NCBI GenBank assembly: GCA_030625695.1
Contig: DAOUQK010000001.1
Coordinates: 1-48,240 of the forward strand
Direction of reading: 5' to 3'
Length of the DNA: 48,240 bases
Source of the DNA: Paracoccaceae bacterium
GTDB taxonomy: Bacteria > Pseudomonadota > Alphaproteobacteria > Rhodobacterales > Rhodobacteraceae
The translations under genes were made by a program, and so were the position numbers. A model generated the notes under the pieces. That model searched no databases. It was not told where the DNA came from and saw nothing but the letters and a program-made list of their open reading frames with translations. Shown here in pieces: positions 1 through 48,240 of this stretch. How positions within the stretch are numbered: position 1 is the stretch's first letter; each line of letters opens with the position of its first letter.

Positions 1-510
1 TTCCGTGCCGACAATAACCGGCCGACGAAACGGGCGCATCCCGTGCAGGTAGACCATGGATTGCAACGCCCCGGTCGAAATCACCCCTTGCGGGCGCGCA
101 CCACCGATGAACCTTTGCGCCCGGCTGCTTTCGCGCACGCCGGTACACAGGACCACCCGTTCGGCTTGCAGTTCCATTGTGCCCTCGGTTGTGGTCAGGC
201 TTAGCCGCGCGTTGGGATGCAAGGCGGTGACAGTGCAACCGGTACGGATTTCGACACCGGCCGCACGCGCCTTTTGCACCATGGTCCGGGCATAATCCGG
301 GCCTTTCATCAGACGCTTGAACTCCCAAAACCCAAACGGGTAATGGCCGCAATGGCGTGGCACGCCGCCGGCCTGCGCCTCGCGTTCCAGAACCACCACA
401 TTGTCAACGCCGCGCGCCTTAAGCTCGGTCGCCAAAGCCAGCCCTGCCGGGCCACCGCCGACGATGGCGACAGTGCAGTTCAGTTTCGGGGTGTTCGCCG
501 TATGCGCCAT
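1..510 (-). CDS. NAD(P)/FAD-dependent oxidoreductase (GlpB-like / pyridine-nucleotide-disulfide-oxidoreductase-like); N-terminal 170 aa only, the gene runs off the window
   Basis: Not in the ORF track because there is no stop in the window. My minus-strand translation from ATG 510-508 reads MAHTANTPKLNCTVAIVGGGPAGLALATELKARGVDNVVVLEREAQAGG... and stays open to position 1. It has a GxGxxG dinucleotide-binding motif. The start lies 8 nt after the stop of the upstream gene. Confidence 0.75.
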   Translation of the reverse strand, partial: MAHTANTPKLNCTVAIVGGGPAGLALATELKARGVDNVVVLEREAQAGGVPRHCGHYPFGFWEFKRLMKGPDYARTMVQKARAAGVEIRTGCTVTALHPNARLSLTTTEGTMELQAERVVLCTGVRESSRAQRFIGGARPQGVISTGALQSMVYLHGMRPFRRPVIVGTE

Positions 511-517
511 TTGATCA

Positions 518-1915
518 CTATTCATTGGCCACCCCAATCGGCGGATTTAACCGCCCCCGGGTAATCTCGGCCAGTGGCCCGGTGCAATAAAACCCCTGAC
601 AGCGCCCCATGCACACCCGCGTGCGTCGCTTTAACCCTTGCAGGGTGGCGGGCGGCATCGGGCCGTTCAGCACCGCTTCGATCTCGCGCCTTGTCACCAT
701 CTCGCAATGACAGACAATGCCGCCATGACCTGCGTTTTGCCAGTCGCGTGGGTGATAATCCGAAAGACGGTCGGGGGCGGGACAGATTGGCGCGCTGATC
801 GTACCGCCGGACAGCCCGACGCCTGTGTTCAGACGGGCCACATGTCGCGCGATGCCCAACGCCGCACTTAGACCGGTCGAACGGATGCCGCCGACGGTGA
901 TATAGTTCCGGGCCCGGTCCTGAGTTATCTGATAGTCCTGATGTTCCGTGGCCGGGCGCAGGCCGGCATAAGTGGTCGTGACCTCGTAGGTCGCCAAACC
1001 GGGCAGCATTTCGATGCCCTTGGCGCGCAGGTCTTGCAAGGCCTGCGCTTCGGTAGAAGCGTCTTCACGGCTGAGCTGTTCCTCGGCCGTTGGTCCCACG
1101 GCCAGATTGCCAAAGATGGTCCGGAATATCACCACGCCTTTGGTGGTGGTCGTTGGCACCGGCAGGATCACCGCCTTGAGCAGCTTCGAGGCCGGTTTGT
1201 CGAACACCACAAACTGCCCTTTGCGTGGTTTGATGGTAAATTCACTGGCCCCAAGCAGGCGTTGGTCAATCACATCGCCATAAAGCCCGGCGCAATTGAT
1301 CACTTGTTTGGCGTTTATTGCGCCACGACTGGTCTCGATCTCCCATTGCCCGCCGTCAAAACGCCCCGCCAGAACTTCGCAATCGCGCCGCAGGTCAGCG
1401 CCATTTACCAGTGCCTGCAAAACATAGGCGTGGGCGGTGGCCCATGGGTCGATCAGGAACTCTCCCGGAATGTCAAAACCACCCTTTAGGCTGGACGACA
1501 GTGCAGGCTCTCGCGCCAATATCCGGGCGCGGGTCATCATTGCCACATCATCCACACCGTTGGTGTGAGCCTTGTCGACCAGCCCCTCCAACCGGGCCAG
1601 TTGATCCGCGTCCCAGGCCAGAACCATGGCTCCGGATTTGAGAAGGGGCAGGTCCAGGCTTTCTCGTATCTCAAGATACTCAGCGTAGCCTTTGGCGATG
1701 CACGCCTGTTCCAGCGATCCGGGCGGCGCATCAAACCCGGTGTGCAGGATCGCGCTATTGGCCTTGGATGCACCGTCCAGAACATCACGGCCCTTTTCGA
1801 TCAGCACCACCCGCGCGCCATCCAGCGTGAACCGGCGCGCCATAGCGCATCCGACCACACCGGCACCGATGATGGCGACATCGTAGCAGTCTTGTTGCGG
1901 GGAGGGTGGGTTCAT
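518..1915 (-). CDS. FAD-dependent dehydrogenase (GlpA/LhgO-like DAO fold) with a C-terminal BFD-like [2Fe-2S] domain
   Basis: ORF 518..1960. The preferred start is ATG 1915 (MNPPSPQQDCYDVAIIGAGVVGCA, a GxGxxG motif). ASKANSAILHTG is typical of GlpA/LhgO-type flavoenzymes. The C-terminal CHCEMVTRREI...CMGRCQGFYC Cys cluster fits a BFD-like domain. Confidence 0.8.
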   Translation of the reverse strand: MNPPSPQQDCYDVAIIGAGVVGCAMARRFTLDGARVVLIEKGRDVLDGASKANSAILHTGFDAPPGSLEQACIAKGYAEYLEIRESLDLPLLKSGAMVLAWDADQLARLEGLVDKAHTNGVDDVAMMTRARILAREPALSSSLKGGFDIPGEFLIDPWATAHAYVLQALVNGADLRRDCEVLAGRFDGGQWEIETSRGAINAKQVINCAGLYGDVIDQRLLGASEFTIKPRKGQFVVFDKPASKLLKAVILPVPTTTTKGVVIFRTIFGNLAVGPTAEEQLSREDASTEAQALQDLRAKGIEMLPGLATYEVTTTYAGLRPATEHQDYQITQDRARNYITVGGIRSTGLSAALGIARHVARLNTGVGLSGGTISAPICPAPDRLSDYHPRDWQNAGHGGIVCHCEMVTRREIEAVLNGPMPPATLQGLKRRTRVCMGRCQGFYCTGPLAEITRGRLNPPIGVANE

Positions 1916-2106
1916 GAGGCTTCCAGTATGACAGCACATAAAGCTGCGCGTTTGGATCACAATACCGCGAAACAGTGTGGCTTGACAAGTTCGTGTTTGG
2001 CATTAGTGTGGATTAGGTAGCAAATAAGTTCCAAAGCACTGTCCAATAATCATGAGTAAAAACAAATGTATAGAGTATTTTATGACCATTTGGGCATATT
2101 CTTTGT

Positions 2107-2880
2107 ATGATTAACCAGCGCGCCATTCTGAAACCAAAGGTCCGTCAGGCACAAATCAGCGATCTGATTGCCAAACGCGGCAAGGTGCGTGTCGAGGACT
2201 TGGCCGCGAGGTTTGACATCTCCACCGAAACCATTCGCCGCGACCTGACGACGCTGGCTAACGCCGGGCATATCCGCAAGGTGCATGGTGGTGCCCGGCC
2301 GGTTACGCCCATCGGTGAAGGTGGTTTTGAGGCGCGCATGCGGCGCAATGCTCTGGCCAAGCGATTGATCGCTGAAAAGGTGGTTGGTTTGGTGACGCCG
2401 GGACAAACCCTGTTTCTTGATACCGGGTCGACCACCCTGATCTGCGCCGAGGCGCTGGCGCGGGTCAGGCGGCTGACCATCATCACCAATTCCACCCGTA
2501 TCGCTGATACATTCGCCAAAGGCAGCGGTGGTGCAGATGTGTACCTCTTGGGCGGGCTTTATCGGGGTGACAATGCCCAGACGGTCGGGGCATCCACGGC
2601 GCGCGATATTGCAAAGTATCGTGCCGATACAGCGATCATCACCATTGGTGCATTGGACAAAGGCGGGGTGATGGACTTTTCGAGCCACGAGGCAGAGGTG
2701 GCGCGGGCAATGATTGCTTCGGCCATCAACCTGCGGGTGCTGGCGGATCATACAAAATTCAACCGGTCTGCGTCTTTCCGGCTCTGTCCATTGGCGGGTA
2801 TTGATCAACTTGTAGTGGATAAATCCCCCGATGCGGACCTGTTGGATGCATTGGAAATCAGCGGCGTCGAGGTCATTTGA
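2107..2880 (+). CDS. DeoR/GlpR-family transcriptional regulator
   Basis: 257 aa. N-terminal winged HTH (ISDLIAKRGKVRVEDLAARFDISTETIRRDLTTLANAGHIRKVHGGA) plus a DeoR C-terminal sensor domain. It is divergent from the flavoenzyme pair and lies upstream of the TRAP genes. Confidence 0.9.
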   Translation: MINQRAILKPKVRQAQISDLIAKRGKVRVEDLAARFDISTETIRRDLTTLANAGHIRKVHGGARPVTPIGEGGFEARMRRNALAKRLIAEKVVGLVTPGQTLFLDTGSTTLICAEALARVRRLTIITNSTRIADTFAKGSGGADVYLLGGLYRGDNAQTVGASTARDIAKYRADTAIITIGALDKGGVMDFSSHEAEVARAMIASAINLRVLADHTKFNRSASFRLCPLAGIDQLVVDKSPDADLLDALEISGVEVI

Positions 2881-2998
2881 TGACAAACAATTTTGACCAA
2901 ATGGAAAAAACCTTTGGTCGCGCCCTTGACGGACCCCGGATAAATATCATGCAGTGGGCGGACGGGGTGGAACAGGATAGTTTGAGAGGGGCCAAGAC

Positions 2999-3508
2999 TT
3001 GCCAACAATAGCCGTAACATATGTGCGCGTGGTCGACCGGTTCAACTATCTGGTCGGGCGGGTGATGATGTACGGCATCTTTGTTCTGATGGCGGTACTG
3101 ATGTGGTCGACGTTTTCCAAGCAAGCATTCATCATCCCGTCGTACTGGACACTGGAAGTGGCGCAATACGTCCTTGTGGCCTATTATCTGGTGGGCGGTG
3201 CCTATTCGATCCAGCTGGGCGCGAATGTTCGTATGGACCTGTTTTACGAAAACTGGACGACCCGCAAAAAGGCCTGGGTCGATAGTTTCACCATTTTCAT
3301 GCTGATCTTTTATCTGGGTGTGATGCTGTATGGCGGCCTTGATTCGATGATGTATTCGATCAAAACCCAACAACATTCGGCATCCCTTTGGCGGCCACTG
3401 ATCTGGCCGGTCAAGGCGGTGATGTGTACCGGCATTGCGATGATGCTGCTACAAGCCATTTCGGAACTGATCAAAGACGTGGCCACCTTGCGCGGAAAGA
3501 CCATTTAA
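2999..3508 (+). CDS. TRAP transporter small permease (DctQ family)
   Basis: 169 aa and hydrophobic, with about four TM segments. The TTG start lies 7 nt after a GAGAGGGG Shine-Dalgarno sequence. Its stop abuts the next start (TAAATG at 3506-3511). Confidence 0.8.
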   Translation: MPTIAVTYVRVVDRFNYLVGRVMMYGIFVLMAVLMWSTFSKQAFIIPSYWTLEVAQYVLVAYYLVGGAYSIQLGANVRMDLFYENWTTRKKAWVDSFTIFMLIFYLGVMLYGGLDSMMYSIKTQQHSASLWRPLIWPVKAVMCTGIAMMLLQAISELIKDVATLRGKTI

Positions 3509-5014
3509 ATGCCTCAGGAATACATCGCCCTTTTCATGTTCGCCTCGATGATGCTGATGCTGATGTCGGGCCAGCGGGTGTTCGGGGCCATCGGGGCGAT
3601 TGCCGCCATTGCCGCGTTGACCCTTTGGGGCGGTGGTGGCGGCACGGACATTCCGTTTTCGGCAGCGATGAAGCTGATGAAATGGTATCCGATGCTGACC
3701 CTGCCGATGTTCATTTTTATGGGTTATGTACTTTCTGAAAGTAAGATAGCGGACGATTTGTACAAAATGTTCCACGTCTGGATGGGTCCGGTAAGTGGCG
3801 GTCTGGCAATCGGTACCATCGGGTTGATGGTGCTAATTTCGGCGATGAACGGTCTGTCAGTCGCGGGCATGGCGATTGGGGCGACCATTGCTTTGCCGGA
3901 ACTTCTCCGGCGGGGTTATGACAAAAAGATGGTCACGGGGGTGATTCAGGCCGGGTCATCCTTGGGTATTCTGGTACCACCTTCGGTGGTTCTGGTGCTC
4001 TATGCGATGATCGCGCGGCAACCTGTGGGCAAGCTGTGGTTGGCCGGTATCGTGCCGGGGCTGATGATGGCGACGATGTTCATCATCTACATCTTTATCC
4101 GCTGCAAAATTAACCCGAAACTTGGCCCGGTTCTGAAGAAAGAAGAGCTGGCCGAGTATCAGAACATCTCTAATATTCCGATCCGCCTTAACTATGTGGT
4201 GGTGGCCATGCTGGCGCTGGTGCCGGTGTTCATCAAGTTTGATCTTCTGTCCAGCCGCGATATCCTGATCTTCTGCATGGCTTCAGCGGCGATCTTTCTG
4301 ATCTTCCGCCGCAACCCGACCTTTTACACTGACGTCTTTGTCAAAGAGAAAAACCGTCTGTTGATGTCCGGCCTTCTGCCCCTGGTGATCTTCTTTGCCA
4401 TGATGATCCCGTTCATCTCGGGCTGGACCTCGCTGGTTGAAAGCTCGGCCATTGGGGCGATAACCGCTTTTGCCGCCGCCTTCCTCAAGGGGCGCATGAC
4501 CCGCGCTGTGTTCGAAGTTTCGGTTCGCCAGACCCTGGCCATTTCCTGCATGTTCATGCTGATCGTCATGGCCGCACTGGGGTTTGGCGCGGTGTTTGAC
4601 GGGTTGGGGGCTGCGCGTGCCATTGACGGGTTGTTCCGTGAACAGATGGGGCTAAGCCCCTGGACCATCCTGATCCTGATGCAGCTTTCGTTCCTGATTA
4701 TGGGCACGTTTCTGGATGACACAGCCATGCTGGTCATCGTGGCACCCCTGTATGTGCCTCTGGTCAAAATCCTTGGATTCGATCTGATCTGGTACGGGGT
4801 GCTGTACACGATCACCACGCAAATCGCCTATATGACGCCGCCGTTTGGATATAACCTTTTCTTGATGAGGGCGATGGCACCAAAAGAGATTACTATCACC
4901 GATATCTACTCGTCCATCGTGCCATTCGTGCTGGTGATGGTCGTGGCATTGGCAACCCTGATGGTGTTCCCCAATATCGCCCTTTGGCTGCCAAACTATA
5001 TCTACGCACGATAA
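3509..5014 (+). CDS. TRAP transporter large permease (DctM family, unusually long at 501 aa)
   Basis: Polytopic membrane protein with DctM-like segments (GILVPPSVVLVLYAMI, TPPFGYNLFLMRAMAP). It is translationally coupled to the DctQ-like gene. Confidence 0.9.
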   Translation: MPQEYIALFMFASMMLMLMSGQRVFGAIGAIAAIAALTLWGGGGGTDIPFSAAMKLMKWYPMLTLPMFIFMGYVLSESKIADDLYKMFHVWMGPVSGGLAIGTIGLMVLISAMNGLSVAGMAIGATIALPELLRRGYDKKMVTGVIQAGSSLGILVPPSVVLVLYAMIARQPVGKLWLAGIVPGLMMATMFIIYIFIRCKINPKLGPVLKKEELAEYQNISNIPIRLNYVVVAMLALVPVFIKFDLLSSRDILIFCMASAAIFLIFRRNPTFYTDVFVKEKNRLLMSGLLPLVIFFAMMIPFISGWTSLVESSAIGAITAFAAAFLKGRMTRAVFEVSVRQTLAISCMFMLIVMAALGFGAVFDGLGAARAIDGLFREQMGLSPWTILILMQLSFLIMGTFLDDTAMLVIVAPLYVPLVKILGFDLIWYGVLYTITTQIAYMTPPFGYNLFLMRAMAPKEITITDIYSSIVPFVLVMVVALATLMVFPNIALWLPNYIYAR

Positions 5015-5066
5015 CCAGAACCCCGGAACACGGGGCAAACTATTAACGATAACCCAGGAGGATACT

Positions 5067-6107
5067 ATGACTACCAGACGTAAGTTTATCACCACCGCCG
5101 GTGTCGGCGGCGTTGCCGCATTGGCCGCACCAAACGTGGTACGCGCGCAGTCCAAGATCAAATGGCGGATGCAAACCTATTCCGGCGCACCCTTGGGCGC
5201 GCACGTCATCAAGCCGCAGATCGAAGCCTTCAACAAGGCCGCCAACGGTGAGATGGAGATCGAGCTGTTCTACGCAGACCAACTGGTGCCGACGGACGAA
5301 TTGTTCCGCGCCATGCAGAACGGTACGCTGGATGCGGTCCAGTCGGACGATGCGACCATGGCGTCGCCTGTCGATATCTCGGACTTTGGCGGCTATTTCC
5401 CGTTCTCGTCGCGCTATTCACTCGACCTGCCGGTGTTGTTTGAACGCTATGGTCTGAACGAAATCTGGGCCGAAGCTTATGGCGAAGTCGAGAACGTCAC
5501 CTGGCTGGGTGCCGGTGCCTGGGACCCTCTGCATATCTTCACGGTCAACAAACCCATCCGCTCGCTGGCCGATATGGCCGGCCTTCGGGTGTTCGGGGTG
5601 CCAACGGCGGGTCGTTTCCTGGCGCGTTACGGCCTGATCCCGGTGACAGTGCCGTGGGAAGACGTCGACGTTGCCATGCAGACCGGCGAACTGGACGGTG
5701 TGGCCTGGTGTGGCTTTACCGAAGCTTACGAAGTGGGTTGGGCCGACATCTGCAACTATGCGCTGCTGAACAACGTCACAGGTGCGTGGTGTGGGTCGTA
5801 TTTTGCCAATAGCGAAAGCTGGGCCAAAGTACCGCCGCATTTGCAAGAGCTGTTCAAGATCACCATCGACCAGTCGCATTATTATCGTCAGGTCTGGTAT
5901 TGGGGTGGTGAGGCCGACCTGCGGGTCAACGGCAACAAGATGGAGCTGACCTCGATCCCTCAGGACGAATGGAACACCGTTGTTTCCGACGCCGAAGGTT
6001 TCTGGGACGAGTTGGCATCGCGCAGCCCACGGGCAGCCAAAGTGATCGACATCTTCAAGGAATACACCACGGTGATGGAGAAAGCTGGCGTGCCTTACCG
6101 TTACTAA
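5067..6107 (+). CDS. TRAP transporter substrate-binding protein (DctP family) with a twin-arginine signal peptide
   Basis: 346 aa. The N-terminus MTTRRKFITTAGVGGVAALAAPNVVRA is a Tat-type signal. An AGGAGGA Shine-Dalgarno sequence lies upstream. It is the third gene of a Q-M-P TRAP operon. Confidence 0.85.
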   Translation: MTTRRKFITTAGVGGVAALAAPNVVRAQSKIKWRMQTYSGAPLGAHVIKPQIEAFNKAANGEMEIELFYADQLVPTDELFRAMQNGTLDAVQSDDATMASPVDISDFGGYFPFSSRYSLDLPVLFERYGLNEIWAEAYGEVENVTWLGAGAWDPLHIFTVNKPIRSLADMAGLRVFGVPTAGRFLARYGLIPVTVPWEDVDVAMQTGELDGVAWCGFTEAYEVGWADICNYALLNNVTGAWCGSYFANSESWAKVPPHLQELFKITIDQSHYYRQVWYWGGEADLRVNGNKMELTSIPQDEWNTVVSDAEGFWDELASRSPRAAKVIDIFKEYTTVMEKAGVPYRY

Positions 6108-6132
6108 CTGGGTTCTTTCGAGATTTGAGAAA

Positions 6133-6160
6133 GGGCGCGGCCATCTGGTCGCGCCCTTTT
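6133..6160 (+). terminator. Rho-independent terminator candidate after the TRAP operon
   Basis: GGGCGCGGCCA-tc-TGGtCGCGCCC hairpin followed directly by TTTT, about 25 nt after the DctP-like stop. Confidence 0.55.
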
Positions 6161-6192
6161 CGCTTGTGTTATGCGCATTCCGACCGGAAATT

Positions 6193-6266
6193 CGTAGGGT
6201 GGGTTTTCAACCCACCTTCCCTAAAGAGTTGGCGGGAAGGATGGTGGGTTGAAAACCCACCCTACG
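6193..6266. repeat. REP-like palindromic intergenic element, copy 1
   Basis: CGTAGGGTGGGTTTTCAACCCACCTTCCC ... GGGAAGGATGGTGGGTTGAAAACCCACCCTACG. Long inverted arms flank a short loop. It sits between convergent gene ends. It belongs to the same family as the elements at 31234, 38377 and 42294. Confidence 0.85.
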
Positions 6267-6271
6267 TCATA

Positions 6272-8281
6272 TCAGCCAGATTTCCGCCAGGCTTCGGACC
6301 TGCGCAATATTCGCTGTGACGCCAGTGCATGAATCACCCGTGCCGCCGCATTGGTGTAAAATATCATCATCCCCATCGCCGCCGCCGGGGCAATGTCGCC
6401 TGCGTCATCCATGTTCAGAACTGCCACCGACGCCAGTTTGGTGTCCGTCGAATAAAGGAATACCACCGCCGAAACCGTGGTCATTGCATTGACGAACAGA
6501 TAGATCGAAATGTTCAGGATCGCTGGCATCGACACCGGCACAGTGACCTGGCGAAACAGCTTGTAAAACGGCTGTTTGAGCGAGGATGAAACGCTCTCAA
6601 ACTCGACATCCATCTGTTTCAGGGCCGTCACCGCCGTCAGGTGCGACACGGTGTAAAAGTGGGTTACGGTCGAGACCACCAGAATGATCATCGTGCCGTA
6701 GATGAAGTTCAAAGGATTGGCCGGATTGTTGAAGAAAAAGATATACGCCAGCCCCAGCACCATGCCCGGGACCGCCATCGGCAACATCGCCAACATCTGG
6801 AACATGGCCCGCCCCTTTTCGAACCCTTTGGTTTTCTCAACCATATAGGCCCCAAGAAACACCACAACCGTACCAATGATCGCCGTCAGGATCGCCAGGA
6901 TCAGCGAGTTTTGATATGCCCCCCAACCGCCACCATCCATCAGGTCAAAGTTATAGTTTTTCAGTGACAGGCTGAGGTTATACGGCCAGAATTTGATCAG
7001 GGCCGCGTATTGGCAAACGGCGATGATGCCGACCAGAAAGATCGAGACAAGCGTGGCATAGCCCAGGAATATCCGGTCAAACAGCCGGTTCACCTTGGGT
7101 TCAAAAACCACCGACCGGGCCGACAACAAAGCCACCTGTTTCTTTTGCACCTGCCGGTCAATGCCAAAGGCCAAGATTGCCGGCACCAGCAGGACAACGG
7201 ACACCACTGCGCCCATTTCAAAGTTTTGCTGGCCGATCACCTGTTTATAGATATCCACCGCCAGCATGTTGAACTGCCCGCCGATCACCTTGGGCAGGCC
7301 AAAATCGGTGATCACCAGATTGAACACCACAAACGACGCCGAAAATAACCCGTATCGCGCGCCCGGAATGGTTACCGTCCAGAAGGTTTTCCAGCGGCTT
7401 GCTTTCAACGAAACCGCCGCCTCGTACAGGCGCGCGTCTGATATCGAAAGGGCGGTCGAGATGATGATCATCGCATGCGGAAAGGTGAAAAATACCGACC
7501 CGATGACTATACCGATGGGGCCATAAATGCTGTTGCCCAGCAGGAATTCCCTGAGCATCCCCTGATTGCCAAACAGGTAAATCAGGGCGATTCCCGGCAG
7601 CAGCGAAGGCACCAGAATGGGCAGCATGGCAACAGCGCGGAACAACCCCTTGAAGCGCATGCAACTACGCGCAAGTGCATAGGCGAACCAGAATGCCAGG
7701 GTCACGGTAATGACCGTCGAAATCGCGGCGATAAGCATCGAATTCTGGATCGACCGGAACAGGGCAGGGGTGGAAAAGTAGGTTTTGAAGTTGGAGAACC
7801 CGATGTCTTTTTGTGGCCGGATCACCAGACGGCGGAATTCATTGCTGGTATAGCTTGCCCATTCCTGCCCCTTGTGGCGTTCGGAATTCGCCAGATAAAC
7901 GCTTGTGTCACTGGTATTGCGAAACCGGTACATGACGGGCGAGCGAAAGCTGAAATCGGGGAACAGTTTGGTCAGACCCAATCGCCCTCCTGAGCCGGTC
8001 GAAAGCGCAGGCGCGTCGAAAACCTCTTGCTCGGCGTTCAGCGCCTCCAGTGATTGTGCGGGTGCTTCGAACACGCCTTCCGGGGTGCTGACCTGAACCT
8101 CGTATCCGGTCAGATCGAACCGATAGGTCGAAAACGATTTGGACAGCATCGCGTATAATGGCAGGGCCAGGGCCACCACCAGATACAGCGCAATAACCCC
8201 CATGAACGCCCGTTGGGTCCAGTCATCGCGGCCCAGTTTTGGTTTAACAAAAGGCCGCGGGATATCGGCGACACTGGCCAT
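6272..8281 (-). CDS. Fused two-domain ABC transporter permease (FbpB / PhnU2-like; Fe3+ or 2-aminoethylphosphonate-type importer)
   Basis: 669 aa with two tandem ABC-permease membrane domains (about 12 TM) and a long loop after TM1. Its start overlaps the ATPase gene stop at 8281. Substrate cannot be told from sequence alone. Confidence 0.85.
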   Translation of the reverse strand: MASVADIPRPFVKPKLGRDDWTQRAFMGVIALYLVVALALPLYAMLSKSFSTYRFDLTGYEVQVSTPEGVFEAPAQSLEALNAEQEVFDAPALSTGSGGRLGLTKLFPDFSFRSPVMYRFRNTSDTSVYLANSERHKGQEWASYTSNEFRRLVIRPQKDIGFSNFKTYFSTPALFRSIQNSMLIAAISTVITVTLAFWFAYALARSCMRFKGLFRAVAMLPILVPSLLPGIALIYLFGNQGMLREFLLGNSIYGPIGIVIGSVFFTFPHAMIIISTALSISDARLYEAAVSLKASRWKTFWTVTIPGARYGLFSASFVVFNLVITDFGLPKVIGGQFNMLAVDIYKQVIGQQNFEMGAVVSVVLLVPAILAFGIDRQVQKKQVALLSARSVVFEPKVNRLFDRIFLGYATLVSIFLVGIIAVCQYAALIKFWPYNLSLSLKNYNFDLMDGGGWGAYQNSLILAILTAIIGTVVVFLGAYMVEKTKGFEKGRAMFQMLAMLPMAVPGMVLGLAYIFFFNNPANPLNFIYGTMIILVVSTVTHFYTVSHLTAVTALKQMDVEFESVSSSLKQPFYKLFRQVTVPVSMPAILNISIYLFVNAMTTVSAVVFLYSTDTKLASVAVLNMDDAGDIAPAAAMGMMIFYTNAAARVIHALASQRILRRSEAWRKSG

Positions 8282-9384
8282 CAGGATTGACCTTGGGCGG
8301 GAAATACCCTGAGGCTCTCTGGTGGCAGTTCGATGGTCAGGGAACGGCCGGTTTTCAAGCCCATCCGCCGCACGGCGTTGATTGAAAAGTTGGTGGTCAG
8401 GGGCTGATCAACATGGCTTGCCCCTTTTAGTTGCGCGCGCCAATAGGTGCCGAGAAACTCCATTTCGGTGATCGAGACTTCAAAGGAATTTACCGGTTTC
8501 CCGCCTGCGTCCTCATGCGGCACAATGTTCTCGGGCCGGATGGCGACTATTACATCGGTCCCTTTGGTGAATTCGTGGTGCGCGCACGTCAGAGTCCTGC
8601 CGCCAATCGTTACAGTGCCTCTGGTCCCGACACGCCCAGTTATCTGGTTCATCTCACCAATGAAATCGGCGACAAAAAGGCTGGCCGGATCGCGGTAAAT
8701 CTCTAACGGTGTGCCGACCTGTTCGATGGTGCCGTGGTTCATCACCACAATCCGGTCGGCCATCGACAGGGCCTCTTCCTGATCGTGGGTCACCATCACG
8801 GTGGTGATGCCCAGTTTGCGCTGTAATTCCTTGACCTCGTGGCGCAGGAACACCCGCACCTTGGCGTCGAGCGCCGACAGGGGTTCGTCCAGCAACAACA
8901 ACCCCGGGTCGGTGGCAATGGCGCGGGCCAGGGCGATGCGCTGCTGCTGCCCGCCGGAAAGTTGTGCCGGGTATTTGTCGCCCTGATCCGGCAGGCCGAC
9001 CAGTTCCAGCAATTCAGTCACCCGGGCGGCAATAGCTGGTTTGGAACGGCCTTCGTTTTCAAGGCCATAGGCGATGTTGCGGGTGATGGTCAAATTTGGG
9101 AACAGGGCATAAGACTGAAACACAATGCCAAAATCCCGCTCGGACGGGGGCAGGGTGGATATGTTCTGCCCGGCCTGTTCAACCCGCCCCGAGGTTTGCA
9201 GATCAAGTCCGGCAATGGCCCGCAGCAACGTGGTTTTGCCACAGCCTGAAGGGCCAAGAAAACAAATGAATTCACCTTCATCAATGCTCAGGGAAATATC
9301 CTGAAGGGCAACAAAGTCGCCGAAATTCTTCCACAGGTTATCAATGCGTAGATAGGGGCGGCTTTGGGTCATATTCGCTTTCAC
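8281..9384 (-). CDS. ABC transporter ATP-binding protein (FbpC/PotA-like, with a C-terminal TOBE-like domain)
   Basis: 367 aa. Walker A GPSGCGKTT, signature LSGGQQQR, Walker B LLLLDEP, H-loop VTHDQ. Confidence 0.9.
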   Translation of the reverse strand: MKANMTQSRPYLRIDNLWKNFGDFVALQDISLSIDEGEFICFLGPSGCGKTTLLRAIAGLDLQTSGRVEQAGQNISTLPPSERDFGIVFQSYALFPNLTITRNIAYGLENEGRSKPAIAARVTELLELVGLPDQGDKYPAQLSGGQQQRIALARAIATDPGLLLLDEPLSALDAKVRVFLRHEVKELQRKLGITTVMVTHDQEEALSMADRIVVMNHGTIEQVGTPLEIYRDPASLFVADFIGEMNQITGRVGTRGTVTIGGRTLTCAHHEFTKGTDVIVAIRPENIVPHEDAGGKPVNSFEVSITEMEFLGTYWRAQLKGASHVDQPLTTNFSINAVRRMGLKTGRSLTIELPPESLRVFPAQGQS

Positions 9385-9405
9385 GCGTTTGATGCAGGTG
9401 CAAAA

Positions 9406-9427
9406 GGGGCGGCCATGTGGCCGCCCC
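9406..9427 (-). terminator. Intra-operon hairpin (attenuator or mRNA stabiliser) after the binding-protein gene
   Basis: GGGGCGGCCA-TG-TGGCCGCCCC inverted repeat. On the transcribed strand it lies about 18 nt after the SBP stop and is followed by TTTTG. Confidence 0.5.
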
Positions 9428-9444
9428 CATGCGTTGTGACAATG

Positions 9445-10461
9445 CTATTTCGGATCGGATTTACCATCATAACGACCGGCCCATTCGGCCAGAATCGCCG
9501 CCCGGTTGTTGGCGGCATATTCAAAGTCGTTCTTGATCATTGCGTCCAGCAGCCCTGCGGGGAAATGCTCGACCGGTTTGGCCACGCCGGGATAGGCAAC
9601 CACGGCATAGCCGCCATTGTACATCTCGTTGGCCTTTTTGGTGATGGTCCAGTCGATCAGGGTCTGGGCATCAGCCATATTCGCGGTGCCCGCAACAATT
9701 GCCGATGCTTCCATTTCCCAACCAACACCTTCTGATGGCACGATAATTTCAATTGGCGCACCGGCGGCCTTGGATTTGGCCCCCCGGAAGGCGAAGGAAA
9801 TACCGATAGTGGTCTCACCCGATGCGGCCAGTTTGCAAGGGGCCGAGCCGGAGTGGGTATAACGCGCGATATTGTCGTGCAGCGCGTCCATGTATTCCCA
9901 GCCGCCGTCTTCGCCGAATATCTGCAACCAGCTGGACACGTCCAGAAACCCGGTGCCGGACGAATTCGGGTTCGGCATGATCACATGGCCTGCATAGACC
10001 GGATCAGTCAGGTCTTTCCAACTGGTAGGCGCCGGAACGCCGTTCTTTTCGCCCTCAACCGTGTTATAGCAAACGGCCGCGACCCAGGCGTCGATGCCGG
10101 TCCAATAAGGTGGGTTCGAGGTATCGACAAATTTCGGGTCCAGCTTGTCAACGCCAGCGGGCGCATAGGCCTCAAGCATGCCTTCGCCCTTGAACAGCAA
10201 AAGCGACGTACCCGCCAGGCCCCAGATCACGTCAGCCTGAGGGTTATCCTTTTCCGCCAATAGTTTGGCGGTGACGATCCCGGTGCTATCGCGTACCCAG
10301 TTGATGGTGATATCCGGGTGATCCGCGTTAAAGGCGGCGGCGTATTTCTTAAGGTCCTCGGCCTCGATGGCGGTGTAGACCGTCAGATCGCCAGCCAACG
10401 CGTTGCTGGCAAGGCCAAGGCTCATGGCGCAGGCCATAGTCAGTTTGGTAAACGTTCTCAT
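9445..10461 (-). CDS. ABC transporter periplasmic substrate-binding protein (Fe3+/2-aminoethylphosphonate-type family)
   Basis: ORF 9445..10485. The preferred start is ATG 10461, with a GGGAGAG Shine-Dalgarno sequence upstream. MRTFTKLTMACAMSLGLASNALA is a signal peptide. The mature part begins GDLTVYTAIEAEDLKKYAAAFNADHPDITINWVRDSTG. It is the first gene of an SBP-ATPase-permease operon. Confidence 0.8.
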   Translation of the reverse strand: MRTFTKLTMACAMSLGLASNALAGDLTVYTAIEAEDLKKYAAAFNADHPDITINWVRDSTGIVTAKLLAEKDNPQADVIWGLAGTSLLLFKGEGMLEAYAPAGVDKLDPKFVDTSNPPYWTGIDAWVAAVCYNTVEGEKNGVPAPTSWKDLTDPVYAGHVIMPNPNSSGTGFLDVSSWLQIFGEDGGWEYMDALHDNIARYTHSGSAPCKLAASGETTIGISFAFRGAKSKAAGAPIEIIVPSEGVGWEMEASAIVAGTANMADAQTLIDWTITKKANEMYNGGYAVVAYPGVAKPVEHFPAGLLDAMIKNDFEYAANNRAAILAEWAGRYDGKSDPK

Positions 10462-10535
10462 GTTTTGCTCTCCCTGTTTCATCATGCGTTTTATCGTCTG
10501 ATTTGAGATGAAAAAGCAAATGATTTGATAAGGGA

Positions 10536-11240
10536 TCAGTGACCGAAATAGGCCTCGGTCAGTTTCGGGTCATCCCGCAGGCTCTCTACTGTCCCTTCGA
10601 TCTGGACTGCCCCCGCTTCCAGCACATAAAGCCGTTCGGCCAAAGTCATGGCGAAATTGGCGTTCTGTTCGGTGATCACAATTGTGGTGCCAAATTCATC
10701 TCGCAAACGACGCAGAACTTCGGCGATCTCAAGACAGACCTTGGGGGCCAGGCCGATGGTGGGTTCATCCACCAAAAGCAACTTTGGACTGGTCATCAGG
10801 GCGCGCCCCAGCGACACCATTTGTCGTTCACCGCCTGATTGGGTCATCGTTTCCTGATTTTCACGTTCTTCCAGACGCGGGAACAACTTGTGCACCATAT
10901 CCAGATTACGTTCGATATCATCGCGCGCGGTATATGCCCCGACCATCAGATTGTCGCGTACCGTCATATACGGGAACAGGTTAAACCGCTCGGTGGCATA
11001 GCCGACTCCAAGCCGGACAATTGCCGGGCTTCCAAGTCCGGTCAGAACGTTATCGCCGAGCTTGATCACCCCGGTGGTTTTGGTCAGCCCCATAATACTG
11101 TCCAAAAGGGTGGATTTTCCCGCGCCATTGGCGCCGACAATGGCGATGATTTCGCCCTGAGCCACCGAGATATTCACCTTGTGCAACGCCTGAGCCTTGC
11201 CATAAAACGCCGACAGGTTTTCGACCGTCAAAAAACCCAT
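10536..11240 (-). CDS. Branched-chain-amino-acid-type (HAAT family) ABC transporter ATP-binding protein, LivF-like
   Basis: 234 aa. Walker A GANGAGKSTLL, signature SGGERQM, Walker B LLLVDEP. A TAATG stop/start overlap joins it to the upstream ATPase gene. Confidence 0.9.
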   Translation of the reverse strand: MGFLTVENLSAFYGKAQALHKVNISVAQGEIIAIVGANGAGKSTLLDSIMGLTKTTGVIKLGDNVLTGLGSPAIVRLGVGYATERFNLFPYMTVRDNLMVGAYTARDDIERNLDMVHKLFPRLEERENQETMTQSGGERQMVSLGRALMTSPKLLLVDEPTIGLAPKVCLEIAEVLRRLRDEFGTTIVITEQNANFAMTLAERLYVLEAGAVQIEGTVESLRDDPKLTEAYFGH

Positions 11241-11971
11241 TACGCGACCCCCAGATACGACGACCGCACGTTCGGGTCACTGATCACGTCGGCATAAGCG
11301 CCTTCAGCGATCTTGCTGCCATAGTTGATGGCGATGGCCCTATCAATCAGCGGCTCCAGCGCCCCAAGGTCATGGGAGACGATCAGAAACGTCATTCCGT
11401 CCCGGCGCATTTGCTGGATCAATTCGCCAATCTGGGATATCTCGCCTTTGGTCAACCCGGCAAACACCTCGTCCAGCAACATCACCGAAGGGCCGGTGGC
11501 CATGGTCCTTGCCATCTCCAACTTGCGCAGGTCGCCCATCGAAAGCTCATCCGGGCGGCGGTTCAGATCGTTTTCGGAGAACCCGACGCTCAGCGCCAGT
11601 TCAATTTCGCGATCGCGGTCCGGCCCTTGGGTTATCATTTTCCAGATGCTGTCAGGCATCAGCCCGACTCGGATGTTTTCCACCACACTCATGTCGCCAA
11701 ACGGGCGCGGCACCTGATAGGTCCGGCTAACCCCGCGCCTGATCCGTGCGGGTGTGCTCAGATCACCAATATCCTCGCCATAAAGGCGGATAGTGCCGGA
11801 ATTCTGGCGCAACTCGCCCATGATCTGCGAAAAAATTGTAGTTTTCCCGGCGCCATTGGGGCCGATCAGTCCAACCGACTGGCCCTGTTCGATATGAAAC
11901 GAAACGTCATCCGTCGCCGTCAGTCCGCCAAAGCGTTTGACCAAATTGGTGATTTCCAAAGGATGGCTCAT
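11240..11971 (-). CDS. HAAT-family ABC transporter ATP-binding protein, LivG-like
   Basis: ORF 11240..12001. The preferred start is ATG 11971, which forms an ATGA overlap with the permease stop. MSHPLEITNLVKRFGG, Walker A GPNGAGKTT, Walker B MLLDEVFAGL. Confidence 0.9.
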   Translation of the reverse strand: MSHPLEITNLVKRFGGLTATDDVSFHIEQGQSVGLIGPNGAGKTTIFSQIMGELRQNSGTIRLYGEDIGDLSTPARIRRGVSRTYQVPRPFGDMSVVENIRVGLMPDSIWKMITQGPDRDREIELALSVGFSENDLNRRPDELSMGDLRKLEMARTMATGPSVMLLDEVFAGLTKGEISQIGELIQQMRRDGMTFLIVSHDLGALEPLIDRAIAINYGSKIAEGAYADVISDPNVRSSYLGVA

Positions 11972-12915
11972 GCGCTTTTCCCCGGTTTGAATCGTTCCCA
12001 TGCCTGCATGACGATGTGGTAGATGCCCTTGGGCTGATACATGTAGAGTAACAAAGCAATGCCGCCATAGATGAAATACCGCTCGGCCCCGGGCAGATAC
12101 GGGCGCAGGTATTCCAATAGATACGTCAGGAAAAATGCGCCCACCATGGGGCCGATGATTGTGGACGATCCGCCAATCAATGCCGCCACAATGATGGTAA
12201 AGACAAAGTTGATATCAAACAGCGCGCGCGGCGCGATGGACCCGAGATAATGCACATAAAACGCGCCCCCCAGCCCGGCGACAAAGGCACCAGTAAGGAA
12301 GGCAAACAGCTTGAGGCGCGTGGTGCTGAGGCCTGAGCCCAACACTGAATCCTCGCTCATGCCAATAGCACTTAGGGCCGTGCCGACCCGTGTGCGCATC
12401 AACAACCACATGGATATTGCCACTGCCAACATCAGTGACAGGGACATGTAATAGCCGTTCACAGCGCCGCGTGTCAGCGTCTGGATGCCCGACATGCCAC
12501 GGGTGCCACCGGTCAGGTCGGGGCGGATCACCTGCACCAGCTGATAGATAAGTTCCATGAACGCCAGTGTCACCAGCGCGAAATAGCTGCCCCTGATACG
12601 CAAGGCTGGCAGGATGAACAACGTGCTGGCGATCATGGTCACGACGACGGCAATGGGGATCGAGATTTCAATCGCCACATCAAACCGCTTGGTCAGGATC
12701 GCCGTGGTATACGCACCGATGCCAATCAGGAACGGGTGACCAAAGCTGATATAGCCTGTACGCCCCGACAGAACATCCCACGAGATTGCAAAGACCGCCA
12801 GAAAGTTGGCGAATATAAACGTGCGCAGCGTGCCTTTACTGACCAGTTCGGGCATGGCGTACATCAACGCGATAAACCCGGCCCACATTGCGAAATGATA
12901 CCAACGCAGACCCAT
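11968..12915 (-). CDS. HAAT-family ABC transporter permease, LivM-like
   Basis: Polytopic membrane protein. The preferred start is ATG 12915, 1 nt after the upstream permease stop. The alternative is TTG 12936. Confidence 0.85.
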   Translation of the reverse strand: MGLRWYHFAMWAGFIALMYAMPELVSKGTLRTFIFANFLAVFAISWDVLSGRTGYISFGHPFLIGIGAYTTAILTKRFDVAIEISIPIAVVVTMIASTLFILPALRIRGSYFALVTLAFMELIYQLVQVIRPDLTGGTRGMSGIQTLTRGAVNGYYMSLSLMLAVAISMWLLMRTRVGTALSAIGMSEDSVLGSGLSTTRLKLFAFLTGAFVAGLGGAFYVHYLGSIAPRALFDINFVFTIIVAALIGGSSTIIGPMVGAFFLTYLLEYLRPYLPGAERYFIYGGIALLLYMYQPKGIYHIVMQAWERFKPGKSA

Positions 12916-12916
12916 G

Positions 12917-13768
12917 TCAAAGCTCCTCCCGGCCAAAAAGCCCTTGCGGACGGATCACCAGAACGCCGATGATCAGCACCATGGTAAACACCCCGCGCAG
13001 TTCTGGTGCGATCATGGCCGTGACGATAATCTCCATGAAACCAATGATATGCGCGACAATCAGCGTGCCTATAATGGACCCGATACCACCAACAATCACA
13101 ATCGCCACCGAGATGATCAGAGGCGCCACCCACATGCTGGGGGTCAACTGAGTGTAACTGGCGAAAAACACCCCGGCCAAAGCACCCAAAGCACCGGATA
13201 TGCCCCAGGTAATCATGTTGATCCGGTCCGAATCAATGCCCGAAATCGCCGCGCCTTTGGCGTCCATCGACACCGCTTGCATGGCCCGCCCGGTGTGGGT
13301 TTTGTTGACGAAGAAATACAGGCTGATCAGGATCGCCCAACTGACAATCGCCGCCAGTAGGTTGGAATATGGAATGGTCGCACCGGCCAATCTTTCGACC
13401 CCGGGAATAATCGGTAGCAGGATTTTGGAACTGTCACCAAACGCCAGAATGACCCCGGATTGCAGCACAATCGCCAGGATCAAAGTGGAAATCTCAATCG
13501 CCACATGGTCGCCCTTGAGCGGTTTGACGATCATCCGATACTTGGCCAAGCCCATAGCTGCGCCAACAATCACCGCCAGCAACACGCCAACCAGTTTGGG
13601 CATGCCCATCATCTGTGCGAAATAGAAATACACATAGCCGCCAATCAGCAGATACGCGCCATAAGCCAGGTTCAGAACGCGACCGATACTGAAGATCAGC
13701 GTGAACCCCATGGCAATCAGCGCATAAAGCCCGCTGAGCAAAAGCCCCTGAATAATAATCTGCGTCAT
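12917..13768 (-). CDS. HAAT-family ABC transporter permease, LivH-like
   Basis: 283 aa. MTQIIIQGLLLSGLYALIAMGFTLIFS is the typical LivH-family N-terminus. Confidence 0.9.
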   Translation of the reverse strand: MTQIIIQGLLLSGLYALIAMGFTLIFSIGRVLNLAYGAYLLIGGYVYFYFAQMMGMPKLVGVLLAVIVGAAMGLAKYRMIVKPLKGDHVAIEISTLILAIVLQSGVILAFGDSSKILLPIIPGVERLAGATIPYSNLLAAIVSWAILISLYFFVNKTHTGRAMQAVSMDAKGAAISGIDSDRINMITWGISGALGALAGVFFASYTQLTPSMWVAPLIISVAIVIVGGIGSIIGTLIVAHIIGFMEIIVTAMIAPELRGVFTMVLIIGVLVIRPQGLFGREEL

Positions 13769-13854
13769 CCGCGCCTGCCTGCCCTTGCCGTGTATCCGGC
13801 TTCAGGCCTGTCTGGCCTGAAAAACCGCGGAAATTATCTGGAATTACCTGCAAT

Positions 13855-13909
13855 CGGTCGGGCACCTGGAATGCCCGACCGGCTGGCGGCGCGACCAAGT
13901 CGCGCCGCC
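13855..13909 (-). other. Two consecutive GC-rich intercistronic hairpins between the SBP and permease genes
   Basis: CGGTCGGGCA-cctggaa-TGCCCGACCG (13855-13881) and GGCGGCGCGAC-caa-GTCGCGCCGCC (13885-13909). No T-tract follows. They lie directly downstream of the SBP stop on the transcribed strand. Confidence 0.6.
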
Positions 13910-13918
13910 TGGGTTGGT

Positions 13919-15202
13919 TTACTTCTTGACCCAGCTGGGCAGAACAAACTCACCTGTTTTGAACTTGTCAGGATAGACAACGGCGTTTGTGCCGTCTTCA
14001 TACCACTGGATCACCACCATCGAAGGCGCGCCTTCGTCATAAGGCTCGGTGATGTCAAAACGGATGTTGTGCGGATAGGCCCGGCCGGTGCGCGGCTCAA
14101 TCTCGTCATTGCCCCACCAGCCCCAACGCAGCCACATTTCGCCGTCTTTCTTAAAGATATCGTCCTGCTTTTCCATCGCAGGAACCCAGGCATCAAGTTC
14201 AAACCCGCCAGCCTCTTCGGCAGCGGCCATTGCCTGCTTCAACCCGTGATAGGCGTTATAGCCGTTGAAATGCGGGATCGAGGGCCGTGTATCGTAACGT
14301 GCCTGATATTGCGCAAGGAACTCGGCATTGACCGGGTCCAGCGCAAAGCCAAGCGACGGCACCGGCGACAAGGTCGAGATGCCACCACCGGCACCACCTG
14401 TGTCTTCCCAGAACTCATGACCAAGGGCCGCGACATTGACGCCGGTCATGCCCATCGGCACTTGCAGTTTCACATATTGGCTGGAAACCACCTGAGAGTT
14501 GACGGATGAGACGAGATAGATGAAATCCGCGCCCGAGGCTTCGGCTTTGGCGAATATCGGCGCGAAATCATTGGTGGTGATGTCAAACGAAATGATTTCT
14601 GTCACGTCTATGCCGGCATTGGGTGCCAGTGCTTCGGTCACAAGGCCGGTGATCGCGCCGCCAAAGGCAGTGTCTTCGGCCAAAATGACCACCGAGTCCC
14701 AGCCCATCTTTTCCTTAAGAACGTCTTTGCCAAAGTCGATGTAAAGCGTGGCAAGGGCCTCGTCCGAGGCAATGTTCATGAAATAGGGCCGCATCGAATC
14801 ATAATCATCGACAATCATGTCGATGATGCCCACATACGACGTCCATGTATCCAAAGTCGGGATCTGGAATTCCTGCATTCTCGGCAGCCAACCCAAGCTT
14901 ACATCGTCAATCGAGCCGGAAATGATAAAGTCGACCTCTTCGGTCTCGGCCAGAAATTCATAAGCTTTGACGCCTTCGGTCACGTCCTCGCCGGTGTCGG
15001 CCTTGACCAATACAATCTGTTGACCAAGAACGCCGCCTTTGGCGTTCAACTCGTCAATCGCCATCTCGGCACCGCGCAAGGTGCTAAGGCCGGTGTCGGA
15101 TGAAAGCGAGCCGATAAAGCCCACCTTGATCTCGGCTGATGCGGCTGTGGCCATCAGGGCCATGGCCCCCAAAAGCGCAGCACTATTTCTTAGAATTGTC
15201 AT
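13919..15202 (-). CDS. Liv-type (Peripla_BP_6-like) ABC transporter substrate-binding protein, ligand unknown
   Basis: ORF 13919..15289. The preferred start is ATG 15202, with a GGGGGAAATA Shine-Dalgarno sequence upstream. MTILRNSAALLGAMALMATAASA is a signal peptide. The mature part begins EIKVGFIGSLSSDTG. At 427 aa it is longer than a typical LivJ. Confidence 0.85.
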   Translation of the reverse strand: MTILRNSAALLGAMALMATAASAEIKVGFIGSLSSDTGLSTLRGAEMAIDELNAKGGVLGQQIVLVKADTGEDVTEGVKAYEFLAETEEVDFIISGSIDDVSLGWLPRMQEFQIPTLDTWTSYVGIIDMIVDDYDSMRPYFMNIASDEALATLYIDFGKDVLKEKMGWDSVVILAEDTAFGGAITGLVTEALAPNAGIDVTEIISFDITTNDFAPIFAKAEASGADFIYLVSSVNSQVVSSQYVKLQVPMGMTGVNVAALGHEFWEDTGGAGGGISTLSPVPSLGFALDPVNAEFLAQYQARYDTRPSIPHFNGYNAYHGLKQAMAAAEEAGGFELDAWVPAMEKQDDIFKKDGEMWLRWGWWGNDEIEPRTGRAYPHNIRFDITEPYDEGAPSMVVIQWYEDGTNAVVYPDKFKTGEFVLPSWVKK

Positions 15203-15243
15203 TATTTCCCCCTGTTTTGTTGGTTCGATATCTTTTTCGTATC

Positions 15244-15277
15244 CTGTATACAGTACACGAAGGCGGTATTCTGTCAA
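15244..15277 (-). promoter_or_regulatory. Operator/promoter A upstream of the Liv-type transporter genes
   Basis: Palindrome CTGTATACAG (15244-15253); TGTATACAGTA is identical to sites B and C. On the minus strand a -35-like TTGACA (15272-15277) lies 16 nt upstream of TACTGT, which overlaps the palindrome. Confidence 0.55.
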
Positions 15278-15344
15278 CAAGCCTAGCACCTTGGGCCTTC
15301 GAATGCTTGGGAAATCCCATTTGCCGGCTGTGCGGCTTTAGTGG

Positions 15345-15758
15345 TCAGTCAAATTCAATCACGCCTTGTGGGTCGTGAATAATTGCATCGACAGATATTT
15401 CCACCATCATTCCGGGGGTTGTCAGCCCAGCCTCGACCGCCGTTGTGACTGGTAAAATGCCGTCGAACACTTCGCCATGGGCTTTGACAAATCCAGCCGC
15501 TGCGGCCTGCATATCCGAAAGAAACACGGTCGTTCGCACCACATGGCGCATGTCCGCGCCCACCTCTTTCAACGCGTCATCAATCCGCTTTAACGCGAAT
15601 ATTGTCTGCGCATACGCATCATTTGGCGCATGCAGCTTACCGCTTGGTTCTATCGCCGTGGTGCCGGCCACAAACACAAACGGGCCAACCCGCTTGGCCC
15701 GCGCATACGATCCGATTTCTTCAAACCGCCCGCCGGACTGGACAATCCGCAGGGTCAT
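15345..15758 (-). CDS. RidA/YjgF-family (reactive enamine/imine deaminase-like) protein; last gene of the BMC operon
   Basis: 137 aa. Its length and motifs (VFVAGTTAI, VVRTTVFL, VEISVDAI) fit the YjgF/RidA fold. An ATGA overlap joins it to the upstream MDH-like gene. Confidence 0.8.
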   Translation of the reverse strand: MTLRIVQSGGRFEEIGSYARAKRVGPFVFVAGTTAIEPSGKLHAPNDAYAQTIFALKRIDDALKEVGADMRHVVRTTVFLSDMQAAAAGFVKAHGEVFDGILPVTTAVEAGLTTPGMMVEISVDAIIHDPQGVIEFD

Positions 15759-16942
15759 TTCAGGCCCAAACGGACACGAATCGCATCGGCGGCAGCATGC
15801 AGGGCGGCGTGTTCGGTATCGGTAAGGGTCAGTTGTTCCACCTTCACCAGCCCGCTTTGACCCAGATGGGCGGGGACGCCCAGAACCACGCCGTTGACGC
15901 CAAATTCTCCTTCCAACATGACCGATACAGGCACCGGGCCGGTCCGCGCCCCGCGAATATGATCCAGCAATTCGACCGAAGAATGCGCCGGTGCAATCGT
16001 CGCCGACCCGGTCTTGCGCAAGGCAACAACCTGTCCGCCACCAGTGATCGCGTCCTTCACGCAGGCGTCAATCTGCTCTTGCGTAAGGTATATATCCAAC
16101 GGTCGCCCCTTGATGCGCGCATGCGACGGGATTGGCGCCATTTCATCGCCGTGGCTGCCCAGAGTAAACGCAGATACATCGCCCGGATTAACCCCGGCGG
16201 CCTGCGCCAAAGCATTACGGAACCGCGAGGAATCCAGCGTCCCGGCCATGCCCAAAACCCGTTCGCGGGGAAACCCCGTGGCGCGCAGCATTTCGACCGT
16301 CATTTCGTCCAGGGGGTTGGTCACCACAATCACAATCGCCCCGGGGGCCTGCGATTTGATCGCTTCGGCGGTGGAATGGATCACCCGCTTGTTGGTCTCG
16401 ATCAGGTCGGCCCGGGTCATCCCCGGACCGCGGGCGCGCCCCGCTGTCACCACAATGACCTCGGCTCCCGACACCATGTTCAGTGATGTGCCGCCAGTGA
16501 CCCGCGCACGGGTTCGGGTGATGCCGCTGGCGTGGTTGAGGTCCAGCGCGGTCGCTTCGGCGACGCCGGGTGCGATATCAATCAGGGCTATTTCATCGGC
16601 GATATCGGTATTGGCGGCAAGGTGGGCAATGTTGCTGCCAACGCCGCCCGCGCCAACCAGCGCGATTTTACTGAACCGTCTGGCACTTGGGGCTGGTTGT
16701 TTGCCGGGTGCCACCCATTTTGGCGATCGGCGGTAAAGGGCGCGGCGCATTGAGGTGGCACCATCGCTGCGCGCGGGCGTCGGCATTTCCAACGGCCCGT
16801 CCAGCAGTTTGATGCCATTACGTGCCGCCGTCTCAACCGCCAATGCGGTGACGATATCACCGGGTAAGACTTCGAACACCAGACGTCCACGCTGGCGCGC
16901 GTCCTCGATCAATTCCGAGCCTATGACACGCGGTTTGGCCAC
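15755..16942 (-). CDS. LDH-type malate/lactate dehydrogenase paralogue with a roughly 90-aa N-terminal extension
   Basis: Residues from about 92 show KIALVGAGGVGSNIAHL (Rossmann fold), DIAPGVAEATALDLNH and VVTAGRARGPGMTRADL, with Arg at the specificity position as in MDHs. They also show VTNPLDEMT, GMAGTLDSSRFR and LGSHGDEM (catalytic His). Residues 1-91 have no MDH/LDH counterpart. Confidence 0.8.
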   Translation of the reverse strand: MAKPRVIGSELIEDARQRGRLVFEVLPGDIVTALAVETAARNGIKLLDGPLEMPTPARSDGATSMRRALYRRSPKWVAPGKQPAPSARRFSKIALVGAGGVGSNIAHLAANTDIADEIALIDIAPGVAEATALDLNHASGITRTRARVTGGTSLNMVSGAEVIVVTAGRARGPGMTRADLIETNKRVIHSTAEAIKSQAPGAIVIVVTNPLDEMTVEMLRATGFPRERVLGMAGTLDSSRFRNALAQAAGVNPGDVSAFTLGSHGDEMAPIPSHARIKGRPLDIYLTQEQIDACVKDAITGGGQVVALRKTGSATIAPAHSSVELLDHIRGARTGPVPVSVMLEGEFGVNGVVLGVPAHLGQSGLVKVEQLTLTDTEHAALHAAADAIRVRLGLK

Positions 16943-17569
16943 TTAGGCGGCCTTTCCGTCGACCGCTTCAATCGCCGCCACCGCGGCGTCCATCCCGGCC
17001 TTGACTGAATCTTCTGAGCCGGAAATGAACAGGCGGCCATAGCGCCCCACCGCGCGGACCTCGACGATATCGATTTCCGAGGCCTTTTCGGCCTCATTCG
17101 CGGCGATAGAGATATAGGCCGCCGGGGCGCATTCGATGATACCAAGCGTCTGGCCCGGGACCAACAACGCACCCTTGCGCCATTTGTTAAGCAATTGCGC
17201 CTGATAGGGTTCGACCGAAGTGATGATCTGGGTGGTGCCGATATGCGGCTTGATCCGGTCGGCCATGGTAGCACCAAGTTCGTCCAGTATGGCATCCCTT
17301 GCGGCAGACACTTCGGCGTTTGACCGCGAACGAAGGATGAAGAACCCGAATTCCCGTTCCACTAATTGCGTCGTTGCCTCAACCGAACTGGCCTTTAGCG
17401 CCCGGTCAATCAGGGTGAACACACCGTTGCCGGGGGCAAATTCGCCGATCAGCACCGTGTCGCCCGAGAGCGGAACCGAGCCTTGCACGGTCGCGCCGTT
17501 ATAGGCGGCGAACTTGGGCTGCAGATTGTCGATCTGCATCAGGGCACGGATGATTATGTCGCTGCTCAT
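16943..17569 (-). CDS. BMC-T shell protein (tandem, EutL/PduB-like permuted BMC domains)
   Basis: 208 aa, consisting of two BMC-fold halves. The second half, TQIITSVEPYQAQLL...GIIECAPAAYISIAANEAEKASEIDIVEVRAVGRYGRLFISGSEDSVKAGMDAAVAAIE, parallels the EutL pattern (...[23 protein letters not shown]...FLTGSQAA...). Its stop abuts the next start. Confidence 0.8.
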   Translation of the reverse strand: MSSDIIIRALMQIDNLQPKFAAYNGATVQGSVPLSGDTVLIGEFAPGNGVFTLIDRALKASSVEATTQLVEREFGFFILRSRSNAEVSAARDAILDELGATMADRIKPHIGTTQIITSVEPYQAQLLNKWRKGALLVPGQTLGIIECAPAAYISIAANEAEKASEIDIVEVRAVGRYGRLFISGSEDSVKAGMDAAVAAIEAVDGKAA

Positions 17570-17572
17570 GGG

Positions 17573-18955
17573 TTATTCTCCGCCATATTCTTTGTAGATG
17601 TCGCGCCAGGGTCGGCTTTCATACGCCACCCGCTTGATATTGATCAGATGCAGGGCGGTGACATTGTCCGAGGTGATCGACCCCGACCAGGTGCCCGTGC
17701 CCAGCATGAAACTTGGTTCCAGATCGGTGGAATACCCCATGCCGCCCAGGATGCCGGGTGTGTTGACCAGAACGCGCCCCGTCGGCACGGAGGAAAATTG
17801 CGCAACAATTGACGGGTCGTCCGCGTGGATCACCGAGGAATGGCCCCAACCTTCGAATTTCGCGATGTTATGGGCAATCTCGATACCTTGATCGCTGTCA
17901 CGGGCCTCATAGAACGCCAATACCGGGTTCAGCTTTTCGGCTGAAAGGGGCCGGTGCCAGCCAATCTCGCTCTCCTCCGAAACCAGACAGCGGGTCCGGG
18001 GCGGGATTGAAAACCCGGCTGCGTCTGCCAGTGCCTGAGGCGATTGGCCGACGCGCTCGGGGTTCATCGCTTGCCGACCGTTAAAGATAACCTTAGCCAG
18101 ACGATCTGCCTCGGCAGGGGTGCAGAAATACGCACCCTTTAGTTTTAATTCATGGCGCAAATCACGGGCAATTTCACGGTCGGCAATAACCGCCTGTTCC
18201 GAAACGCAGGCCGTGCCATAGTCGAACGCCTTGGACATGACGATCATTTCAGCGACTTCACCTATGTCGTCCTTCTTGGACTTGTGAACATAACACGGCA
18301 CATTGCCGGCCCCTACGGCCAGTGTCGGTTTGCCCGAGGAATAGGCCGCCTTGACCATCGCCGGGCCACCCGTCGCCATGACCACCGAAGTGCGCCGGTG
18401 GCGCATTAACTCAGCCGTGCCTTGGATTGTCACCTCTTCCAGACATTGGATCAGCCCCTTGGGCGCACCCATTTGTTCGGCCACGTCGGCCATGATGCGT
18501 ACGGTTTCAATGCCACAGCGCACGCCGCGCGGGTGTGGCGCGCAAACAATGGCATTGCCGGCCTTTACCGCTGACAAAACCTTGAAAATGATGGTTGATG
18601 TAGGGTTGGTCACCGGCACCAAGGCGGCAACCACGCCCATCGGTTCGCCAAAGGCGGCGACTTTGGTGGCCTCATCGCTCCATAACATGCCCAACGTGGT
18701 CACATCACGCAGGTAATCCGCCACTGACAAAGCGTTGAACAGGTTTTTGACCCGCTTGTCTTCGACATTGCCGTATCCGGTTTCTTCCACCGCCAATTGA
18801 CCCAAGCGCAGCGCTTCTGGCTCAACGGCGCGGGCCATGGCATCAACAATGGCATCAACTTGTTTGGGGTCCGTGCCCAGAAACGCGCGGTATGCCTCAA
18901 ACGCGCTTTCGGCGCAGCGACGCGCGGCGGCGATTGATTTCAGGTCTGCGTCCAT
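17573..18955 (-). CDS. CoA-acylating aldehyde dehydrogenase (stand-alone AdhE-N-terminal type)
   Basis: 460 aa. By my recollection of the AdhE sequence it aligns from residue 1 with the aldehyde-dehydrogenase half of AdhE. Shared motifs are QLAVEETGYGNVEDK, PVTNPTST, GAGNVPCYV, FDYGTACVSEQ (catalytic Cys) and HLINIKRVA. Confidence 0.85.
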   Translation of the reverse strand: MDADLKSIAAARRCAESAFEAYRAFLGTDPKQVDAIVDAMARAVEPEALRLGQLAVEETGYGNVEDKRVKNLFNALSVADYLRDVTTLGMLWSDEATKVAAFGEPMGVVAALVPVTNPTSTIIFKVLSAVKAGNAIVCAPHPRGVRCGIETVRIMADVAEQMGAPKGLIQCLEEVTIQGTAELMRHRRTSVVMATGGPAMVKAAYSSGKPTLAVGAGNVPCYVHKSKKDDIGEVAEMIVMSKAFDYGTACVSEQAVIADREIARDLRHELKLKGAYFCTPAEADRLAKVIFNGRQAMNPERVGQSPQALADAAGFSIPPRTRCLVSEESEIGWHRPLSAEKLNPVLAFYEARDSDQGIEIAHNIAKFEGWGHSSVIHADDPSIVAQFSSVPTGRVLVNTPGILGGMGYSTDLEPSFMLGTGTWSGSITSDNVTALHLINIKRVAYESRPWRDIYKEYGGE

Positions 18956-20148
18956 TACCGTGTCCCTGCTGCAATTGCGTCCATCACCCTGCGGGCGCTG
19001 TCGATGTCACTGGCTTCGATACCGATAGTTTCAAGGCGCCGACCTGCGGCGGCGACATCCGCGCCCAAAATGCTGGACGCCAATGTGACCATCGACTGCG
19101 TTACCGGCACGTCAACGCCTGCCAGCTTCGCGGCAGAGATCAGCGGCACAAACGACCCGATCACCCCGTCGCGCATAAGAGTATTCGCGGCCTTCTGATC
19201 AGGGATACCTCGCGCGCCCGCGCCGCGTAGCGCGCCTGCGTGGATCCGCACCCAAGCGTCCGTATCCGGCAAGTTTCGCAGGCCAAAGGCCTGCGCCACC
19301 AAACGCCGTTCCTGCGCCAGACGATTAATCACCGCCCTGTGCTGTGTCCCAATAAGCGAAGCGAACGTTGCATTTTCATCCAATGCCACCCCGCCCATCG
19401 GCACAGGCGCGCCAGCGCCTTCCAACCCCGGACCGCCCAACAGCAAAGCAGGCAATTCCACCAAGGCAGAGCCGTCGGCAAAGCCGCTTTCCAACACCGA
19501 TGCCTGTTCTACCAGATCCGGTAAATACCGCGCCAACCCGCGCAATACGTCCGAGCGCCCGCGCGGCAAGGTCGCGGCAGCGACCGGGCCAACAGCGGAA
19601 AGCGTCAGTGTCGCGCCGGTTTCGGAGATCCAATACGGCAAGCCTTGGGCTTCGACCAAAGTGATATCCGCCGTACAACCACCGATGCGTAACATCCAGG
19701 CGGCCTCAAGCGCGCCCAGCGAGCGCCCCGGGGCCAGAACCAACACCTGACCATCTTGCAGATGATCCGCCAGAACCATCGCATAGGTGCGCATTTTGTG
19801 CACCGGACCGGTCAGGAAAATCACATCGGCCTTGGCCACCGCTCCGTCCAGTTCCGCCGTGGTACGAATAGAAGGCCCCGCGTCGCGATCCACCGCATAG
19901 GTGCCAACCGGCCCGTCGCCGCGAATGGTCACGCCGCTTGAGGCGCGCAACATCTGCACCTCGGCGCCGTAGGCCGAAAACAACGTTACATCCGCGCCCT
20001 CGGCCAGGCACAACGCCGCCAAAAGACGCCCTTCGACCCCGCCGCCAAGCACTGCGACACGGGACAATTCTGGCGCGTTTATCGCCACCCTTGTCCCGCC
20101 GCTTACTTTAGCAACCGCTTCTGTGAATTCCTCAAATCCGCCAGCCAT
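18955..20148 (-). CDS. Opine (octopine/nopaline) dehydrogenase-family-like NAD(P) oxidoreductase with an N-terminal amphipathic extension
   Basis: 397 aa. RVAVLGGGVEGRLLAALCLAEGADVTLF is a Rossmann fold. The middle and C-terminal region (LAPGRSLGALE, ...ENATFASLIGTQHRAVINRLAQERRLVAQAFGL...) resembles the Octopine_DH domain. The family call rests on motif recollection only. Confidence 0.55.
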   Translation of the reverse strand: MAGGFEEFTEAVAKVSGGTRVAINAPELSRVAVLGGGVEGRLLAALCLAEGADVTLFSAYGAEVQMLRASSGVTIRGDGPVGTYAVDRDAGPSIRTTAELDGAVAKADVIFLTGPVHKMRTYAMVLADHLQDGQVLVLAPGRSLGALEAAWMLRIGGCTADITLVEAQGLPYWISETGATLTLSAVGPVAAATLPRGRSDVLRGLARYLPDLVEQASVLESGFADGSALVELPALLLGGPGLEGAGAPVPMGGVALDENATFASLIGTQHRAVINRLAQERRLVAQAFGLRNLPDTDAWVRIHAGALRGAGARGIPDQKAANTLMRDGVIGSFVPLISAAKLAGVDVPVTQSMVTLASSILGADVAAAGRRLETIGIEASDIDSARRVMDAIAAGTR

Positions 20149-20165
20149 GGACCCGTCCCCTTAGC

Positions 20166-20474
20166 CTAGTCCGCAGACCCGGACCCTAGTGCGTCGAGAA
20201 TGCCTTCAAGTTCATCATGTGGCCGTGCGATCACGTGCACCGATACTACATCGCCGATCTTGTTGGCGGCTGTGGCCCCGGCATCGGTCGCCGCCTTCAC
20301 CGCCCCGACTTCACCGCGCACCAGCGTGGTGATCAGACCGCCGCCGGCTTTGGTTTGGCCCAGAATTGTCACGCTGGCCGCTTTGACCATCGCATCCGCC
20401 GCCTCGATCGAGGCGACGAGGCCACGGGTTTCGATCATTCCAAGGGCCATCTGGCCCGCTGCTGGTTTTGCCAT
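20166..20474 (-). CDS. BMC-H shell protein (hexamer, PduA/EutM-like)
   Basis: 102 aa: [77 protein letters not shown]. This is a near-canonical BMC domain. The edge Lys (AMVK) and the RPH Arg are present, and the pore loop is KAGGGL as in EutM. Confidence 0.95.
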
Positions 20475-20494
20475 GTCTTAAGTCCTTCTATAGG

Positions 20495-20770
20495 TTATTT
20501 TTTCTTTGATATCGTAATGTGTTCAACGATTGCGATGATGCATGCATCAATCGGCACCCCGGCCAGCCCGGCGGGCAGACGCGCACCAGAACCGGTCACG
20601 ATCATCACAGTATCGCCAACGCCAGCACCGCAGGTATCAGCCGCCACCACCGACGGCTCCAACACTTTGCCGGACCCGTCAATAATGTCGCATAACAACA
20701 GCTTATGACCGGTCAGTTGGGCTTCTTTGGCCGTCGCTGTGACCGTGCCGATGACTTTTGCCACTCGCAT
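20495..20770 (-). CDS. BMC-P vertex protein (pentamer, EutN/CcmL/PduN family)
   Basis: 91 aa: MRVAKVIGTVTATAKEAQLTGHKLLLCDIID...AADTCGAGVGDTVMIVTGSGAR...PIDACIIAIVEHI. It parallels EutN (MKLAVVTGQIVCTV...KLLMVEMID...GAGTGEWVLLVSGSSAR). Its start shares nt 20770 with the stop of the GS-like gene. Confidence 0.9.
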   Translation of the reverse strand: MRVAKVIGTVTATAKEAQLTGHKLLLCDIIDGSGKVLEPSVVAADTCGAGVGDTVMIVTGSGARLPAGLAGVPIDACIIAIVEHITISKKK

Positions 20771-22065
20771 TAGAAATTATCCCGATAACGGTCGATTTCC
20801 ACCTGCGTCACTTGCTGGGAAAAGAACTCCAACTCGCGTTCGCTCTGCTGGCAGGCCAGTTCCCACATGTCGTCGCCCATCACGCCCCTGAGCCAGTCCG
20901 ACCCTCGCGCCAATGCAATGGCGTCGCGCAGGTCAGTGGGGATGGGGGCGGCATCTTCGACCTCGTAGCCATTGCCGGTGGTCATCTCAGAAGGTTCAAT
21001 GCCCTGTTCGATGCCGTCAAGACCGGCGGCAATATCACTTGCCAACAGGAAATACGGATTGCAATCGGCCCCTGCATCGCGCTTTTCCACCCGAACGGCG
21101 CTGTCATTACCTTCAATCACCCGCAGGCCAACGGTGCGGTTATCCAGCCCCCAGGTCGTGTTGATCGGACAGAAGGTATATGGCTGGCGGCGACGATAGC
21201 CGTTGACCGTGGCACTGCCGCAAATCGAGGCTTCGGCCATGCGTTTCTGCATGCCGCCAACAAAATGACGGCCCGTTTGGTTCAACTTGCCATTGTCGGC
21301 AAAGACGTTCTTGCCGTCTTTCCATAGCGAATAGTGGCAGTGAAACCCGTTGCCGGAATCCTCATAAAACGGCTTGGCCATAAAGGTCGCTTTATAGCCA
21401 TGCGCGCCTGCCAGTTGTTTGACCAGGGAACGGAACATCACCACCCGGTCCGCCGACAGTAACGCCTCGTCGAAGCGTACATTCACTTCGACCTGGCCGG
21501 CCGCGTATTCCGGGTTTGATTGCTCAATCGGAATGCCACATTCGTTGATCTGGGTGCGGATTGGGCCAAGCACATGTTCAAGCTCTGCCGCCCTCTCAAG
21601 CCCATAAACCTGAATGCCGGAATCCCTCGGTTTGCCGGTTTCGGGATCAAGCAGATAGAATTCCAATTCGGTCCCGACCTGAACCTCAAACCCCATGTCA
21701 GCCGCGCGTTTCACCTGACGCTCAAGCATTGGGCGCGGGTCAATCGGTACTTGCTTGTGATTCATCCCCTCGGCGCGGGCAAAACACATGGCCACGCCCG
21801 GCTCCCACGGCAGGGCGACCGGTTTGGTCATCGGGAACATGTGCATGTCGGGATAACCGTTGTCGAAATTGACATACGGCGTGTCCCAGACGTCGCAGGT
21901 CATATCAATGGCGAAAAGGGCGAGCGAGTAGGCATTGCCATTATTGCAAATGTTCTCCCAATGGCTGGCCGGAATACGCTTGCCGCGCATAATGCCGTTC
22001 AGGTCTCCAAGGCCCAGAATTACCGTATGTGTTCCCTCGGGTAACGTGAAATCAGTTGACGTCAA
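20770..22065 (-). CDS. Glutamine-synthetase-family enzyme (candidate gamma-glutamyl-amine synthetase, GmaS/PuuA-like); first gene of the BMC operon
   Basis: GS catalytic motifs are present: GTELEFYLL, NPEYAAGQVEVN, ATFMAKP, GNGFHCHYSLW, NGYRRR, WGLDNRTVGLRV, RVEKRDAGADCNPYF. The track start at 22080 is a TTG sitting inside a GGGAGG Shine-Dalgarno sequence. I prefer the TTG at 22065, 7 nt after that sequence, but the start remains uncertain. Confidence 0.85.
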   Translation of the reverse strand: MTSTDFTLPEGTHTVILGLGDLNGIMRGKRIPASHWENICNNGNAYSLALFAIDMTCDVWDTPYVNFDNGYPDMHMFPMTKPVALPWEPGVAMCFARAEGMNHKQVPIDPRPMLERQVKRAADMGFEVQVGTELEFYLLDPETGKPRDSGIQVYGLERAAELEHVLGPIRTQINECGIPIEQSNPEYAAGQVEVNVRFDEALLSADRVVMFRSLVKQLAGAHGYKATFMAKPFYEDSGNGFHCHYSLWKDGKNVFADNGKLNQTGRHFVGGMQKRMAEASICGSATVNGYRRRQPYTFCPINTTWGLDNRTVGLRVIEGNDSAVRVEKRDAGADCNPYFLLASDIAAGLDGIEQGIEPSEMTTGNGYEVEDAAPIPTDLRDAIALARGSDWLRGVMGDDMWELACQQSERELEFFSQQVTQVEIDRYRDNF

Positions 22066-22103
22066 GATGCAACCTCCCAATTGCTTATGGTCTTGCGTTT
22101 AGT

Positions 22104-22138
22104 TGTATTCTGTATACAGTATTCAAAAATACAGTCAA
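22104..22138. promoter_or_regulatory. Operator/promoter B in the divergent region between the BMC operon and the flavoenzyme gene
   Basis: Tandem heptads TGTATTC-TGTATAC-AGTATTC (22104-22124) contain the palindrome CTGTATACAG (22110-22119). On the minus strand a -35-like TTGACT (22133-22138) lies 16 nt upstream of TATACA (22111-22116). Confidence 0.55.
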
Positions 22139-22169
22139 CAGCACCAAAACGACAAGGACGATTTTGATC

Positions 22170-23309
22170 ATGGCACCCAGCAACATCATTGTCGTGGGCG
22201 GTGGTATTGCCGGTACGATGACGGCGCTTGAACTTCAGCGCAAGGGTGAACAGGTGACGCTGATCGACCGGTGGGAACCGGGGCATTCGCGGGCCTCTTC
22301 AACCGATTACAACCGGGTGATCCGGGCGATTTCCGGACGGGACGAATTCTATACCAAATGGGCGCGGGAAAGCCGGTTGCGGTGGTTGGAACTTCAGGCC
22401 GAAAGTGGCCAGAATCTGATGTATGAATGCGGTGCTTTGATCCTGGCCACCGAGGGCCATTGCGATTGGGAAGACGCGACAAGTCAGACCTTCGACAAGC
22501 TTGGCGTGCCTTATTACAAGTATTCGCAGTCGGAAATTCAGCAAAGATTTCCCCAGTTTCGCGTGCCCGACATCGGCTATGCCCTGTTCGAACCCGAGGC
22601 GGGCATGCTGATGGCGCACCGCTGTGTTCTGACCGGGATCGACCTGTTCAAACGCGCGGGCGGCGTGGTGAAACGGGGCCGCGTGACCACCGATGGGTCC
22701 GAGCGGCCGATGCTGGATGGCAAGCTGCTTGAGGCGGATGTTATCATCATCGCCACTGGCCCGTGGATGTCAGATATGTTCCCGCGCACCATTAAGCCGA
22801 TCACCACAGTGATTGGTGTCAATGTGATCTATACCTCGACCCCCGACGGGTCGGACGCATTTGACATGGAAAACATGCCCTGCTGGATTGATCATGGGCG
22901 TAGTTCGTTTGGCCTGCCGTCGTCCGAAGGGTCGGGCGTCAAGGCGGCTGTGGTTATCCCTGACAAGATCGACCTTGATAACGACGAACGCCTGATCCGG
23001 CGTGAATGTCTAAGCCGCACCCGCAGTTATATCGAACACCGCTTCCCGGGGTTGGTGGGCGAAAAGGTGGTAGATTCCAAGTTCAACCAGATCATCCTGA
23101 CGCCAGATACGCATTTCATTGTCGACTGGCACCCCGAGCATGACAATGTTCTTTTCGCGGGGGGCTGTTCCGGGCATCTGTTCAAACACGCGCCCGTATT
23201 CGGCAGCTTTGTGGCCGGGGTCGCGGTTGGGGACTATGGCACGGCCGACCGGTTCAAGGTTGCCAACCGACGCAAACTTAGCCCGAAAGAAAGCCCGTCA
23301 GGACGATAA
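22170..23309 (+). CDS. Monomeric sarcosine-oxidase-like (MSOX/DAO family) FAD-dependent secondary-amine oxidoreductase
   Basis: ORF 22056..23309. The preferred start is ATG 22170, with an AAGGA Shine-Dalgarno sequence upstream. MAPSNIIVVGGGIAGTMTALEL is a GxGxxG motif. GHSRASSTDYNRVIR...RLRWLELQ matches the MSOX/SolA pattern. GGCSGHLFK resembles the region carrying the covalent-flavin Cys in MSOX-type enzymes; that point is tentative. Confidence 0.8.
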   Translation: MAPSNIIVVGGGIAGTMTALELQRKGEQVTLIDRWEPGHSRASSTDYNRVIRAISGRDEFYTKWARESRLRWLELQAESGQNLMYECGALILATEGHCDWEDATSQTFDKLGVPYYKYSQSEIQQRFPQFRVPDIGYALFEPEAGMLMAHRCVLTGIDLFKRAGGVVKRGRVTTDGSERPMLDGKLLEADVIIIATGPWMSDMFPRTIKPITTVIGVNVIYTSTPDGSDAFDMENMPCWIDHGRSSFGLPSSEGSGVKAAVVIPDKIDLDNDERLIRRECLSRTRSYIEHRFPGLVGEKVVDSKFNQIILTPDTHFIVDWHPEHDNVLFAGGCSGHLFKHAPVFGSFVAGVAVGDYGTADRFKVANRRKLSPKESPSGR

Positions 23310-23639
23310 ATCGGCGTAATGTGCCGCGTTCGGGCAGTCATAAGGATCAAACGCGCCTTCATTTCCGGCCAGAAATGCTTTGCATTCCTTGGACTTTTCA
23401 CAGGTTGTACAGGCTAGGACAATCTCTAACGCGCGCCAGCGGGTGGCGTCGATAACTTTGCCGGTGACGCCGAAATGTGCTGCCATCGCCTCCATCTGGT
23501 TACGCACCCCGGGGCGGGCATTGGCAAATGTTGCAATGTCTTCGCGCGATACGGACAGATCGGCGCAAAGCCGGTCGAGTTCCTGCGATGTCAGAATCCT
23601 TTTACGGGCCCTGTCAAACAACCCTAGTAATCCAGTCAT
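23298..23639 (-). CDS. Small Cys-motif protein (DUF6455-like), function unknown
   Basis: 113 aa with a strong AGGAGG Shine-Dalgarno sequence 9 nt upstream. C-x2-C-x5-C-x2-FL...CPN (CTTCEKSKECKAFLAGNEGAFDPYDCPN) matches my recollection of DUF6455 proteins of Rhodobacterales. Its 3' end overlaps the convergent flavoenzyme gene by 12 bp. Confidence 0.6.
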   Translation of the reverse strand: MTGLLGLFDRARKRILTSQELDRLCADLSVSREDIATFANARPGVRNQMEAMAAHFGVTGKVIDATRWRALEIVLACTTCEKSKECKAFLAGNEGAFDPYDCPNAAHYADLSS

Positions 23640-23698
23640 GCGGCTATCCTCCTGATTGCGACGCTAAAGTCTGAAAGACTGCAAGACTTTGAGGCAGA

Positions 23699-24391
23699 TC
23701 AATTTACCGGCGCGCCACGCAGTAATTTAGCCGCTTCCTTGGCCATCAGATCAACCAGCACGTCGCCAGAAACGACAGACGCCAGCCGGTCTTTGGTCTC
23801 GACAGGGGATTGTTGATCGCCTGCGTTTTTTTCAATCGCATGAGTAATAAATGCGCGGGTGAATTCCGGGTGGAATTGCACCGACATGGCCGGGAAATCA
23901 TAGGCCAGAACGCCAAACGGACAATAATCAGCACCGCCCAGAACCCTGGCCCCGGGTGGTACTTTTATCACCTGATCGCGGTGCCAGACATGGGCATCAA
24001 CGTCTTTCCCGTTCACCTTAAAGCGCCGCACGCCAACCACTTCGCCCAAACCGGCCAGTTCTGCCTTGCCGCCATAAACCTCGGCCATGAATTGATGAGC
24101 GAAACAGATACCGAAAACCGGAGCCGCCTGCGCCTTTGCTTCCAGCAAGAAGGTGCGCAAACGCCCCAACCAAGGCATATCATCATAAACGCCCTTCTCG
24201 GACCCACTCAGTACAAATCCGTCAAAATCGCCAACCTGCGGCACCGGCGTGCCAGCCGTTACTTCGATCACCGTCAGTTCATCACCCGGCATCGCCGGGG
24301 CCAGCCATTCGCGGATTGTGCGGCCTACGTGTTTGCCGCCGCCGATGTCTTCGGGCAGGTCGGTCAGGTTCAGGATGGCAATCCTTACCAA
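23699..24391 (-). CDS. Class I glutamine amidotransferase-fold protein (candidate gamma-glutamyl-amide hydrolase)
   Basis: 230 aa. The nucleophile elbow GICFAHQ and the His/Glu pair in QFHPE are present. The TTG start overlaps the upstream stop (GATTGGTAA). Confidence 0.8.
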   Translation of the reverse strand: MVRIAILNLTDLPEDIGGGKHVGRTIREWLAPAMPGDELTVIEVTAGTPVPQVGDFDGFVLSGSEKGVYDDMPWLGRLRTFLLEAKAQAAPVFGICFAHQFMAEVYGGKAELAGLGEVVGVRRFKVNGKDVDAHVWHRDQVIKVPPGARVLGGADYCPFGVLAYDFPAMSVQFHPEFTRAFITHAIEKNAGDQQSPVETKDRLASVVSGDVLVDLMAKEAAKLLRGAPVN

Positions 24392-25806
24392 TCGAACACC
24401 CGGTCAATTCCGGCCATCTTGACGCCAGTAAAGGCTGATGCCTGAAACGACAGCGCGCGCAGGTCTTCGACCTCAAGATTATGCACCGAAGACTTGCCGC
24501 AGGCCTTGGCCAGCGCCGTCATCTCCATGGTCATCGCCGTCAGATACCGCGCCACCCGCTCGGCCCCCGCCGCCGGATTCATGCGTTTTTCCAACTCAGG
24601 ATCCTGCGTTGCAATTCCCACCGGGCAACGCCCGGTATGGCAATGGTGACACGCGCCCGGAGAGGTTCCAAGCGCCTCATAATCCTCAAGATAGCGCGGT
24701 GAATTACACCCCGCCGCAATCATCGCGCCATTGCCGATCATCACTGCATCGGCACCCAGTGCGATGCACTTGGCCGCGTCCACTCCGGTGCGGATACCGC
24801 CCGCAACCACCAGCGTTACCTTGCCCGACATGCCACAGTCATCCAGTGCTTCGCGGCCCGCGCGAATGGCGCTCATGGTTGGCACACCGGTATGGTTCAA
24901 CAGCATCTCGGGCGACGCACCTGTGCCACCTTCGGCCCCATCCAGAACCACCACATCCGCACCCGCCTTGGCCGCAACGGCCACGTCGAACCGGGGGCGG
25001 GTCGCGCCCATCTTGATAAAGATCGGCACCTGGTAATTGGTGGCAATACGTAGTTCTTCGATCTTGACCGCAAGGTCGTCGGCACCCAGGAAATCCGGGT
25101 GACGGATGGTTGATCTTTGATCAACCCCTTCTGGCAAGGTGCGCATTTCAGACACCCTCGGGCTGACCTTCATGCCCAACAGCAAGCCGCCAGTGCCGGG
25201 CTTGGCCCCTTGCCCTACAACAATCTCAATCCCGTCGGCGCGGCGCAGATGGTCCAGATCAACGCCATAACGCGCCGGGGACATCTGATAGACCAGCCGT
25301 TGCGAGGCTTCGCGCTCTTCCTCAAGCATCCCGCCTTCGCCAGTGCAGGTCATTGTGCCCGCTTTGGACGCGCCATAGCCCAAAGACGCCTTGGCTGACG
25401 CCGACAACGCACCAAACGACATCGACGCGATATAGATCGGGATTTTCAACTCGATCGGCTTTTCAACCAAGCCACGTCCACCGCCCAAAATGGTCGTGGT
25501 ATCGCAGGTTTCGCGGTATCCTTCCAACGGCAACCGCGTCATGGTGGCCGGCACAAAGGTCAGATCATCAAACGTCGGCAATTGCTGGTTGAACGAGTTA
25601 TAGCCGCGCACCTGGTAGCGGCCCAATTGCGCCAATGCGTGCACTTCGGCAATCGAATCCGGGTCCCAGCGGGCCGAACCACCCTTGGCATATGATGCGG
25701 GCACCCCGGCGGGGCGGCCCTCAACAGCACCGTCACCAAATTTGATCTCGGCCTCATCGGCCATTTCGAACGGGTATTCATACGGTTTGTTCAGATCATG
25801 AGCCAT
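24385..25806 (-). CDS. FMN-binding glutamate-synthase-domain protein (GlxD/MgsC-like)
   Basis: 473 aa. ASMSFGALS, VVGQGAKPGTGG, VVLDGAEGGTGASP and VVAGGIRTG are hallmarks of the GltS FMN domain. A CHHCHTGRCPVG Cys cluster is also present. Confidence 0.9.
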   Translation of the reverse strand: MAHDLNKPYEYPFEMADEAEIKFGDGAVEGRPAGVPASYAKGGSARWDPDSIAEVHALAQLGRYQVRGYNSFNQQLPTFDDLTFVPATMTRLPLEGYRETCDTTTILGGGRGLVEKPIELKIPIYIASMSFGALSASAKASLGYGASKAGTMTCTGEGGMLEEEREASQRLVYQMSPARYGVDLDHLRRADGIEIVVGQGAKPGTGGLLLGMKVSPRVSEMRTLPEGVDQRSTIRHPDFLGADDLAVKIEELRIATNYQVPIFIKMGATRPRFDVAVAAKAGADVVVLDGAEGGTGASPEMLLNHTGVPTMSAIRAGREALDDCGMSGKVTLVVAGGIRTGVDAAKCIALGADAVMIGNGAMIAAGCNSPRYLEDYEALGTSPGACHHCHTGRCPVGIATQDPELEKRMNPAAGAERVARYLTAMTMEMTALAKACGKSSVHNLEVEDLRALSFQASAFTGVKMAGIDRVFDW

Positions 25807-26483
25807 GCGTTTGCATCCCTGCTTTCAAAATACCAAAGCCGTTGGCCCGAGATCATCTTGCGCCAGTCGCGCGATGTATCCACCAGCCCCAAAGGCTCTA
25901 AAATTGCGTCCACCTCGGCCACTTCTTCGGCGTTCGGTTCAATGGTTTCCACATCGACGCCGACGCTTTCAACCGGGCCGGCAACCCAGACTTCGCCTTG
26001 CCACAAGGCATCCGCACAGCTTTCGCCAGCCCCGCCCAAGGCGATAATCCGCCCGGAATGTGCCATGAAACCGGACTGATAGCCGATTTTTCCTTCGACC
26101 ACGATATTGCCGCCCTTCATCGCCACACCAACCCGCGGGCCGGCGTCTCCTTTGACGTGAATGGTGCCGCCCATCATCGCCGCCCCGCAGGACATGCCGC
26201 AATAGCCACCGACGGTGATCATGCCATCCGACATGCCTTCGCCCAAGGCCCAACCGGCGTTGCGTTCGATATTGATCGTGGCACCTGTGTTCAACCCGCC
26301 GCAGAAATAACCAACCGAGCCTTCGAAATGCAGGTCAGCGCCGGGCGGCAGGCCGATGCCAAGGTTATGGCGCGACAGGGTGTTGGTCACCCGGATTTTG
26401 TCACCGGCTTTGGCCGCTGTCTGCATGTCCTGATTAATCTCGCGGATATGGCGTTGGCTGACGTCGATAATGACTTCACTCAT
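25791..26483 (-). CDS. GXGXG-motif beta-helix protein (glutamate synthase C-terminal-domain-like, GlxC/MgsB-like)
   Basis: 230 aa with repeated Gly-rich turns (GSVGYFCGGL, VGGYCGMSCG, MGGTIHVKGDAG, MKGGNIVVEG). An ATGA overlap joins it to the upstream amidotransferase gene. Confidence 0.85.
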   Translation of the reverse strand: MSEVIIDVSQRHIREINQDMQTAAKAGDKIRVTNTLSRHNLGIGLPPGADLHFEGSVGYFCGGLNTGATINIERNAGWALGEGMSDGMITVGGYCGMSCGAAMMGGTIHVKGDAGPRVGVAMKGGNIVVEGKIGYQSGFMAHSGRIIALGGAGESCADALWQGEVWVAGPVESVGVDVETIEPNAEEVAEVDAILEPLGLVDTSRDWRKMISGQRLWYFESRDANAWLMI

Positions 26484-27424
26484 GCGGCCAGACTCCGGTT
26501 GCCGACGCCCCAGATGCCCATCAGGCTGGGACCGTCGTGATTGATAACATCTTCTTCGCCGGTGAACACACGGCGCACCGCCTGTTCTTCGGTCGCCACT
26601 GCCAGATCGCCATTCTTGTCGATCACCACCAGTGGTTTCATCGCAAACCGGTCTTTGGCAAAGCCAATGCCGTCGGGACGCGCAATCATATAGGTGAACA
26701 CGCCGTCGATTGAGGTGATGGATTTACGCAACGCCTGCTCCATGCTTAGCCCTGCCTTGATCTGGTCCGATACCCAAACCGCAATCAGTTCGGAATCGTT
26801 TTCGGTCAGGAAACGATAGCCCCGCCGCTCCAGCTTGTCCCGCCAGGTAAAATAATCGGTGATCTGGCCGTTATGCACAATCGCCACGTCCGAAAACGGT
26901 CGTGCCCAGAATGGGTGGCTGGCATTGGGCAACACCGAACTTTCCGTAGCCAGCCGCGCATGGCCAAGCCCGTGGGTGCCGATCATGTCGCGCACCCCGT
27001 GTTTGTCAGCCACTTCGACCGCGCTGCCGGTGTCTTTGATGATTTCCAACGACCGCCCGCAGGACTGGATTTCGATCCGGTCGGTCAGAGTGTCGGCGTC
27101 TTTGATCCAAGCGGTCAAGTCACGCGGATCGCTGATTTCCATGCGAAAACAATAATGTGCATTTTGGTCTGTGGTTATCTGTGGCTCGCTCAGAAAATCC
27201 GATCCATGACCCCGCAACACATGGGTAAAACCATCCAGATCACTGTCCATCGACGATTTGTCAAACCCCATGCCGCGTAGGGTGTAGCCGGTTTCGCGGG
27301 GTTCCGTGTAGATCGCAAAACCGGTACTGTCGGCACCACGATGCCTTTGCGCATCCATCAGTTCGACCAAATCGTGCCCGACCTTGCCTGGCGCATTCAA
27401 AATCCGACCAGCGATTCCACACAT
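26480..27424 (-). CDS. Class II (Ntn) glutamine amidotransferase-domain protein (GlxB/MgsA-like)
   Basis: ORF 26480..27493. Starting at ATG 27424 (GAGGGGA Shine-Dalgarno sequence upstream) gives MCGIAGRIL..., with the Ntn nucleophile Cys directly after Met. Confidence 0.85.
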   Translation of the reverse strand: MCGIAGRILNAPGKVGHDLVELMDAQRHRGADSTGFAIYTEPRETGYTLRGMGFDKSSMDSDLDGFTHVLRGHGSDFLSEPQITTDQNAHYCFRMEISDPRDLTAWIKDADTLTDRIEIQSCGRSLEIIKDTGSAVEVADKHGVRDMIGTHGLGHARLATESSVLPNASHPFWARPFSDVAIVHNGQITDYFTWRDKLERRGYRFLTENDSELIAVWVSDQIKAGLSMEQALRKSITSIDGVFTYMIARPDGIGFAKDRFAMKPLVVIDKNGDLAVATEEQAVRRVFTGEEDVINHDGPSLMGIWGVGNRSLAA

Positions 27425-27445
27425 GACATTCCCCTCGAAAGTGTT

Positions 27446-27478
27446 TGTATACAGTATACCGTATTCACTTAAGTTCAA
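27446..27478. promoter_or_regulatory. Operator/promoter C between the GlxBCD-like operon and the GntR gene
   Basis: Tandem heptads TGTATAC-AGTATAC-CGTATTC (27446-27466) contain TGTATACAGTA. On the minus strand a -35-like TTGAAC (27473-27478) lies 16 nt upstream of TACTGT. Extra ATACAG half-sites sit at 27522-27536. Confidence 0.55.
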
Positions 27479-27579
27479 GGCGATTCTTAACAACCTGCTT
27501 TATTGTACTCTGGATTCAGGATACAGAAATACAGAAGACTCTGCAAATTCATGCGCAAATTCACGACAAGAGGCCCGCA

Positions 27580-28242
27580 ATGCCACTTAAAAGCATCCAA
27601 CCCGCCCGCCGCCGTCTGGCTGATGAGGTGTACGAACAGTTGATCGACGCGATCATGCGACGCGAAATTGGGCCGGACGACCATCTGGTGCAGGAAAAGC
27701 TGGCGGCGGAATTACAGATCAGTCGCACGCCGGTGCGCGAGGCGCTGATGCGGCTGGAACAGGACGGTGTGCTGGAAGTGTCCAATCGCGGCAGTTTCCG
27801 GCTTTACCAGATGAACGACGCAGAAATTCGCGAGTTATACCAGGCGCGCGCGGCGGTCGAAGGGCAATCGGCGCGGATCCTCGCCAATGATCCCAAGTCC
27901 GAAGTCATTGCCAAATTGCGCGATTGTGTGCAGCGCGAAGAGAACGTCAGCGACGATTCGGCCAAAGGTTATTTCGAGGCCAACCGCAATATTCACCGCA
28001 AATTCGTCGAACTGGCAGGCAATCGGTTCCTGTTGGAGATGTTTGACATGATCTGGGGCAAGGCCATGGCGTTTCACCTGTTTGCGGCGATCGAAAACGT
28101 CGATCTGTCCAAATCTCTGGGCGCGCATATGGAATTAGTCGATGTGGTCGCCTCGGGCGATAAGGGCGCGGCGCTGGAAGCGTTCACAAACCACATTCAG
28201 GATGGGTTTGATTTGCAGATCGAAGGGCTGAGAGCCGGATGA
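27580..28242 (+). CDS. GntR-family transcriptional regulator (FadR/FCD subfamily)
   Basis: ORF 27445..28242; the preferred start is ATG 27580. The winged HTH is LAAELQISRTPVREALMRLEQDGVLEV, followed by an all-helical C-terminal domain. Confidence 0.9.
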   Translation: MPLKSIQPARRRLADEVYEQLIDAIMRREIGPDDHLVQEKLAAELQISRTPVREALMRLEQDGVLEVSNRGSFRLYQMNDAEIRELYQARAAVEGQSARILANDPKSEVIAKLRDCVQREENVSDDSAKGYFEANRNIHRKFVELAGNRFLLEMFDMIWGKAMAFHLFAAIENVDLSKSLGAHMELVDVVASGDKGAALEAFTNHIQDGFDLQIEGLRAG

Positions 28243-28655
28243 GCACGCCAGTTACACCCGACTACGCGCAAAAAGTTCTGGCCCAGTTCTTCGCCGAATG
28301 GGTGCAGGCGTTGGACCTGACGATCCTGTCCATCGACGCCGACCATGTGCTGGTGCGCATGCCTTTGGGCAAGCATCTGGCGCGGGTGGGCGGCATTGTT
28401 TCAGGTCAGGCGCTGGCGGCGTTGGCCGATACCTCGATGGTGCTGGCGGCCATGGGTCAGTGCGGCGAAGCGCGGGCCTTTGCCACCACTGATCTGCACA
28501 CGCAGTTTTTACGCCCCGGTGTCGGCACGGCGATTCTGTGCCGCGCCCGGGTGGTGCGGGCCGGCAAGGCGCTGGTGTTCACGCAGGCCGACATGACGCA
28601 AGCAGACGACGCCAAACTTGTCGCCACCGCCACCGCGACGTTTTTCGCGCCTTAA
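28239..28655 (+). CDS. PaaI-family hot-dog-fold acyl-CoA thioesterase
   Basis: 138 aa. GGIVSGQALAALADTS and the overall length fit PaaI/4HBT thioesterases. An ATGA overlap joins it to the GntR gene. Confidence 0.8.
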   Translation: MSTPVTPDYAQKVLAQFFAEWVQALDLTILSIDADHVLVRMPLGKHLARVGGIVSGQALAALADTSMVLAAMGQCGEARAFATTDLHTQFLRPGVGTAILCRARVVRAGKALVFTQADMTQADDAKLVATATATFFAP

Positions 28656-28763
28656 CGTCCGGACCTAAGGCCAGCCAAACCACCAATTTCATTGCAGCAC
28701 CAATTGAAACGAACAGCGATGATGAGTTCAACAAGCAATTTCTTTTCAACGGAAATTTTCGCA

Positions 28764-28815
28764 ATACCCTCTTCTGATAACATGTCATATATGACATGTT
28801 ATCAGAAGAGGGTAT
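28764..28815. repeat. Perfect 52-bp palindrome in an AT-rich intergenic gap
   Basis: ATACCCTCTTCTGATAACATGTCAT-AT-ATGACATGTTATCAGAAGAGGGTAT. Every position pairs. It lies about 110 nt after the thioesterase stop, and no T-tract follows. Confidence 0.95.
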
Positions 28816-29045
28816 GATATTGCGGCAAAAACAGGGATTGTCAGCAATCTGTTGTAACTGACCCTAAGGTCAAGACCCTGTCCCGGCGACGAAAACATTT
28901 CCGGTTCCGATCACCCTTGACAGATTACGCGCTTAGATGTGAGGTTCGGGGCGCGGCGGAGAGAATCCCTCGCAATGACGACCACGCGCCCATATGAATG
29001 TGGGAGCAGCGGGGATTGATGGTTGAAGGACCAAAGGTCGCCCGT

Positions 29046-29639
29046 ATGAAATTTCTTGTGGTCTATGCCCACCCTGTCCCAACAAGTTTTAACGCCGCCG
29101 TGTTTGATACGGTCAAACGGGCGTTGACGGATGCCGGCCATGATATCCGTGTGACGGACCTCTACGCAGAAGAGTTTCAGCCGGTTTTGTCACGCGCGGA
29201 TCGCGAAGCATACCTTGACAATACGGCGCAGTTGATCGACCAGGTTCAGGACCATGTAGACAATCTGAAATGGGCCGACGGGTTGGTATTTGTCTTTCCG
29301 ACCTGGTATTTTGGCCCGCCTGCCATCCTCAAGGGTTGGTTCGAACGGGTCTGGTTGCCCGGCGTCACCTTTGAGATTGCCAAACGTAAAGGCGACACCA
29401 CATCGTCGTGCATCCGTAACATCAAACGTCTGGCGGTGATCACCTCGTCCGGCTCTCCGGCGTGGTGGATGTTTGTGGTTGGCAACCCGTGCAAACGATT
29501 TTTCCTGCGCTGCATGCGCGCCTTGTTTGATTTTCGCTGCAAAACCGTCTGGATGCAGCTTTATGACATGAACGTGGTGGATGACGCGGCGCGCAAGAGA
29601 TTCCTCGCCAAGGTTGAACGCAAGATGGCAAAGCTATGA
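29046..29639 (+). CDS. Flavodoxin-like-fold NAD(P)H-dependent (quinone) oxidoreductase
   Basis: ORF 28998..29639; the preferred start is ATG 29046. MKFLVVYAHPVPTSFNAAV...GLVFVFPTWYFGPPAILKGWFERV is typical of the Flavodoxin_2 family. Confidence 0.8.
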   Translation: MKFLVVYAHPVPTSFNAAVFDTVKRALTDAGHDIRVTDLYAEEFQPVLSRADREAYLDNTAQLIDQVQDHVDNLKWADGLVFVFPTWYFGPPAILKGWFERVWLPGVTFEIAKRKGDTTSSCIRNIKRLAVITSSGSPAWWMFVVGNPCKRFFLRCMRALFDFRCKTVWMQLYDMNVVDDAARKRFLAKVERKMAKL

Positions 29640-29647
29640 GAACGCCA

Positions 29648-30034
29648 TTACACCTTGGCGGCTATCGCCTCGATTTCCACAGTGAACTCCTCACGGGTAA
29701 ACCCGGTGACGATCATCAAAGTCGACGCAGGCGGGGTGATTTCAAACCGCGCATCCCGCGCAGCCATATAGGGCGCCATATGTTCGCGCCCCGTCACATA
29801 GGCATTGATGCGCACCACGTCCGCCATGCTCATATCGCAATCAGCAAGGATTTTGGCGATGTTGTCAAAACACAGATCAGCCTGATCGCGGGTGTTGTCG
29901 GGGATCACGTCGTCGGGGGTCACCGCCAGTTGCCCCGAACAAAACACCAGCCGCGCACCCGCCGGAACTTCGACGGCGTGGGCGTATTTGGCAAACGGGC
30001 GACGAATGGTTGTGGGGGTATGGTGGGTAAGCAT
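29648..30034 (-). CDS. RidA/YjgF-family protein (second copy in the window)
   Basis: 128 aa. LVFCSGQLA, VVRINAYVT and VEIEAIA fit the YjgF/RidA fold. Confidence 0.8.
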   Translation of the reverse strand: MLTHHTPTTIRRPFAKYAHAVEVPAGARLVFCSGQLAVTPDDVIPDNTRDQADLCFDNIAKILADCDMSMADVVRINAYVTGREHMAPYMAARDARFEITPPASTLMIVTGFTREEFTVEIEAIAAKV

Positions 30035-30192
30035 GTTGCGTCCTTAAGATTGGTGAATGGTTCAGTTCTACCTTGCCGGAATCATCCACGATACTAAAGT
30101 TCAAACAAGCAGACAGGAGTCATCAAAAGGGAAGGGACATTCCCGAACCAACCACAAATTGAAATCTAAAATAAAAACCTGGGAGAGAAAAC

Positions 30193-31200
30193 ATGAAACT
30201 TAAGACACTCACATACGGAATTGCAGCCCTGCTGGCCGGAAACGCGGCGCAAGCTGGCGAAGCCGTCACATTTGGCACCAATTGGGTCGCACAGGCCGAA
30301 CACGGCGGGTTTTATCAGGCCGTGGCCGATGGCACCTATGCGGCCTGTGGTCTGGACGTGACAATCGTGCCGGGTGGCCCGAACGTCAACAACCGCGCGT
30401 TGCTGCTGGCGGGTAAGATTGATTTCCTGATGGATGGCAACCTGTTACAGCCCTTTAACTCGGTCAAGGAAAACATCCCTATGGTGGTTGTCGCCAGCAT
30501 GTTCCAGAAGGAACCTCAGGTGATCATGACCCATCCGGGCGAGGGGCTGGACACCTGGGAAAGCCTGAAGGGGGCAGATACGCTGCTGATTGGTAACGGC
30601 GGTTATCAATCATTCTTTCGCTGGATGGTCAGTATCGGTTTCCAGGATGAACAGCGTAAACCCTACACCTATAACTCGGCACCGTTCCTGGCCAACAAGC
30701 AAAGCGGACAACAGGGTTATGTGACGTCCGAGCCGTTTTCGATCGAGACCGAAGCCGGTTTTAAGCCGAATGTGTTCCTGTTGGCGGATTATGGTTTTAA
30801 CACCTATTCGACGCTGATCAACACCATGCAGGCGACCATCGACAATAAGCCCGAGGCGGTTCAGTGTTTTGTCGACGGGTCGATTATTGGCTGGAACAAT
30901 TATATGTACGGCGACCGAACGGCTGCCAATGCGTTGATCCAAACTGACAATCCGGACCTTAAGGATGCCAACATCAACTTTGCCATTTCAGCGATGGAGG
31001 AATATGGCATTGTCGATTCCGGCGACAGCCTGACAATGGGTGTTGGCGCCATGACCGATGAACGGATCGCAAGCTTTTTCCACAAGATGGCAGAGGCGGG
31101 CGTGATCGACGCCGATCTGGACTTCAAGGCGGCCTATACGCTGGATTTTATCAACAAAGGCACCGGGTTGGACGTCAAAAAGGCGCTGACTGGGAACTAG
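30193..31200 (+). CDS. NMT1/THI5-like (NitT/TauT family) ABC transporter substrate-binding protein
   Basis: 335 aa. Signal peptide MKLKTLTYGIAALLAGNAAQA. The mature part reads VTFGTNWVAQAEHGGFYQAVADG. A GGGAGAG Shine-Dalgarno sequence lies upstream. Confidence 0.8.
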   Translation: MKLKTLTYGIAALLAGNAAQAGEAVTFGTNWVAQAEHGGFYQAVADGTYAACGLDVTIVPGGPNVNNRALLLAGKIDFLMDGNLLQPFNSVKENIPMVVVASMFQKEPQVIMTHPGEGLDTWESLKGADTLLIGNGGYQSFFRWMVSIGFQDEQRKPYTYNSAPFLANKQSGQQGYVTSEPFSIETEAGFKPNVFLLADYGFNTYSTLINTMQATIDNKPEAVQCFVDGSIIGWNNYMYGDRTAANALIQTDNPDLKDANINFAISAMEEYGIVDSGDSLTMGVGAMTDERIASFFHKMAEAGVIDADLDFKAAYTLDFINKGTGLDVKKALTGN

Positions 31201-31233
31201 GCTCAAAGTCCTCCGAACTCCTTCAATTGTTAC

Positions 31234-31303
31234 GTAGGGTGGGTAAAACCCACGTTCCGTGACAGTTGAGGGCTTGGGGGAACGTGGGTTTTACCCACCC
31301 TAC
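31234..31303. repeat. REP-like palindromic intergenic element, copy 2 (inside an operon)
   Basis: GTAGGGTGGGTAAAACCCACGTTCC ... GGAACGTGGGTTTTACCCACCCTAC. It lies between the SBP gene and the ATPase gene. Confidence 0.85.
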
Positions 31304-31361
31304 ACAACAATCAGATGACAGGGATGTCTCGCATCCCTGTCCCTACACACTGAGGAATTAC

Positions 31362-32150
31362 ATGAGCGGTCAAACACTTTTGTCCCTGTCTGAGATCGGC
31401 AAAACGTTCTCGAATGGCACGGTGGCCTTGCAAGGTATGTCGATGGACATCGAAGAAGGGTCCTTTGTCAGCCTGCTGGGCCCATCAGGTTGCGGCAAAT
31501 CCACCGCTCTCAAAATCATTGCCGGGCTGGGCAACCTGACCACCGGCTCGCTGCGCTGGCCAACCACCAGCGTTGACCAGCTTGGTCGCCCCGATATGGA
31601 GGTTTCCTTTGTTTTTCAGGAGCCGACGCTGATGTTATGGGCCACGGTGTTTGACAATGTCTGGCTGCCGTTACGGCTCAAAGGCATAAGCCGCGCCAAA
31701 GCCAAGGACGCCGTCAACGAAGCTCTGGAAATGGTTGGCCTGTCGGGGTTCTCAAAGTCATATCCACGCGAATTATCAGGTGGCATGAAAATGCGCGTCT
31801 CAATCGCCCGCGCGTTGGTGACGCGGCCCAAATTGCTGCTGATGGACGAGCCATTCGCGGCGCTGGACGAAATCACCCGCTCGAAACTGAACGACGATCT
31901 GTTGACGCTTTGGCAAACCTTTAACTGGACAGTGATCTTCGTCACCCATTCGGTGTTTGAGAGTGCCTATCTTTCAAACCGTATCGTCGTCATGGCCGCC
32001 CGCCCGGGGCGGGTGGTGGCCGATATTGATGTTGACGCGCCTTATCCAAGACGCGGTGACGATTTCCGTAATTCACCCGATTATAACGCTTGTTGCAGTC
32101 AGGCCTCAGTCGCGCTGCATGCAGCCATGGCCGCAGGGGATCATTTGTGA
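31362..32150 (+). CDS. NitT/TauT-family ABC transporter ATP-binding protein
   Basis: ORF 31266..32150. The preferred start is ATG 31362, with a GAGGA Shine-Dalgarno sequence upstream. Walker A GPSGCGKST, signature LSGGMKMR, Walker B LLLMDEP. Confidence 0.9.
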   Translation: MSGQTLLSLSEIGKTFSNGTVALQGMSMDIEEGSFVSLLGPSGCGKSTALKIIAGLGNLTTGSLRWPTTSVDQLGRPDMEVSFVFQEPTLMLWATVFDNVWLPLRLKGISRAKAKDAVNEALEMVGLSGFSKSYPRELSGGMKMRVSIARALVTRPKLLLMDEPFAALDEITRSKLNDDLLTLWQTFNWTVIFVTHSVFESAYLSNRIVVMAARPGRVVADIDVDAPYPRRGDDFRNSPDYNACCSQASVALHAAMAAGDHL

Positions 32151-33028
32151 TGGTAGAAACAACGCCAAATTCCGGGCAAAATTCTGTGCAAACCGCGCCA
32201 ATCGTTCTTGATCCGGTTGAAATGCGCAAAATCCGCATGGCTCGCAACGAACGCATTGGCCGCTGGGTGCTGCCGATCATCGTGGTGATCCTGTCGATCG
32301 CCGGCTGGGAGGCTTTTTGCGTTATCAACGAAGTCCCGCATTATATCATCCCCCGCCCTGGTCGGGTGCTGAATGCTCTGATCGAGGATTGGGCGCTGTT
32401 AATCTCGTCCCTCGGCTATACCTTATTGATCACATTTTCGGCTCTTAGCATCGCCATCATTGGCGGTGTTGGCTTGGCCGTTCTGTTTGCTCAGTCCAAA
32501 TGGGTGGAAATGTCGTTCTTCCCTTACGCCGTGATCCTGCAAGTCACGCCAATCATTGTCGTTGCCCCGCTGATCTTTATCTATGTAGATAGCAAATTCG
32601 TGGGCCTGTTGATCTGCGCCTGGATCGTGGCGTTCTTCCCGATCCTGTCCAATACCACCCTTGGCCTGAAATCAGCCGACCATAATCTGGTTGATATGAT
32701 GAAACTTTACGGCGCATCCCGCTGGCAAACCCTGCGGTTCCTGCGCCTGCCTTCCGCTTTGCCTTACTTCCTTGGCGGTCTGAAAATCGCTGGCGGCCTG
32801 TCGCTGATCGGCGCAATCGTCGCCGAATTCGTGGCTGGATCTGGCGGGGCAGAATCCGGCCTCGCCTTCCGTATTCTTGAGGCGAGTTACCGTTTGAACA
32901 TCCCCCGCATGTTCGCCGCCATCCTGCTGATATCGTTCACCGGCATCCTGATCTTCATGTTCATGACGTTCCTTAGCTGGCTGTTCCTGCACAAGTGGCA
33001 CGAAAGCGCCATCAAGCGTGAAAGCTGA
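32150..33028 (+). CDS. NitT/TauT-family ABC transporter permease
   Basis: ORF 32090..33028. The preferred start is ATG 32150, overlapping the ATPase stop (TGATG). It is a polytopic membrane protein with an EAA-like loop (LKSADHNLVDMMKLYGASRWQTL). Confidence 0.85.
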   Translation: MVETTPNSGQNSVQTAPIVLDPVEMRKIRMARNERIGRWVLPIIVVILSIAGWEAFCVINEVPHYIIPRPGRVLNALIEDWALLISSLGYTLLITFSALSIAIIGGVGLAVLFAQSKWVEMSFFPYAVILQVTPIIVVAPLIFIYVDSKFVGLLICAWIVAFFPILSNTTLGLKSADHNLVDMMKLYGASRWQTLRFLRLPSALPYFLGGLKIAGGLSLIGAIVAEFVAGSGGAESGLAFRILEASYRLNIPRMFAAILLISFTGILIFMFMTFLSWLFLHKWHESAIKRES

Positions 33029-33033
33029 ACGGG

Positions 33034-34896
33034 ATGATTGAACCGGGGGTCATGCGGCTGGTGGAGGGGTCGCCAAACCCAATCGGTAATATTGATCAGT
33101 TGTTCTTGCTACAGGGCGAGGGCATCACCACCCCCGTGGCCCGGATTGACGGCGCAGACCTGATCCCGGCGCGAGCGGGGCCGGGGCATCTGCGAATTTT
33201 CCACTTCAATGATCTACACAATCACCTGACCGATCTGTCCGGCCCCACCAAAGGCACAAGACGGTTTTCACAAATGGTCAAACGGGTGCGTGATGCGCGG
33301 GCTTTGGGCGACCCCATGTTGTTCCTCTCCATCGGTGACGATCACACCGGCACGATGCTCGACGAACTGGTCGGTTGGAGCGAGGATGCCTTTACCCTCG
33401 ATCCCAGTTATCGCGCCTATTCCGGCGGCGGCATTGACGCCACGGTTCTGGGCAATCACGAGTTTGATCGCGGCTCGGCTTTGCTGGCGCGCGGTATCCG
33501 TGCGGACGCGCAGTTCCCCGTGCTCAGCGCCAATGTGCATGGCTCGCAACACCTGAAGCCGGGGCAGGATTACATCCCGGGCGCAATCGCCATTGTTCAG
33601 GGCCTGCGCATCGGTCTGATCGGCCTGACCACCCATGTGGAAACCCGGGTCGGCCAGGTCAGTGACCCGACATTGGCCGTGGCCAGCCCGGTCAGGGTTC
33701 TGGAAAACATCCTGCCGGCACTGGCCCCGTTGGTCGATGTGGTGCTGATCATGTCCCATTGCGGATACGGCGACGGCGCTCACAAAAGCGGCAAGGCGGC
33801 AGCGATTCGTGACATCGGCGAGGCCGATTTTTCACTGGCGCAGGCGGCGGGCATGATCACTAAAACCCCCGTCCTGGTTCTCGGCGCGCATACCCATACG
33901 CGGTTGAATGAGGACGGGCTGGACGCCGCTAATATCCTGAACGGCGTGCCGATCTTTCAAACCGAATGCAACGGACAGTTTCTGGGCGAGATCGAGGTGC
34001 GCTTTGATTCCGGTGGTTGGGAAATCGAAAAGGCCTGCCTGCATAAGGTGAAGCCACTCAACCCGGCGGTTGGCGCATCGCACACCTACGCGGCGCATTA
34101 TGAACAGGACGGGGATGTTGATCTGACGTTTGACAAAGATGTAGTCGCGCCCATTCTTGCCAAAGTCGAAACCGCACTGAAGGTGAAAATTGCCGATGTC
34201 GATACCAACGCGCTTACCTTTCAAACCGCTGTTCTGGAACGATATTCAAATGAATCCGCGCTGATGAATTTCATTTGCGATGCCATCGTCGCCCGCCTGA
34301 AATCCCTTGGCCACGACGTCGATTTCGCCCTGATGAATGGCGCTACCATTCAATCAGGAATCGAACCGGGCGCGCTTAGCGCCGGGGATTGGTTCAATGT
34401 TATGCCCTACGCGGACGAGGTTTTCATCATGCAGGTGACGGCCAGGCAACTGATGGACATGCTGCAATCCAACGCCAAACGCCTGCTGCGCAAGGACGAG
34501 TTTTCCCAGACTGATCACACCGGATTTCTGGCGCGCGGGTTCCTGCACACATCGCGTGAAATCCGTTACAGGATCAATCCCGGCGTTACGGCTGCACAGG
34601 CCGACGTGCAGGACATCACTTTCAAAGGAGCGCCGCTCGCAGATCAAACCTTTAACGTGATAATGTCGACCTACCTGGCGCTGGGCGGGTTTGGCGAACG
34701 CTGGAACGGCTTGCCAATCTGCGGCGGTGTACCGGGCGACCTTGCCGGGTACGACCTGCGTGACATGCCATCGCATAACACATCACTGGTTTTCCGCGAC
34801 GAGGTCGGGGCGCAAATGCGCGAGCTTGGCACCTTGAATGACACCAACGCAAATGCCCGCGACGGGCGATTGAAAATTATCGGGCAAGGCACATGA
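33034..34896 (+). CDS. Bifunctional metallophosphatase / 5'-nucleotidase-family protein, no signal peptide
   Basis: 620 aa. Calcineurin-like phosphoesterase motifs are present: HFNDLHNHL, GDDHTG, GNHEFD, GAHTHT. A large C-terminal substrate-binding domain follows. Confidence 0.8.
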   Translation: MIEPGVMRLVEGSPNPIGNIDQLFLLQGEGITTPVARIDGADLIPARAGPGHLRIFHFNDLHNHLTDLSGPTKGTRRFSQMVKRVRDARALGDPMLFLSIGDDHTGTMLDELVGWSEDAFTLDPSYRAYSGGGIDATVLGNHEFDRGSALLARGIRADAQFPVLSANVHGSQHLKPGQDYIPGAIAIVQGLRIGLIGLTTHVETRVGQVSDPTLAVASPVRVLENILPALAPLVDVVLIMSHCGYGDGAHKSGKAAAIRDIGEADFSLAQAAGMITKTPVLVLGAHTHTRLNEDGLDAANILNGVPIFQTECNGQFLGEIEVRFDSGGWEIEKACLHKVKPLNPAVGASHTYAAHYEQDGDVDLTFDKDVVAPILAKVETALKVKIADVDTNALTFQTAVLERYSNESALMNFICDAIVARLKSLGHDVDFALMNGATIQSGIEPGALSAGDWFNVMPYADEVFIMQVTARQLMDMLQSNAKRLLRKDEFSQTDHTGFLARGFLHTSREIRYRINPGVTAAQADVQDITFKGAPLADQTFNVIMSTYLALGGFGERWNGLPICGGVPGDLAGYDLRDMPSHNTSLVFRDEVGAQMRELGTLNDTNANARDGRLKIIGQGT

Positions 34897-35696
34897 CAAC
34901 AGACATTTCACACCTTTTCTGGGCCAACCACACCAGTTTATCTTTGCGCGAAATGGCCAAACGCGATCCGGTTGCTGTTCTGCCCATTGGGGCCACCGAA
35001 CAACACGGGCCACACCTGCCCTTGTCGGTTGATACTGATATCAACCGGGGGATTGTTCAGGCCACGGCGCAAATCCTCGCGCAAGGCGAACTGCCGGTTC
35101 TGTTCCTGCCGACCATGCCGATCGGCAAAAGTACCGAGCATCTGGATTTCCCCGGTTCCCTTTCGTTTTCCACCCAAACGCTGATTTCCATGTGGATGGA
35201 GATTGGCGAATGCGTGGTCAATTCAGGCATCCGCCGTCTGGTGTTTTTCAACAGCCACGGCGGGCAACTGGCGCCAATGGACATCGTTGCACGGGATTTA
35301 CGGGTAAAGCACGACTTGTTGACGTTCTCTTGTAACTGGTTCGGGTTGGGCCTGCCCGAGGGGCTGATATCAGACCATGAAAGCACCTATGGCATTCACG
35401 CAGGCGAACTTGAAACTTCGATGATGTTGCATCTTCACGCAGACAAATGCCGGATGGACAAGGCGCAGGATTTTAAATCGAAGATCGAACATCTGAACAC
35501 CACAACCCGCCATCTCGGGCTTGGCCCGGGTGGCAAGATTGGCTGGAAAACCGGCGATCTGAACGGCGACGGTGCCTGCGGCAATGCCGCTGCGGGGACA
35601 CGCGAAACCGGGCAACAGGCGATTGTCCATGTCGCGGCTGAATTTGCGCAGATGCTGGGCGAAGTGCACGCCTTTGACATGGGCGCGAGGGGCTGA
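34893..35696 (+). CDS. Creatininase-family amidohydrolase
   Basis: 267 aa. VAVLPIGATEQHGPHLPLSVDTD and FNSHGGQ match creatininase-family motifs. An ATGA overlap joins it to the upstream gene. Confidence 0.8.
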   Translation: MTTDISHLFWANHTSLSLREMAKRDPVAVLPIGATEQHGPHLPLSVDTDINRGIVQATAQILAQGELPVLFLPTMPIGKSTEHLDFPGSLSFSTQTLISMWMEIGECVVNSGIRRLVFFNSHGGQLAPMDIVARDLRVKHDLLTFSCNWFGLGLPEGLISDHESTYGIHAGELETSMMLHLHADKCRMDKAQDFKSKIEHLNTTTRHLGLGPGGKIGWKTGDLNGDGACGNAAAGTRETGQQAIVHVAAEFAQMLGEVHAFDMGARG

Positions 35697-35697
35697 G

Positions 35698-36990
35698 ATG
35701 ACGCATTTCTGGCTTTCCCCACCGGAGAACCCCGACAGGTACGTGTTGGGAAACGTGCATATTCCCCGTGACTTATGCGCCTTGAAACCGGGCCCGGACG
35801 GTTGGTGCAACGCCGATGTGATCATCGAAAATGGTGCAATTGGCGCGGTGATGCCTACCGGTACTGCGCCGCCTGACCTGCCATTCACTGACGCAGGCCA
35901 ATCCATCCTGTTGTCCGGTTTGGTGGATTGTCACACGCATCTGGACAAGGCGCATGTGGCAGCGTTTGAAACTTTCACCCCCGGCGATCTGGCTTCGGCA
36001 ATCGAAGCGATGACCCGCCAGAAACAAACCTGGACGCGCCAGTCACTGGCCGCACGGGTTGAATTTTCGCTCAACTCGGCCTGGGCTTACGGCGTGCGCG
36101 CGATGCGCAGCCATGTTGATGGCTCCCCCGGCGCACTTGGGTTTGTCACGGAGGTGATGGTTGAGGCGAAACAACGCTGGCAGGGCCGGATTGATCTGCA
36201 ATTGTCGTCCTTGGCCAACATCAACTATTTTGAGGACGACCAATTTCGCGACGAGGTTTTCGCGCAAGCCCAAATTCAAGGCCGCTTTGGCGCGTTCCTG
36301 ATGGGCCAACCCGATTTACTGTTACGGTTGATTCCGTTGTTTGAAATGGCCGACGCTTATGGCCTTGACCTTGATTTCCACGTTGACGAAGGGCTTGATC
36401 CGGCTTTGAAAGGGTTGGAAGCCGTGGCGTATGCCGCCCTGCAAACCGGGTTCAAAGGCACTGTTTTGTGTGGTCATTGCGTTGCCTTGTCGAGCTATAA
36501 CCGCGAACGGCGCGAGCGGGTTATCGATCTTGCACTTGAGGCCGGGTTGCACTTTGTCGCCTTGCCCAGCAGCAACCTTTACCTGCAATCACGCACCCCC
36601 GACAACGTCCCCACCTTGCGCGGTATGGGCCCGGTTGCGCGGTTGGCCGCGCGCGGTGTACCGGTGTCGCTGGGCGCGGACAATGTCCGCGACGGGTTCT
36701 GTGCGTTTGGCGATTTTGACCCGATGGCGGTGCTGAACTTGGGCGCGCAAGTCGGGCATTTGCATGAACCGGCGCGTGATTGGGCCGGGTTGATTACGAC
36801 CAATCCGGCGCGCACTATGGGATTGAAATGGAACGGAAAAATTGAAACGGGCGCGCCCGCCGATCTGGTGTTGTTCGCGGCCCGTAACAGTGGTGAGATG
36901 AACCTGCGGGGCGTGCCGGAACGCATTGTTATCCGGCGTGGTGAATGGTTGAATGTCGCGCCACCGGCATTTTCGGAACTGATGGAATAG
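35698..36990 (+). CDS. Cytosine-deaminase-like metal-dependent amidohydrolase
   Basis: ORF 35572..36990. The preferred start is ATG 35698, 1 nt after the upstream stop. LVDCHTHLDK, LDFHVDE and GHCVALS fit the CodA-type amidohydrolase pattern. Confidence 0.75.
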   Translation: MTHFWLSPPENPDRYVLGNVHIPRDLCALKPGPDGWCNADVIIENGAIGAVMPTGTAPPDLPFTDAGQSILLSGLVDCHTHLDKAHVAAFETFTPGDLASAIEAMTRQKQTWTRQSLAARVEFSLNSAWAYGVRAMRSHVDGSPGALGFVTEVMVEAKQRWQGRIDLQLSSLANINYFEDDQFRDEVFAQAQIQGRFGAFLMGQPDLLLRLIPLFEMADAYGLDLDFHVDEGLDPALKGLEAVAYAALQTGFKGTVLCGHCVALSSYNRERRERVIDLALEAGLHFVALPSSNLYLQSRTPDNVPTLRGMGPVARLAARGVPVSLGADNVRDGFCAFGDFDPMAVLNLGAQVGHLHEPARDWAGLITTNPARTMGLKWNGKIETGAPADLVLFAARNSGEMNLRGVPERIVIRRGEWLNVAPPAFSELME

Positions 36991-37001
36991 GTGAAAATCA
37001 C

Positions 37002-38363
37002 ATGACTAAAGCAGAGATAAATTGGGACGGTTTCCTAAGCGATATCAAAGGGATTGAGGTTGAGGACAGCCCGCAAACCGTGCGGCTGAAATCACGGGAT
37101 TATTTCTGGTACTCACCCATTCTGAATGAACAATTACGCAAATGCTGGGCGCATCTGGTGGTCTGCCCTAAAACTGAAGCCGAAGTGATCCGCGTCGCTT
37201 CGGCCTGCGCCAAATGGCGCGTCCCGGTCACGCCGCGCGGCGGTGGGACTGGCAATTACGGGCAGGCGGTGCCGCTGGTGGGCGGTATTATCCTGGATAT
37301 GACCGGTTTGTACAAAATTCTGGAGGTGGGTGACGGTTTTGTACGGTGTGAAACCGGCCTGCTGATCTCGGATCTTGATCGCGCCGTACAGGACACGGGC
37401 CAGGAACTGCTGATGTGGCCGTCCACCCGTTCGCAGGCGACTATCGGCGGGTTCATCTCGGGCGGGTCGGCCGGTATCGGCTCGGTTCGGCACGGGGTGT
37501 TGCGCGATGATGGCAACGTGCGCATGTTGCGGATTGTGACGCTGGAAGAGACGCCGCGCATCATCACGCTGGAAGGGCCGGATATTCAGAAGGTGCACCA
37601 CGCTTATGGCACCAACGGCATCATCGTCGAGTTGGAACTGGCGTTGCGCCCTGCCGTCGATTGGCATCACGCCGTTGCGCTGTTTGATGACTATACAGAC
37701 GCGGTGCGCTTTGGTGAGGCGCTGTGCCGTGAAGACTATGACATCTATCTGATTTCGGTGGTGGACAAGCGGTTTTCGCCGTTTTACCGCAATTTGAACG
37801 ATGTGTTTCCCGAGACCAAACACGCGGTGTTTTCCTTGGTCGGGCCCAAGACGATTGACGCCTTCAAACAAGACGCTGTCGCGCACCGGGGTGCGGTTTC
37901 GCTGATGATGAGCGACGCAGAGCTTGAGGCAGCGGGGCTGCCGCCCGCGTATGAATGTGCGTTTAACCACACCACGTTGATGGCGCTGAAATCGGATCGC
38001 AACTGGACCAATTTGCAGGTGGCCTATCCCCAGCCTTACGATCCAAGGGTGGATGCAGTCATGCGGGAAGAATATGGCGATGACCTCTTGCGCCATCATG
38101 AATTTGCCCGTGAACGTGGGGAGTATCAGCTGTTTGCCATTCCGTTACTGAAATTCACCACCAAGGAACGGCTGTATGAGGTGGCAGACCGGTACGAGGA
38201 ACTGGGATGTACGGTGTTTGACGCCCATGTTTACACCATTGCCGAAGGTGGCATGAAAGTTGTGGACGAGGTACAGATGGCATTCAAGGCCGAGGCCGAC
38301 CCGCTTGGTTTGATGAACCCGGGTAAAACCAGTCAGGCCGAAGCCGAGGCGGTGTTGGGGTGA
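37002..38363 (+). CDS. FAD-linked oxidase (FAD_binding_4 / GlcD-like)
   Basis: ORF 36945..38363; the preferred start is ATG 37002. VTPRGGGTGNYGQAVPL and ATIGGFISGGSAGIGS are typical of PCMH-type FAD-binding domains. Confidence 0.8.
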   Translation: MTKAEINWDGFLSDIKGIEVEDSPQTVRLKSRDYFWYSPILNEQLRKCWAHLVVCPKTEAEVIRVASACAKWRVPVTPRGGGTGNYGQAVPLVGGIILDMTGLYKILEVGDGFVRCETGLLISDLDRAVQDTGQELLMWPSTRSQATIGGFISGGSAGIGSVRHGVLRDDGNVRMLRIVTLEETPRIITLEGPDIQKVHHAYGTNGIIVELELALRPAVDWHHAVALFDDYTDAVRFGEALCREDYDIYLISVVDKRFSPFYRNLNDVFPETKHAVFSLVGPKTIDAFKQDAVAHRGAVSLMMSDAELEAAGLPPAYECAFNHTTLMALKSDRNWTNLQVAYPQPYDPRVDAVMREEYGDDLLRHHEFARERGEYQLFAIPLLKFTTKERLYEVADRYEELGCTVFDAHVYTIAEGGMKVVDEVQMAFKAEADPLGLMNPGKTSQAEAEAVLG

Positions 38364-38376
38364 CGTGTGCGTAGTT

Positions 38377-38451
38377 CGTAGGATGGGTTTTCAACCCATC
38401 ATTTGACGGCGTTCGGGGCAACGATTGGTGGGTTAAAAAACCCACCCTACG
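38377..38451. repeat. REP-like palindromic intergenic element, copy 3
   Basis: CGTAGGATGGGTTTTCAACCCATCAT ... ATTGGTGGGTTAAAAAACCCACCCTACG. Confidence 0.85.
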
Positions 38452-38497
38452 GCTGTCTTGAGGGTGGTGACAATGTGCAAAGGGGAAGGAATAAATC

Positions 38498-39289
38498 ATG
38501 AATGATGCAGACACAACGGACCTGATCGCGCGGATTGTTGATGATATCGCCAACCACGCGGCGTTTGAACCTTACGCCGATCTGATCCCGGAAAACATTG
38601 ATGCCGCCTATTTCATTCAGGATCAGGTGGTTGAAATGTTAGAGGCGCGCGGCATCCGCGGCGCCCCTTGTGGCTATAAGCTGGCGCTTAATTCGCAGTC
38701 TCTGATGGCGCATTTTGGCAGGACAGAGCCCTGTTTCGGGCGAATGTTTTCGGACCAGAAATGGCAATCCCCGGCGTCACTGTCGGCAAAGGATTATCGC
38801 GGGTTGCTGATCGAGGCTGAAATCATGGCCGTTATGGCCGCAGACATGCCACGTCGCGACGGCGGCCATACAAGGGCCACCGCCGAAGCCGCGGTCGAGC
38901 GGTATTTCCCGGCGGTTGAGCTGGTGGACGCGCGTGATCTTGAGATACCAAAGGCGCGGCTGCCTTCCGTGGTGGCGCAGAACATCACCACCGAAGGGCT
39001 GGTTTATGGCGGGCCGGGTCTGATCCCGCAAGAACTGGATGTCGAGACCCTGCCGGTTAGCCTGTCGTTTGACGGGGCTGTGGTGGCCCAAACCAAAGGC
39101 ACCCCGCCGCAGCATCCCGGAGATGCGATTGCCTGGCTTGCCAATCAACTGATGGCGCGGGGCGGGATGCTGAAAGCCGGGGATATCGTTATCTGTGGCA
39201 CCCATGTTCCGCCGCCACCATTGGGGGACGCATCCCATGTTCTGTTGGATATGGGGCCCTTGGGGCTGGTTGAGTTTACAGTGAAATAA
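38498..39289 (+). CDS. 2-keto-4-pentenoate hydratase / FAH-fold hydratase-decarboxylase family protein
   Basis: 263 aa. [16 protein letters not shown]...CGYKLALNS and GDIVICGTH are typical of MhpD/HpcG-type hydratases. Confidence 0.7.
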
Positions 39290-39318
39290 ACAATCTACTA
39301 GGTAGGGGGTCGCACGCC

Positions 39319-41049
39319 ATGTCAGAACACGCCAACAAACCCAACCGGCCTCCATTGCGGTCGCGGATCACCACTGATGGGCTGGACCGGACGCCGCATC
39401 GTGGGTTCATGCGGGGTATGGGTCTGGACGATGCGGCGATTGCACGTCCCTTTGTGGGTATTGTCACCACCGCCAATGAAACGTCGCCCTGCAATGCCAA
39501 TCTGGGGGAACAGGCGCGCCACGCCTATGCCGGGGTGCAAGAGGCCGGGGGCACGCCGCGGTCGTTCACCACCATTTCGGTGTCAGATGGTATTTCGATG
39601 AACCATCAGGGGATGAAGTGTTCGTTGATTTCGCGCGAGGTGATTGCCGATTCGATCGAGTTGGTGATGCGCGGCCATGCCTATGACGCTTTGATCGGCT
39701 ATGCCGGCTGTGACAAGAACCTGCCGGCCATCATGATGGCAATGGTGCGCCTGAACGTGCCGTCGGTGTTTTTGCACGGGGGCAGCACATTGGTGGGCAC
39801 TTGGCGCGGTAAACCGATGTCGCTGATCGATACTTATGAAGGCGTGGGCGCGGTGCAGGCTGGCGAGATGTCCGAGGAAGAACTGGACGGAATGGAGCGC
39901 GCCGCCATGCCGACAATTGGTGCCTGTCCGGGGCAGTTCACCGCCAATACCATGGCGATGGTGTCAGAAACCCTTGGGATTGCGTTACCCGGGTCGGCGA
40001 CGGCTCCGGCGGTTTTTGTCGAACGCGAGGCGCTGGGCCGGTTGGCCGGGCATACGGTCATGGACATTCTGCAAAACGGCGGACCATTGCCGCGCGATCT
40101 TATCACTCGCGAAAGTCTTGAAAACGCCTGTGCGATGGTGTCGGCGACGGGTGGGTCAACCAACGCCGCCCTGCATATCCCGGCGATTGCCCATGAGGCG
40201 GGGATCAAGTTCACTTTGGAAGATGTGGCCGAGGTATTTGCCCGCACGCCGCTGATTGGCAATATGCAGCCCGGTGGTAAATATTACGCCGAGGATGTGC
40301 ATCGTCTGGGTGGCATCAAGGTGATCTTGCGGACGTTGCTGGCGGGGGGGTATCTGCACGGTGATACGCTGACCATTACGGGGCTGACCCTTGCCGAGTC
40401 CGCCGCCGATGCGGGCGAGCCGGACGGTGATATCATTCACGATGCAACCGATCCGATATCGCCGGATGGCGGAGTTGTGGTTCTAAAGGGGAACCTCGCG
40501 CCTGATGGTGCGTTGATCAAAGTGGCGGGTTTGAAAAAGCTGGTTCACGAGGGGCCAGCGAGGGTGTTTGATAGCGAAGAGGCCTGCATGGCAGCCATTC
40601 GCGTGCAGGATTATGCCGAGGGCGACGTGATTATCATCCGCAACGAAGGCCCCAAAGGTGGGCCGGGCATGCGCGAGATGCTCGGGCCGACGGCGGTGAT
40701 TTATGGTCAGGGGATGGGCGAGAAGGTGGCTTTGGTGACGGACGGGCGGTTCTCTGGTGCAACGCGGGGCATGTGCATTGGCTATGTCTCGCCCGAGGCC
40801 GGGGCGGGCGGGCCTTTGGCACTTGTGCAGGATGGCGATCACGTTCGGGTGGATGCGGTTGCAAGGACCATGGATTTGTTGGTGGATGAGGGCGAAATGA
40901 CTCGTCGGCGCGCCGCCCTTAAGCCGCGAAAACGCAAGCAACCTCTGGCTGGAATATTGCAGAAATACGCCGATCAGGTGGGGTCTGCGCACTTGGGGGC
41001 GGTGACACATGCAGGCAATGTGACCTGGGAAATGGATGATGAGATATGA
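39319..41049 (+). CDS. IlvD/Edd-family dehydratase (dihydroxy-acid or sugar-acid dehydratase)
   Basis: 576 aa. [44 protein letters not shown] and [11 protein letters not shown] are family hallmarks, including the cluster cysteines. Confidence 0.9.
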
Positions 41050-41921
41050 GTGATTTGCCAACAATCGGCTATATTGGCGTGGGACTGATGGGTGAGCCGA
41101 TGGTCAACCGCCTGCTGGACGCGGGATTTACCGTCAACGTCTGGAACCGCACCCGCGCCAAGCTGGACGGTGTGGTGGCGCGCGGGGCGGTGGTGGCGGA
41201 GACGCCGTATGAATTGGCCGAGCGGTCGGACTATGTGTTCATGTGCCTGATGGACGCCAAAGCGATTGAGGCGGTGATCTTTGGCGAGCATGGCGTGACT
41301 GCGTCGCGTCATCCTAAAACGTTGGTTGATTTTGGTACGATTCACCCGGATCAGGCCCGTGATTTTGCTATGCGGTTGCGGGCGGCAAACGGTATGGCCT
41401 GGATCGACGCGCCCATATCAGGCGGTGTGCCGGGGGCCGAGGCGGGGACTTTGGCGATCATGGCTGGTGGCGCGGCGGCAGATATTGACGCGCTGCGCCC
41501 GGTTATTGGTCATCTTGCTGCGCGGTTTACCCATATGGGGGCACAGGGGGCGGGGCTTTTGACCAAGCTGTGCAATCAGATCATCACCGGTTGCACCATG
41601 TCGATAGTCGCCGAAGCGGTGAATTTTGCCGAGAAATCCGGCGTTGATGCCCATGCTCTGACCGAGGCGCTAAAGGGCGGGTTCGCCGATTCCACCCCGC
41701 TTCAGTTGTTTGCGCCACGCATGGCTGCGCGGGAATTTGATAATCCGATGGGGGCGACCGATACGATGATCAAGGATCTTGTGTCGATTGTTGATGTGGC
41801 CGGGCAGACCGGGGCGATGACGCCGATGACGCAACAATCGTTGAAAATCCTGCGGGATGCTTCGGATCACGGCGGTGGCCAGAAAGATATCTCGGTGATA
41901 ATCGAAGTGTTCAACCGATAG
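41046..41921 (+). CDS. 3-hydroxyisobutyrate-dehydrogenase-family NAD(P) oxidoreductase (GarR/tartronate-semialdehyde-reductase-like)
   Basis: 291 aa. [18 protein letters not shown] is a Rossmann fold. [22 protein letters not shown] and [11 protein letters not shown] are also present. An ATGA overlap joins it to the dehydratase gene. Confidence 0.85.
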
Positions 41922-42002
41922 CTGCGGGCCGCTTTCGGACCCGACGATGTCTGATGTAAGCAATGTCTGTGAAAATCGTAGTTCGGGCTTTCGAGCAATG
42001 TG

Positions 42003-42250
42003 TTAACGCCGAAGCCACGACGCACAAGGCGCTGAACAGGCACATAGCGCCCGTGCCCCAAACCCGGATCGTGCCGTCTGATGACGGCTAAAAGGACGCC
42101 CGCCATCGGGTGAAAATGCCAGATCGTTAATCCCGGTGGTCTGGCCTTTGATTTTGATCTTGGTCGGTGGGTGCGCGCCCGTCAGCGACCAGATACGCAC
42201 GAGGTGCCGGTGAAGTCGAATTGTCAGGTCTGAATCCCCCCCTGATGACC
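42003..42250 (-). pseudogene. Possible decayed remnant of a WD40-repeat gene
   Basis: The minus-frame translation contains ...SGGDSDLTIRLH..VRIWSLTG...KGQTTGINDLAFSPDGGR..., which resembles WD40 repeat consensus (GH..V..LAFSPDG / D.TIRLWD..TG). There is no credible start; the ORF's apparent 5' end lies inside a REP element. Confidence 0.25.
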
Positions 42251-42293
42251 GGCCTAATACCAGAACGCCCGGACACTGTCTCATGCAGCCATC

Positions 42294-42367
42294 CGTAGGG
42301 TGGGGTTCCACCCCACCGCCCCGCCCGGCAAAGTCAAAGGGATGATGGGTTGAAAACCCATCCTACG
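42294..42367. repeat. REP-like palindromic intergenic element, copy 4
   Basis: CGTAGGGTGGGGTTCCACCCCACC ... GATGATGGGTTGAAAACCCATCCTACG. It sits between convergent operon ends. Confidence 0.8.
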
Positions 42368-42492
42368 CAACAATAACAGGTTGGTCTTTGGGCGGATTGG
42401 TATAATATGATGCGTCATCAGGGGGATCAAATGGGCGAGAACCGAAGGTCTGTTCGCACTTTGGGTGTGGCTTCAATTGGATTGGATGTGCC

Positions 42493-43803
42493 CTAGCGAA
42501 ATGACCGCGCCGTTTCCGGCAACCAAAGGGCAATGTCGGGGATCAGGAACACCGCGATGATCAGCAGGATTTGCGCCAGAACAAACGGCATCACCCCGGC
42601 ATAGATCGACGACAGGCTAACATGCGGCGCCATGCCTTTGATCACAAACACATTCATGCCAATGGGCGGGGTGATCAGGCCCAGTTCGACCACCATCACC
42701 ACGATCACGCCGAACCAGACCGGATCAAACCCAAGGCCGGTCACGATCGGAAAGAAGATTGGCACGGTCAAAAGGATCATCGCCAAGGCGTCCAGAAACG
42801 CGCCCATCACCAGATACATCAGCAGGATAATCGCCATGATCGCAGTCGGCGACATTTCCAGCCCGCCAACAAAGCCCGAAAGCGCGCCGGCAATGCCGGA
42901 GAACACCATCAGGTTGTTCAGGGTCAGTGCCCCGATCAGGATGGCAAATATCATCGCCGAGGTTTGCACCGTTTCCAGCAACGCCTCTTTGGTGTTGGCC
43001 ACTGTCAGACGCCCCCGCATGGCCGAGATGATGAAGGCGAATGTGGCGCCGACGCCGGCCGCTTCGGTGGGGGTGAATACGCCAAAATAGATGCCGCCGA
43101 TTACCAGCACGAACAGCAGCAGGATGGCCCAGGTTTTGCTAAGTGCTGCCAGCTTTTCGCGGGTGGACTTTGGCTCTCCGGCGCTGCCGAGATGTGGCCA
43201 AATCCAGGTGACAATCGAGATCACCAGCATAAAGCCGATAACCGTCAGTACGCCGGGGATCATCCCGGCAATGAACAGATCACCAATCGAGGTTTCGGTC
43301 AGGATGCCATACAGCACCAGCACCACAGACGGCGGGATCAGGATGCCGATGATACCACCGGCCGCGACGGACCCGGTGGCCAGACTGTCGGCGTATTTGT
43401 ATTTCTCCATCTCGGGCAAAGCCACCTGAGACATGGTGGCGGCCGTCGCCACGGATGACCCACATATGGCGGCAAACGCGCCGCATGCGCCGATGGTGGC
43501 CAGGGCCAGCCCGCCGCGAAACGCGCCGAACCAGGCGTTGAAGGCTTCGTATAATTCGCGGCTTAGCCCGGACCGCGACGCGACCGAGCCCATCAGCACA
43601 AACAGCGGTACAATCGACAGATCATAGGTGACGGTGGTCTCGTACACGGTCGTGCCAAACAGCGACAGGGCAGGGGACCAGCCGATGATCATCCCCATGC
43701 CGCCCAGTCCGGCCAGCCCCATGGCAAAGCCAATTGGCACGGTCATGGCCAGCAGAATGAACAGAAAGACAAAGCAAAGGGTGCCTACGGTAATCGGATC
43801 CAT
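42493..43803 (-). CDS. TRAP transporter large permease (DctM family)
   Basis: 436 aa and polytopic. GILIPPSVVLVLYGIL and TPPIGMNVFVIKGMAP are DctM hallmarks. Confidence 0.9.
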   Translation of the reverse strand: MDPITVGTLCFVFLFILLAMTVPIGFAMGLAGLGGMGMIIGWSPALSLFGTTVYETTVTYDLSIVPLFVLMGSVASRSGLSRELYEAFNAWFGAFRGGLALATIGACGAFAAICGSSVATAATMSQVALPEMEKYKYADSLATGSVAAGGIIGILIPPSVVLVLYGILTETSIGDLFIAGMIPGVLTVIGFMLVISIVTWIWPHLGSAGEPKSTREKLAALSKTWAILLLFVLVIGGIYFGVFTPTEAAGVGATFAFIISAMRGRLTVANTKEALLETVQTSAMIFAILIGALTLNNLMVFSGIAGALSGFVGGLEMSPTAIMAIILLMYLVMGAFLDALAMILLTVPIFFPIVTGLGFDPVWFGVIVVMVVELGLITPPIGMNVFVIKGMAPHVSLSSIYAGVMPFVLAQILLIIAVFLIPDIALWLPETARSFR

Positions 43804-43817
43804 GTCGCGTTATTCTT

Positions 43818-44288
43818 TCAGATTTTGGTTGCGGGGTGCAGCAACAGCCAGACGGCAAACAATGTGGTGATGCCCGAGGCCGCGGCCATGACAAACACCA
43901 CCGGTGCCACCGGCAGGAACAGGATTTGTGTCGCCAGCCCATCGGACCAGAAATTTGTCGCCCGGTCCCACAGGCGCCAGGTGATCAAGCCAAAGAAGAT
44001 GACAGCAATCAGGGCGGAAAACCCGGCCAGCCATGCGCGCGTAACACGCGGGACCATTCCGGCGACCAGATCAACCGCGATATGGCCGCGGTTCAAGGTG
44101 GTCAGGCCAAGACCAAAGAAGATCATCAACCCCATGCCAAGTTCGACCATCTCGACCGTGTAAACCAGTGGTGCGTTAAAGAAATAGCGCCCGACAACAT
44201 CGGCGAAGGTGATCAGCATCAGGCCAAGCAGGCAGAACGACGCCGCGCCAGCCATCCAGTTGGATATGCGTTTGATTGTGTTCTGCAT
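43818..44288 (-). CDS. TRAP transporter small permease (DctQ family)
   Basis: ORF 43818..44327. The preferred start is ATG 44288 (MQNTIKRISNWMAGAASF...), with a GGGGGA Shine-Dalgarno sequence upstream. About four TM segments. Confidence 0.8.
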   Translation of the reverse strand: MQNTIKRISNWMAGAASFCLLGLMLITFADVVGRYFFNAPLVYTVEMVELGMGLMIFFGLGLTTLNRGHIAVDLVAGMVPRVTRAWLAGFSALIAVIFFGLITWRLWDRATNFWSDGLATQILFLPVAPVVFVMAAASGITTLFAVWLLLHPATKI

Positions 44289-44316
44289 TTTTGGTCCCCC
44301 GGGGTCGCCAAAACAA

Positions 44317-44347
44317 GGCCGGGGCAAACTAGCAAAGTGCCCCGGCC
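44317..44347 (-). other. Intercistronic hairpin after the DctP-like gene
   Basis: GGCCGGGGCA-aactagcaaag-TGCCCCGGCC, a 10-bp GC-rich stem between the SBP stop (44370) and the DctQ-like start (44288). Confidence 0.6.
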
Positions 44348-44369
44348 CGAATTGTAGTTGGAATCCGCG

Positions 44370-45401
44370 TTACTCGCCCGCGTATTTCGCCATTGTCGCC
44401 TTTAGGTCGGCCAGCAATGCCGCACCGTCAAGCCCGGCTGCATTGGCCTTTTCGACCCATGAGTCGTTCATGAATTCGATCTTTTCGGCCCAGCGGGCCA
44501 GTTCGGCCTCGGAAAGTTGGTTGATGGTGCCATTGCTTTCAAGCGCAAACGCTTTGCCAACTGCATCGGCACGATCCCAGCCAGCGCCGAGGATACCCGC
44601 ACCTTTGATGCCGCCCAGATTGGTCAAGACCTTTTTATGTGCATCCGACAGACCTTCCCATTTGGCACGGTTCATGATGACCGCAAACGGTGTGGTGTAC
44701 AGGCCACCGGGGATTTCCAGGTGGTGGTCCAGCAATTCGCCCAGACGGAAGCCTTTGATCGATTCGAATGGGAACAGCGCGCCGTCGGCTACGCCCTTCT
44801 GGATCGCTTCATAGGCCGCAGGGGCCGGCATCGCCACGGGTGTGGCACCCAGGGCTTCGGACATGCGAACGCCGCCGCCACCAACCCGCAGTTTCACGCC
44901 CATCAGGTCTTCAAGCGTATTGATCGGCTTTTTGGTATGCACCGCACCGGGGCCGTGGACCATCAAGGTGATGACTTTGACGTCCTTGAATTCTGCGTCA
45001 AAACCGATGTTGCGGTCGTACCAGTCATAGGCCGCTTGCGACCCGGCCTCGGCGTTGGCCGACAGGAACGGCAGTTCCGCACCGCGCAGAATTTCAAACG
45101 GTCCCGGCGTATAGGCCATCACATGATAGGCCAGATCGGCGGCACCATCGCGCACCACATCATACTGACCCGGAGGCTTGGCAATCGGTGCCGGGTCCAG
45201 CTTGATCTTGAGCGTCCCGCCCGAGGCCTTTTCGATCTCGGCAAACCATTCCAGCAGCGTGTCCGCCACCAGATGGTGCTTGGGCGGCAGCCAGGTGGAC
45301 ATGCGCAATGTCACGTCTTGGGCAAACGCCATTCCGGCGCTAAGGCCAAAGGTCAGTCCGAGCGCCAAAGCCCCGGTTTTCATTAGGTTTCTACGTTTCA
45401 T
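44370..45401 (-). CDS. TRAP transporter substrate-binding protein (DctP family)
   Basis: 343 aa. Signal peptide MKRRNLMKTGALALGLTFGLSAGMAFA. The mature part reads QDVTLRMSTWLPPKHH. It is the first gene of a P-Q-M operon. Confidence 0.9.
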   Translation of the reverse strand: MKRRNLMKTGALALGLTFGLSAGMAFAQDVTLRMSTWLPPKHHLVADTLLEWFAEIEKASGGTLKIKLDPAPIAKPPGQYDVVRDGAADLAYHVMAYTPGPFEILRGAELPFLSANAEAGSQAAYDWYDRNIGFDAEFKDVKVITLMVHGPGAVHTKKPINTLEDLMGVKLRVGGGGVRMSEALGATPVAMPAPAAYEAIQKGVADGALFPFESIKGFRLGELLDHHLEIPGGLYTTPFAVIMNRAKWEGLSDAHKKVLTNLGGIKGAGILGAGWDRADAVGKAFALESNGTINQLSEAELARWAEKIEFMNDSWVEKANAAGLDGAALLADLKATMAKYAGE

Positions 45402-45470
45402 GTGAACTCCCTTTCACGTTGGTCTTTTACTTGTCACCGCTTTCATGCGGCGTTGGTTGGTTTGATATCT

Positions 45471-45926
45471 TCAGGTACGTGGATTGCATAGCTTTTTCAG
45501 CACGCGCTTAAGCATAGTCTTTTCCGAATCGGTCAGATTTTCCAGCACTTTCGTTTCATGGGCCTTGGCTGAGATCAGCAGAGGCGCGACAATCTCTTGT
45601 CCCTTCGCGGTGACAAATATTGCCATTTTGCGCCGATCCCCGGCGACCGCTTGTTTGTTCAACAGCCCGTCACTGACCATCTGGTCGATGATCTTGGTTA
45701 GACGGGATTGTTCATAAAGCACCAGTTTCGACAGGCTGGTCAGCATCAGACCGGGTTGGTCAACCACGCAGGCCAGCACCCGCCAGACGTGGATCTTGAT
45801 ACCGCTTGCCTTGACCTTGCGATGAAATTCATCCGACAGATGCTGACTGGCCGAAGCCAGTTGATACAATAGATAATCATCCACAAAAGTGGTTGGTTTG
45901 TCAGCAGGGGCAGTCATCAGCGTCAT
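45471..45926 (-). CDS. MarR-family transcriptional regulator
   Basis: ORF 45471..45971 (TTG start). The start is uncertain; ATG 45926 is used here. The winged-HTH core is LMLTSLSKLVLYEQSRLTKIIDQMVSDGLLNKQAVAGDRRKMAIFVTAKG. Confidence 0.8.
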   Translation of the reverse strand: MTLMTAPADKPTTFVDDYLLYQLASASQHLSDEFHRKVKASGIKIHVWRVLACVVDQPGLMLTSLSKLVLYEQSRLTKIIDQMVSDGLLNKQAVAGDRRKMAIFVTAKGQEIVAPLLISAKAHETKVLENLTDSEKTMLKRVLKKLCNPRT

Positions 45927-46018
45927 GGCGACGAAACAAACAGATGTCGATTGACGAGTCAATTCCTTCAACCATGAAAATATGCGATTTCATATTAATC
46001 ACCCGAATCTAGCCTCTG

Positions 46019-46047
46019 TTGACAGATGAAACTTTAAAGTTAAAAGT
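46019..46047 (+). promoter_or_regulatory. Candidate promoter with an embedded 12-bp palindrome (possible MarR operator)
   Basis: TTGACA (46019-46024) is followed by the perfect palindrome AACTTTAAAGTT (46030-46041) and an A/T-rich -10-like TAAAAG. It lies in the divergent MarR/oxygenase gap. Confidence 0.4.
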
Positions 46048-46085
46048 ATGAAAAGGAATATAGTATCTTCAGCCAAGGCGCCTAA

Positions 46086-47036
46086 ATGCTCAGACTGTCC
46101 GTAACAAATGTCGACGATGCTGCCCCCGGGGTCAGACAGATATCTCTGGCGGATAAGGATACCCTGTTGCCCGGCTACAGTGCCGGAGCGCATATCAAGA
46201 TTGACGTGCCGGGCGTGGGATTGCGGGAATATTCACTGATCAATCTGGACCCGGACCGGGAGACACAGGACGGGGTGACGTCTTATGACCTTGGGGTGCG
46301 TCTTGAAGACGACAGCACCGGCGGGTCGGTCTTCATGCACGCCCTGACGCGGGGCGATCAGGTGACATGCGAACCACCCCGGAACGATTTTCCATTGGCA
46401 GGAAACCCCAATCCCCTGCTGATTGCCGGGGGAATTGGCATTACGCCGATTGCGACGATGGCGGCGTATCTGGCCGGGCAAGGGGTGTCGTTTGATCTGC
46501 ATTATTCCGGGCGCGAGCAAGGATCACTGGCGTTTCTGGACGCCTTGACGAAGATCGCTGGTAACCATCTGACGACGCATTACGACAACACCGAAACCGC
46601 GCTTGACCTGGCGGGCCTGCTGCGCACGACATCGCCCACGCGCGACATCTATGTCTGCGGCCCCAAGGGCATGATCGAAGCCACCAAAACGGCTGCCGCG
46701 CAGGCAGGTTTCGCCGCCGACCGCATCCATTTCGAACTGTTCGCCCGTGCCACCCCCCAAACCGGGGACGTGGCGTTTGAAGTCGAGATTGCCTCAACCG
46801 GTGACGTTTACACCATCCCCGCCGACCAAAGTATCATCGAAGCACTTGAGGCGGCCGGGCTTGACCTGATGTATGACTGCCAACGCGGCGATTGCGGAAT
46901 ATGTCAGGTTGACGTGCTCTCGGGGGTGCCTGATCATCGTGATGTGGTTCTGTCGGATGATGAAAAATCCGCCGGCGACGTGATGCAAATCTGTGTATCC
47001 CGCGCCAGGTCCAAACGTCTGGTGCTGGATTTATAA
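46086..47036 (+). CDS. PDR/VanB-family oxygenase reductase (flavin/NAD-binding domain plus C-terminal plant-type [2Fe-2S])
   Basis: 316 aa. REYSL is the flavin-binding RxYS motif. LIAGGIGITP is the NAD-binding site. The C-terminal CQRGDCGICQ...C is the ferredoxin motif. Confidence 0.85.
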   Translation: MLRLSVTNVDDAAPGVRQISLADKDTLLPGYSAGAHIKIDVPGVGLREYSLINLDPDRETQDGVTSYDLGVRLEDDSTGGSVFMHALTRGDQVTCEPPRNDFPLAGNPNPLLIAGGIGITPIATMAAYLAGQGVSFDLHYSGREQGSLAFLDALTKIAGNHLTTHYDNTETALDLAGLLRTTSPTRDIYVCGPKGMIEATKTAAAQAGFAADRIHFELFARATPQTGDVAFEVEIASTGDVYTIPADQSIIEALEAAGLDLMYDCQRGDCGICQVDVLSGVPDHRDVVLSDDEKSAGDVMQICVSRARSKRLVLDL

Positions 47037-47049
47037 GGAAGGTTACGCG

Positions 47050-48240
47050 CATGAACGACCAAATCGAAAGAATTCGCGCCCTGCAACGCCCCGGCGAAGT
47101 GCACCGCGATGCCTATGTGGCCCCCGACGTGTTTGACATGGAAATGAAACATTTGTTTCGCAATGCCTGGGTCTATGTGGGCCATGCCAGTCAGATTGCC
47201 AACAAGGGCGATTATTACGCCACTCAAGTGGCCGATCAGCCGGTTTTGATGGTGCGTCATACGGATATGTCGGTGCGGGTTTTGTACAACCGCTGCCCGC
47301 ACAAAGGCACCCAGGTGGTGATTGACACGCAAGGCAACACCGGCAAATTCTTTCGCTGCCCTTATCACGCCTGGTCGTTCAAAACCGATGGCTCACTTTT
47401 GGCGGTGCCGTTGAAAAAGGGGTATCAGGATACTGAATTCAAAGGGTCCTGTGCTGCCAAGGGCATGACCCCGGTGCGTCACGTCAGGGAATACCGCGAG
47501 TTCATCTTTGCCAAAATCAACGACGAAGGCCCCGATTTCGAAGAGTTCTTTGGCGACAGCCTGTCGTCGTTGGACAACATGATCGACCGTTCCCCGGTGG
47601 GGCGGCTTGAGGTGGTCGGATCACCCTTGCGGTATGCGCACAACTGCAACTGGAAGATGCTGGTCGAAAACCAGACCGACACCTGCCATCCGATGGTCGC
47701 GCATGAAAGCAGCGCAGGCACGGTCAAAGACATCTGGAGCCGTCAGGACGAGGGCACCAAAAAGCCGATGGTGGTGGAACTGGTCCTGCCCTTTATGTCG
47801 TCATACGAGTTCTTTGAAGGCATGGGCATCCGCACCTGGGACAACGGCCATGGCCATACCGGCGTGCATCATTCGATCCATTCGGATTATTCTGACATCC
47901 CCGGCTATAGCGATCAGATGGAGGCGGCTTATGGCAAGGAACGCGCCGACGAAATCCTGAACGAAAACCGCCATAACACGGTGTATTTCCCCAATCTGAT
48001 GATCAAGGGGCCGATTCAGACCTTGCGCCTGTTCAAACCGCTTGCCGCCGATAAAACCCTGGTCGAGTCGTGGATTTTCCGGCTGGTGGACGCGCCTGAC
48101 AAACTGTTGGAACGCACGGCGATGTATAACCGGATCATCAATGCGCCGACGTCGATTGTTGGCCATGATGATCTTGAGATGTATGAGCGCGCGCAGTCCG
48201 GGCTGGCCAGCGACGGCATGGAATGGGTCAATGTGCAGCG
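47050..48240 (+). CDS. Rieske non-heme iron oxygenase alpha subunit; N-terminal 397 aa, runs off the window
   Basis: Not in the ORF track because there is no stop in the window. My translation from ATG 47050 reads MNDQIERIRALQRPGEVHRDAYV...CPHKGTQ...CPYHAWSF (Rieske motif), then NWKMLVENQTDTCHPMVAHE (mononuclear iron ligand region). The frame stays open to position 48240. Confidence 0.85.

Follow-up and report, generated by a model that had tools for sequence, protein, structure and literature searches.

MIC2 is a catalogued type of bacterial microcompartment (BMC) with neither an assigned function nor a recognized signature enzyme (Sutter et al., 2021). An N-terminal extension on the malate dehydrogenase-like (MDH-like) protein has been described for MIC1 and MIC2 (PMC8217296, supplement). 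We found no publication that ties MIC2 to amine-glutamate coupling genes. An earlier note on the locus described here proposed that its metabolosome is fed independently of B12 and glycyl radicals; this feature would not be unique, as PVM, RMM/AAUM, SPU and ARO metabolosomes already share it (PMC8217296, PMC4207490).

The window, that is the whole stretch of DNA analysed, comprises 48,240 nucleotides. All genes that had been named at positions 10536-28655 were found, with coordinates matching to within a few codons:

10536..13768, minus strand: LivF and LivG (ATPases) with LivM and LivH (permeases), forming an ABC importer of branched-chain-amino-acid type
13919..15205, minus strand: periplasmic substrate-binding protein, Peripla_BP_6 (SBP; Pfam, E = 7e-38)
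15242..15255, no strand: putative operator site 1, preceding the ABC importer operon, TACTGTATACAG core
15345..15758, minus strand: RidA-family imine/enamine deaminase, final gene of the BMC operon (Pfam Ribonuc_L-PSP, E = 8.5e-24)
15755..16942, minus strand: LDH/MDH-family protein with an N-terminal extension of ~90 aa (Pfam Ldh_1_N and Ldh_1_C)
16943..17569, minus strand: BMC-T shell protein, tandem permuted, CcmP/CsoS1D-like (Pfam BMC; NCBIfam CcmP, 201 bits)
17573..18955, minus strand: CoA-acylating aldehyde dehydrogenase (ALDH; TIGR02518 acetylating acetaldehyde dehydrogenase, 507 bits)
18955..20148, minus strand: opine-DH-fold protein, EP-like amphipathic helix at the N-terminus (PDB 1bg6, E = 2e-15)
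20166..20474, minus strand: BMC-H shell hexamer (Pfam BMC, E = 1.3e-25)
20495..20770, minus strand: BMC-P shell pentamer (EutN/CcmL; Pfam, E = 2.9e-25)
20770..22065, minus strand: glutamine synthetase-like (GS-like) predicted gamma-glutamyl (glutamate-amine) ligase, opening the BMC operon (Gln-synt_C, E = 7e-91)
22103..22126, no strand: putative operator site 2, 24-bp palindrome in the gap that separates the BMC operon from the divergently oriented oxidase gene
22170..23309, plus strand: MSOX-family FAD amine oxidase (Pfam DAO, E = 2.7e-41)
23298..23639, minus strand: DUF6455 small Cys-rich protein, accessory (Pfam, E = 1.8e-6)
23699..24391, minus strand: class I glutamine-amidotransferase-like protein (GATase), accessory (GATase, E = 4.4e-14)
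24385..25806, minus strand: FMN Glu_synthase-domain protein of the trio (Pfam)
25791..26483, minus strand: GXGXG protein of the trio (Pfam)
26480..27424, minus strand: Ntn amidotransferase of the trio, N-terminus MCGIAG (Pfam)
27445..27463, no strand: putative operator site 3, between trio and GntR gene
27580..28242, plus strand: FCD-type GntR regulator (Pfam GntR and FCD)
28239..28655, plus strand: 4HBT thioesterase

The BMC operon thus reads GS-like, BMC-P, BMC-H, opine-DH-like, acylating ALDH, BMC-T, MDH-like and RidA. The ALDH start overlaps the opine-DH-like stop, as in translational coupling, and orthologues of BMC-T show the domain pair CsoS1D_N and BMC. While the GS-like reading frame reaches 22080, orthologues and the ribosome binding site favour a TTG start at 22065. 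For the importer, Pfam covered LivH and LivM only (BPD_transp_2), and LivF and LivG were recognized as ABC ATPases by the Walker A motifs in their translations. The short SBP start at 15205 keeps operator site 1 outside the gene, and a structure-database search gave no close homologue of solved structure for this protein. Among the window's other large reading frames scanned, none encoded an MgdABCD-like four-subunit dehydrogenase, a phosphotransacylase or an alcohol dehydrogenase.

Point for point, the shell operon corresponds to MIC2. In addition, the window is syntenic with locus L046, whose assembly LFTY01 (Candidatus Rhodobacter oscarellae) we take to be the 'Rhodobacter lobularis' genome classed as MIC2 in the catalog. 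Synteny was compared in 80 species-level genome loci from different species. GS-like gene, oxidase, shell genes, opine-DH-like gene, ALDH, MDH-like gene, RidA and Liv-type ABC genes form a core that is syntenic wherever the contig allows. The GS-like gene was present in 78/80 and the MSOX-like oxidase in 77/80 loci; among the 57 loci with enough downstream sequence, ALDH, BMC-T, MDH-like gene and RidA were found in all 57, the SBP in 54 and the Liv genes in 52-53. For the second operon and its regulator 60 loci were testable, with trio and GntR gene sought within 10 kb: the MgsABC-like trio was adjacent in 42 and adjoined by the FCD/GntR gene in 38, the class I GATase occurred in 30 and the DUF6455 gene in just 13. 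The co-conservation of BMC operon, oxidase, Liv-type ABC system and trio is supported, with the core in essentially every locus whose contig reaches far enough; within 10 kb, however, the trio is missing from about 30% of loci and the class I GATase from about half. The earlier note lacked three points here, namely the MDH-like enzyme, the previous cataloguing of MIC2 and that the trio does not adjoin it everywhere.

One might suspect that the two operons are adjacent by chance or through a shared island history, and that the aldehyde metabolism of the shell and the nitrogen metabolism of the trio are unrelated. The absence of trio and GntR gene within 10 kb in 18/60 testable loci, as well as the absence of the trio from the MIC2 genes listed by the BMC catalog, would fit this view, which is nevertheless strongly disfavoured. 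Gene order is kept in both Alpha- and Gammaproteobacteria, and the GS-like partner of the trio sits within the shell operon itself. Furthermore, Ntn homologues of at least 78% identity with enough flank adjoin oxidase, GS-like and shell genes, the one exception being L093, a rearranged locus with only part of the gene set. Finally, the palindromic TACTGTATACAG-core operator occurs in the window at the promoters of importer, oxidase/BMC operon and trio/GntR gene and nowhere else. There are 7 matches at three sites against 0.18 expected, a count that 0 of 100 shuffles matched, and across loci (1.47 Mb) 133 of 137 sites lie at those three promoters. Site 1 was found at the equivalent position in 39/61 loci (strict 12-mer pattern), site 2 in 58/76 and site 3 in 34/42. 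The arrangement recurs in 80 loci of different species with a common putative operator and thus is not chance.

This common operator argues for one regulon of the three promoters, and the co-regulation on which the earlier interpretation depended finds support here. The operator is present too in loci without an adjacent trio and beside GntR-trio units without nearby shell genes (L107, L128). Its probable repressor is the FCD-type GntR protein, and the CTGTATACAG palindrome agrees with the GT-N-AC type of GntR operators.

We consider it slightly better than an even bet that the locus encodes a MIC2 metabolosome within a GntR-controlled regulon for the catabolism of a small amino compound, which is most probably an amino alcohol or a short primary amine. 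From the observed genes, synteny, operator and protein families we infer the chemical steps, by analogy, and the identity of the amine. The Liv-type ABC system, co-conserved and sharing the operator, would import the substrate; however, since Liv-type binding proteins usually take amino acids or amides, something other than a simple amine may be imported. The GS-like ligase would join the amine to the gamma-carboxyl of glutamate at the expense of ATP, as family chemistry and GmaS-like residue losses suggest, and the trio, in analogy to N-methylglutamate synthase, would shift it to the alpha position to yield an N-substituted glutamate. In place of MgdABCD, a flavin oxidase (MSOX-family here, other DAO subtypes in shell-less relatives) would oxidise the N-alkyl C-N bond to give glutamate and an aldehyde, while RidA might handle imine or enamine intermediates. 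Within the shell, the ALDH would convert the aldehyde to acyl-CoA and the encapsulated MDH-type enzyme would re-oxidise NADH, possibly through an oxaloacetate/malate shuttle. The class I GATase, a predicted gamma-glutamyl-amide hydrolase (PRK09065, 107 bits, cutoff 205), could serve as an optional safety valve. With no phosphotransacylase among the large reading frames scanned, this route explains neither what becomes of the acyl-CoA nor how CoA is recycled. As a hypothesis, conversion of an amine to an aldehyde has good support, and it would give the orphan organelle MIC2 a testable role. The earlier interpretation is upheld in part: co-conservation, the shared operator and an unusual GS-like enzyme speak for it, whereas its cleavage step inside the shell is not supported.

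Relatives without a shell, detected among Ntn homologues at 60-77% identity, are consistent with such a route. They carry a GS-like gene beside the trio, 64-69% identical to that of the window, RidA in about half of the loci and in several cases a DAO-type oxidase alongside. One of them, L106, combines the same operator with a conventional ALDH most like aminobutyraldehyde dehydrogenases (424 bits). A short-chain acyl-CoA synthetase is encoded nearby in L115 and in L129, a variant locus with a different BMC.

The GS-like protein matches Gln-synt_C without a match to the N-domain (Pfam). Its scores stay below every equivalog cutoff (type III/GmaS model TIGR03105, 236.8 against 469.6; GlnA, 218.8 against 429; PuuA, 196 against 650), and it was rejected as GmaS or PuuA equivalog. 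In manual alignment the flap Glu is replaced by an invariant Phe in the orthologues and Asp50' by Ala, while residues binding metal, ATP and glutamate are retained. GmaS has lost the same two ammonia-specific residues (PMC7948447); the GS-like protein, although no GmaS orthologue, thus agrees with the previous view that it is not a plain GS. Together with the trio, it forms the signature of the N-methylglutamate pathway, and some trio orthologues bear the JGI name methylamine-glutamate N-methyltransferase subunit A. Ordinary methylamine degradation could hence be envisioned, with formaldehyde, a toxic aldehyde that MSOX-family enzymes typically free from N-methyl groups, caught in the shell as formyl-CoA. 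We regard this as very unlikely: besides the low TIGR03105 score, the closest structure is 5dm3 (216 bits) rather than GmaS 7cql (141 bits), and neither MgdABCD nor folate-linked or formyl-CoA-handling genes were found among the large reading frames scanned in the window. Moreover, the ALDH most resembles enzymes specific for acetaldehyde, and the acyl-CoA synthetase encoded nearby in L129 and L115 and the conventional ALDH of L106 suggest products of C2 or longer.

The oxidase resembles MSOX (PDB 1el5, E = 5e-34), with R49, R52, H345 and K348 conserved, but differs from it by Asn for Cys315 and the absence of His269; against the MTOX model it reaches 190 bits (cutoff 257). Its predicted substrate is an N-substituted amino acid. 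H2O2 would be the product of a flavin oxidase, and we noticed no catalase or peroxidase among the conserved genes, a point we counted against the main explanation. Another scenario is of the Puu type: a gamma-glutamylated diamine, polyamine or amino alcohol would be oxidised at its distal end by the flavin oxidase or a dehydrogenase, and the gamma-glutamyl-aldehyde, instead of an N-substituted glutamate, would supply the ALDH, with glutamate freed by the class I GATase or Ntn protein. In outline, GS-like protein, DAO-family oxidase, ALDH and class I GATase do parallel PuuA/B/C/D, the ALDH of L106 points in this direction, and two additional SDR genes in a subclade of loci would suit alcohol oxidation. 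However, no Puu equivalog threshold is reached (PuuC, 31.7 against 850), the oxidase keeps the carboxylate-binding Arg/Lys of a family acting on N-substituted amino acids, and only half of the loci have the class I GATase. Since it further leaves no role for the trio, although nothing else in the set is as well conserved (FMN subunit 83-91% identical across loci), and requires an aldehyde bulky relative to shell pores, we judge this scenario improbable.

The opine-DH-fold protein is confined to the shelled version of the gene set and absent from shell-less relatives with GS-like gene, trio and oxidase. Its best Foldseek matches are CENDH and octopine, yersinopine, pseudopaline and staphylopine dehydrogenases (profile match to 1bg6, E = 6e-18), and the AF2 model (pTM 0.80) shows a helix at residues 3-15 followed by a disordered linker, with M1, F5 and F8 invariant among orthologues. 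At the equivalent of His202, the catalytic His of CENDH and octopine dehydrogenase, it carries an invariant Glu (E231), and the Arg/Asp partners of that residue do not line up cleanly. Classical opine dehydrogenase chemistry on an N-alkylglutamate yields 2-oxoglutarate and an amine, not an aldehyde. The oxidase has neither N- nor C-terminal extension and no encapsulation peptide, so that, barring some other means of recruiting it, its aldehyde would form outside the shell. Cleavage of the N-alkylglutamate inside the shell by either enzyme, as formerly suggested, thus finds no support. Within our preferred route, the opine-DH-like protein is a candidate signature enzyme or redox partner: it may be the encapsulated enzyme that in fact splits the N-substituted glutamate to free the aldehyde, or it could act for redox balance, as another oxidoreductase of imines or secondary amines that is linked to NAD(P)H.

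Alternatively, algae or invertebrates might supply the nutrient already as a secondary-amine amino acid (opine-like, N-carboxyalkyl or N-alkyl) or as a gamma-glutamyl amide, which would be imported by Liv and cleaved by the MSOX-like and opine-DH-like enzymes, while GS-like protein and trio merely capture or recycle the freed amine and nitrogen. Both enzyme families act on N-substituted amino acids, Liv-type binding proteins prefer amino-acid-like ligands, and the hosts belong to marine lineages, frequently associated with animals or algae (e.g. sponge and coral Ruegeria, Ca. Rhodobacter oscarellae). Nevertheless, we think this unlikely, as the GS-like gene is universal (78/80 loci) and heads the shell operon, an unexpected place for a side reaction; moreover, relatives without a shell dispense with the opine-DH-like gene, whose product lacks the canonical catalytic His.

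The ALDH (catalytic Cys motif GTACVSEQ) scores 309 bits for SauS and is nearest to acetylating acetaldehyde dehydrogenases (PDB 5j78, 433 bits; 3k9d, 400 bits), consistent with a small C2+ aldehyde as substrate and with its trapping as proposed before. In PVM BMCs an LDH/MDH-family protein was proposed as NAD+ recycler (PMC4207490), and by analogy the MDH-like enzyme likely recycles NAD+ inside the MIC2 shell. It exceeds the cutoff of the NCBIfam malate dehydrogenase subfamily (314.9 bits, cutoff 283), and its catalytic set reads as intact, with the R102-type GRARGPGMTR loop, D168/R171 and the H195 motif.

The regulon to which the shell operon of the window belongs also has an importer of its own, a ligase resembling GmaS, an enzyme resembling N-methylglutamate synthase and an amine oxidase. 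The gene list of the earlier note, which had proposed an amine-to-aldehyde metabolosome from the sequence alone, held up when ORFs were listed and searched with profiles. The shell operon consists of eight tightly packed genes on the minus strand, whose starts and stops overlap or lie at most about 20 bp apart, and a Liv-type ABC importer follows about 140 bp beyond it. A second operon on the minus strand encodes five proteins, three of which resemble MgsABC and are referred to as the trio here (Ntn, GXGXG and FMN proteins).

Genes of the locus in the window
10536-13768, LivHMGF of the Liv-type ABC importer
13919-15205, binding protein (SBP) of the Liv-type ABC importer
15345-15758, minus strand, RidA
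15755-16942, minus strand, MDH/LDH-family protein (pfam02866) with an N-terminal extension of about 90 residues
16943-17569, minus strand, BMC-T, tandem-domain
17573-18955, minus strand, CoA-acylating ALDH (pfam00171), 460 aa
18955-20148, minus strand, opine-DH-like protein, 397 aa
20166-20474, minus strand, BMC-H
20495-20770, minus strand, BMC-P
20770-22065, minus strand, GS-like ligase (pfam00120 family), first gene of the shell operon
22170-23309, divergent from the GS-like gene, MSOX-family flavoprotein (oxidase)
23298-23639, minus strand, DUF6455 protein
23699-24391, minus strand, class I amidotransferase (GATase)
24385-25806, minus strand, FMN glutamate-synthase-domain protein
25791-26483, minus strand, GXGXG protein
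26480-27424, minus strand, Ntn amidotransferase, N-terminus MCGIAG
27580-28242, divergent from the second operon, FCD-type GntR regulator
28239-28655, divergent from the second operon, 4HBT hotdog thioesterase

The enzyme and shell complement matches, item by item, the type MIC2 in the catalog of Sutter et al. 2021 (PMC8217296, Supplementary Data 2), for which an aldehyde dehydrogenase (AldDh) without encapsulation peptide, a pfam02866 dehydrogenase with an N-terminal extension of about 70 aa, a protein of the 6-phosphogluconate-DH-like superfamily with a short helical N-terminal encapsulation peptide (EP) and a GS-family protein (pfam00120) are described. In the window, the 460-aa ALDH opens directly with its catalytic domain, and Ldh_1_N of the MDH-like protein starts at residue 92 of 395. 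The opine-DH-like protein corresponds to the superfamily member with EP by its fold and the N-terminal helix of its AlphaFold model, while the pfam00120 gene heads the operon. [quoted passage not shown] Syntenic with the window at 50-84% protein identity is a locus (L046) of assembly LFTY01 (Ca. Rhodobacter oscarellae), which we take to be the 'Rhodobacter lobularis' genome whose AIOL_004305 is labelled MIC2. Host groups are also common to the catalog entry and the loci studied here, namely Alpha- and Gammaproteobacteria. The catalog counts 22 MIC2 loci without giving a function, puts MIC1, followed by RMM1, closest to MIC2 in AldDh phylogeny, and makes no mention of oxidase, RidA, Liv-type ABC, GntR, trio or operator in the MIC2 entry (PMC8217296). 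A 2024 paper places MIC2 among the types whose NAD+ regeneration was still to be determined (PMC11626177). Our full-text literature search found MIC2 in the catalog and in passing mentions only, and found no publication that characterises it or that joins a microcompartment to opine-DH, GmaS/NMG-type, GS-like or gamma-glutamyl genes. The shell type is already catalogued; what appears to be new is its embedding in a conserved, commonly regulated gamma-glutamyl/N-substituted-glutamate gene set, and the functional hypothesis that results from it.

Close homologues of the opine-DH-like protein number in the hundreds and come mostly from marine Rhodobacteraceae/Paracoccaceae, Granulosicoccaceae, Rhizobiaceae and other Hyphomicrobiales, and Halioglobus. 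Used as marker in a scan with one genome per species, the protein revealed relatives in at least 151 species, mostly marine bacteria. Strains in which it was found include Aliishimia ponticola MYP11, Ruegeria profundi ZGT108, Falsiruegeria mediterranea M17, Lentibacter algarum, Hoeflea alexandrii and Sulfitobacter aestuariivivens. The best 80 of these 151 loci were taken with 10-kb flanks and searched by tblastn with all window proteins, and gene order turned out to be almost invariant across them.

Presence of window genes across the 80 related loci
ALDH, BMC-T, MDH-like protein and RidA: 57 of 57 testable loci
SBP: 54 of 57 testable loci
Liv genes: 52-53 of 57 testable loci
GS-like ligase: 78 of 80 loci
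MSOX-like oxidase: 77 of 80 loci
Trio: 42 of 60 testable loci
GntR regulator: 38 of 60 testable loci
Class I GATase: 30 of 60 testable loci
DUF6455 protein: 13 of 60 testable loci

Given this near-universal presence, oxidase, RidA and importer are as much part of MIC2 as the shell itself. The trio is a frequent neighbour, not an obligatory one; in trio-less loci the conserved block ends upstream of the oxidase, where no conserved replacement genes were found. Among genes inserted within the block, only an SDR pair recurs, in a single subclade, and it is not diagnostic. These two paralogous SDR genes (~5920-6800 and 14760-15600) occur in a planktonic Rhodobacteraceae subclade (L002, L004, L027 and L030), one at the position of the class I GATase, the other between RidA and the SBP gene. 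The universal position of the GS-like gene bears on the nutrient as well: that an opine-like or otherwise N-substituted amino acid is imported as the true nutrient is improbable in this light.

Alignment of the intergenic regions revealed a palindrome, ATACTGTATACAG(A/T)ATACA with the core CTGTATACAG, which in the window occurs at three places only.

Operator sites in the window
15242-15255, upstream of the SBP gene
22103-22126, between the oxidase gene and the BMC operon
27445-27463, upstream of the Ntn gene

Its seven overlapping matches compare with 0.18 expected, and none of 100 shuffles reached seven. Across the 80 loci (1.47 Mb), 133 of the 137 merged sites lie at the three promoter regions. 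The start codons matter here. For the GS-like gene, a conserved RBS (GGGAGG) and orthologue N-termini of the form M-T-S-T-D-F-T-L-P place the start at TTG 22065 rather than at TTG 22080 of the longest ORF, while SBP and GntR most likely start at 15205, not 15289, and at 27580, not 27445. With these starts, all three operators remain intergenic. Trio-less loci still carry the operator at the oxidase/BMC and transporter promoters, and a variant is present in two metagenome contigs (L107, L128) that hold GntR and trio without any shell gene within 10 kb; split arrangements are thus plausible. Regulators of the GntR family typically bind GT-N-AC palindromes, and the FCD-GntR encoded next to the trio is the obvious candidate for binding the shared site. 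With the same operator at three promoters and synteny across 80 loci, the two operons are co-conserved and probably co-regulated, as the earlier note had required, and the shared operator makes it most improbable that they are mere neighbours. Two further elements were seen in these regions. A wider inverted repeat, CCTTGC...GCAAGG, its arms ~45-50 bp apart, flanks the palindrome in the oxidase/GS-like intergenic region of most loci (L002-L031; for example CCTTGCGGAAACTGTATTTATGGATACTGTATACAGAATACAGTTTGATAGCAAGG in L022) and is degenerate at 22085-22165 of the window (CCTTGTCG ... ACGCAAGA); it might bind a further protein or act as a structured leader. Near the GntR start lies another, weaker element similar to the operator, GTATACAGAATCCA[T/A]GAATACA (e.g., in L006, L009 and L014; CTGTATTTCTGTATCCTGAATCCAGAGTACA at 27500-27560 of the window), which suggests autoregulation.

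The first enzyme of the proposed route is the GS-like ligase. It stays below the cutoffs of all curated equivalogs compared, with 236.8 vs 469.6 bits for GmaS/type III (TIGR03105), 218.8 vs 429 for GlnA and 196 vs 650 for PuuA. Its similarity to the uncharacterised GS-like structure 5dm3 (216 bits) exceeds that to GmaS 7cql (141 bits), and GmaS structures rank 14th and lower among its PDB matches. The active site was read in an alignment of 105 sequences against the E. coli GS motif NSYKRLVPGYEAP...RIEVRFPDPAANPY (manual gapless alignment). In this alignment, metal-, ATP- and glutamate-binding residues are retained. In GS, Asp50' and the flap Glu327 serve ammonium binding and deprotonation. 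Among the 105 sequences, the flap Glu (E. coli numbering) is replaced by an essentially invariant Phe and the Asp50' position by a highly conserved Ala, FDGSS of GS reading FAIDM. GmaS shows the same two losses, with Trp300 and Ala48' (PMC7948447). Together with the scores below cutoff, they make an ammonia-assimilating GS very unlikely.

The trio has the architecture of N-methylglutamate synthase as far as its sequences tell, i.e., an Ntn GATase with putative Cys1 (MCGIAG), a GXGXG protein and an FMN Glu_synthase protein, and JGI naming of the orthologues agrees with this. The locus thus resembles the N-methylglutamate pathway in a GS-like enzyme without Asp50' and flap Glu, in the three-subunit Ntn/GXGXG/FMN enzyme and in the amine-oxidising flavoenzyme that follows. 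However, the GS-like protein does not qualify as a GmaS equivalog, and in place of the four-subunit MgdABCD there is a monomeric oxidase of the MSOX family; a SoxBDAG-like set was not found in the window, in line with the absence of this dehydrogenase noted before. Moreover, the module comes with a shell, an acylating ALDH, MDH-like and opine-DH-like proteins, RidA and an ABC importer, while C1/folate genes are absent. An ordinary methylamine pathway whose formaldehyde is trapped is consequently very unlikely, given the sub-threshold GmaS score, the missing C1 genes and an ALDH of the acetaldehyde type.

Another likeness is to systems that use ATP-dependent gamma-glutamylation by a GS-like enzyme: Puu (PuuA/B/C/D), GlnA4 (ethanolamine), IpuC (isopropylamine) and TdnQ/TdnT (aniline). 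Puu in addition shares a DAO-family oxidase, an aldehyde dehydrogenase and a class I GATase-type hydrolase with the window, and a Puu-type route via a gamma-glutamyl-aldehyde comes to mind. In contrast to Puu, however, the window has a CoA-acylating ALDH, an MSOX-like oxidase and the trio, and its GATase is optional. Puu equivalog cutoffs were not reached (196 vs 650 for the PuuA model, 31.7 vs 850 for PuuC), and the class I GATase gave no match to the PuuD model, its orthologues showing only a faint Peptidase_C26 signal. Strong conservation of the trio and the MSOX-type oxidase speak against this route, which we consider quite unlikely.

Relatives without a shell shed light on the origin of the module. 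Two close homologues of the Ntn protein, retrieved by exact-sequence look-up, both show the order GntR, trio, GATase, oxidase, GS-like gene and shell. Scanning metagenomes with the Ntn protein gave 80 loci. Matches of at least 78% identity with enough flank adjoin oxidase, GS-like and shell genes, with the sole exception of one rearranged locus (L093) in which only BMC-T, MDH-like protein, RidA and importer were found. At 60-77% identity, many loci are shell-less, e.g., L106 (2265-15984), L122, L134, L140, L141, L147, L149 and L153. Their GS-like gene is 64-69% identical to that of the window, RidA is present in about half of them and an oxidase in several, AmaA-like in L106 and L134, ThiO/SoxB-like in L140, L141 and L149 (all of the DAO family). 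Liv-type ABC genes occur in L106 too, along with an NAD(P)-ALDH of the conventional kind, nearest to aminobutyraldehyde dehydrogenases, and the operator of the MIC2 loci is kept in L106 and L122. We read GS-like ligase and trio, usually accompanied by a DAO-type oxidase and RidA, as an ancestral cytosolic module ending in an aldehyde, and MIC2 as the lineage in which shell, acylating ALDH, MDH-like and opine-DH-like proteins were added to it. In L129 (1-12369), the trio module is paired with a microcompartment a second time, independently: GntR, RidA, a short-chain acyl-CoA synthetase, trio and DAO oxidase stand beside a different, RMM/AAUM-like shell cluster with a class-III aminotransferase fragment, ALDH, two BMC-T and one BMC-H. 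In L115 (~11480-15530) and L145, trio and GS-like gene lie beside a TauD-family dioxygenase, a Rieske oxygenase alpha subunit, an AMP-forming acyl-CoA ligase and HAD hydrolases; here the same front end is apparently joined to different downstream chemistry. Best conserved of the set by far is the FMN glutamate-synthase-domain subunit (24385-25806; orthologues in L001-L163), with 83-91% identity across loci compared to 58-69% for the opine-DH-like protein, and still 76-85% in shell-less relatives.

Two proteins compete for the role of aldehyde releaser. The alignment of the oxidase with monomeric sarcosine oxidase spans the whole protein (E 5e-34, ~30% identity), and R49, R52, H345 and K348 are kept, of which R52 and K348 are substrate-carboxylate ligands. 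The oxidase shares these ligands with the sarcosine oxidase/N-methyltryptophan oxidase family, but differs in the covalent-FAD Cys315, which is Asn; His269 is missing, and the scores fall under the MTOX and SoxA equivalog cutoffs. The Cys of its GGCSGH motif was dismissed as flavinylation site since the position corresponds to Phe342 in MSOX. Comparison with MgdABCD and the shell-less relatives points to the flavin oxidase as the enzyme that releases the aldehyde; against this, it bears neither a terminal extension nor a targeting peptide.

The opine-DH-like protein is the other candidate. It matches CENDH (1bg6) with E 2e-15 (profile E 6e-18) at an identity of only 23%, and its AlphaFold model (pTM 0.80) first retrieves CENDH, octopine, yersinopine, pseudopaline and staphylopine dehydrogenases, then ketopantoate reductases. 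Solved opine DHs are matched over the full length (Foldseek E 2.5e-21 to 1e-11; TM 0.73/0.82 for 1bg6), and the Rossmann GxGxxG motif is present. An N-terminal helix (residues 3-15, with M1, F5 and F8 invariant) precedes a disordered linker and the Rossmann fold in the model, which fits an encapsulation peptide. Apparent targeting and translational coupling of its gene to the ALDH gene argue for a role in aldehyde release, the absence of the canonical catalytic His against it. This residue (CENDH His202 / OcDH His212) aligns to an invariant Glu231, the Arg/Asp partners are not aligned, with Arg292 opposite Asn or Lys, and Pfam Octopine_DH (PF02317) scores 23.2 vs a gathering score of 30. The protein thus has the fold of the opine DHs (CENDH 1bg6, octopine DH 3c7a, staphylopine/pseudopaline/yersinopine DH), yet differs from them in the Glu in place of the catalytic His and in the EP-like helix, and we do not file it as a functional opine dehydrogenase, since the canonical catalytic residues are not conserved. 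A further point against aldehyde release by this protein is that textbook opine-DH chemistry on an N-alkylglutamate would yield 2-oxoglutarate and the amine. Alternatively, the enzyme might run reductively (2-oxo acid + amine + NAD(P)H), either as a second cofactor sink or as a trio-independent route to the N-substituted glutamate. NAD-dependent relatives carry an Asp at the end of strand beta-2; in residues 54-61 (VTLFSAYG, mostly invariant) such an acidic residue is apparently absent, and the protein may use NADP(H) or bind its cofactor differently.

As for the shell ALDH, the catalytic Cys is retained and the nearest relatives are acetylating acetaldehyde dehydrogenases (TIGR02518, 507 bits; 5j78, 433 bits), while SauS reaches 309 bits. 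This affinity is no more than suggestive of a small aldehyde and does not name the substrate. Neither does the SBP, for which no close solved or curated relative was found. The MDH-like protein scores above the cutoff of the malate dehydrogenase subfamily (314.9 vs 283), and its R102-type loop, D168/R171 and the H195 motif are present as read from the sequence.

Synteny, regulon and family memberships were observed, and the chemistry that we infer from them would run as follows. The ABC system would import the substrate, the GS-like ligase gamma-glutamylate it and the trio convert the product to an N-substituted glutamate, whose oxidative C-N cleavage would yield glutamate and an aldehyde. The shell ALDH would trap the aldehyde as acyl-CoA, the MDH-like enzyme re-oxidise NADH and RidA remove imines, while the optional class I GATase might hydrolyse surplus gamma-glutamyl amide. 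Ethylamine, ethanolamine, aminopropanol, other short alkylamines or diamines are possible amines. We lean toward this general amine-to-aldehyde reading of the MIC2 locus. A far more specific version we regard as rather doubtful: MIC2 would be a new metabolosome class in which an N-substituted glutamate, made by gamma-glutamyl ligase and MgsABC-like synthase, is cleaved to the aldehyde inside the shell by the encapsulated, non-canonical opine-DH-fold enzyme (Glu for His), and in which NAD+ is regenerated by an oxaloacetate/malate shuttle of an encapsulated MDH instead of an alcohol dehydrogenase. Such a class would occur widely among marine Rhodobacterales, Rhizobiales and Granulosicoccaceae, where it would drain off short-chain amines or amino alcohols.

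The nearest characterised relative by AldDh phylogeny is RMM/AAUM (PMC8217296), the 1-amino-2-propanol/aminoacetone system of Mycobacterium. It likewise feeds an amine-derived aldehyde to an acylating ALDH, with a BMC-Tdp shell and GntR but without B12 or a glycyl radical enzyme, and the two meet in L129, where the GntR-RidA-trio-oxidase module has an RMM-like shell cluster as its neighbour. In RMM, however, the aldehyde stems from a kinase and a class-III aminotransferase-type phospholyase, and glutamylation, trio, opine-DH-like and MDH-like proteins are absent. In PVM (fucose/rhamnose, Planctomycetes/Verrucomicrobia), an LDH/MDH-family protein is the sole candidate NAD+ recycler beside the acylating ALDH (PMC4207490), as in the window, whereas the class II aldolase signature enzyme, the sugar-phosphate substrate and the presence of PTAC set it apart. 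Independence of B12 and glycyl radicals, which the earlier note proposed for this locus, is no novelty by itself: PVM, RMM/AAUM, SPU and ARO metabolosomes are already independent of both.

MIC2 is one of many catalogued microcompartment types without known substrate or signature enzyme, and its membership in the regulon makes the function of such an orphan organelle directly testable. If the proposed route is true, glutamate-tagged amines would join the few known ways of feeding a metabolosome, the shell-less relatives would illustrate the upgrade of a cytosolic pathway by a shell, and abundant marine bacteria would have a route for the turnover of short-chain amines and amino alcohols. The pair of operator and GntR could furthermore serve as an inducible switch for shell expression.

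The surroundings of the conserved block deserve a short description. The thioesterase is followed by a flavodoxin-like FMN reductase (28998-29639) and a second RidA paralogue (29648-30034). This block (28239-30034) recurs only in a near-identical MAG (L001) and thus lies outside the conserved set; the 4HBT thioesterase, found only in the window and L001, was consequently dropped as a conserved part in the role of the missing CoA-recycling enzyme. A flavoprotein of the DAO family whose C-terminal part is a BFD-like [2Fe-2S] domain is encoded at 518-1960 (minus strand), beside TRAP-transporter genes (3509-6107), and is unrelated to the conserved block. A separate catabolic cluster extends over 30193-41921, with an NMT1-type ABC importer (30193-33028), a 5'-nucleotidase-like protein, a creatininase-family amidohydrolase (34893-35696), an amidohydrolase, an FAD_binding_4 oxidase, an FAA-hydrolase-family protein, a dihydroxy-acid/6-phosphogluconate dehydratase and a 3-hydroxyisobutyrate-DH-like reductase.

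Follow-up and report, generated by a model that had tools for sequence, protein, structure and literature searches.

A putative operator shared by a GntR-type regulator gene, a GlxBCD-like operon, a MIC2-type microcompartment operon and a Liv-type transporter in a Paracoccaceae bacterium

Genes of the locus

The window, by which we mean the whole analysed stretch of 48,240 nucleotides, carries four transcription units whose promoters share one sequence element, together with a regulator gene. The first is an operon on the minus strand (23298-27424), assigned by Pfam and by synteny across loci. It encodes a GlxB-like amidotransferase (26480-27424), a GlxC-like GXGXG protein (25791-26483), a GlxD-like protein with an FMN glutamate-synthase domain (24385-25806), a class-I GATase/PuuD-like protein (23699-24391) and a DUF6455 protein (23298-23639). 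The second unit, on the plus strand, is a single gene for a FAD-dependent amine oxidase/dehydrogenase of the DAO family (22170-23309; Pfam DAO, 2.7e-41). Its product is similar to monomeric sarcosine oxidase and N-methyltryptophan oxidase, with an NCBIfam NF008425 score of 190 bits that lies below the cut-off.

The third unit (15345-22080, minus strand) is a microcompartment (BMC) operon annotated with Pfam and NCBIfam, and its contents match the description of the MIC2 type (PMC8217296, supplement). It comprises genes for a glutamine synthetase (GS)-like protein (20770-22080), BMC-P (20495-20770), BMC-H (20166-20474), an opine-DH/6PGDH-like protein (18955-20148), an acylating aldehyde dehydrogenase (AldDH, 17573-18955), BMC-T (16943-17569), a malate/lactate-DH-like protein (15755-16942) and RidA (15345-15758). 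BMC-T is a 208-aa BMC-domain protein, and its orthologue in locus L071 also matches CsoS1D_N. The malate/lactate-DH-like protein has an N-terminal extension of about 90 aa, with the LDH domains starting from residue 92. The fourth unit (10536-15202, minus strand) encodes a Liv/Urt-type ABC transporter, recognised by Pfam, with a substrate-binding protein (SBP, 13919-15202), two permeases (11968-13768) and two ATPases (10536-12001).

The regulator gene (27580-28242, plus strand) encodes a 220-aa GntR-family protein of the FadR subfamily. Pfam detects a GntR winged-helix domain at residues 13-74 (PF00392, E 6.2e-16) and an FCD effector domain at residues 85-207 (PF07729, E 1e-22). The nearest solved structures, 3fms and 3sxy (E ~1e-14), are FCD-type GntR proteins. 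Orthologues are 73-91% identical, 219-233 aa long and have no N-terminal extension. They are always encoded divergently from or near glxBCD, both in loci with a neighbouring BMC and in loci without one, and the winged-helix segment ISRTPVREALMRLE, which covers the recognition helix region, was invariant in 11 of them.

The repeated element and its sites

The 11-mer TGTATACAGTA occurs exactly three times in the 48-kb window, at 15245, 22111 and 27446. Gene coordinates place all three copies between genes, as the sequence-only reading had claimed. Shuffled sequences gave an expectation of 0.01 copies, and none of 100 shuffles reached three. Similarly, four of the five GTATAC copies across the 48 kb fall inside these three sites. 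We then scanned the window with a weight matrix trained solely on sites from other genomes, the window's own sites being excluded. Four sites were found, at 22104 (38.6 bits), 27446 (31.3 bits), 15238 (30.1 bits) and 27504 (19.4 bits), while the next-best score in the window was 7.1 bits and the maximum in shuffled sequence was 10.6 bits.

The whole element is about 22 bp long and consists of three GnATAC units in 7-bp phasing around a central CTGTATACAG. The middle unit forms this palindrome, which spans 10 bp. The repeat is better written as GnATAC on the gene-ward strand, equal to GTATnC on the plus strand of the window. The consensus of 81 unique orthologous sites has the core GT-AT-AC (TGTATACA), in which 2 nt separate GT from AC. 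In the outer heptads the second position varies while the fifth is an invariant A, a pattern of direct and not inverted repeats. The 7-bp phasing sets successive units on different faces of the helix.

Operator A, CGTGTACTGTATACAGGATACG on the minus strand (15238-15259), contains the exact 11-mer and lies between RidA (15345-15758, minus strand) and the LivK-type SBP gene (13919-15202, minus strand), in the promoter of the livHMGF-type operon. It covers a -10-like TACTGT (15250-15255) that is 16 nt from TTGACA (15272-15277). This site had been described with AGTACAC plus a GGTATTC 9 nt away. In fact it has the full three heptads, CGTATCC-TGTATAC-AGTACAC, and the GGTATTC is not conserved among orthologues.

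Operator B, TGAATACTGTATACAGAATACA on the minus strand (22104-22125), is common to the divergent promoters of the GS-like/BMC operon and of the DAO gene, and lies between the GS-like gene (20770-22080, minus strand) and the DAO gene (22170-23309, plus strand). Its heptads are TGTATTC-TGTATAC-AGTATTC, as first described. On the minus strand the -10 candidates are TATACA (22111-22116) or TACTGT (22116-22121), with TTGACT (22133-22138) as the -35. On the plus strand TTGCGT (22093-22098) is paired with TACAGT (22115-22120), so one operator would serve two divergent promoters at once. Next to it is an extra conserved box (22127-22134, minus strand), GTATTT, the reverse complement of AAATAC at 22127-22132. 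In the GS-like alignment, 31 unique sites give G24 T24 A23 T23 T25 T24 at positions -8 to -3, and each of these positions holds about 1 bit. The ATACAG noticed earlier as a half-site here is present on the plus strand (22129-22134), but it is part of this box.

Operator C, TGAATACGGTATACTGTATACA on the minus strand (27446-27467), is situated between GlxB (26480-27424, minus strand) and GntR (27580-28242, plus strand) in the promoter of the glxB-glxC-glxD-GATase1(-DUF6455) operon. Its heptads, TGTATAC-AGTATAC-CGTATTC, had also been read correctly. It covers a -10-like TACTGT (27451-27456), 16 nt from TTGAAC (27473-27478). Operator D (27504-27536, plus strand) is weaker and degenerate, reading TGTACTCTGGATTCAGGATACA followed by two copies of ATACAGAA, and lies 45-75 nt upstream of the GntR start codon. 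The other ATACAG half-sites of the sequence-only reading (27521-27536) are indeed present on the plus strand, but they belong to this genuine fourth site, which the weight matrix places at 27504-27525. In the window, D has a 1-nt deletion relative to its orthologues. Clearer orthologous sites (TTGTATTTCTGTATTCGGTATACAG...) are found about 30-45 nt upstream of GntR in L006-L012, L023, L025, L026, L040, L052 and other loci. Operator D is presumably the autoregulatory site of the GntR gene.

Conservation, promoter geometry and linkage to GntR

The element was followed through 72 related loci (929 kb including the window, with about 222 kb outside the pathway genes), many of which are phylogenetically related, so that the counts are not independent. 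A site is present upstream of glxB in 29 of 30 loci. About 42 of 45 loci have a nearly invariant one at the promoters of the divergent GS-like/BMC operon and DAO gene, and about 25 of 29 have one in front of the gene for the LivK-type binding protein. In alignments of the orthologous intergenic regions the core holds about 2 bits per position, compared with about 0-0.4 bits in flanks that are otherwise unalignable. This pattern of invariant core and random flanks extends across loci whose proteins are merely 52-85% identical.

Within these loci the motif is not common at unrelated positions; commonness of that kind across the genome was what the sequence-only reading had named as counting against it. 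At a threshold of at least 14/18, 103 of the 105 clusters in the 929 kb belong to the promoters of glxB/GntR, GS-like/DAO or livK, including one that is upstream of a DUF6455 gene. The remaining two are a site before a second LivK-type SBP gene and a 14/18 match that resembles chance. The 929 kb contain 214 scan windows at 15/18 or better and 162 at 16/18 or better; in shuffled sequence 15/18 was reached 0.3 times on average and 16/18 never. The three exact matches in the window could in principle be chance, or copies of a dispersed repeat without regulatory role. The expectation of 0.01 and the conservation at orthologous intergenic positions in about 70 loci rule this out for practical purposes, and no copies were found inside genes.

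In all four promoter classes a conserved TTG lies 16-17 nt upstream of a TAC(T/A)GT hexamer covered by the operator, at an offset that is fixed for each class. At livK sites this TTG is at -19 in 18 of 22 unique sites, and at glxB sites it is at -12 in 17 of 27. B-type sites are flanked by TTG on both sides, at -20±1 on the GS side (30 of 35) and at -13/-12 on the DAO side (33 of 34). The hexamer pairs proposed from the window alone, TTGACA-16-TACTGT (A), TTGACT-16-TATACA (B) and TTGAAC-16-TACTGT (C), are all there. A scan of the three site regions with a strict sigma-70 consensus reported no promoter, since TACTGT matches TATAAT at just three of six positions. The -10 assignment is therefore based on the conserved TTG spacing and not on the quality of the hexamer. 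Judged from sequence, an operator placed over TAC(T/A)GT downstream of TTG is repressor geometry.

The fixed distance to TTG, and the fact that the element holds the sole -10 candidate, would also fit a sequence kept mainly for recognition by polymerase, for example with an alternative sigma factor. We consider this very unlikely. About 22 near-invariant bp with 7-bp repeats and a 10-bp palindrome go far beyond the needs of a -10 element. At site B, promoters on both strands share this one element, and it is absent from all other promoters in the 929 kb.

The poor match of the -10-like hexamers to the E. coli consensus, often a mark of activator-dependent promoters, could instead mean that GntR binds these sites as an activator or dual regulator and not as a simple repressor. 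Some FadR-family members, including FadR itself, do activate certain genes. However, the site overlaps the spacer, the -10 and the probable transcription start in all four classes, and is not positioned upstream of or at the -35. In addition, GntR genes that are divergent, autoregulated and have their operators placed across the core of the promoter typically encode repressors (PMC4494728). Activation is accordingly quite unlikely in our estimate.

The FCD-type GntR gene noted beside site C is a constant neighbour: it adjoins the operator-bearing glxB promoter in all 26 loci where it was seen, and in most loci it has its own upstream site. GntR, glxBCD and the operator also occur together in loci without a BMC within 10 kb (L007-L011). 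L011:14521 is an operator-bearing livK gene unlinked from a BMC, and L029:12850 is a second-copy livK bearing the operator. Conversely, the operator is kept at BMC or livK promoters without a nearby GntR/glxBCD: the 21-kb locus L050 has none, and in L011 an SBP gene with the operator lies about 4 kb beyond GntR.

Such loci raise the alternative that the operator is genuine but bound by a different transcription factor encoded elsewhere, with the linkage to GntR coincidental or reflecting another target. Operator-bearing L050, L051 and L066 show no GntR within the DNA examined, and L005 has a sigma-54 enhancer-binding protein beside glxB. This alternative is unlikely given the 26 of 26 linkage, the site of GntR's own and the GT-N2-AC motif type typical of FadR-subfamily proteins. 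Moreover, the relevant intergenic regions of L005 contain no sigma-54 promoter-like site, and its operators are decayed: L005 has no GntR in 21 kb and retains only a decayed GS/DAO copy, in which about 24 of 32 positions still match when counted by eye. No good GS/DAO site was found in the BMC loci L005 and L041, which means that this control is not universal. On balance, the 22-base site is very probably bound by the GntR-type repressor encoded next to it.

Comparison with known systems and the proposed regulon

The FadR-subfamily operator consensus is an A/T-rich palindrome, NyGTM-N0-1-KACNy (PMC4494728). Our operator fits it as GT-A|T-AC with 2-nt spacing. The expectation that its GT..AC core follows GntR-family operator logic was borne out, since TGTATACA is the standard core of the subfamily and occurs at least 181 times in part of the FadR-subfamily site table (PMC4494728). 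The system resembles the GntR, HpxS, HypR, MdcY and PrpR groups (Suvorova et al. 2015, PMC4494728) in the combination of a GntR winged helix with an FCD domain and a GT-N2-AC core. It also shares with them a divergent autoregulated regulator gene, an operator over the promoter core and weaker boxes at a distance of about 7 nt from the main palindrome. Additional boxes, 7-12 nt away, are frequent in the subfamily. Unlike in those groups, the flanking units here are direct repeats. This orthologous group and its regulon of glxBCD-like operon, DAO, MIC2 BMC and Liv-type transporter are absent from that part of the site table and from the literature searched.

The arrangement of the repeats resembles the (GGTATA)3 operator of E. 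coli NanR, a FadR-type GntR repressor, with three tandem GTAT-containing repeats (Horne et al. 2021, PMC8012715). There too, one operator is used at three operons of a single catabolic regulon and lies within the target promoters. Three tandem direct repeats, which NanR-type repression requires, are present in our operator. Nevertheless, dimer-dimer cooperativity of NanR needs a 32-residue N-terminal extension (PMC8012715), whereas in the present 220-aa protein the HTH domain begins near residue 13 and no such extension precedes it. Compared by repeat unit alone, GnATAC (with 7-bp phasing here) differs from GGTATA, and the centre of the present site is a true palindrome.

MIC2 BMCs are catalogued as a type of unknown function with 22 loci in Alpha- and Gammaproteobacteria (Sutter et al. 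2021, PMC8217296, Supplementary Data 2). The window has one BMC-H, one BMC-P and one BMC-Tdp-type gene, which is the MIC2 shell set. It shares with the catalogue description, in the part available, an AldDH without encapsulation peptide, a pfam02866 malate/lactate DH with N-terminal extension, a 6PGDH-like (opine-DH-like) protein and a pfam00120 GS-like protein. That part of the catalogue mentions no regulator, DAO, glxBCD-like operon or transporter (PMC8217296). What is added here is a shared operator joining GntR, DAO, glxBCD and transporter genes to the BMC, and at least 60 further marine loci.

The regulated enzymes are presumably akin to those of the N-methylglutamate (GmaS, MgsABC, MgdABCD) and Puu (PuuA-D) pathways, which we take to share a GS-like ligase, a GlxBCD-type three-part synthase, a FAD amine oxidase/dehydrogenase, a class-I GATase-type hydrolase and an aldehyde dehydrogenase. 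In contrast to those pathways, all scores fall below the curated equivalog cut-offs (GS-like protein, 237 bits against 470 for GSIII and 196 against 650 for PuuA-like; DAO, 190 against 257). The AldDH is acylating, EutE-like and encoded inside the BMC operon. The oxidase also appears monomeric and MSOX-like rather than MgdABCD, and no genes for an MgdABCD-type heterotetramer were found among the Pfam-annotated regulon genes.

Our preferred reading, to which we give a probability of about 0.8, is that a dedicated GntR repressor of the FadR subfamily (27580-28242) uses the element as its operator to silence one uptake, enzyme and MIC2 system. This GntR/FCD protein is presumed to bind operators A-D. 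By comparative sequence evidence, the regulon is real, newly delineated and of a known regulatory kind. The sequence-only reading had placed the transporter, shell and enzyme, flavoenzyme and GlxBCD-like operons in one regulon around the BMC. The conserved sites uphold the single system, but not the BMC as its centre, since L007-L011 do without one nearby; its core appears to be GntR with glxBCD, and the BMC operon, DAO and transporter are members.

As long as inducer is absent, one or more repressor dimers would sit on the operator and deny RNA polymerase access to the -10 region. Uptake would then be silenced together with the gamma-glutamyl/N-alkylglutamate-type enzymes and the MIC2 microcompartment, and the regulator would also restrict its own production. 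Release of the repressor would follow when a small-molecule inducer binds in the FCD domain. This inducer is most likely either the amine that is transported or a carboxylate intermediate, for example a gamma-glutamyl amide or N-alkyl-glutamate. Since one regulator would repress all of these genes, we infer that the regulon defines one catabolic system. After its uptake an amine may be glutamylated and processed further, and the acylating AldDH would act within the BMC on the aldehyde so formed. On this view the operator, which is conserved in about 70 loci of related marine bacteria, would put the transporter, the protein-shelled microcompartment and three sets of amine-processing enzymes under common control.

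Operator copies and the genes around them

Exactly three copies of the 11-mer TGTATACAGTA lie in the window (15245, 22111 and 27446), as the sequence-only reading had claimed, against 0.01 copies expected from shuffles. Three copies were reached in 0 of 100 window shuffles, and four of the five GTATAC hexamers in the 48 kb lie within sites A-C. The heptads described for site B (22104-22125, TGTATTC-TGTATAC-AGTATTC) and site C (27446-27467, TGTATAC-AGTATAC-CGTATTC) were read as claimed, and the minus-strand -35-like hexamers at the sites are present. Two details changed. The GGTATTC placed 9 nt from site A (15238-15259) is not conserved, and site A has a left heptad of its own, CGTATCC (+ strand). 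The ATACAG at 22130, taken for an extra half-site, is part of a GTATTT box that is conserved and lies 8 bp from the first unit of site B.

A PWM was trained on orthologous sites after all those identical to one in the window had been removed. It gave 38.6 bits at 22104, 31.3 at 27446, 30.1 at 15238 and 19.4 at 27504, against a next-best window score of 7.1 bits and a maximum of 10.6 over 20 shuffles. Since these four positions stand above background, the window has four sites, not three; the earlier count holds for the exact 11-mers and falls short for the total. The fourth, site D (27504-27536), is a degenerate version of the site found upstream of GntR genes, with a 1-nt deletion. The leader between site D and the GntR start codon contains a direct repeat, GCAAATTCA-TGC-GCAAATTCA (27543-27563), and the related locus L001 has a near-identical version of it. 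A riboswitch as the cause of the conserved leaders is unsupported, since an Rfam scan detected no RNA family in the window.

Genes and sites follow the order transporter, site A, RidA to GS-like, site B, DAO, DUF6455 to GlxB, site C and GntR. The Liv/Urt-type ABC transporter (10536-15202, minus strand; SBP at 13919-15202) was assigned with Pfam. The bacterial microcompartment (BMC) operon (15345-22080, minus strand; Pfam, NCBIfam) encodes RidA, a malate/lactate-DH-like protein extended at its N terminus by ~90 aa, BMC-T, a EutE-like acylating AldDH, an opine-DH/6PGDH-like protein, BMC-H, BMC-P and a GS-like protein. It is followed by a DAO-family flavoenzyme (22170-23309, plus strand) and by the genes for DUF6455, a class-I GATase and GlxD-, GlxC- and GlxB-like proteins (23298-27424, minus strand), all from Pfam and NCBIfam. 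The GntR/FCD regulator (27580-28242, plus strand; Pfam) comes last, with a 4HBT thioesterase behind it. All enzyme scores were below the NCBIfam equivalog cut-offs.

The gene for this 4HBT-family acyl-CoA thioesterase (28239-28655) overlaps the stop codon of GntR, with which it probably shares a transcript, in the window and likewise in L001. The thioesterase could matter for CoA turnover, because the BMC operon has no phosphotransacylase. Two of the related loci (L006 and L010) have an M20 peptidase gene in its place. Upstream of the regulon lie a second DAO-family flavoprotein with a BFD-like [2Fe-2S] domain (518-1960) and a TRAP transporter (DctM/DctP; 3509-6107). No operator-like site was found at either, the top PWM score of the region being 4.3 bits.

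Operator anatomy and promoter geometry

Oriented to the regulated gene, the consensus is T-G[A/C/T]ATAC-T-GTATAC-W-GTATAC-A for the glxB class, (GTATTTnT)-G[A/G]ATAC-T-GTATAC-A-GAATAC-A for the GS-like class and T-GTGTAC-T-GTATAC-A-G[T/A/G]ATAC-A for the livK class. Most core positions carry ~2 bits of information, compared with ~0-0.4 bits in the flanks, and the centre is a 10-bp palindrome, CTGTATACAG. In the outer units, read on the same strand, the second base is variable and the fifth is invariably A. A single 22-bp palindrome would not give this pattern and was rejected; the behaviour of the outer units is that of direct repeats. Class-specific units are kept across genomes: GS-like sites have GAATAC as their third unit, and livK sites have GTGTAC as their first.

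In all four promoter classes a TTG is conserved at a class-specific fixed offset from the operator. The offset is -12 for glxB (17 of 27 unique sites), -20 ±1 for the GS-like gene (30 of 35), -19 for livK (18 of 22) and -13/-12 for DAO (33 of 34). A TAC(T/A)GT hexamer lies inside the operator 16-17 nt downstream of this TTG in every class. We draw the -10 assignment from the conserved TTG spacing and not from a consensus match, because a strict scan of the three site regions for the E. coli-type sigma-70 consensus returned no promoter. The divergent promoters of site B use nearly the same six bp on opposite strands, TACAGT (22115-22120, plus) and TACTGT (22116-22121, minus). Since these hexamers nearly coincide, a single bound repressor would close both promoters.

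Compared with other loci, the window, L001 and L064 have an insertion of ~11 nt between the ancestral -35 and operator B (window 22133-22160). The ancestral -35, ccTTGtc (reverse complement of gacaagg, ~22151-22157), is displaced in all three, and a new, better -35, TTGACT (22133-22138), lies 16 nt from TATACA. This comparison suggests that the promoter has turned over while the operator stayed intact.

Conservation across related loci and the link to the regulator

Related loci were collected in three ways. The opine-DH-like protein, used to scan species-representative genomes, gave 5 loci (from Rhodobacteraceae MAGs and one Granulosicoccus MAG), look-ups of the GntR orthologue and of opine-DH-like homologues gave 9 more, including Candidatus Rhodobacter oscarellae, Ruegeria sp. 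HKCCD6157 and Aliishimia ponticola, and a metagenome scan with an alignment of opine-DH-like proteins gave 58. With the window, the compared sequence totals 929 kb. The conserved order is GntR <-> glxBCD-(GATase1)-(DUF6455), DAO <-> GS-BMC-P-BMC-H-OpineDH-AldDH-BMC-T-MDH-RidA and livKHMGF, and protein identities across the order-conserved loci are 52-95%. Marine metagenomes carry the system widely: one gene recovered 58 loci, and the signature dehydrogenase has 626 homologues at E <= 1e-40. Cultured carriers are Ruegeria sp. HKCCD6157, Ruegeria profundi and Aliishimia ponticola; the locus of the first (L071) has all three sites.

The operator is conserved in these loci. We scored a crude template, (GTATACN)x3, over its 18 specified positions. 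Of 30 loci, 29 have a site of at least 14/18 upstream of glxB; such a site also lies between the GS-like gene and DAO in ~42 of 45 loci (L072 being one more) and upstream of livK in ~25 of 29; in L041 no GS/DAO site was found. Within the 929 kb, the motif is not common at unrelated positions, as 103 of the 105 clusters at this threshold lie at glxB/GntR, GS-like/DAO or livK promoters, one of them upstream of a DUF6455 gene. Of the remaining two, one precedes a second LivK-type SBP gene by ~70 nt (L029:12850) and the other, at 14/18, is within a transposase gene (L009:11886). Windows of at least 15/18 numbered 214 against 0.3 in shuffles, and those of at least 16/18 numbered 162 against 0. The ~222 kb outside pathway genes contain no site of at least 15/18.

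Two LivK-type genes outside the main transporter operon, an orphan (L011:14521-15864) and a second copy after livF (L029:12850-13127), have a full operator ~40-70 nt upstream, which suggests that they are extra uptake components of the regulon. The site of the orphan is nearly identical to the glxB site of the same genome. Promoters that do not adjoin the regulator also carry the operator, for example that of this orphan and, in L050 and L066, that of the BMC operon.

The GS/DAO intergenic sequence is nearly identical in a Rhodobacteraceae MAG (L002) and the Granulosicoccus MAG (L003, Gammaproteobacteria), and their proteins have nearly equal percent identities to those of the window. This likeness suggests a recent horizontal transfer of the entire locus, operators included, or else a binning error.

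With the regulator as query, 761 proteins were recovered at E <= 1e-30, and the best 120 are 73-91% identical to it. In every locus reached through the GntR orthologue, the gene is divergent from or near a glxBCD operon with an operator-bearing promoter. The GntR-glxBCD pairing occurs near a BMC in many metagenome loci and in L006, L012, L071 and L072, and also in L007-L011, where no BMC lies within 10 kb; the regulon is centred on GntR-glxBCD. Most loci have a GntR-upstream site 30-45 nt before the start codon (TTGTATTTCTGTATTCGGTATACAG...). In 11 orthologues the recognition-helix segment ISRTPVREALMRLE is invariant, as are the FCD-domain histidines H139, H183 and H205, a set that would match the metal site typical of FCD domains.

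L005 has no GntR gene within 21 kb, and its GS/DAO operator is a decayed relic (GAGTATGTTATACGGTATGCAG) with ~24 of 32 positions matching by eye. In this locus (1-8000) a sigma-54 enhancer-binding response regulator (966-2402, minus strand) adjoins glxB. A switch to sigma-54 control was considered and rejected, as no sigma-54 promoter-like site was found in the relevant intergenic regions; for the same reason this neighbour may be unrelated. L005 served solely as an example of a locus that lacks GntR and has a decayed operator.

L007 (Candidatus Rhodobacter oscarellae, LFTY01000002.1) carries a GntR-glxBCD-DAO-GATase cluster with operators, adjoining a liv-type transporter, and no BMC within 10 kb of the GntR-glxBCD pair. 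We take this genome to be the Rhodobacter lobularis of the BMC catalogue, in which case L007 would be a natural test of trans-regulation. For Rhodobacter lobularis, that catalogue records a MIC2 locus (PMC8217296).

Known systems and the proposed amine pathway

FadR-subfamily operators follow the consensus NyGTM-N0-1-KACNy with TKGT/ACMA boxes; several groups space GT and AC by 2 nt, weaker additional boxes 7-12 nt off are common, and NanR is the known direct-repeat case (PMC4494728). In the site table of that paper TGTATACA occurs at least 181 times, so the operator core is ordinary for the family. NanR places three dimers on a (GGTATA)3 operator and serves three operons, and its cooperativity needs a 32-residue N-terminal extension (PMC8012715). 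In contrast, the present GntR/FCD protein has no such extension. It is NanR-like in outline but lacks this feature, and we rejected its assignment to a NanR-like cooperative mechanism.

The shell-plus-enzyme gene set matches the MIC2 type, of which Sutter et al. 2021 catalogued 22 loci, grouped with types of unknown function; in the available part of the catalogue, the MIC2 description mentions no regulator, transporter or upstream enzymes (PMC8217296). The literature searched contained no characterisation of MIC2 and no prior account of this operator or of any MIC2 regulator, also where it was searched for GntR together with N-methylglutamate synthase and for BMCs together with gamma-glutamyl or Roseobacter taxa. 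The regulatory logic, a FadR-type repressor on a promoter core, is conventional; the operator-defined regulon itself has no prior description in that literature.

A repressor bound at sites so placed relative to the conserved TTG and the start codons would act by promoter occlusion. The GntR gene would be autoregulated, and an effector would release the repressor. The gene set (GS-like ligase, GlxBCD-type synthase, MSOX-like flavoenzyme, PuuD-like hydrolase, acylating AldDH in a shell, RidA, amide/urea-like SBP and MDH-like enzyme) suggests an amine pathway. A primary amine would be catabolised via intermediates of the gamma-glutamyl and/or N-alkyl-glutamate kind, the BMC would confine the aldehyde, and the MDH-like enzyme could recycle NAD+.

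The earlier proposal that transporter, shell and enzyme operon, flavoenzyme and GlxBCD-like operon form one system is supported in a refined form, with four sites, GntR-glxBCD as the centre, direct repeats, and one site serving two promoters. Tentatively, at roughly three chances in ten, the regulon would join two things: MIC2 as the aldehyde stage of a gamma-glutamyl/N-alkylglutamate (NMG- or Puu-like) marine amine pathway, and a new FadR-type DNA-binding mode. Transporter, ligase, GlxBCD-type synthase, flavin oxidase, hydrolase and shell could then all be under one repressor. This repressor may read three GnATAC units phased by 7 bp, that is, on different helix faces, without the extension of NanR; if true, this would be a binding mode so far undescribed for the family.

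Through the shared operator, the functional unit grows from a shell operon to a co-regulated set of ~17 kb, which points to amine catabolism by glutamylation with an encapsulated aldehyde step. An uncharacterised and widespread marine microcompartment is thereby tied to a transporter and upstream enzymes, and the operator-repressor pair offers a direct route to the inducer and hence to the substrate.

Follow-up and report, generated by a model that had tools for sequence, protein, structure and literature searches.

A MIC2-type bacterial microcompartment operon within a predicted GntR-controlled regulon and its possible role in small-amine catabolism

MIC2 is a bacterial microcompartment (BMC) type of the catalogue of Sutter et al. 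2021, which comprises 22 loci, including one of Ruegeria sp. ANG-R, and assigns no substrate to it. In a 2024 paper by the catalogue's authors, MIC2 is listed without a known NAD+ regeneration system. The locus described here lies in a stretch of 48,240 nucleotides from a Paracoccaceae bacterium (the window) and almost certainly belongs to the MIC2 type, since all features by which the catalogue defines MIC2 are found in it and since it is colinear and orthologous with the catalogued Ruegeria sp. ANG-R locus (L064). As a locus type it is thus not novel, being gene for gene the MIC2 catalogued in 2021. The view of the initial annotation that it fits no functionally characterised BMC type stands, with no match found to any type of established substrate. 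New beyond the catalogue are a regulon of ~17.7 kb, the conserved linkage of oxidase, mgsABC-like, GntR and transporter genes, and a promoter palindrome. The core of the locus consists of the following features:

15345–22080, minus strand: operon of eight genes arranged head to tail (GS-like, BMC-P, BMC-H, opine-DH-fold, AldDh, BMC-T, MDH-like, RidA)
20770–22065, minus strand: glutamine-synthetase (GS)-family ligase, first gene of the shell operon (PF00120, 305 bits)
20495–20770, minus strand: BMC-P pentamer (vertex) shell protein (PF03319, 89 bits)
20166–20474, minus strand: BMC-H hexamer shell protein (PF00936, 89.6 bits; EutM model, 117 bits)
18955–20148, minus strand: opine-dehydrogenase (ODH)-fold NAD(P) enzyme, 397 aa (profile against CENDH, 1BG6, E 4e-53)
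17573–18955, minus strand: CoA-acylating aldehyde dehydrogenase (AldDh), metabolosome core enzyme (TIGR02518, 507 bits; PF00171, 84 bits)
16943–17569, minus strand: BMC-Tdp, a CcmP/CsoS1D-like double-stacking tandem-domain trimer (CcmP model, 201 bits)
15755–16942, minus strand: LDH-like malate-dehydrogenase-type (MDH-like) enzyme (PF00056, 123 bits; PF02866, 81 bits)
15345–15758, minus strand: RidA-family imine/enamine deaminase (PF01042, 84 bits)

These eight genes are a real BMC operon. All eight open reading frames (ORFs) named in the initial annotation are present at their coordinates, and their junctions are as tight as claimed: single nucleotides are shared at 20770 and 18955, 16943 abuts 16942, and an ATGA overlap spans 15755–15758. 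The models PF00120, PF03319, PF00936 (for BMC-H and BMC-T), PF00171, PF00056/PF02866 and PF01042 all score above their curated cut-offs, and the small ORFs do score as BMC or EutN domains. The shell set of H, P and T proteins is minimal but complete and comes with an acylating AldDh, whereas the canonical signature enzyme, the phosphotransacylase and the alcohol dehydrogenase are missing. Among the ORFs of the 48-kb window scanned against Pfam, no EutBC, PduCDE, glycyl-radical enzyme, RuBisCO or carbonic anhydrase was found, nor any aminotransferase, aldolase, PduL or Fe-alcohol dehydrogenase, in agreement with the absences noted earlier. The "EutL-like" identity first given to the BMC-T protein is ruled out by 201 bits for the NCBIfam CcmP model against 22 bits for EutL; the protein itself matches PF00936 with 42.3 bits and its orthologues carry PF27545 (CsoS1D_N) together with PF00936, which makes it a BMC-Tdp. 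Across Alpha- and Gammaproteobacteria, identity among the shell genes ranges from 48 to 97%; they keep a colinear arrangement and show translational coupling to the enzymes.

For the GS-like protein, the TTG at 22065, preceded by a GGAGG Shine-Dalgarno sequence, is the probable start rather than 22080. The protein reaches the cut-off neither for true GlnA nor for type III GS nor for gamma-glutamylputrescine synthetase (196 versus 650 bits), and was rejected as a true GS on these scores; against TIGR03105 it reaches 237 bits, with a cut-off of 470. Its closest solved structure is 5DM3 from Chromohalobacter salexigens (216 bits), with weaker matches to the GmaS structures 7cql and 9qur (132–141 bits). 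5DM3 is Csal_0679, the neighbour of the ethanolamine-binding Csal_0678. The protein is probably a gamma-glutamyl-amine synthetase; GmaS-type enzymes take ethylamine and propylamine (PMC7948447).

The opine-DH-fold enzyme is a candidate lumenal signature enzyme, and its clade accompanies the shell genes in every inspected context with sufficient flanking sequence. PF02317 yields 23 bits at a cut-off of 30, while the earlier opine-dehydrogenase-like call is upheld by the family profile's match to CENDH and by the AF2 model (pLDDT 81.5), whose best ten PDB matches in Foldseek are all opine dehydrogenases. The N-terminus is modelled as a helix (residues 3–14) followed by a disordered linker and resembles an encapsulation peptide, with F5 and F8 of the helix conserved. 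E231 replaces the catalytic His202 of CENDH (84 of 87 family members have Glu) and the structure also resembles ketopantoate and mandelate reductases, so the enzyme may not cleave secondary amines. The AldDh had been proposed as acylating cargo, which is borne out by its TIGR02518 score (EutE-type acetylating enzymes) and by 433 bits against the acetylating acetaldehyde dehydrogenase 5j78; its Cys250 in FDYGTACVSEQ is invariant (80/80), and its nearest characterised relative in the BMC catalogue is RMM1, of the aminopropanol/aminoacetone type. The MDH-like enzyme matches the MDH 4plh over residues 91–389 (242 bits) and features a conserved N-terminal extension of ~90 aa (93–97 aa in most orthologues). 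All catalytic residues are kept: none of 75 orthologues deviates at the equivalents of Arg102, which specifies oxaloacetate, Arg109, Asp168, Arg171 and His195. The enzyme is a candidate NAD+ recycler. RidA is found in loci reaching past the MDH-like gene, with a variable position in divergent loci.

An operon of eight genes is too small a unit for the conserved system, which includes the following flanking features:

27580–28242, plus strand: GntR/FCD-family regulator, 220 aa, with an ATG start at 27580 read from the sequence (Pfam GntR and FCD)
27445–27454, no strand: operator-like palindrome TTGTATACAG in the GntR/mgsA intergenic region
26480–27424, minus strand: mgsA-like class-II (Ntn) amidotransferase subunit (Pfam GATase_6/7)
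25791–26483, minus strand: mgsB-like GXGXG subunit (PF01493)
24385–25806, minus strand: mgsC-like FMN glutamate-synthase-domain subunit (PF01645, 327 bits)
23699–24391, minus strand: stand-alone class-I glutamine-amidotransferase (GATase)-type hydrolase, accessory (PF00117; GICFAHQ and FHPE motifs)
23298–23639, minus strand: accessory DUF6455 protein, small and rich in Cys, found in the minority of loci (PF20056, 28 bits)
22170–23309, plus strand: FAD-dependent oxidase of the monomeric sarcosine oxidase/N-methyltryptophan oxidase family, 379 aa (PF01266, 142 bits)
22110–22119, no strand: operator-like palindrome CTGTATACAG in the promoter region from which the oxidase and GS-like genes diverge
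15244–15253, no strand: operator-like palindrome CTGTATACAG, 42–51 nt upstream of the transporter binding-protein start
10536–15202, minus strand: Liv/Urt-type ABC importer with binding protein (13919–15202), two permeases (11968–13768) and two ATPases (10536–12001) (Pfam Peripla_BP_6, BPD_transp_2 twice, ABC_tran twice)

The palindrome CTGTATACAG has three copies in the window, where 0.21 would be expected, and they are spread over the three promoter regions, one apiece. Across loci it is present between the oxidase and GS-like genes in 70 of 77 and upstream of the transporter binding protein in 53 of 60, and the GntR/mgsA intergenic region holds a site with at most one mismatch in 41 of 42; altogether, of the 239 occurrences counted in 82 loci, 209 lie in these three intergenic regions. 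From this recurrence and from the site in each promoter region, co-regulation of the genes served by these promoter regions is deduced, and the operon is predicted to be part of a co-regulated, GntR-controlled regulon of ~17.7 kb (10536–28242). A DmmA-like gene lies ~18 kb outside it.

The core, in the order GS, P, H, ODH, AldDh, T, MDH and RidA, is colinear and accompanied by the divergently transcribed oxidase in 70 of 70 loci. Among the carriers with cultured strains are Ruegeria sp. ANG-R, Falsiruegeria mediterranea and Lentibacter algarum. The ABC transporter follows RidA in 54 of 59 loci. For upstream genes, the 62 loci with enough upstream sequence serve as denominator: the mgsABC-like genes are found in 44, and the GntR gene, which diverges from the mgsA-like gene in the window, is adjacent in 39. 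The mgsC-like protein is 79–96% identical across loci, and the mgsA-like protein begins with Met-Cys-Gly-Ile, retaining the Cys nucleophile (Cys1). The flavoenzyme matches monomeric sarcosine oxidase in the PDB (E 6e-34) and the NCBIfam N-methyl-L-tryptophan oxidase model (190 bits); an encapsulation peptide was looked for on it and is absent. The class-I GATase-type hydrolase, an orthologue of which weakly matches Peptidase_C26, is a candidate gamma-glutamyl-amide hydrolase by its sequence.

Family membership and conserved linkage suggest a route from a small amine to an acyl-CoA. The amine would be imported by the Liv-type transporter; in some divergent loci the core has a gene for an APC amino-acid permease nearby. 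The GS-like ligase would convert it with ATP into a gamma-glutamyl-amide, which the MgsABC-like complex would turn into an N-substituted glutamate, by the same logic as in the N-methylglutamate pathway for methylamine. Oxidative cleavage of this secondary amine would release glutamate and an aldehyde, with RidA hydrolysing the imine. Candidates for this cleavage are the opine-DH-fold enzyme, probably lumenal by its encapsulation-peptide-like helix, and, in competition, the flavoenzyme; both belong to families acting on this type of bond. The flavoenzyme is without an encapsulation peptide; were it to make the aldehyde in the cytosol, the shell would be pointless. Within the shell, the AldDh would form the acyl-CoA, probably C2–C3, and the extended MDH-like enzyme would reoxidise NADH with oxaloacetate or a similar 2-oxo-dicarboxylate as electron acceptor, a malate/oxaloacetate shuttle in place of the missing alcohol dehydrogenase. 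The acyl-CoA would exit, perhaps via the gated BMC-Tdp pore. With the oxidase, the ODH-like fold and MgsA with its Cys1, three independent families handling N-substituted amino acids converge at the locus, and a link to amine and gamma-glutamyl or N-substituted-glutamate chemistry is reasonably probable. A metabolosome for small-amine catabolism running the whole scheme is a tentative reading, with a little under an even chance. A point against it is that 18 of 62 loci lack adjacent mgsABC-like genes, although these may sit elsewhere in those genomes. The NAD-linked and secondary-amine enzymes exceed the need of a minimal pathway, so that at least one role is misassigned. Doubtful, too, are the roles given to single enzymes and NAD+ recycling by the MDH-like enzyme; the 2024 listing of MIC2 counts against the latter.

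The same ligase would act differently if a diamine or amino alcohol were gamma-glutamylated on one nitrogen and oxidised at its other end, with the flavoenzyme or ODH-like dehydrogenase as catalyst. The compartment would then sequester a gamma-glutamyl-amino-aldehyde for the AldDh, and the class-I amidotransferase-type hydrolase, an amidase or GGACT would remove the glutamyl group. A GS-like ligase, a DAO-family oxidase, an aldehyde dehydrogenase and a class-I GATase-type hydrolase form the PuuA/B/C/D pattern, and this combination is seen at the locus; the top match of the ligase to 5DM3, the amidase and GGACT genes of divergent loci and the large gated BMC-Tdp pore, which bulky gamma-glutamyl compounds could pass, also fit. 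In the roseobacter Phaeobacter sp. MED193, a non-BMC gamma-glutamyl pathway serves ethanolamine (PMC10132767). However, such a route is unlikely: it gives no role to the mgsABC-like genes, which stay with the locus despite shuffled order, the oxidase falls into a sarcosine/N-methyltryptophan oxidase clade acting on secondary amines, only half of the loci (31 of 62) have the hydrolase, the AldDh is of the CoA-acylating acetaldehyde and not the PuuC type, and the ligase scores far below the gamma-glutamylputrescine synthetase cut-off. The opine dehydrogenase fold, the amino-acid-type importers and the marine origin of every carrier would instead fit imported N-(carboxyalkyl) amino acids, e.g. 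the marine opines alanopine, strombine, tauropine and octopine; in Agrobacterium, the oxidases acting on opines are flavoenzymes of the DAO family. Cleavage would fall to the ODH-like enzyme, the flavoenzyme or both, RidA would clear the imine, the aldehyde or keto acid would be processed in the shell, and the nitrogen set free would be dealt with by the GS-like and Mgs-like proteins. But opine cleavage yields a keto acid and an amino acid and no aldehyde, which leaves the acylating AldDh and the shell unexplained; with the catalytic His replaced by Glu and no clear role for the mgsABC-like genes or for the GS-like gene, whose linkage is invariable and which is coupled translationally, opine catabolism is distinctly improbable.

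The GS-like, MgsABC-like and oxidase trio could also be an analogue of the full N-methylglutamate pathway, with a domain make-up paralleling that of GmaS, MgsABC and N-methylglutamate dehydrogenase, so that the shell would confine toxic formaldehyde from methylamine and the AldDh would form formyl-CoA; the distant DmmA-like gene would suit this. Yet the ligase matches 5DM3 more closely than the GmaS structures and stays far below the TIGR03105 cut-off, the oxidase is without an encapsulation peptide, and the canonical pathway passes formaldehyde to tetrahydrofolate, for which a shell is not needed. No physiological precedent is known to us for such AldDhs forming formyl-CoA, and a formaldehyde organelle is highly improbable. 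That the shell genes are a relic or mere scaffold, with the enzymes free in the cytosol and no functional organelle, would accord with a literature search that found neither TEM nor expression data for any carrier of MIC2. It is nevertheless the remotest of these readings: the shell genes are conserved, colinear and translationally coupled, all three classes required for a closed shell are kept, and the encapsulation-peptide-like features are conserved.

In divergent loci, with ODH-like proteins 31–42% identical, the GntR, mgsABC, oxidase, GS and RidA genes of the proposed amine route recur in shuffled order, the mgsABC-like genes being placed elsewhere near the core. Two of these loci (L085 and L089) carry the APC permease, and another (L086) carries the gamma-glutamyl-cyclotransferase-like gene (GGACT). 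All locus carriers are marine, and some of the listed genera are associated with invertebrates or algae.

The microcompartment (BMC) operon of the window is a member of the MIC2 locus type, which is known and already catalogued, so that the bare finding is not new. In the catalogue of Sutter et al. 2021 (Nat Commun 12:3809, Supplementary Data 2; PMC8217296), the entry headed "MIC2 - 22 loci" spans Acidithiobacillia, Alpha- and Gammaproteobacteria, and two Actinobacteria. This entry describes an aldehyde dehydrogenase (AldDh) without encapsulation peptide in a locus without PTAC or alcohol dehydrogenase; a lactate/malate dehydrogenase of pfam02866 whose N-terminus is lengthened by ~70 aa, an extension seen in BMC loci only; a protein of the 6PGDH-like superfamily with a short N-terminal helical encapsulation peptide; and a pfam00120 glutamine synthetase—and it gives no substrate (PMC8217296). 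Every MIC2 feature listed there is present in the window locus, and the core shows no difference from MIC2. The window AldDh can be aligned with solved enzymes over almost its full length, in keeping with an AldDh that has no encapsulation peptide. In addition, the BMC-P of Ruegeria sp. ANG-R carries the MIC2 label in the catalogue trees that include it, and the locus of this strain is colinear with the window at identities of 89% for AldDh, 89% for BMC-T, and 88% for BMC-H. A 2024 PNAS paper with catalogue authors counts MIC2 among the types without known NAD+ regeneration (PMC11626177); beyond the catalogues, the literature search returned nothing on MIC2 function or on any roseobacter microcompartment.

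The initial annotation had placed the locus outside all functionally characterised BMC types. This holds, since the matched type is MIC2, to which the catalogue assigns no substrate, and since signature enzymes are missing from the scanned window ORFs; the locus type itself, however, is already catalogued. The absences read from the sequence were borne out by Pfam among the scanned window ORFs, namely of EutBC, PduCDE, a glycyl-radical enzyme, RuBisCO, carbonic anhydrase, an aminotransferase/kinase set, aldolase, PduL, and Fe-ADH, and Pta is missing from them as well. EUT, PDU, GRM, RMM, PVM/ACI, and carboxysome identities are ruled out, as none of their signature enzymes occurs among these ORFs (Pfam).

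Genes of the core operon and its partners (domains and bit scores from Pfam)
15345-22080, minus strand: core operon of eight genes, in transcriptional order as follows
GS-like, glutamine-synthetase-family ligase: PF00120, 305 bits
BMC-P, shell protein: PF03319, 89 bits
BMC-H, shell protein: PF00936, 89.6 bits
ODH-like, opine-dehydrogenase-fold enzyme of 397 aa (18955-20148)
AldDh, CoA-acylating aldehyde dehydrogenase: PF00171, 84 bits
BMC-T, shell protein: PF00936, 42.3 bits
MDH-like enzyme: PF00056 and PF02866, 123 and 81 bits
RidA: PF01042, 84 bits
22170-23309, plus strand: sarcosine-oxidase-like FAD enzyme (oxidase)
24385-27424, minus strand: mgsABC-like genes, resembling N-methylglutamate synthase

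The eight minus-strand ORFs of the core were found in place, and the junctions claimed for them are all correct: stop and start overlap by one nucleotide at 20770 and 18955, abut at 16943/16942, and share an ATGA at 15755-15758. The three small ORFs, read as BMC-H, BMC-P as well as BMC-T, score above the Pfam cut-offs and match the EutM, CcmL, and CcmP models of NCBIfam, so that all three shell classes are encoded together in the window. The description of BMC-T as EutL-like had to be given up: the 208-aa tandem protein reaches 201 bits against the CcmP model versus 22 bits against the EutL model (NCBIfam). This CcmP-like score, together with the PF27545 CsoS1D_N domain present in orthologues, assigns it to the BMC-Tdp class. 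The GS-like gene is the first of the operon and is translationally coupled to BMC-P; it most likely starts with TTG at 22065, downstream of a GGAGG, and the divergent oxidase starts with ATG at 22170.

AldDh belongs to the EutE/AdhE CoA-acylating type (TIGR02518, 507 bits; NCBIfam). Its closest solved relative is the acetylating acetaldehyde dehydrogenase 5j78 (433 bits), the catalytic Cys250 is invariant in 80/80 orthologues, and orthologues are reported from Planktomarina temperata, an abundant coastal species. The MDH-like enzyme features R177, D237, R240, and H264, corresponding to Arg109, Asp168, Arg171, and His195, and R171, the equivalent of the oxaloacetate-specifying Arg102—all invariant in 75/75 orthologues. 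By these residues, it is a candidate LDH-like malate-dehydrogenase-type enzyme. The MDH homology begins at residue 91, and most orthologues carry an N-terminal extension of 93-97 aa with conserved motifs. No sequence match to this extension was obtained in Pfam or the PDB, a database search returned orthologue fragments only, and the resemblance to EutQ/cupin given in the catalogue was not reproduced by sequence searches. For the GS-like protein, the role of a true glutamine synthetase is ruled out, as it scores far below the GlnA cut-off (NCBIfam). It reaches 237 bits against TIGR03105 (GmaS), which has a cut-off of 470 bits, and 196 bits against the PuuA model, which has a cut-off of 650 bits. 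The best solved relative is 5DM3 of Chromohalobacter salexigens (216 bits), which we take to be Csal_0679, adjacent to the ethanolamine-binding Csal_0678; scores against GmaS structures are 132-141 bits.

The ODH-like protein on its own remains below the PF02317 threshold (Pfam); the profile of its family matches CENDH (PDB 1BG6) over the full length with an E-value of 4e-53. All ten top PDB matches of the AlphaFold model (AF2; pLDDT 81.5, pTM 0.82) are opine dehydrogenases; a resemblance to ketopantoate and mandelate reductases follows, and the model superimposes on 1BG6 with a TM-score of 0.82 (Foldseek). The label opine-dehydrogenase-like is hence justified for the two-domain opine-dehydrogenase/6PGDH-C-like fold, as judged by profile and model, but not for the active site, where the catalytic His of CENDH is replaced: His202 aligns with Glu231, which is a Glu in 84/87 family members. 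The family also features the invariant residues R281, R291, and R370; for R291 at least, the alignment with CENDH offers no counterpart. Because of Glu231 and these Arg residues, the chemistry may differ from that of classical opine dehydrogenases, enzymes that form and cleave N-(carboxyalkyl) secondary amines in NAD(P)-linked reactions. At the N-terminus, the model has a helix spanning residues 3-14 that leads into a disordered linker; F5 and F8 are conserved. A helix with a disordered linker is the usual form of an encapsulation peptide, and the ODH-like enzyme is probably lumenal.

To collect related loci, 185,579 species-representative genomes were scanned for conserved ODH-like peptides, taken from a 10-sequence alignment; an earlier 27-sequence alignment was too divergent for this purpose. 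The scan yielded 186 matched stretches encoding an ODH-like relative, and the best 80 of the 186 loci were retrieved. Carriers among these 80 are alphaproteobacterial—Paracoccaceae/Rhodobacteraceae (Rhodobacterales), Rhizobiaceae (Hoeflea, Nitratireductor, Ahrensia), and other Hyphomicrobiales—and gammaproteobacterial, with Granulosicoccaceae, Halioglobus, and Chromatiales; all are of marine origin. MIC2-type loci by far outnumber the 22 catalogued in 2021. A Rhodobacteraceae MAG (L003) is the nearest relative; over the whole region, its proteins are 81-98% identical to those of the window.

Gene order is shared by the related loci: the order GS-P-H-ODH-AldDh-T-MDH-RidA is colinear in 70/70 loci that span these genes, and the divergent FAD oxidase lies immediately upstream of the GS-like gene in 70/70 covering loci. 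A five-gene Liv/Urt-type ABC importer follows RidA (54/59 loci), and an upstream mgsABC-like trio (44/62), a GntR/FCD regulator (39/62), and a stand-alone class-I amidotransferase-type hydrolase (31/62) recur; no other gene family recurs in the flanks of the related loci. The notion of an eight-gene operon is thus accurate as to the eight ORFs and too narrow as to the conserved unit, which in related loci also takes in the oxidase, importer, mgsABC-like genes, and GntR. Loci without adjacent mgsABC carry unrelated upstream DNA, with a transposase, a two-component system, and similar genes. In divergent loci with 31-42% identical ODH-like proteins, the same partner genes are kept in shuffled order; in L084, GntR-mgsABC is positioned after RidA, and in L085 and L089, an APC amino-acid permease lies close to the core. 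L085 encodes an APC amino-acid permease, a DUF3156 protein, and an amidase (3343-5309 of that locus), and L086 a GGACT-family gamma-glutamyl-cyclotransferase-like gene (1005-1445 of that locus), none of which occurs in the locus of the window; these extra genes are further hints of gamma-glutamyl-amine intermediates. The boundary of the ODH-like clade is sharp: down to an E-value of ~5e-29, shell genes are always adjacent, and the next sampled relative (E 7e-25) lies beside a B12-binding protein and an aldo-keto reductase, without shell genes.

The perfect palindrome CTGTATACAG occurs, at one mismatch or fewer, three times in the window versus 0.21 expected:

22110-22119: CTGTATACAG copy between the divergent oxidase and GS-like genes
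15244-15253: CTGTATACAG copy 42-51 nt upstream of the transporter binding-protein gene
27445-27454: CTGTATACAG copy between the GntR and mgsA-like genes

Of the 239 occurrences in 82 loci, 209 are located in these three short intergenic regions, namely in 70/77 loci for the oxidase/GS-like region, 53/60 for the importer, and 41/42 for the GntR/mgsA-like region, and related sites persist in L084 and L085. Inverted repeats of this kind are typical targets of GntR-family regulators, and from its sequence and placement the palindrome is likely a GntR operator. The shared site links the mgsABC operon and the oxidase with the shell operon and the transporter as one regulon, 10536-28242. As far as the catalogue text on MIC2 extends, it does not mention the oxidase, RidA, mgsABC-like genes, transporter, GntR, or shared operator palindrome that are conserved here. 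No Rfam family, hence no riboswitch match, was found in the window, and simple consensus scans for promoters and terminators stayed at background level.

The oxidase belongs to the monomeric sarcosine oxidase/N-methyltryptophan oxidase clade (PDB E 6e-34; NCBIfam 190 bits). Enzymes of this clade act on N-substituted amino acids, oxidising their N-alkyl carbon, and so yield the amino acid and an aldehyde. The termini of the window oxidase carry no helical extension and only a conserved Pro-rich C-terminal tail. This tail (23235-23309) is strongly conserved and non-helical, with the pattern DRFK..R.KLSP.ESPSGR, and could act as a motif for docking to the shell. Convergent to the oxidase gene, and overlapping its 3' end, lies a small, Cys-rich DUF6455 ORF (23298-23639), which occurs in a minority of related loci. 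The mgsABC-like products are a class-II amidotransferase, a GXGXG subunit, and an FMN glutamate-synthase domain; the three-subunit architecture of MgsABC—Ntn amidotransferase with Cys1, GXGXG, and FMN subunits—is thus present at the domain level. The mgsA-like subunit starts with Met-Cys-Gly-Ile, so that the Ntn nucleophile is retained. A four-subunit N-methylglutamate dehydrogenase (MgdABCD) was not found, the sarcosine-oxidase-like enzyme being monomeric. The assignment of a PuuD-like hydrolase is uncertain, and its role is accessory only. The binding protein of the importer has no informative solved relative, so no ligand can be read from it.

The Mgs-like, sarcosine-oxidase-like, and ODH-like families all act on N-substituted amino acids, and they occur alongside a GS-family amine ligase, the imine deaminase RidA, and amine/amino-acid importers. 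From this convergence, we propose an alkylamine version of the N-methylglutamate pathway that feeds a metabolosome. An amine would be converted to a gamma-glutamyl-amide and then to an N-substituted glutamate, the oxidative cleavage of which would release glutamate and an aldehyde. Within the shell, the aldehyde would be turned into acyl-CoA, with NAD+ regenerated by the encapsulated MDH-like enzyme via oxaloacetate and malate. The acyl-CoA would leave the shell because no phosphotransacylase is present. Two candidates may form the aldehyde: the ODH-like enzyme, which is probably lumenal and has an altered active site, and the oxidase, which is of a suitable family and has no targeting peptide. 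The similarities of AldDh point to a C2-C3 aldehyde and, hence, to an ethylamine, ethanolamine, propylamine, or aminopropanol-type substrate; GmaS enzymes take ethylamine and propylamine besides methylamine (PMC7948447). We infer the chemistry of every step from enzyme families, conserved linkage, the shared operator, and conserved catalytic residues, and, as the scheme has one dehydrogenase too many, at least one enzyme assignment must be wrong. Taken jointly, MIC2 might be an amine-burning organelle of marine Alpha- and Gammaproteobacteria, fed by gamma-glutamyl/N-substituted-glutamate chemistry, with an ODH-fold, lumenal, aldehyde-releasing signature enzyme and an encapsulated MDH shuttle—a combination that is offered tentatively and with low confidence.

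The pattern of ligase, oxidase, ALDH, and hydrolase would also fit a Puu-like route, in which the sequestered intermediate is a gamma-glutamyl-amino-aldehyde and for which the ethanolamine route of the roseobacter Phaeobacter sp. MED193 sets a precedent (PMC10132767). Such a route does not account for the Mgs-like genes or for the clade to which the oxidase belongs, and it is considered improbable. Membership in the Puu pathway proper is rejected: the PuuA model and the PuuC model (32 bits versus a cut-off of 850 bits) are matched far below cut-off, and the best match of the oxidase is N-methyltryptophan oxidase. Gamma-glutamylation of ethanolamine (Phaeobacter sp. MED193, Chromohalobacter salexigens, Streptomyces GlnA4) and of putrescine (Puu) resembles the window locus in its ATP-dependent GS-like first step, aldehyde intermediate, optional amidohydrolase, and marine roseobacter precedent; these pathways differ by non-acylating aldehyde dehydrogenases, TRAP or other transporters, and the lack of a shell and of mgsABC-like genes. 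Catabolism of opines would agree with the opine-dehydrogenase fold and the marine hosts, but it does not account for the missing catalytic His, the acylating AldDh, and the GS-like and Mgs-like genes; it is rated as slightly more improbable still.

An organelle for methylamine and formaldehyde is unlikely because the ligase is no GmaS. The N-methylglutamate pathway (GmaS, MgsABC, MgdABCD) nevertheless shares with the proposed amine route a GS-family amine ligase, a three-subunit synthase-type complex, and a sarcosine-oxidase-related enzyme for N-substituted glutamate. It differs in that the window ligase is no GmaS orthologue and the window oxidase is monomeric versus a four-subunit dehydrogenase, and its canonical form has no shell, acylating AldDh, opine-dehydrogenase-like, or MDH-like enzyme. 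The strong conservation and the translational coupling seen in two proteobacterial classes contradict the idea of a decayed, non-functional shell.

Among catalogued metabolosomes, MIC1 of Actinobacteria (Axen et al. 2014, Sutter et al. 2021) is described with the closest AldDh clade, also without encapsulation peptide, an LDH/MDH-family enzyme with the same kind of N-terminal domain, and BMC-Tdp. By these descriptions, MIC1 differs in having two BMC-H and a zinc alcohol dehydrogenase, and the source entries list no GS-like or opine-dehydrogenase-like enzyme for it. RMM1/AAUM of Mycobacterium and Rhodococcus, which acts on aminoacetone/1-amino-2-propanol, is likewise a metabolosome that catabolises amines; its core is incomplete, it has a GntR regulator, an amino-acid-type permease, and BMC-Tdp, and its AldDh is the next-closest characterised relative of the window AldDh. 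The aldehyde of RMM stems from a kinase, a class-III aminotransferase-type phospholyase, and an SDR, none of which is found in the window; in their place, the window locus carries the GS-like, Mgs-like, oxidase, and opine-dehydrogenase-like enzymes.

The value of the locus lies in the extended regulon and a testable amine hypothesis, which bear on substrate and cofactor recycling of incomplete-core metabolosomes; the full regulon and operator narrow "function unknown" to a short list of assays. If the amine route holds, this would be the first microcompartment fed by gamma-glutamyl/N-substituted-glutamate chemistry—in effect an alkylamine GS-GOGAT—and would link microcompartments to the turnover of marine dissolved organic nitrogen. 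The opine-dehydrogenase-fold enzyme would then be a new class of lumenal signature enzyme, and the malate/oxaloacetate shuttle would answer the redox balance of incomplete-core metabolosomes.

Further genes of the window surround the regulon. Directly downstream of the Liv-type importer, a second ABC transporter (6272-10485) consists of an SBP_bac_6 protein, a TOBE-domain ATPase, and a fused 669-aa permease; it is probably outside the system, since its binding protein has a counterpart in L003 only. The genes at 518-6107 encode an oxidoreductase of the DAO family that has a BFD-like [2Fe-2S] domain, as well as a DeoR regulator and a TRAP transporter, and are judged unrelated to the BMC regulon. 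On the plus strand, 30193-38363 carries an NMT1-type ABC transporter, a 5'-nucleotidase-like phosphoesterase, a creatininase-family amidohydrolase, an amidohydrolase, and an FAD_binding_4 oxidase, possibly for catabolism of an uncharacterised nitrogen compound. Near the end of the window, 46086-47036 encodes a ferredoxin-reductase-type protein with a DmmA-like N-terminal domain (dimethylamine monooxygenase subunit family), which may be part of a methylated-amine cluster cut by the window.

Follow-up and report, generated by a model that had tools for sequence, protein, structure and literature searches.

Why should a dehydrogenase encoded among the shell genes of a bacterial microcompartment (BMC) carry some 90 additional residues at its N-terminus, and what might such an enzyme do there? 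The question is raised by a locus in a 48,240-nucleotide stretch of DNA from a Paracoccaceae bacterium (hereafter the window; GenBank assembly GCA_030625695.1, contig DAOUQK010000001.1), in which a 395-aa ORF on the minus strand (15755-16942) encodes a malate dehydrogenase (MDH)-like protein with an N-terminal extension, residues 1-90, at 16673-16942 (minus strand). The original prediction, made from the sequence alone, described a paralogue of the lactate/malate dehydrogenase (LDH/MDH) family whose first part has no counterpart in MDH or LDH, and suggested that it recycles NAD+ in place of the alcohol dehydrogenase of other metabolosomes.

The gene lies in a BMC operon, all of it on the minus strand. 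Immediately upstream is the gene for a BMC-T shell protein, tandem-domain and CcmP-like (16943..17569; Pfam BMC, and NCBIfam CcmP at 201.5 bits over residues 6-207), preceded in turn by genes for an acylating aldehyde dehydrogenase (AldDH; 17573..18955; TIGR02518 at 506.9 bits over residues 2-456), an oxidoreductase resembling 6-phosphogluconate dehydrogenase (6PGDH) and opine dehydrogenase (18955..20148; weak Pfam matches to Octopine_DH, NAD_Gly3P_dh_N and F420_oxidored), a BMC-H shell protein (20166..20474; Pfam BMC, E 1e-25), a BMC-P (EutN/CcmL) vertex protein (20495..20770; Pfam EutN_CcmL, E 3e-25) and a glutamine synthetase (GS)-like, or gamma-glutamyl-amine ligase-like, enzyme (20770..22080; Pfam Gln-synt_C, E 7e-91), which matches the NCBIfam models for type III GS and for gamma-glutamylputrescine synthetase, in each case below the cut-off. 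Downstream, the start of a gene for a RidA-family protein (15345..15758; Pfam Ribonuc_L-PSP) overlaps the stop codon of the MDH-like gene (15755-15757). The BMC-T gene is upstream and the RidA gene downstream in 80/80 loci, and both are translationally coupled to the MDH-like gene. The locus encodes neither an alcohol dehydrogenase nor a PTAC.

This arrangement points to the microcompartment type MIC2, the source for which is the catalogue of Sutter, Melnicki, Schulz, Woyke and Kerfeld (2021, Nat Commun 12:3809; PMC8217296), whose Supplementary Data 2 gives the MIC2 set as a pfam00171 AldDH without an encapsulation peptide (EP), a pfam02866 LDH/MDH with an extended N-terminus, a 6PGDH-like protein bearing a short helix at its N-terminus and, from pfam00120, a GS. 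All of these are found in the window. The AldDH has no EP extension, positions 1-454 of TIGR02518 corresponding to its residues 2-456, and among 66 orthologues, in all loci, the N-terminus starts inside the conserved domain; the LDH/MDH is extended; the 6PGDH/opine-DH-like enzyme bears a short conserved N-terminal helix, FE[ED]FxEA, followed by a variable linker in the manner of an EP (64 orthologues); a GS homologue is present; and the shell set is the minimal one of a single BMC-H, a single BMC-P and a single BMC-Tdp. Ruegeria sp. ANG-R, which carries the same locus as the window, has a shell protein listed as MIC2 in the catalogue (PMC8217296). Judged by gene content, the window locus is a MIC2 microcompartment, a further member with an identical enzyme set, an identical minimal shell set and nothing essential different. 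Loci of this type were found in 80 genomes, from Rhodobacterales, Hyphomicrobiales, Granulosicoccaceae and others, in agreement with the Alpha- and Gammaproteobacteria of Sutter et al.

Any unusual N-terminus invites the objection that it is an annotation artefact, the true translation start in this case lying near residue 65 or 90. The window start codon is GTG (16940..16942, minus strand), and a Met is available internally at residue 65. The GTG directly abuts the TAA stop of BMC-T (16943-16945) and is preceded, 8 nt upstream, by a Shine–Dalgarno-like GGAAAGG (16951-16957), while the gene sequence offers no start codon near residue 90. In 77 of the 80 related loci the equivalent codon is an ATG, far upstream and at the BMC-T stop, which the start overlaps by 1 or 4 nt in 69/80 loci and abuts in 4. 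Full-length orthologues are 392-399 aa long, with 74-94% identity and 96-100% query coverage, and the extension is present in 80 genomes; its residues 4-50 are conserved equally to the enzyme and fold with confidence in AlphaFold2 (AF2) models, and many codon differences in the extension between related loci are synonymous only; the extension is under purifying selection. The mis-called start that the original prediction named as its own possible undoing is already contradicted by the comparative evidence, and the chance of an artefact is next to negligible.

The remainder of the protein, residues 91-395 (15758..16672, minus strand), is a complete LDH-like MDH catalytic domain, with Pfam Ldh_1_N (residues 92-231, E 8e-36) and Ldh_1_C (235-387, E 1e-22) matches, and passes the NCBIfam model NF004863 'malate dehydrogenase' (314.9 bits, cut-off 283). 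The motifs on which the original prediction relied were all found: once aligned with solved MDHs, KIALVGAGGVG coincides with the Rossmann motif, AGRARGPGMTR with R102/R109 and GSHGDE with H195. Compared with 4plh, 4ros and the Ruegeria sp. TM1040 mdh, the protein retains equivalents of R102, R109, D168, R171 and H195; its GRARGPGMTR is paired with GIPRKPGMSR, and its LDSSRFR and GSHGD motifs also have aligned counterparts. The Rossmann motif and this residue set are shared with the LDH-like (type 3) MDHs. Foldseek comparisons with solved LDH-like MDH/LDH structures gave 33-40% identity and TM-scores of 0.81-0.88 (relative to target), and the type 3 enzymes 4cl3 (Chloroflexus aurantiacus) and 4ros (Methylobacterium extorquens) have the same fold (0.84-0.88, relative to target), although identity to these two and to the TM1040 mdh is only 38-40% (Foldseek or BLASTP). 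The window protein departs from them in its 90-aa extension and in its substrate loop, which reads GRARGPGM in place of GVPRKPGM or GIPRKPGM; in its conserved form, GRARxPGM, this loop has an extra conserved Arg. In the LDH/MDH family R102 selects dicarboxylic substrates, e.g. oxaloacetate; since the loop (GRARG, as against GVPRK or GIPRK) differs from that of canonical MDH, the substrate is possibly not oxaloacetate.

That the enzyme is a paralogue of a housekeeping MDH was also borne out, with the TM1040 mdh as the reference. This protein, which is encoded near sucCD rather than in a BMC operon, is 40% identical to the MDH-like protein and clears both NF004863 and the equivalog model TIGR01763 (424.6 for the latter), whereas the MDH-like protein scores 269 on TIGR01763, below the cut-off of 351.85. 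On these comparisons it is best regarded as a diverged MDH paralogue, not as the orthologue of a roseobacter mdh with a housekeeping role.

The extension itself is without an MDH or LDH counterpart, as predicted, since residues 1-89 match nothing in Pfam or NCBIfam, even at E<=10; the canonical roseobacter mdh of TM1040 begins just 4 residues ahead of the Rossmann strand. In an alignment of 26 sequences, all <85% identical to each other, the extension has 25 invariant columns, and with its presence in all 80 genomes this marks it as a genuine conserved N-terminal domain. Three parts can be distinguished. Residues 4-50 (16793..16933, minus strand) make up a small alpha/beta module, delimited by AF2, hhalign and HMM comparison and proposed here as a shell-docking domain, for which AF2 predicts a beta-alpha-beta-beta-alpha-beta order with pLDDT values of 75-89 when the whole protein is modelled and 82-93 when only the extension is; I30, T32, A35 and E37 are among its conserved residues. 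Residues 59-79 (16706..16768, minus strand) hold a second conserved motif, TDGxTxxRRxLYRRSPKWxAP, evident from the alignment, in which R67, L69, R71, R72, W76 and P79 are invariant among the 26 sequences and which is retained in four distant members (P0144, P0149, P0152 and P0154); it is basic and of low predicted order (pLDDT 54-67). Residues 80-90 (16673..16705, minus strand), with low column conservation, are a variable basic Pro/Ala/Arg linker that leads into the Rossmann strand. Across residues 51-90 AF2 gives no helices and merely a low-confidence beta-hairpin. The Pro/Ala/Arg-rich linker of the original prediction therefore stands for residues 80-90, but not for residues 59-79, where the conserved motif lies. 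The module is represented by no solved structure: when the PDB was searched with a sequence profile of the extension, the sole match was due to chance (8i5z, E 1.5), and the modelled extension had no structural neighbour there by Foldseek, where E was 0.63 at best, for Cas1 and ribosomal proteins with poor TM-scores.

A relationship to EutQ emerges at the level of profiles, which are needed here: compared directly with E. coli EutQ by BLASTP, the extension yields just a spurious 9-residue match within the cupin. With hhalign, extension columns 4-49 match residues 2-48 of E. coli EutQ (E 0.0027, probability 11%, 28% identity), and a broader HMM, built from the MDH extensions only, gives E. coli EutQ 26.4 bits (E 2e-10 with a single target), a score reached by 0/2000 shuffled sequences, for which the maximum was 12.4 bits. 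An hmmsearch of 1.84 billion representatives with the MDH-extension-only profile retrieved the EutQ-family proteins P0171 and P0174 (E 3.2e-4 and 4.3e-4), both of which have a C-terminal PF06249 EutQ domain and match within their N-terminal 49-61 residues. The relationship to authentic EutQ is a weak one but has statistical support, and it is EutQ residues 2-48, not the cupin domain, with which residues 4-50 share homology; the Pfam EutQ/cupin model covers residues 85-232 of E. coli EutQ, outside the region of similarity. Neither the full protein nor residues 1-89 gave any EutQ or cupin match, even at E<=10, so the MDH-like protein stands outside the EutQ family (PF06249) and has the N-terminal module alone in common with it.

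The module was also found on other proteins encoded beside BMC shell or EutQ genes; in each MIC2 locus there is one, on the MDH only. Together with the EutQ homology, this gives substance to the earlier hunch that the extension resembles accessory proteins of BMC loci. A word-indexed protein search with a mixed module alignment added little, mostly truncated or frameshifted EutQ fragments. Among the matches in the representative search were also repeat-rich and solute-binding proteins (P0163, P0167 and P0173) without EutQ-like or MDH-like context. The N-terminal domain of BMC-associated PduO-type adenosyltransferases (Pfam Co_AT_N) was considered as a further relative but is not supported by the one example checked (locus L082, 4012-4773), which scored 0.2 bits, a value reached by 224/2000 shuffles.

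The function of this part of EutQ has recently been studied by Yang et al. (2025, Sci Adv; PMC12487888), who reported that helices H1/H2 bind Eut shell proteins, EutM and EutL being those examined, rather than small ligands, and that deletion of residues 9-41 (H1/H2) separates shell from cargo; in EutQ this module is also enough for targeting. EutQ and the window protein, each of them BMC-associated, both open with a module of ~47 residues that gives way to a flexible region, and the two modules have in common the pattern V-I-[TG]-x-x-x-[IV]-x-x-A-x-x-x-G...[IV]-[IV]-T-x-x-A-R-[ED]-x-A-x-x-x-G-[IFL]. They differ in what follows, a dehydrogenase in the window protein as opposed to a cupin acetate kinase in EutQ; the cargo-binding helices H3/H4 of EutQ have no counterpart, the hhalign match stopping at column 49, and the window protein has the basic RRxLYRRSPKW motif instead. 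The candidate shell partner also differs, being a CcmP-like BMC-Tdp in MIC2 and EutL in Eut.

That the MIC2 LDH/MDH carries an extension, of ~70 aa and confined to BMC context, had already been noted by Sutter et al., whose Supplementary Data 2 (PMC8217296) places it in an 'EutQ/cupin-like superfamily' and raises the possibility of a ligand role; an EutQ-N-like extension was reported for MIC1 and MIC2 only, and separate HMMs were given for the LDH/MDH of the PVM/EUT group and of the MIC1/2 group (PMC8217296). A ligand-binding or regulatory domain of this superfamily, sensing a pathway metabolite instead of binding the shell, would agree with that published comment and could give a role to the conserved motif of residues 59-79, to which none is assigned. 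The similarity, however, maps to the non-cupin N-terminus of EutQ (2-48, as against 85-232 for the Pfam model), no cupin match was obtained for the extension, the alpha/beta module of ~47 residues in the AF2 model is too small for a cupin barrel, and the homologous EutQ region was reported to bind shell, not small ligands (PMC12487888). We consider a ligand-sensing role improbable.

One might also see in the extension an oligomerisation arm like that of vertebrate LDH, which would stabilise a tetramer and have no targeting role. The N-terminal arms of LDH are located just before the Rossmann fold, the position taken by the basic motif of residues 59-79, and the low pLDDT of this motif in a monomer model would be expected if it became ordered only in a complex. 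Such an arm leaves the homology of residues 4-50 to the EutQ N-terminus unexplained, and does not sit well with the presence of the module in unrelated BMC-linked proteins or with an extension that is confined to BMC context according to Sutter et al. (PMC8217296) and accompanied by a BMC locus in 80/80 cases here; we think it very unlikely.

Considering what remains, our main reading, to which we would give a probability of roughly 55%, is that the protein is a MIC2 dehydrogenase with an EutQ-type shell-docking module, which is encapsulated and probably reoxidises the NADH of the AldDH by way of oxaloacetate. Residues 4-50 would most likely dock the dehydrogenase onto the inner face of the MIC2 shell, through BMC-H and/or the co-translated BMC-T, and docking on that face would place the enzyme inside the compartment. 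The module would thereby stand in for the short amphipathic EP of most cargo. Like the canonical EPs of PduP, PduD and EutC, it is an N-terminal add-on that is missing from non-BMC homologues and is followed by a poorly ordered linker. Unlike them, it is predicted to be not a single amphipathic helix of ~18 residues ahead of a poorly conserved linker but a folded alpha/beta unit, ~47 residues long and made up of two helices plus four short strands (residues 1-50 in the AF2 model), and the 'linker' holds a conserved motif; by homology it may bind the shell directly, whereas the EutC peptide binds the adaptor EutQ at H3/H4. The enzyme would then probably convert oxaloacetate or a similar 2-oxo-dicarboxylate to malate with the NADH produced by the acylating AldDH, filling the role of the alcohol dehydrogenase that is missing from the locus. 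That R102 is kept, that the locus has neither alcohol dehydrogenase nor PTAC and that the AldDH makes NADH render this NAD+-recycling role plausible.

Besides the weak homology to EutQ, the missing equivalents of H3/H4 and the altered substrate loop, it tells against the main reading that passage of oxaloacetate and malate through the shell would be required, that MIC2 has a CcmP-like BMC-Tdp and not the EutL studied with EutQ H1/H2, and that the 6PGDH/opine-DH-like enzyme, with an EP-like helix of its own, is an equally possible NAD+ recycler, in which case the MDH-like protein could be a pathway enzyme. In this last form the alternative deserves to be taken seriously, and we regard it as possible if distinctly less probable: the extension would still target the BMC, but the enzyme, dedicated to the pathway, would oxidise or reduce a 2-hydroxy or 2-oxo acid particular to it instead of recycling cofactor, and regeneration of NAD+ would fall to the 6PGDH/opine-DH-like protein or take place beyond the shell. 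Its score below the MDH equivalog cut-off and its mere 40% identity to housekeeping mdh would fit such a divergence, as would the altered loop GRARxPGM with its extra conserved Arg; the core locus does include another NAD(P) oxidoreductase that has an EP-like helix, and the RidA gene coupled downstream in 80/80 loci is a hint of imine/2-oxoacid chemistry. On the other hand, R102 is conserved, nothing else encoded there is an obvious NADH sink, and there are precedents in PVM and MIC1 for an LDH/MDH-family protein as recycler (PMC4207490). More doubtful still is the idea that the MDH-like enzyme is itself a shell–cargo adaptor, an oligomer (a tetramer, by analogy with LDH-like MDHs) that would bear several EutQ-type shell-binding modules and nucleate a cargo core, with the basic motif of residues 59-79 recruiting partners; the enzyme would dock at the pore of the co-translated, gated BMC-Tdp and run a malate/oxaloacetate redox shuttle across the shell; it is put forward against the background of a MIC2 without EutQ and an AldDH without an EP.

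Neither the extension nor the recycling idea is new. The former was described for MIC2 in 2021 (PMC8217296), and an LDH/MDH-family substitute for the metabolosome alcohol dehydrogenase was proposed by Axen et al. (2014, PMC4207490) for PVM (PvmO) and MIC1, for whose LDH/MDH-family proteins they cite Erbilgin et al. 2014; like the window, these loci combine a protein of the LDH/MDH pfam with the lack of a standard alcohol dehydrogenase. Beyond the 2014 and 2021 catalogues, no experimental work on MIC2 or roseobacter microcompartments was found in the literature. What is new here is the link, drawn from profile similarity, between the extension and the shell-binding part of EutQ, and with the basic observation and the recycler idea already published the gain is incremental. 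MIC2 is a widespread marine proteobacterial microcompartment, and the kinship of the extension with EutQ offers a testable route both to cargo packaging in metabolosomes without classical encapsulation peptides and to NAD+ regeneration without an alcohol dehydrogenase; the module may also be an alternative targeting tag for engineered shells.

The segment at 16673-16942 encodes codons 1-90 of a 395-codon open reading frame on the minus strand (15755-16942), which begins with a GTG (16940-16942) directly abutting the stop codon (TAA) of the gene upstream and has a Shine-Dalgarno-like GGAAAGG 8 nt 5' of this start. Residues 92-387 comprise a complete lactate/malate dehydrogenase (Pfam Ldh_1_N, E 8e-36; Ldh_1_C, E 1e-22) and the protein scores 314.9 bits against the NCBIfam 'malate dehydrogenase' model NF004863, for which the cut-off is 283. 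Alignment with solved MDHs and a roseobacter mdh places GAGGVG on the Rossmann loop, AGRARGPGMTR on R102/R109 and GSHGDE on the catalytic His, and together these analyses confirm the complete catalytic part that had been read from the sequence. P0154, a distant 395-aa family member found among representative proteins, retains the extension and catalytic His; its GxxRxPGMxR substrate loop is gone, as is most of the Rossmann/loop consensus, and this relative may lack catalytic activity and be purely structural.

The housekeeping enzyme used for comparison was the 320-aa mdh of Ruegeria sp. TM1040, encoded near sucC and sucD and with the N-terminus MARPKIALIGAG, which passes the TIGR01763 equivalog cut-off of 351.85 with a score of 424.6, versus 269 for the window protein. 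The two are only 40% identical, whereas the window protein shares 74-94% identity with proteins of the same microcompartment type (MIC2) across many roseobacter genera; by sequence it is therefore a paralogue, as had been proposed, and belongs to a separate, microcompartment-dedicated lineage. A housekeeping mdh would be expected alongside it in the source genome.

Neither Pfam nor NCBIfam has a model that matches extension residues 1-89 at a threshold as loose as E<=10, which bears out the view that this region lacks an MDH/LDH counterpart. The possibility that it reflects a mis-called start, raised in the original prediction itself, is contradicted by several observations indicating a translated extension under selection. 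The best 120 database relatives are all 392-399 aa long, with 74-94% identity and 96-100% query coverage. With one genome scanned per species, the extension turned up in 80 loci, belonging to Rhodobacterales, Hyphomicrobiales and Geminicoccaceae and, among the gammaproteobacteria, to Granulosicoccaceae, Halioglobus and a Chromatiales symbiont. Of these loci, 77 have ATG as the equivalent start codon; the start and the stop of the BMC-T shell gene upstream overlap by 1 or 4 nt in 69 and abut in a further 4, a pattern of translational coupling. Over the 90 extension codons, the window differs from eleven loci by 29-42 synonymous-only and 15-41 residue-changing differences, a mix similar to that in the catalytic part. 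AlphaFold2 confidently predicts a beta-alpha-beta-beta-alpha-beta fold for residues 1-50 (pLDDT 75-89 when the whole protein is modelled, 82-93 when only the extension is), compared with a pLDDT of only 46-67 for residues 51-90.

What had been described as a Pro/Ala/Arg-rich linker is present, but it is not a mere linker, since residues 59-79 (16706-16768, minus strand) hold a strongly conserved, basic motif, TDGxTxxRRxLYRRSPKWxAP. This motif persists in the distant members P0144, P0149, P0152 and P0154, with low AlphaFold2 confidence, and could be a partner-binding short linear motif or may act as an oligomerisation arm.

The N-terminal pattern had been associated with accessory proteins of BMC loci, and this is borne out by similarity to the N-terminus of EutQ. 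Columns 4-49 of the extension align with residues 2-48 of E. coli EutQ at 28% identity in hhalign (E 0.0027, probability 11%), and EutQ 1-60 scores 26.4 bits against a broader MDH-only HMM built from 107 sequences (E 2e-10 for a single target), with none of 2000 composition-preserving shuffles exceeding 12.4 bits. The Pfam EutQ model spans only residues 85-232 of the E. coli protein, so the shared region is the N-terminus outside the cupin; this refines the 'EutQ/cupin-like' label given to the extension in 2021. Profile and Foldseek searches of the PDB found no solved structure resembling the module. A profile of MDH extensions only, searched against 1.84 billion representative proteins, gave 55 matches at E<=1e-3, mostly the same family or its fragments. 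Among them, P0171 (351 aa, E 3.2e-4) and P0174 (304 aa, E 4.3e-4) match over their N-terminal 49-61 residues and carry a C-terminal PF06249 EutQ domain. Other module carriers are the single-module proteins P0172 and P0175, and the small proteins P0164, P0168 and P0169 (loci L084 and L085), which hold two or three copies and match no Pfam family. These carriers outside the MDH family are microcompartment-linked: the P0174 gene sits among BMC shell genes, a phosphotransacylase, a PduO-type adenosyltransferase and a PduS-like gene, the P0169 gene adjoins a tandem-BMC gene and the P0164 gene adjoins a EutQ-cupin gene. P0168 and P0169 also show weak matches to the E3_binding (peripheral-subunit-binding) domain over an ITPxARxxAxxxGI helix. 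At residues 34-36 (16834-16842, minus strand) the window protein reads LAV-E and most orthologues LAR-E, the Arg of which corresponds to the conserved A-R-E/D of EutQ-type modules, so the window protein is substituted at a commonly conserved position.

The operon, on the minus strand, comprises a GS-like enzyme (20770-22080), BMC-P (20495-20770), BMC-H (20166-20474), a 6PGDH/opine-DH-like oxidoreductase (18955-20148), an acylating aldehyde dehydrogenase (17573-18955), a tandem-domain CcmP-like BMC-T (16943-17569), the MDH-like gene, a RidA-family gene (15345-15758) and a LivK-type binding protein with its permease/ATPase genes. Upstream, within 22056-27493, are a divergent DAO-family flavoenzyme and, past it, a class-I amidotransferase (weak Peptidase_C26 match) and three genes of a glutamate-synthase-like set (GATase2, GXGXG, FMN), present at roughly half of the 80 loci; a DUF6455 protein in the same interval flanks the BMC core. 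The 6PGDH-like and aldehyde dehydrogenase genes share base 18955, BMC-T and MDH abut, and MDH and RidA overlap by 4 nt (ATGA), implying that translation of shell and cargo is probably tightly coupled. By tblastn, BMC-T lies upstream and RidA downstream of the MDH-like gene in all 80 loci, and the remaining core genes are present in every locus of sufficient length; an HMM of the N-terminal module gives exactly one significant match in each locus, and in every case this falls on the MDH. The constant RidA gene suggests an imine or enamine pathway intermediate. The nearest relative, L002 (JAKITO010000020.1, Rhodobacteraceae MAG D96SM.bin.44), has locus proteins 81-97% identical in the same order, making the window genome a closely related, marine Rhodobacteraceae. 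The GS-like ligase, DAO-family oxidase, amidotransferase, glutamate-synthase-like trio, RidA and amino-acid-type ABC transporter resemble the amine gamma-glutamylation routes (Puu, N-methylglutamate), an analogy suggesting that the MIC2 substrate may be an amine, from which the pathway aldehyde would derive.

The MIC2 type ('MIC2 - 22 loci') was defined by Sutter et al. in 2021 (Supplementary Data 2 of PMC8217296). Its enzymes include a lactate/malate dehydrogenase (pfam02866), a glutamine synthetase (pfam00120), an aldehyde dehydrogenase that lacks an encapsulation peptide and a 6PGDH-like protein whose N-terminus carries a short helix. The window has every feature of the definition and is a further member of this type; the Ruegeria sp. 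ANG-R genome, whose shell protein is catalogued there as MIC2, is also among the 80 loci (L018). Axen et al. 2014 (PMC4207490) reported an existing prediction that an LDH/MDH-pfam protein fills the alcohol-dehydrogenase (NAD+-regenerating) core function in the PVM microcompartment, and discussed the same role for MIC1. The extension and the recycler hypothesis had thus each been published before, and no experimental study of MIC2 was found in the literature; new here are the comparative evidence on start codon, BMC-T coupling and paralogy, and the precise, sequence-based assignment of the extension to the EutQ H1/H2 shell-binding module, which is also present in further BMC-linked proteins.

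The N-terminus of Salmonella EutQ was reported by Yang et al. 2025 (PMC12487888) to be a shell-cargo bridge: deletion of residues 9-41 (H1/H2) parted shell from cargo, H3/H4 (residues 62-99) bound cargo encapsulation peptides, and EutQ 1-99 alone targeted GFP to the microcompartment. Of these parts, only H1/H2 has a homologue in the MDH extension, and the simplest reading of this homology is that residues 4-50 would attach the dehydrogenase to the inside face of the MIC2 shell. BMC-T as the partner is compatible with the consistent gene coupling, and BMC-H is equally possible. The ligand-binding domain suggested in 2021 is weakened as an explanation, since no cupin is present.

The locus encodes neither an alcohol dehydrogenase nor a phosphotransacylase. 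Inside the shell, the acylating aldehyde dehydrogenase would yield NADH, which the MDH-like enzyme, keeping R102 and the full catalytic set, could reoxidise by reducing oxaloacetate to malate. Alternatively, the MDH-like protein could be a pathway enzyme and the 6PGDH/opine-DH-like protein the recycler; in favour of this are the substrate loop, GRARxPGM instead of G[IV]PRKPGM, and the N-terminus of the 6PGDH/opine-DH-like protein, where a conserved F-E-[ED]-F-x-E-A helix, a variable linker of about 15 residues and then the Rossmann strand resemble a short encapsulation peptide. No N-terminal extension of any kind is present on the aldehyde dehydrogenase. The feature is real and the original prediction correct in outline, and shell docking of a microcompartment-dedicated MDH through a EutQ-like module would offer a clear, testable encapsulation hypothesis.
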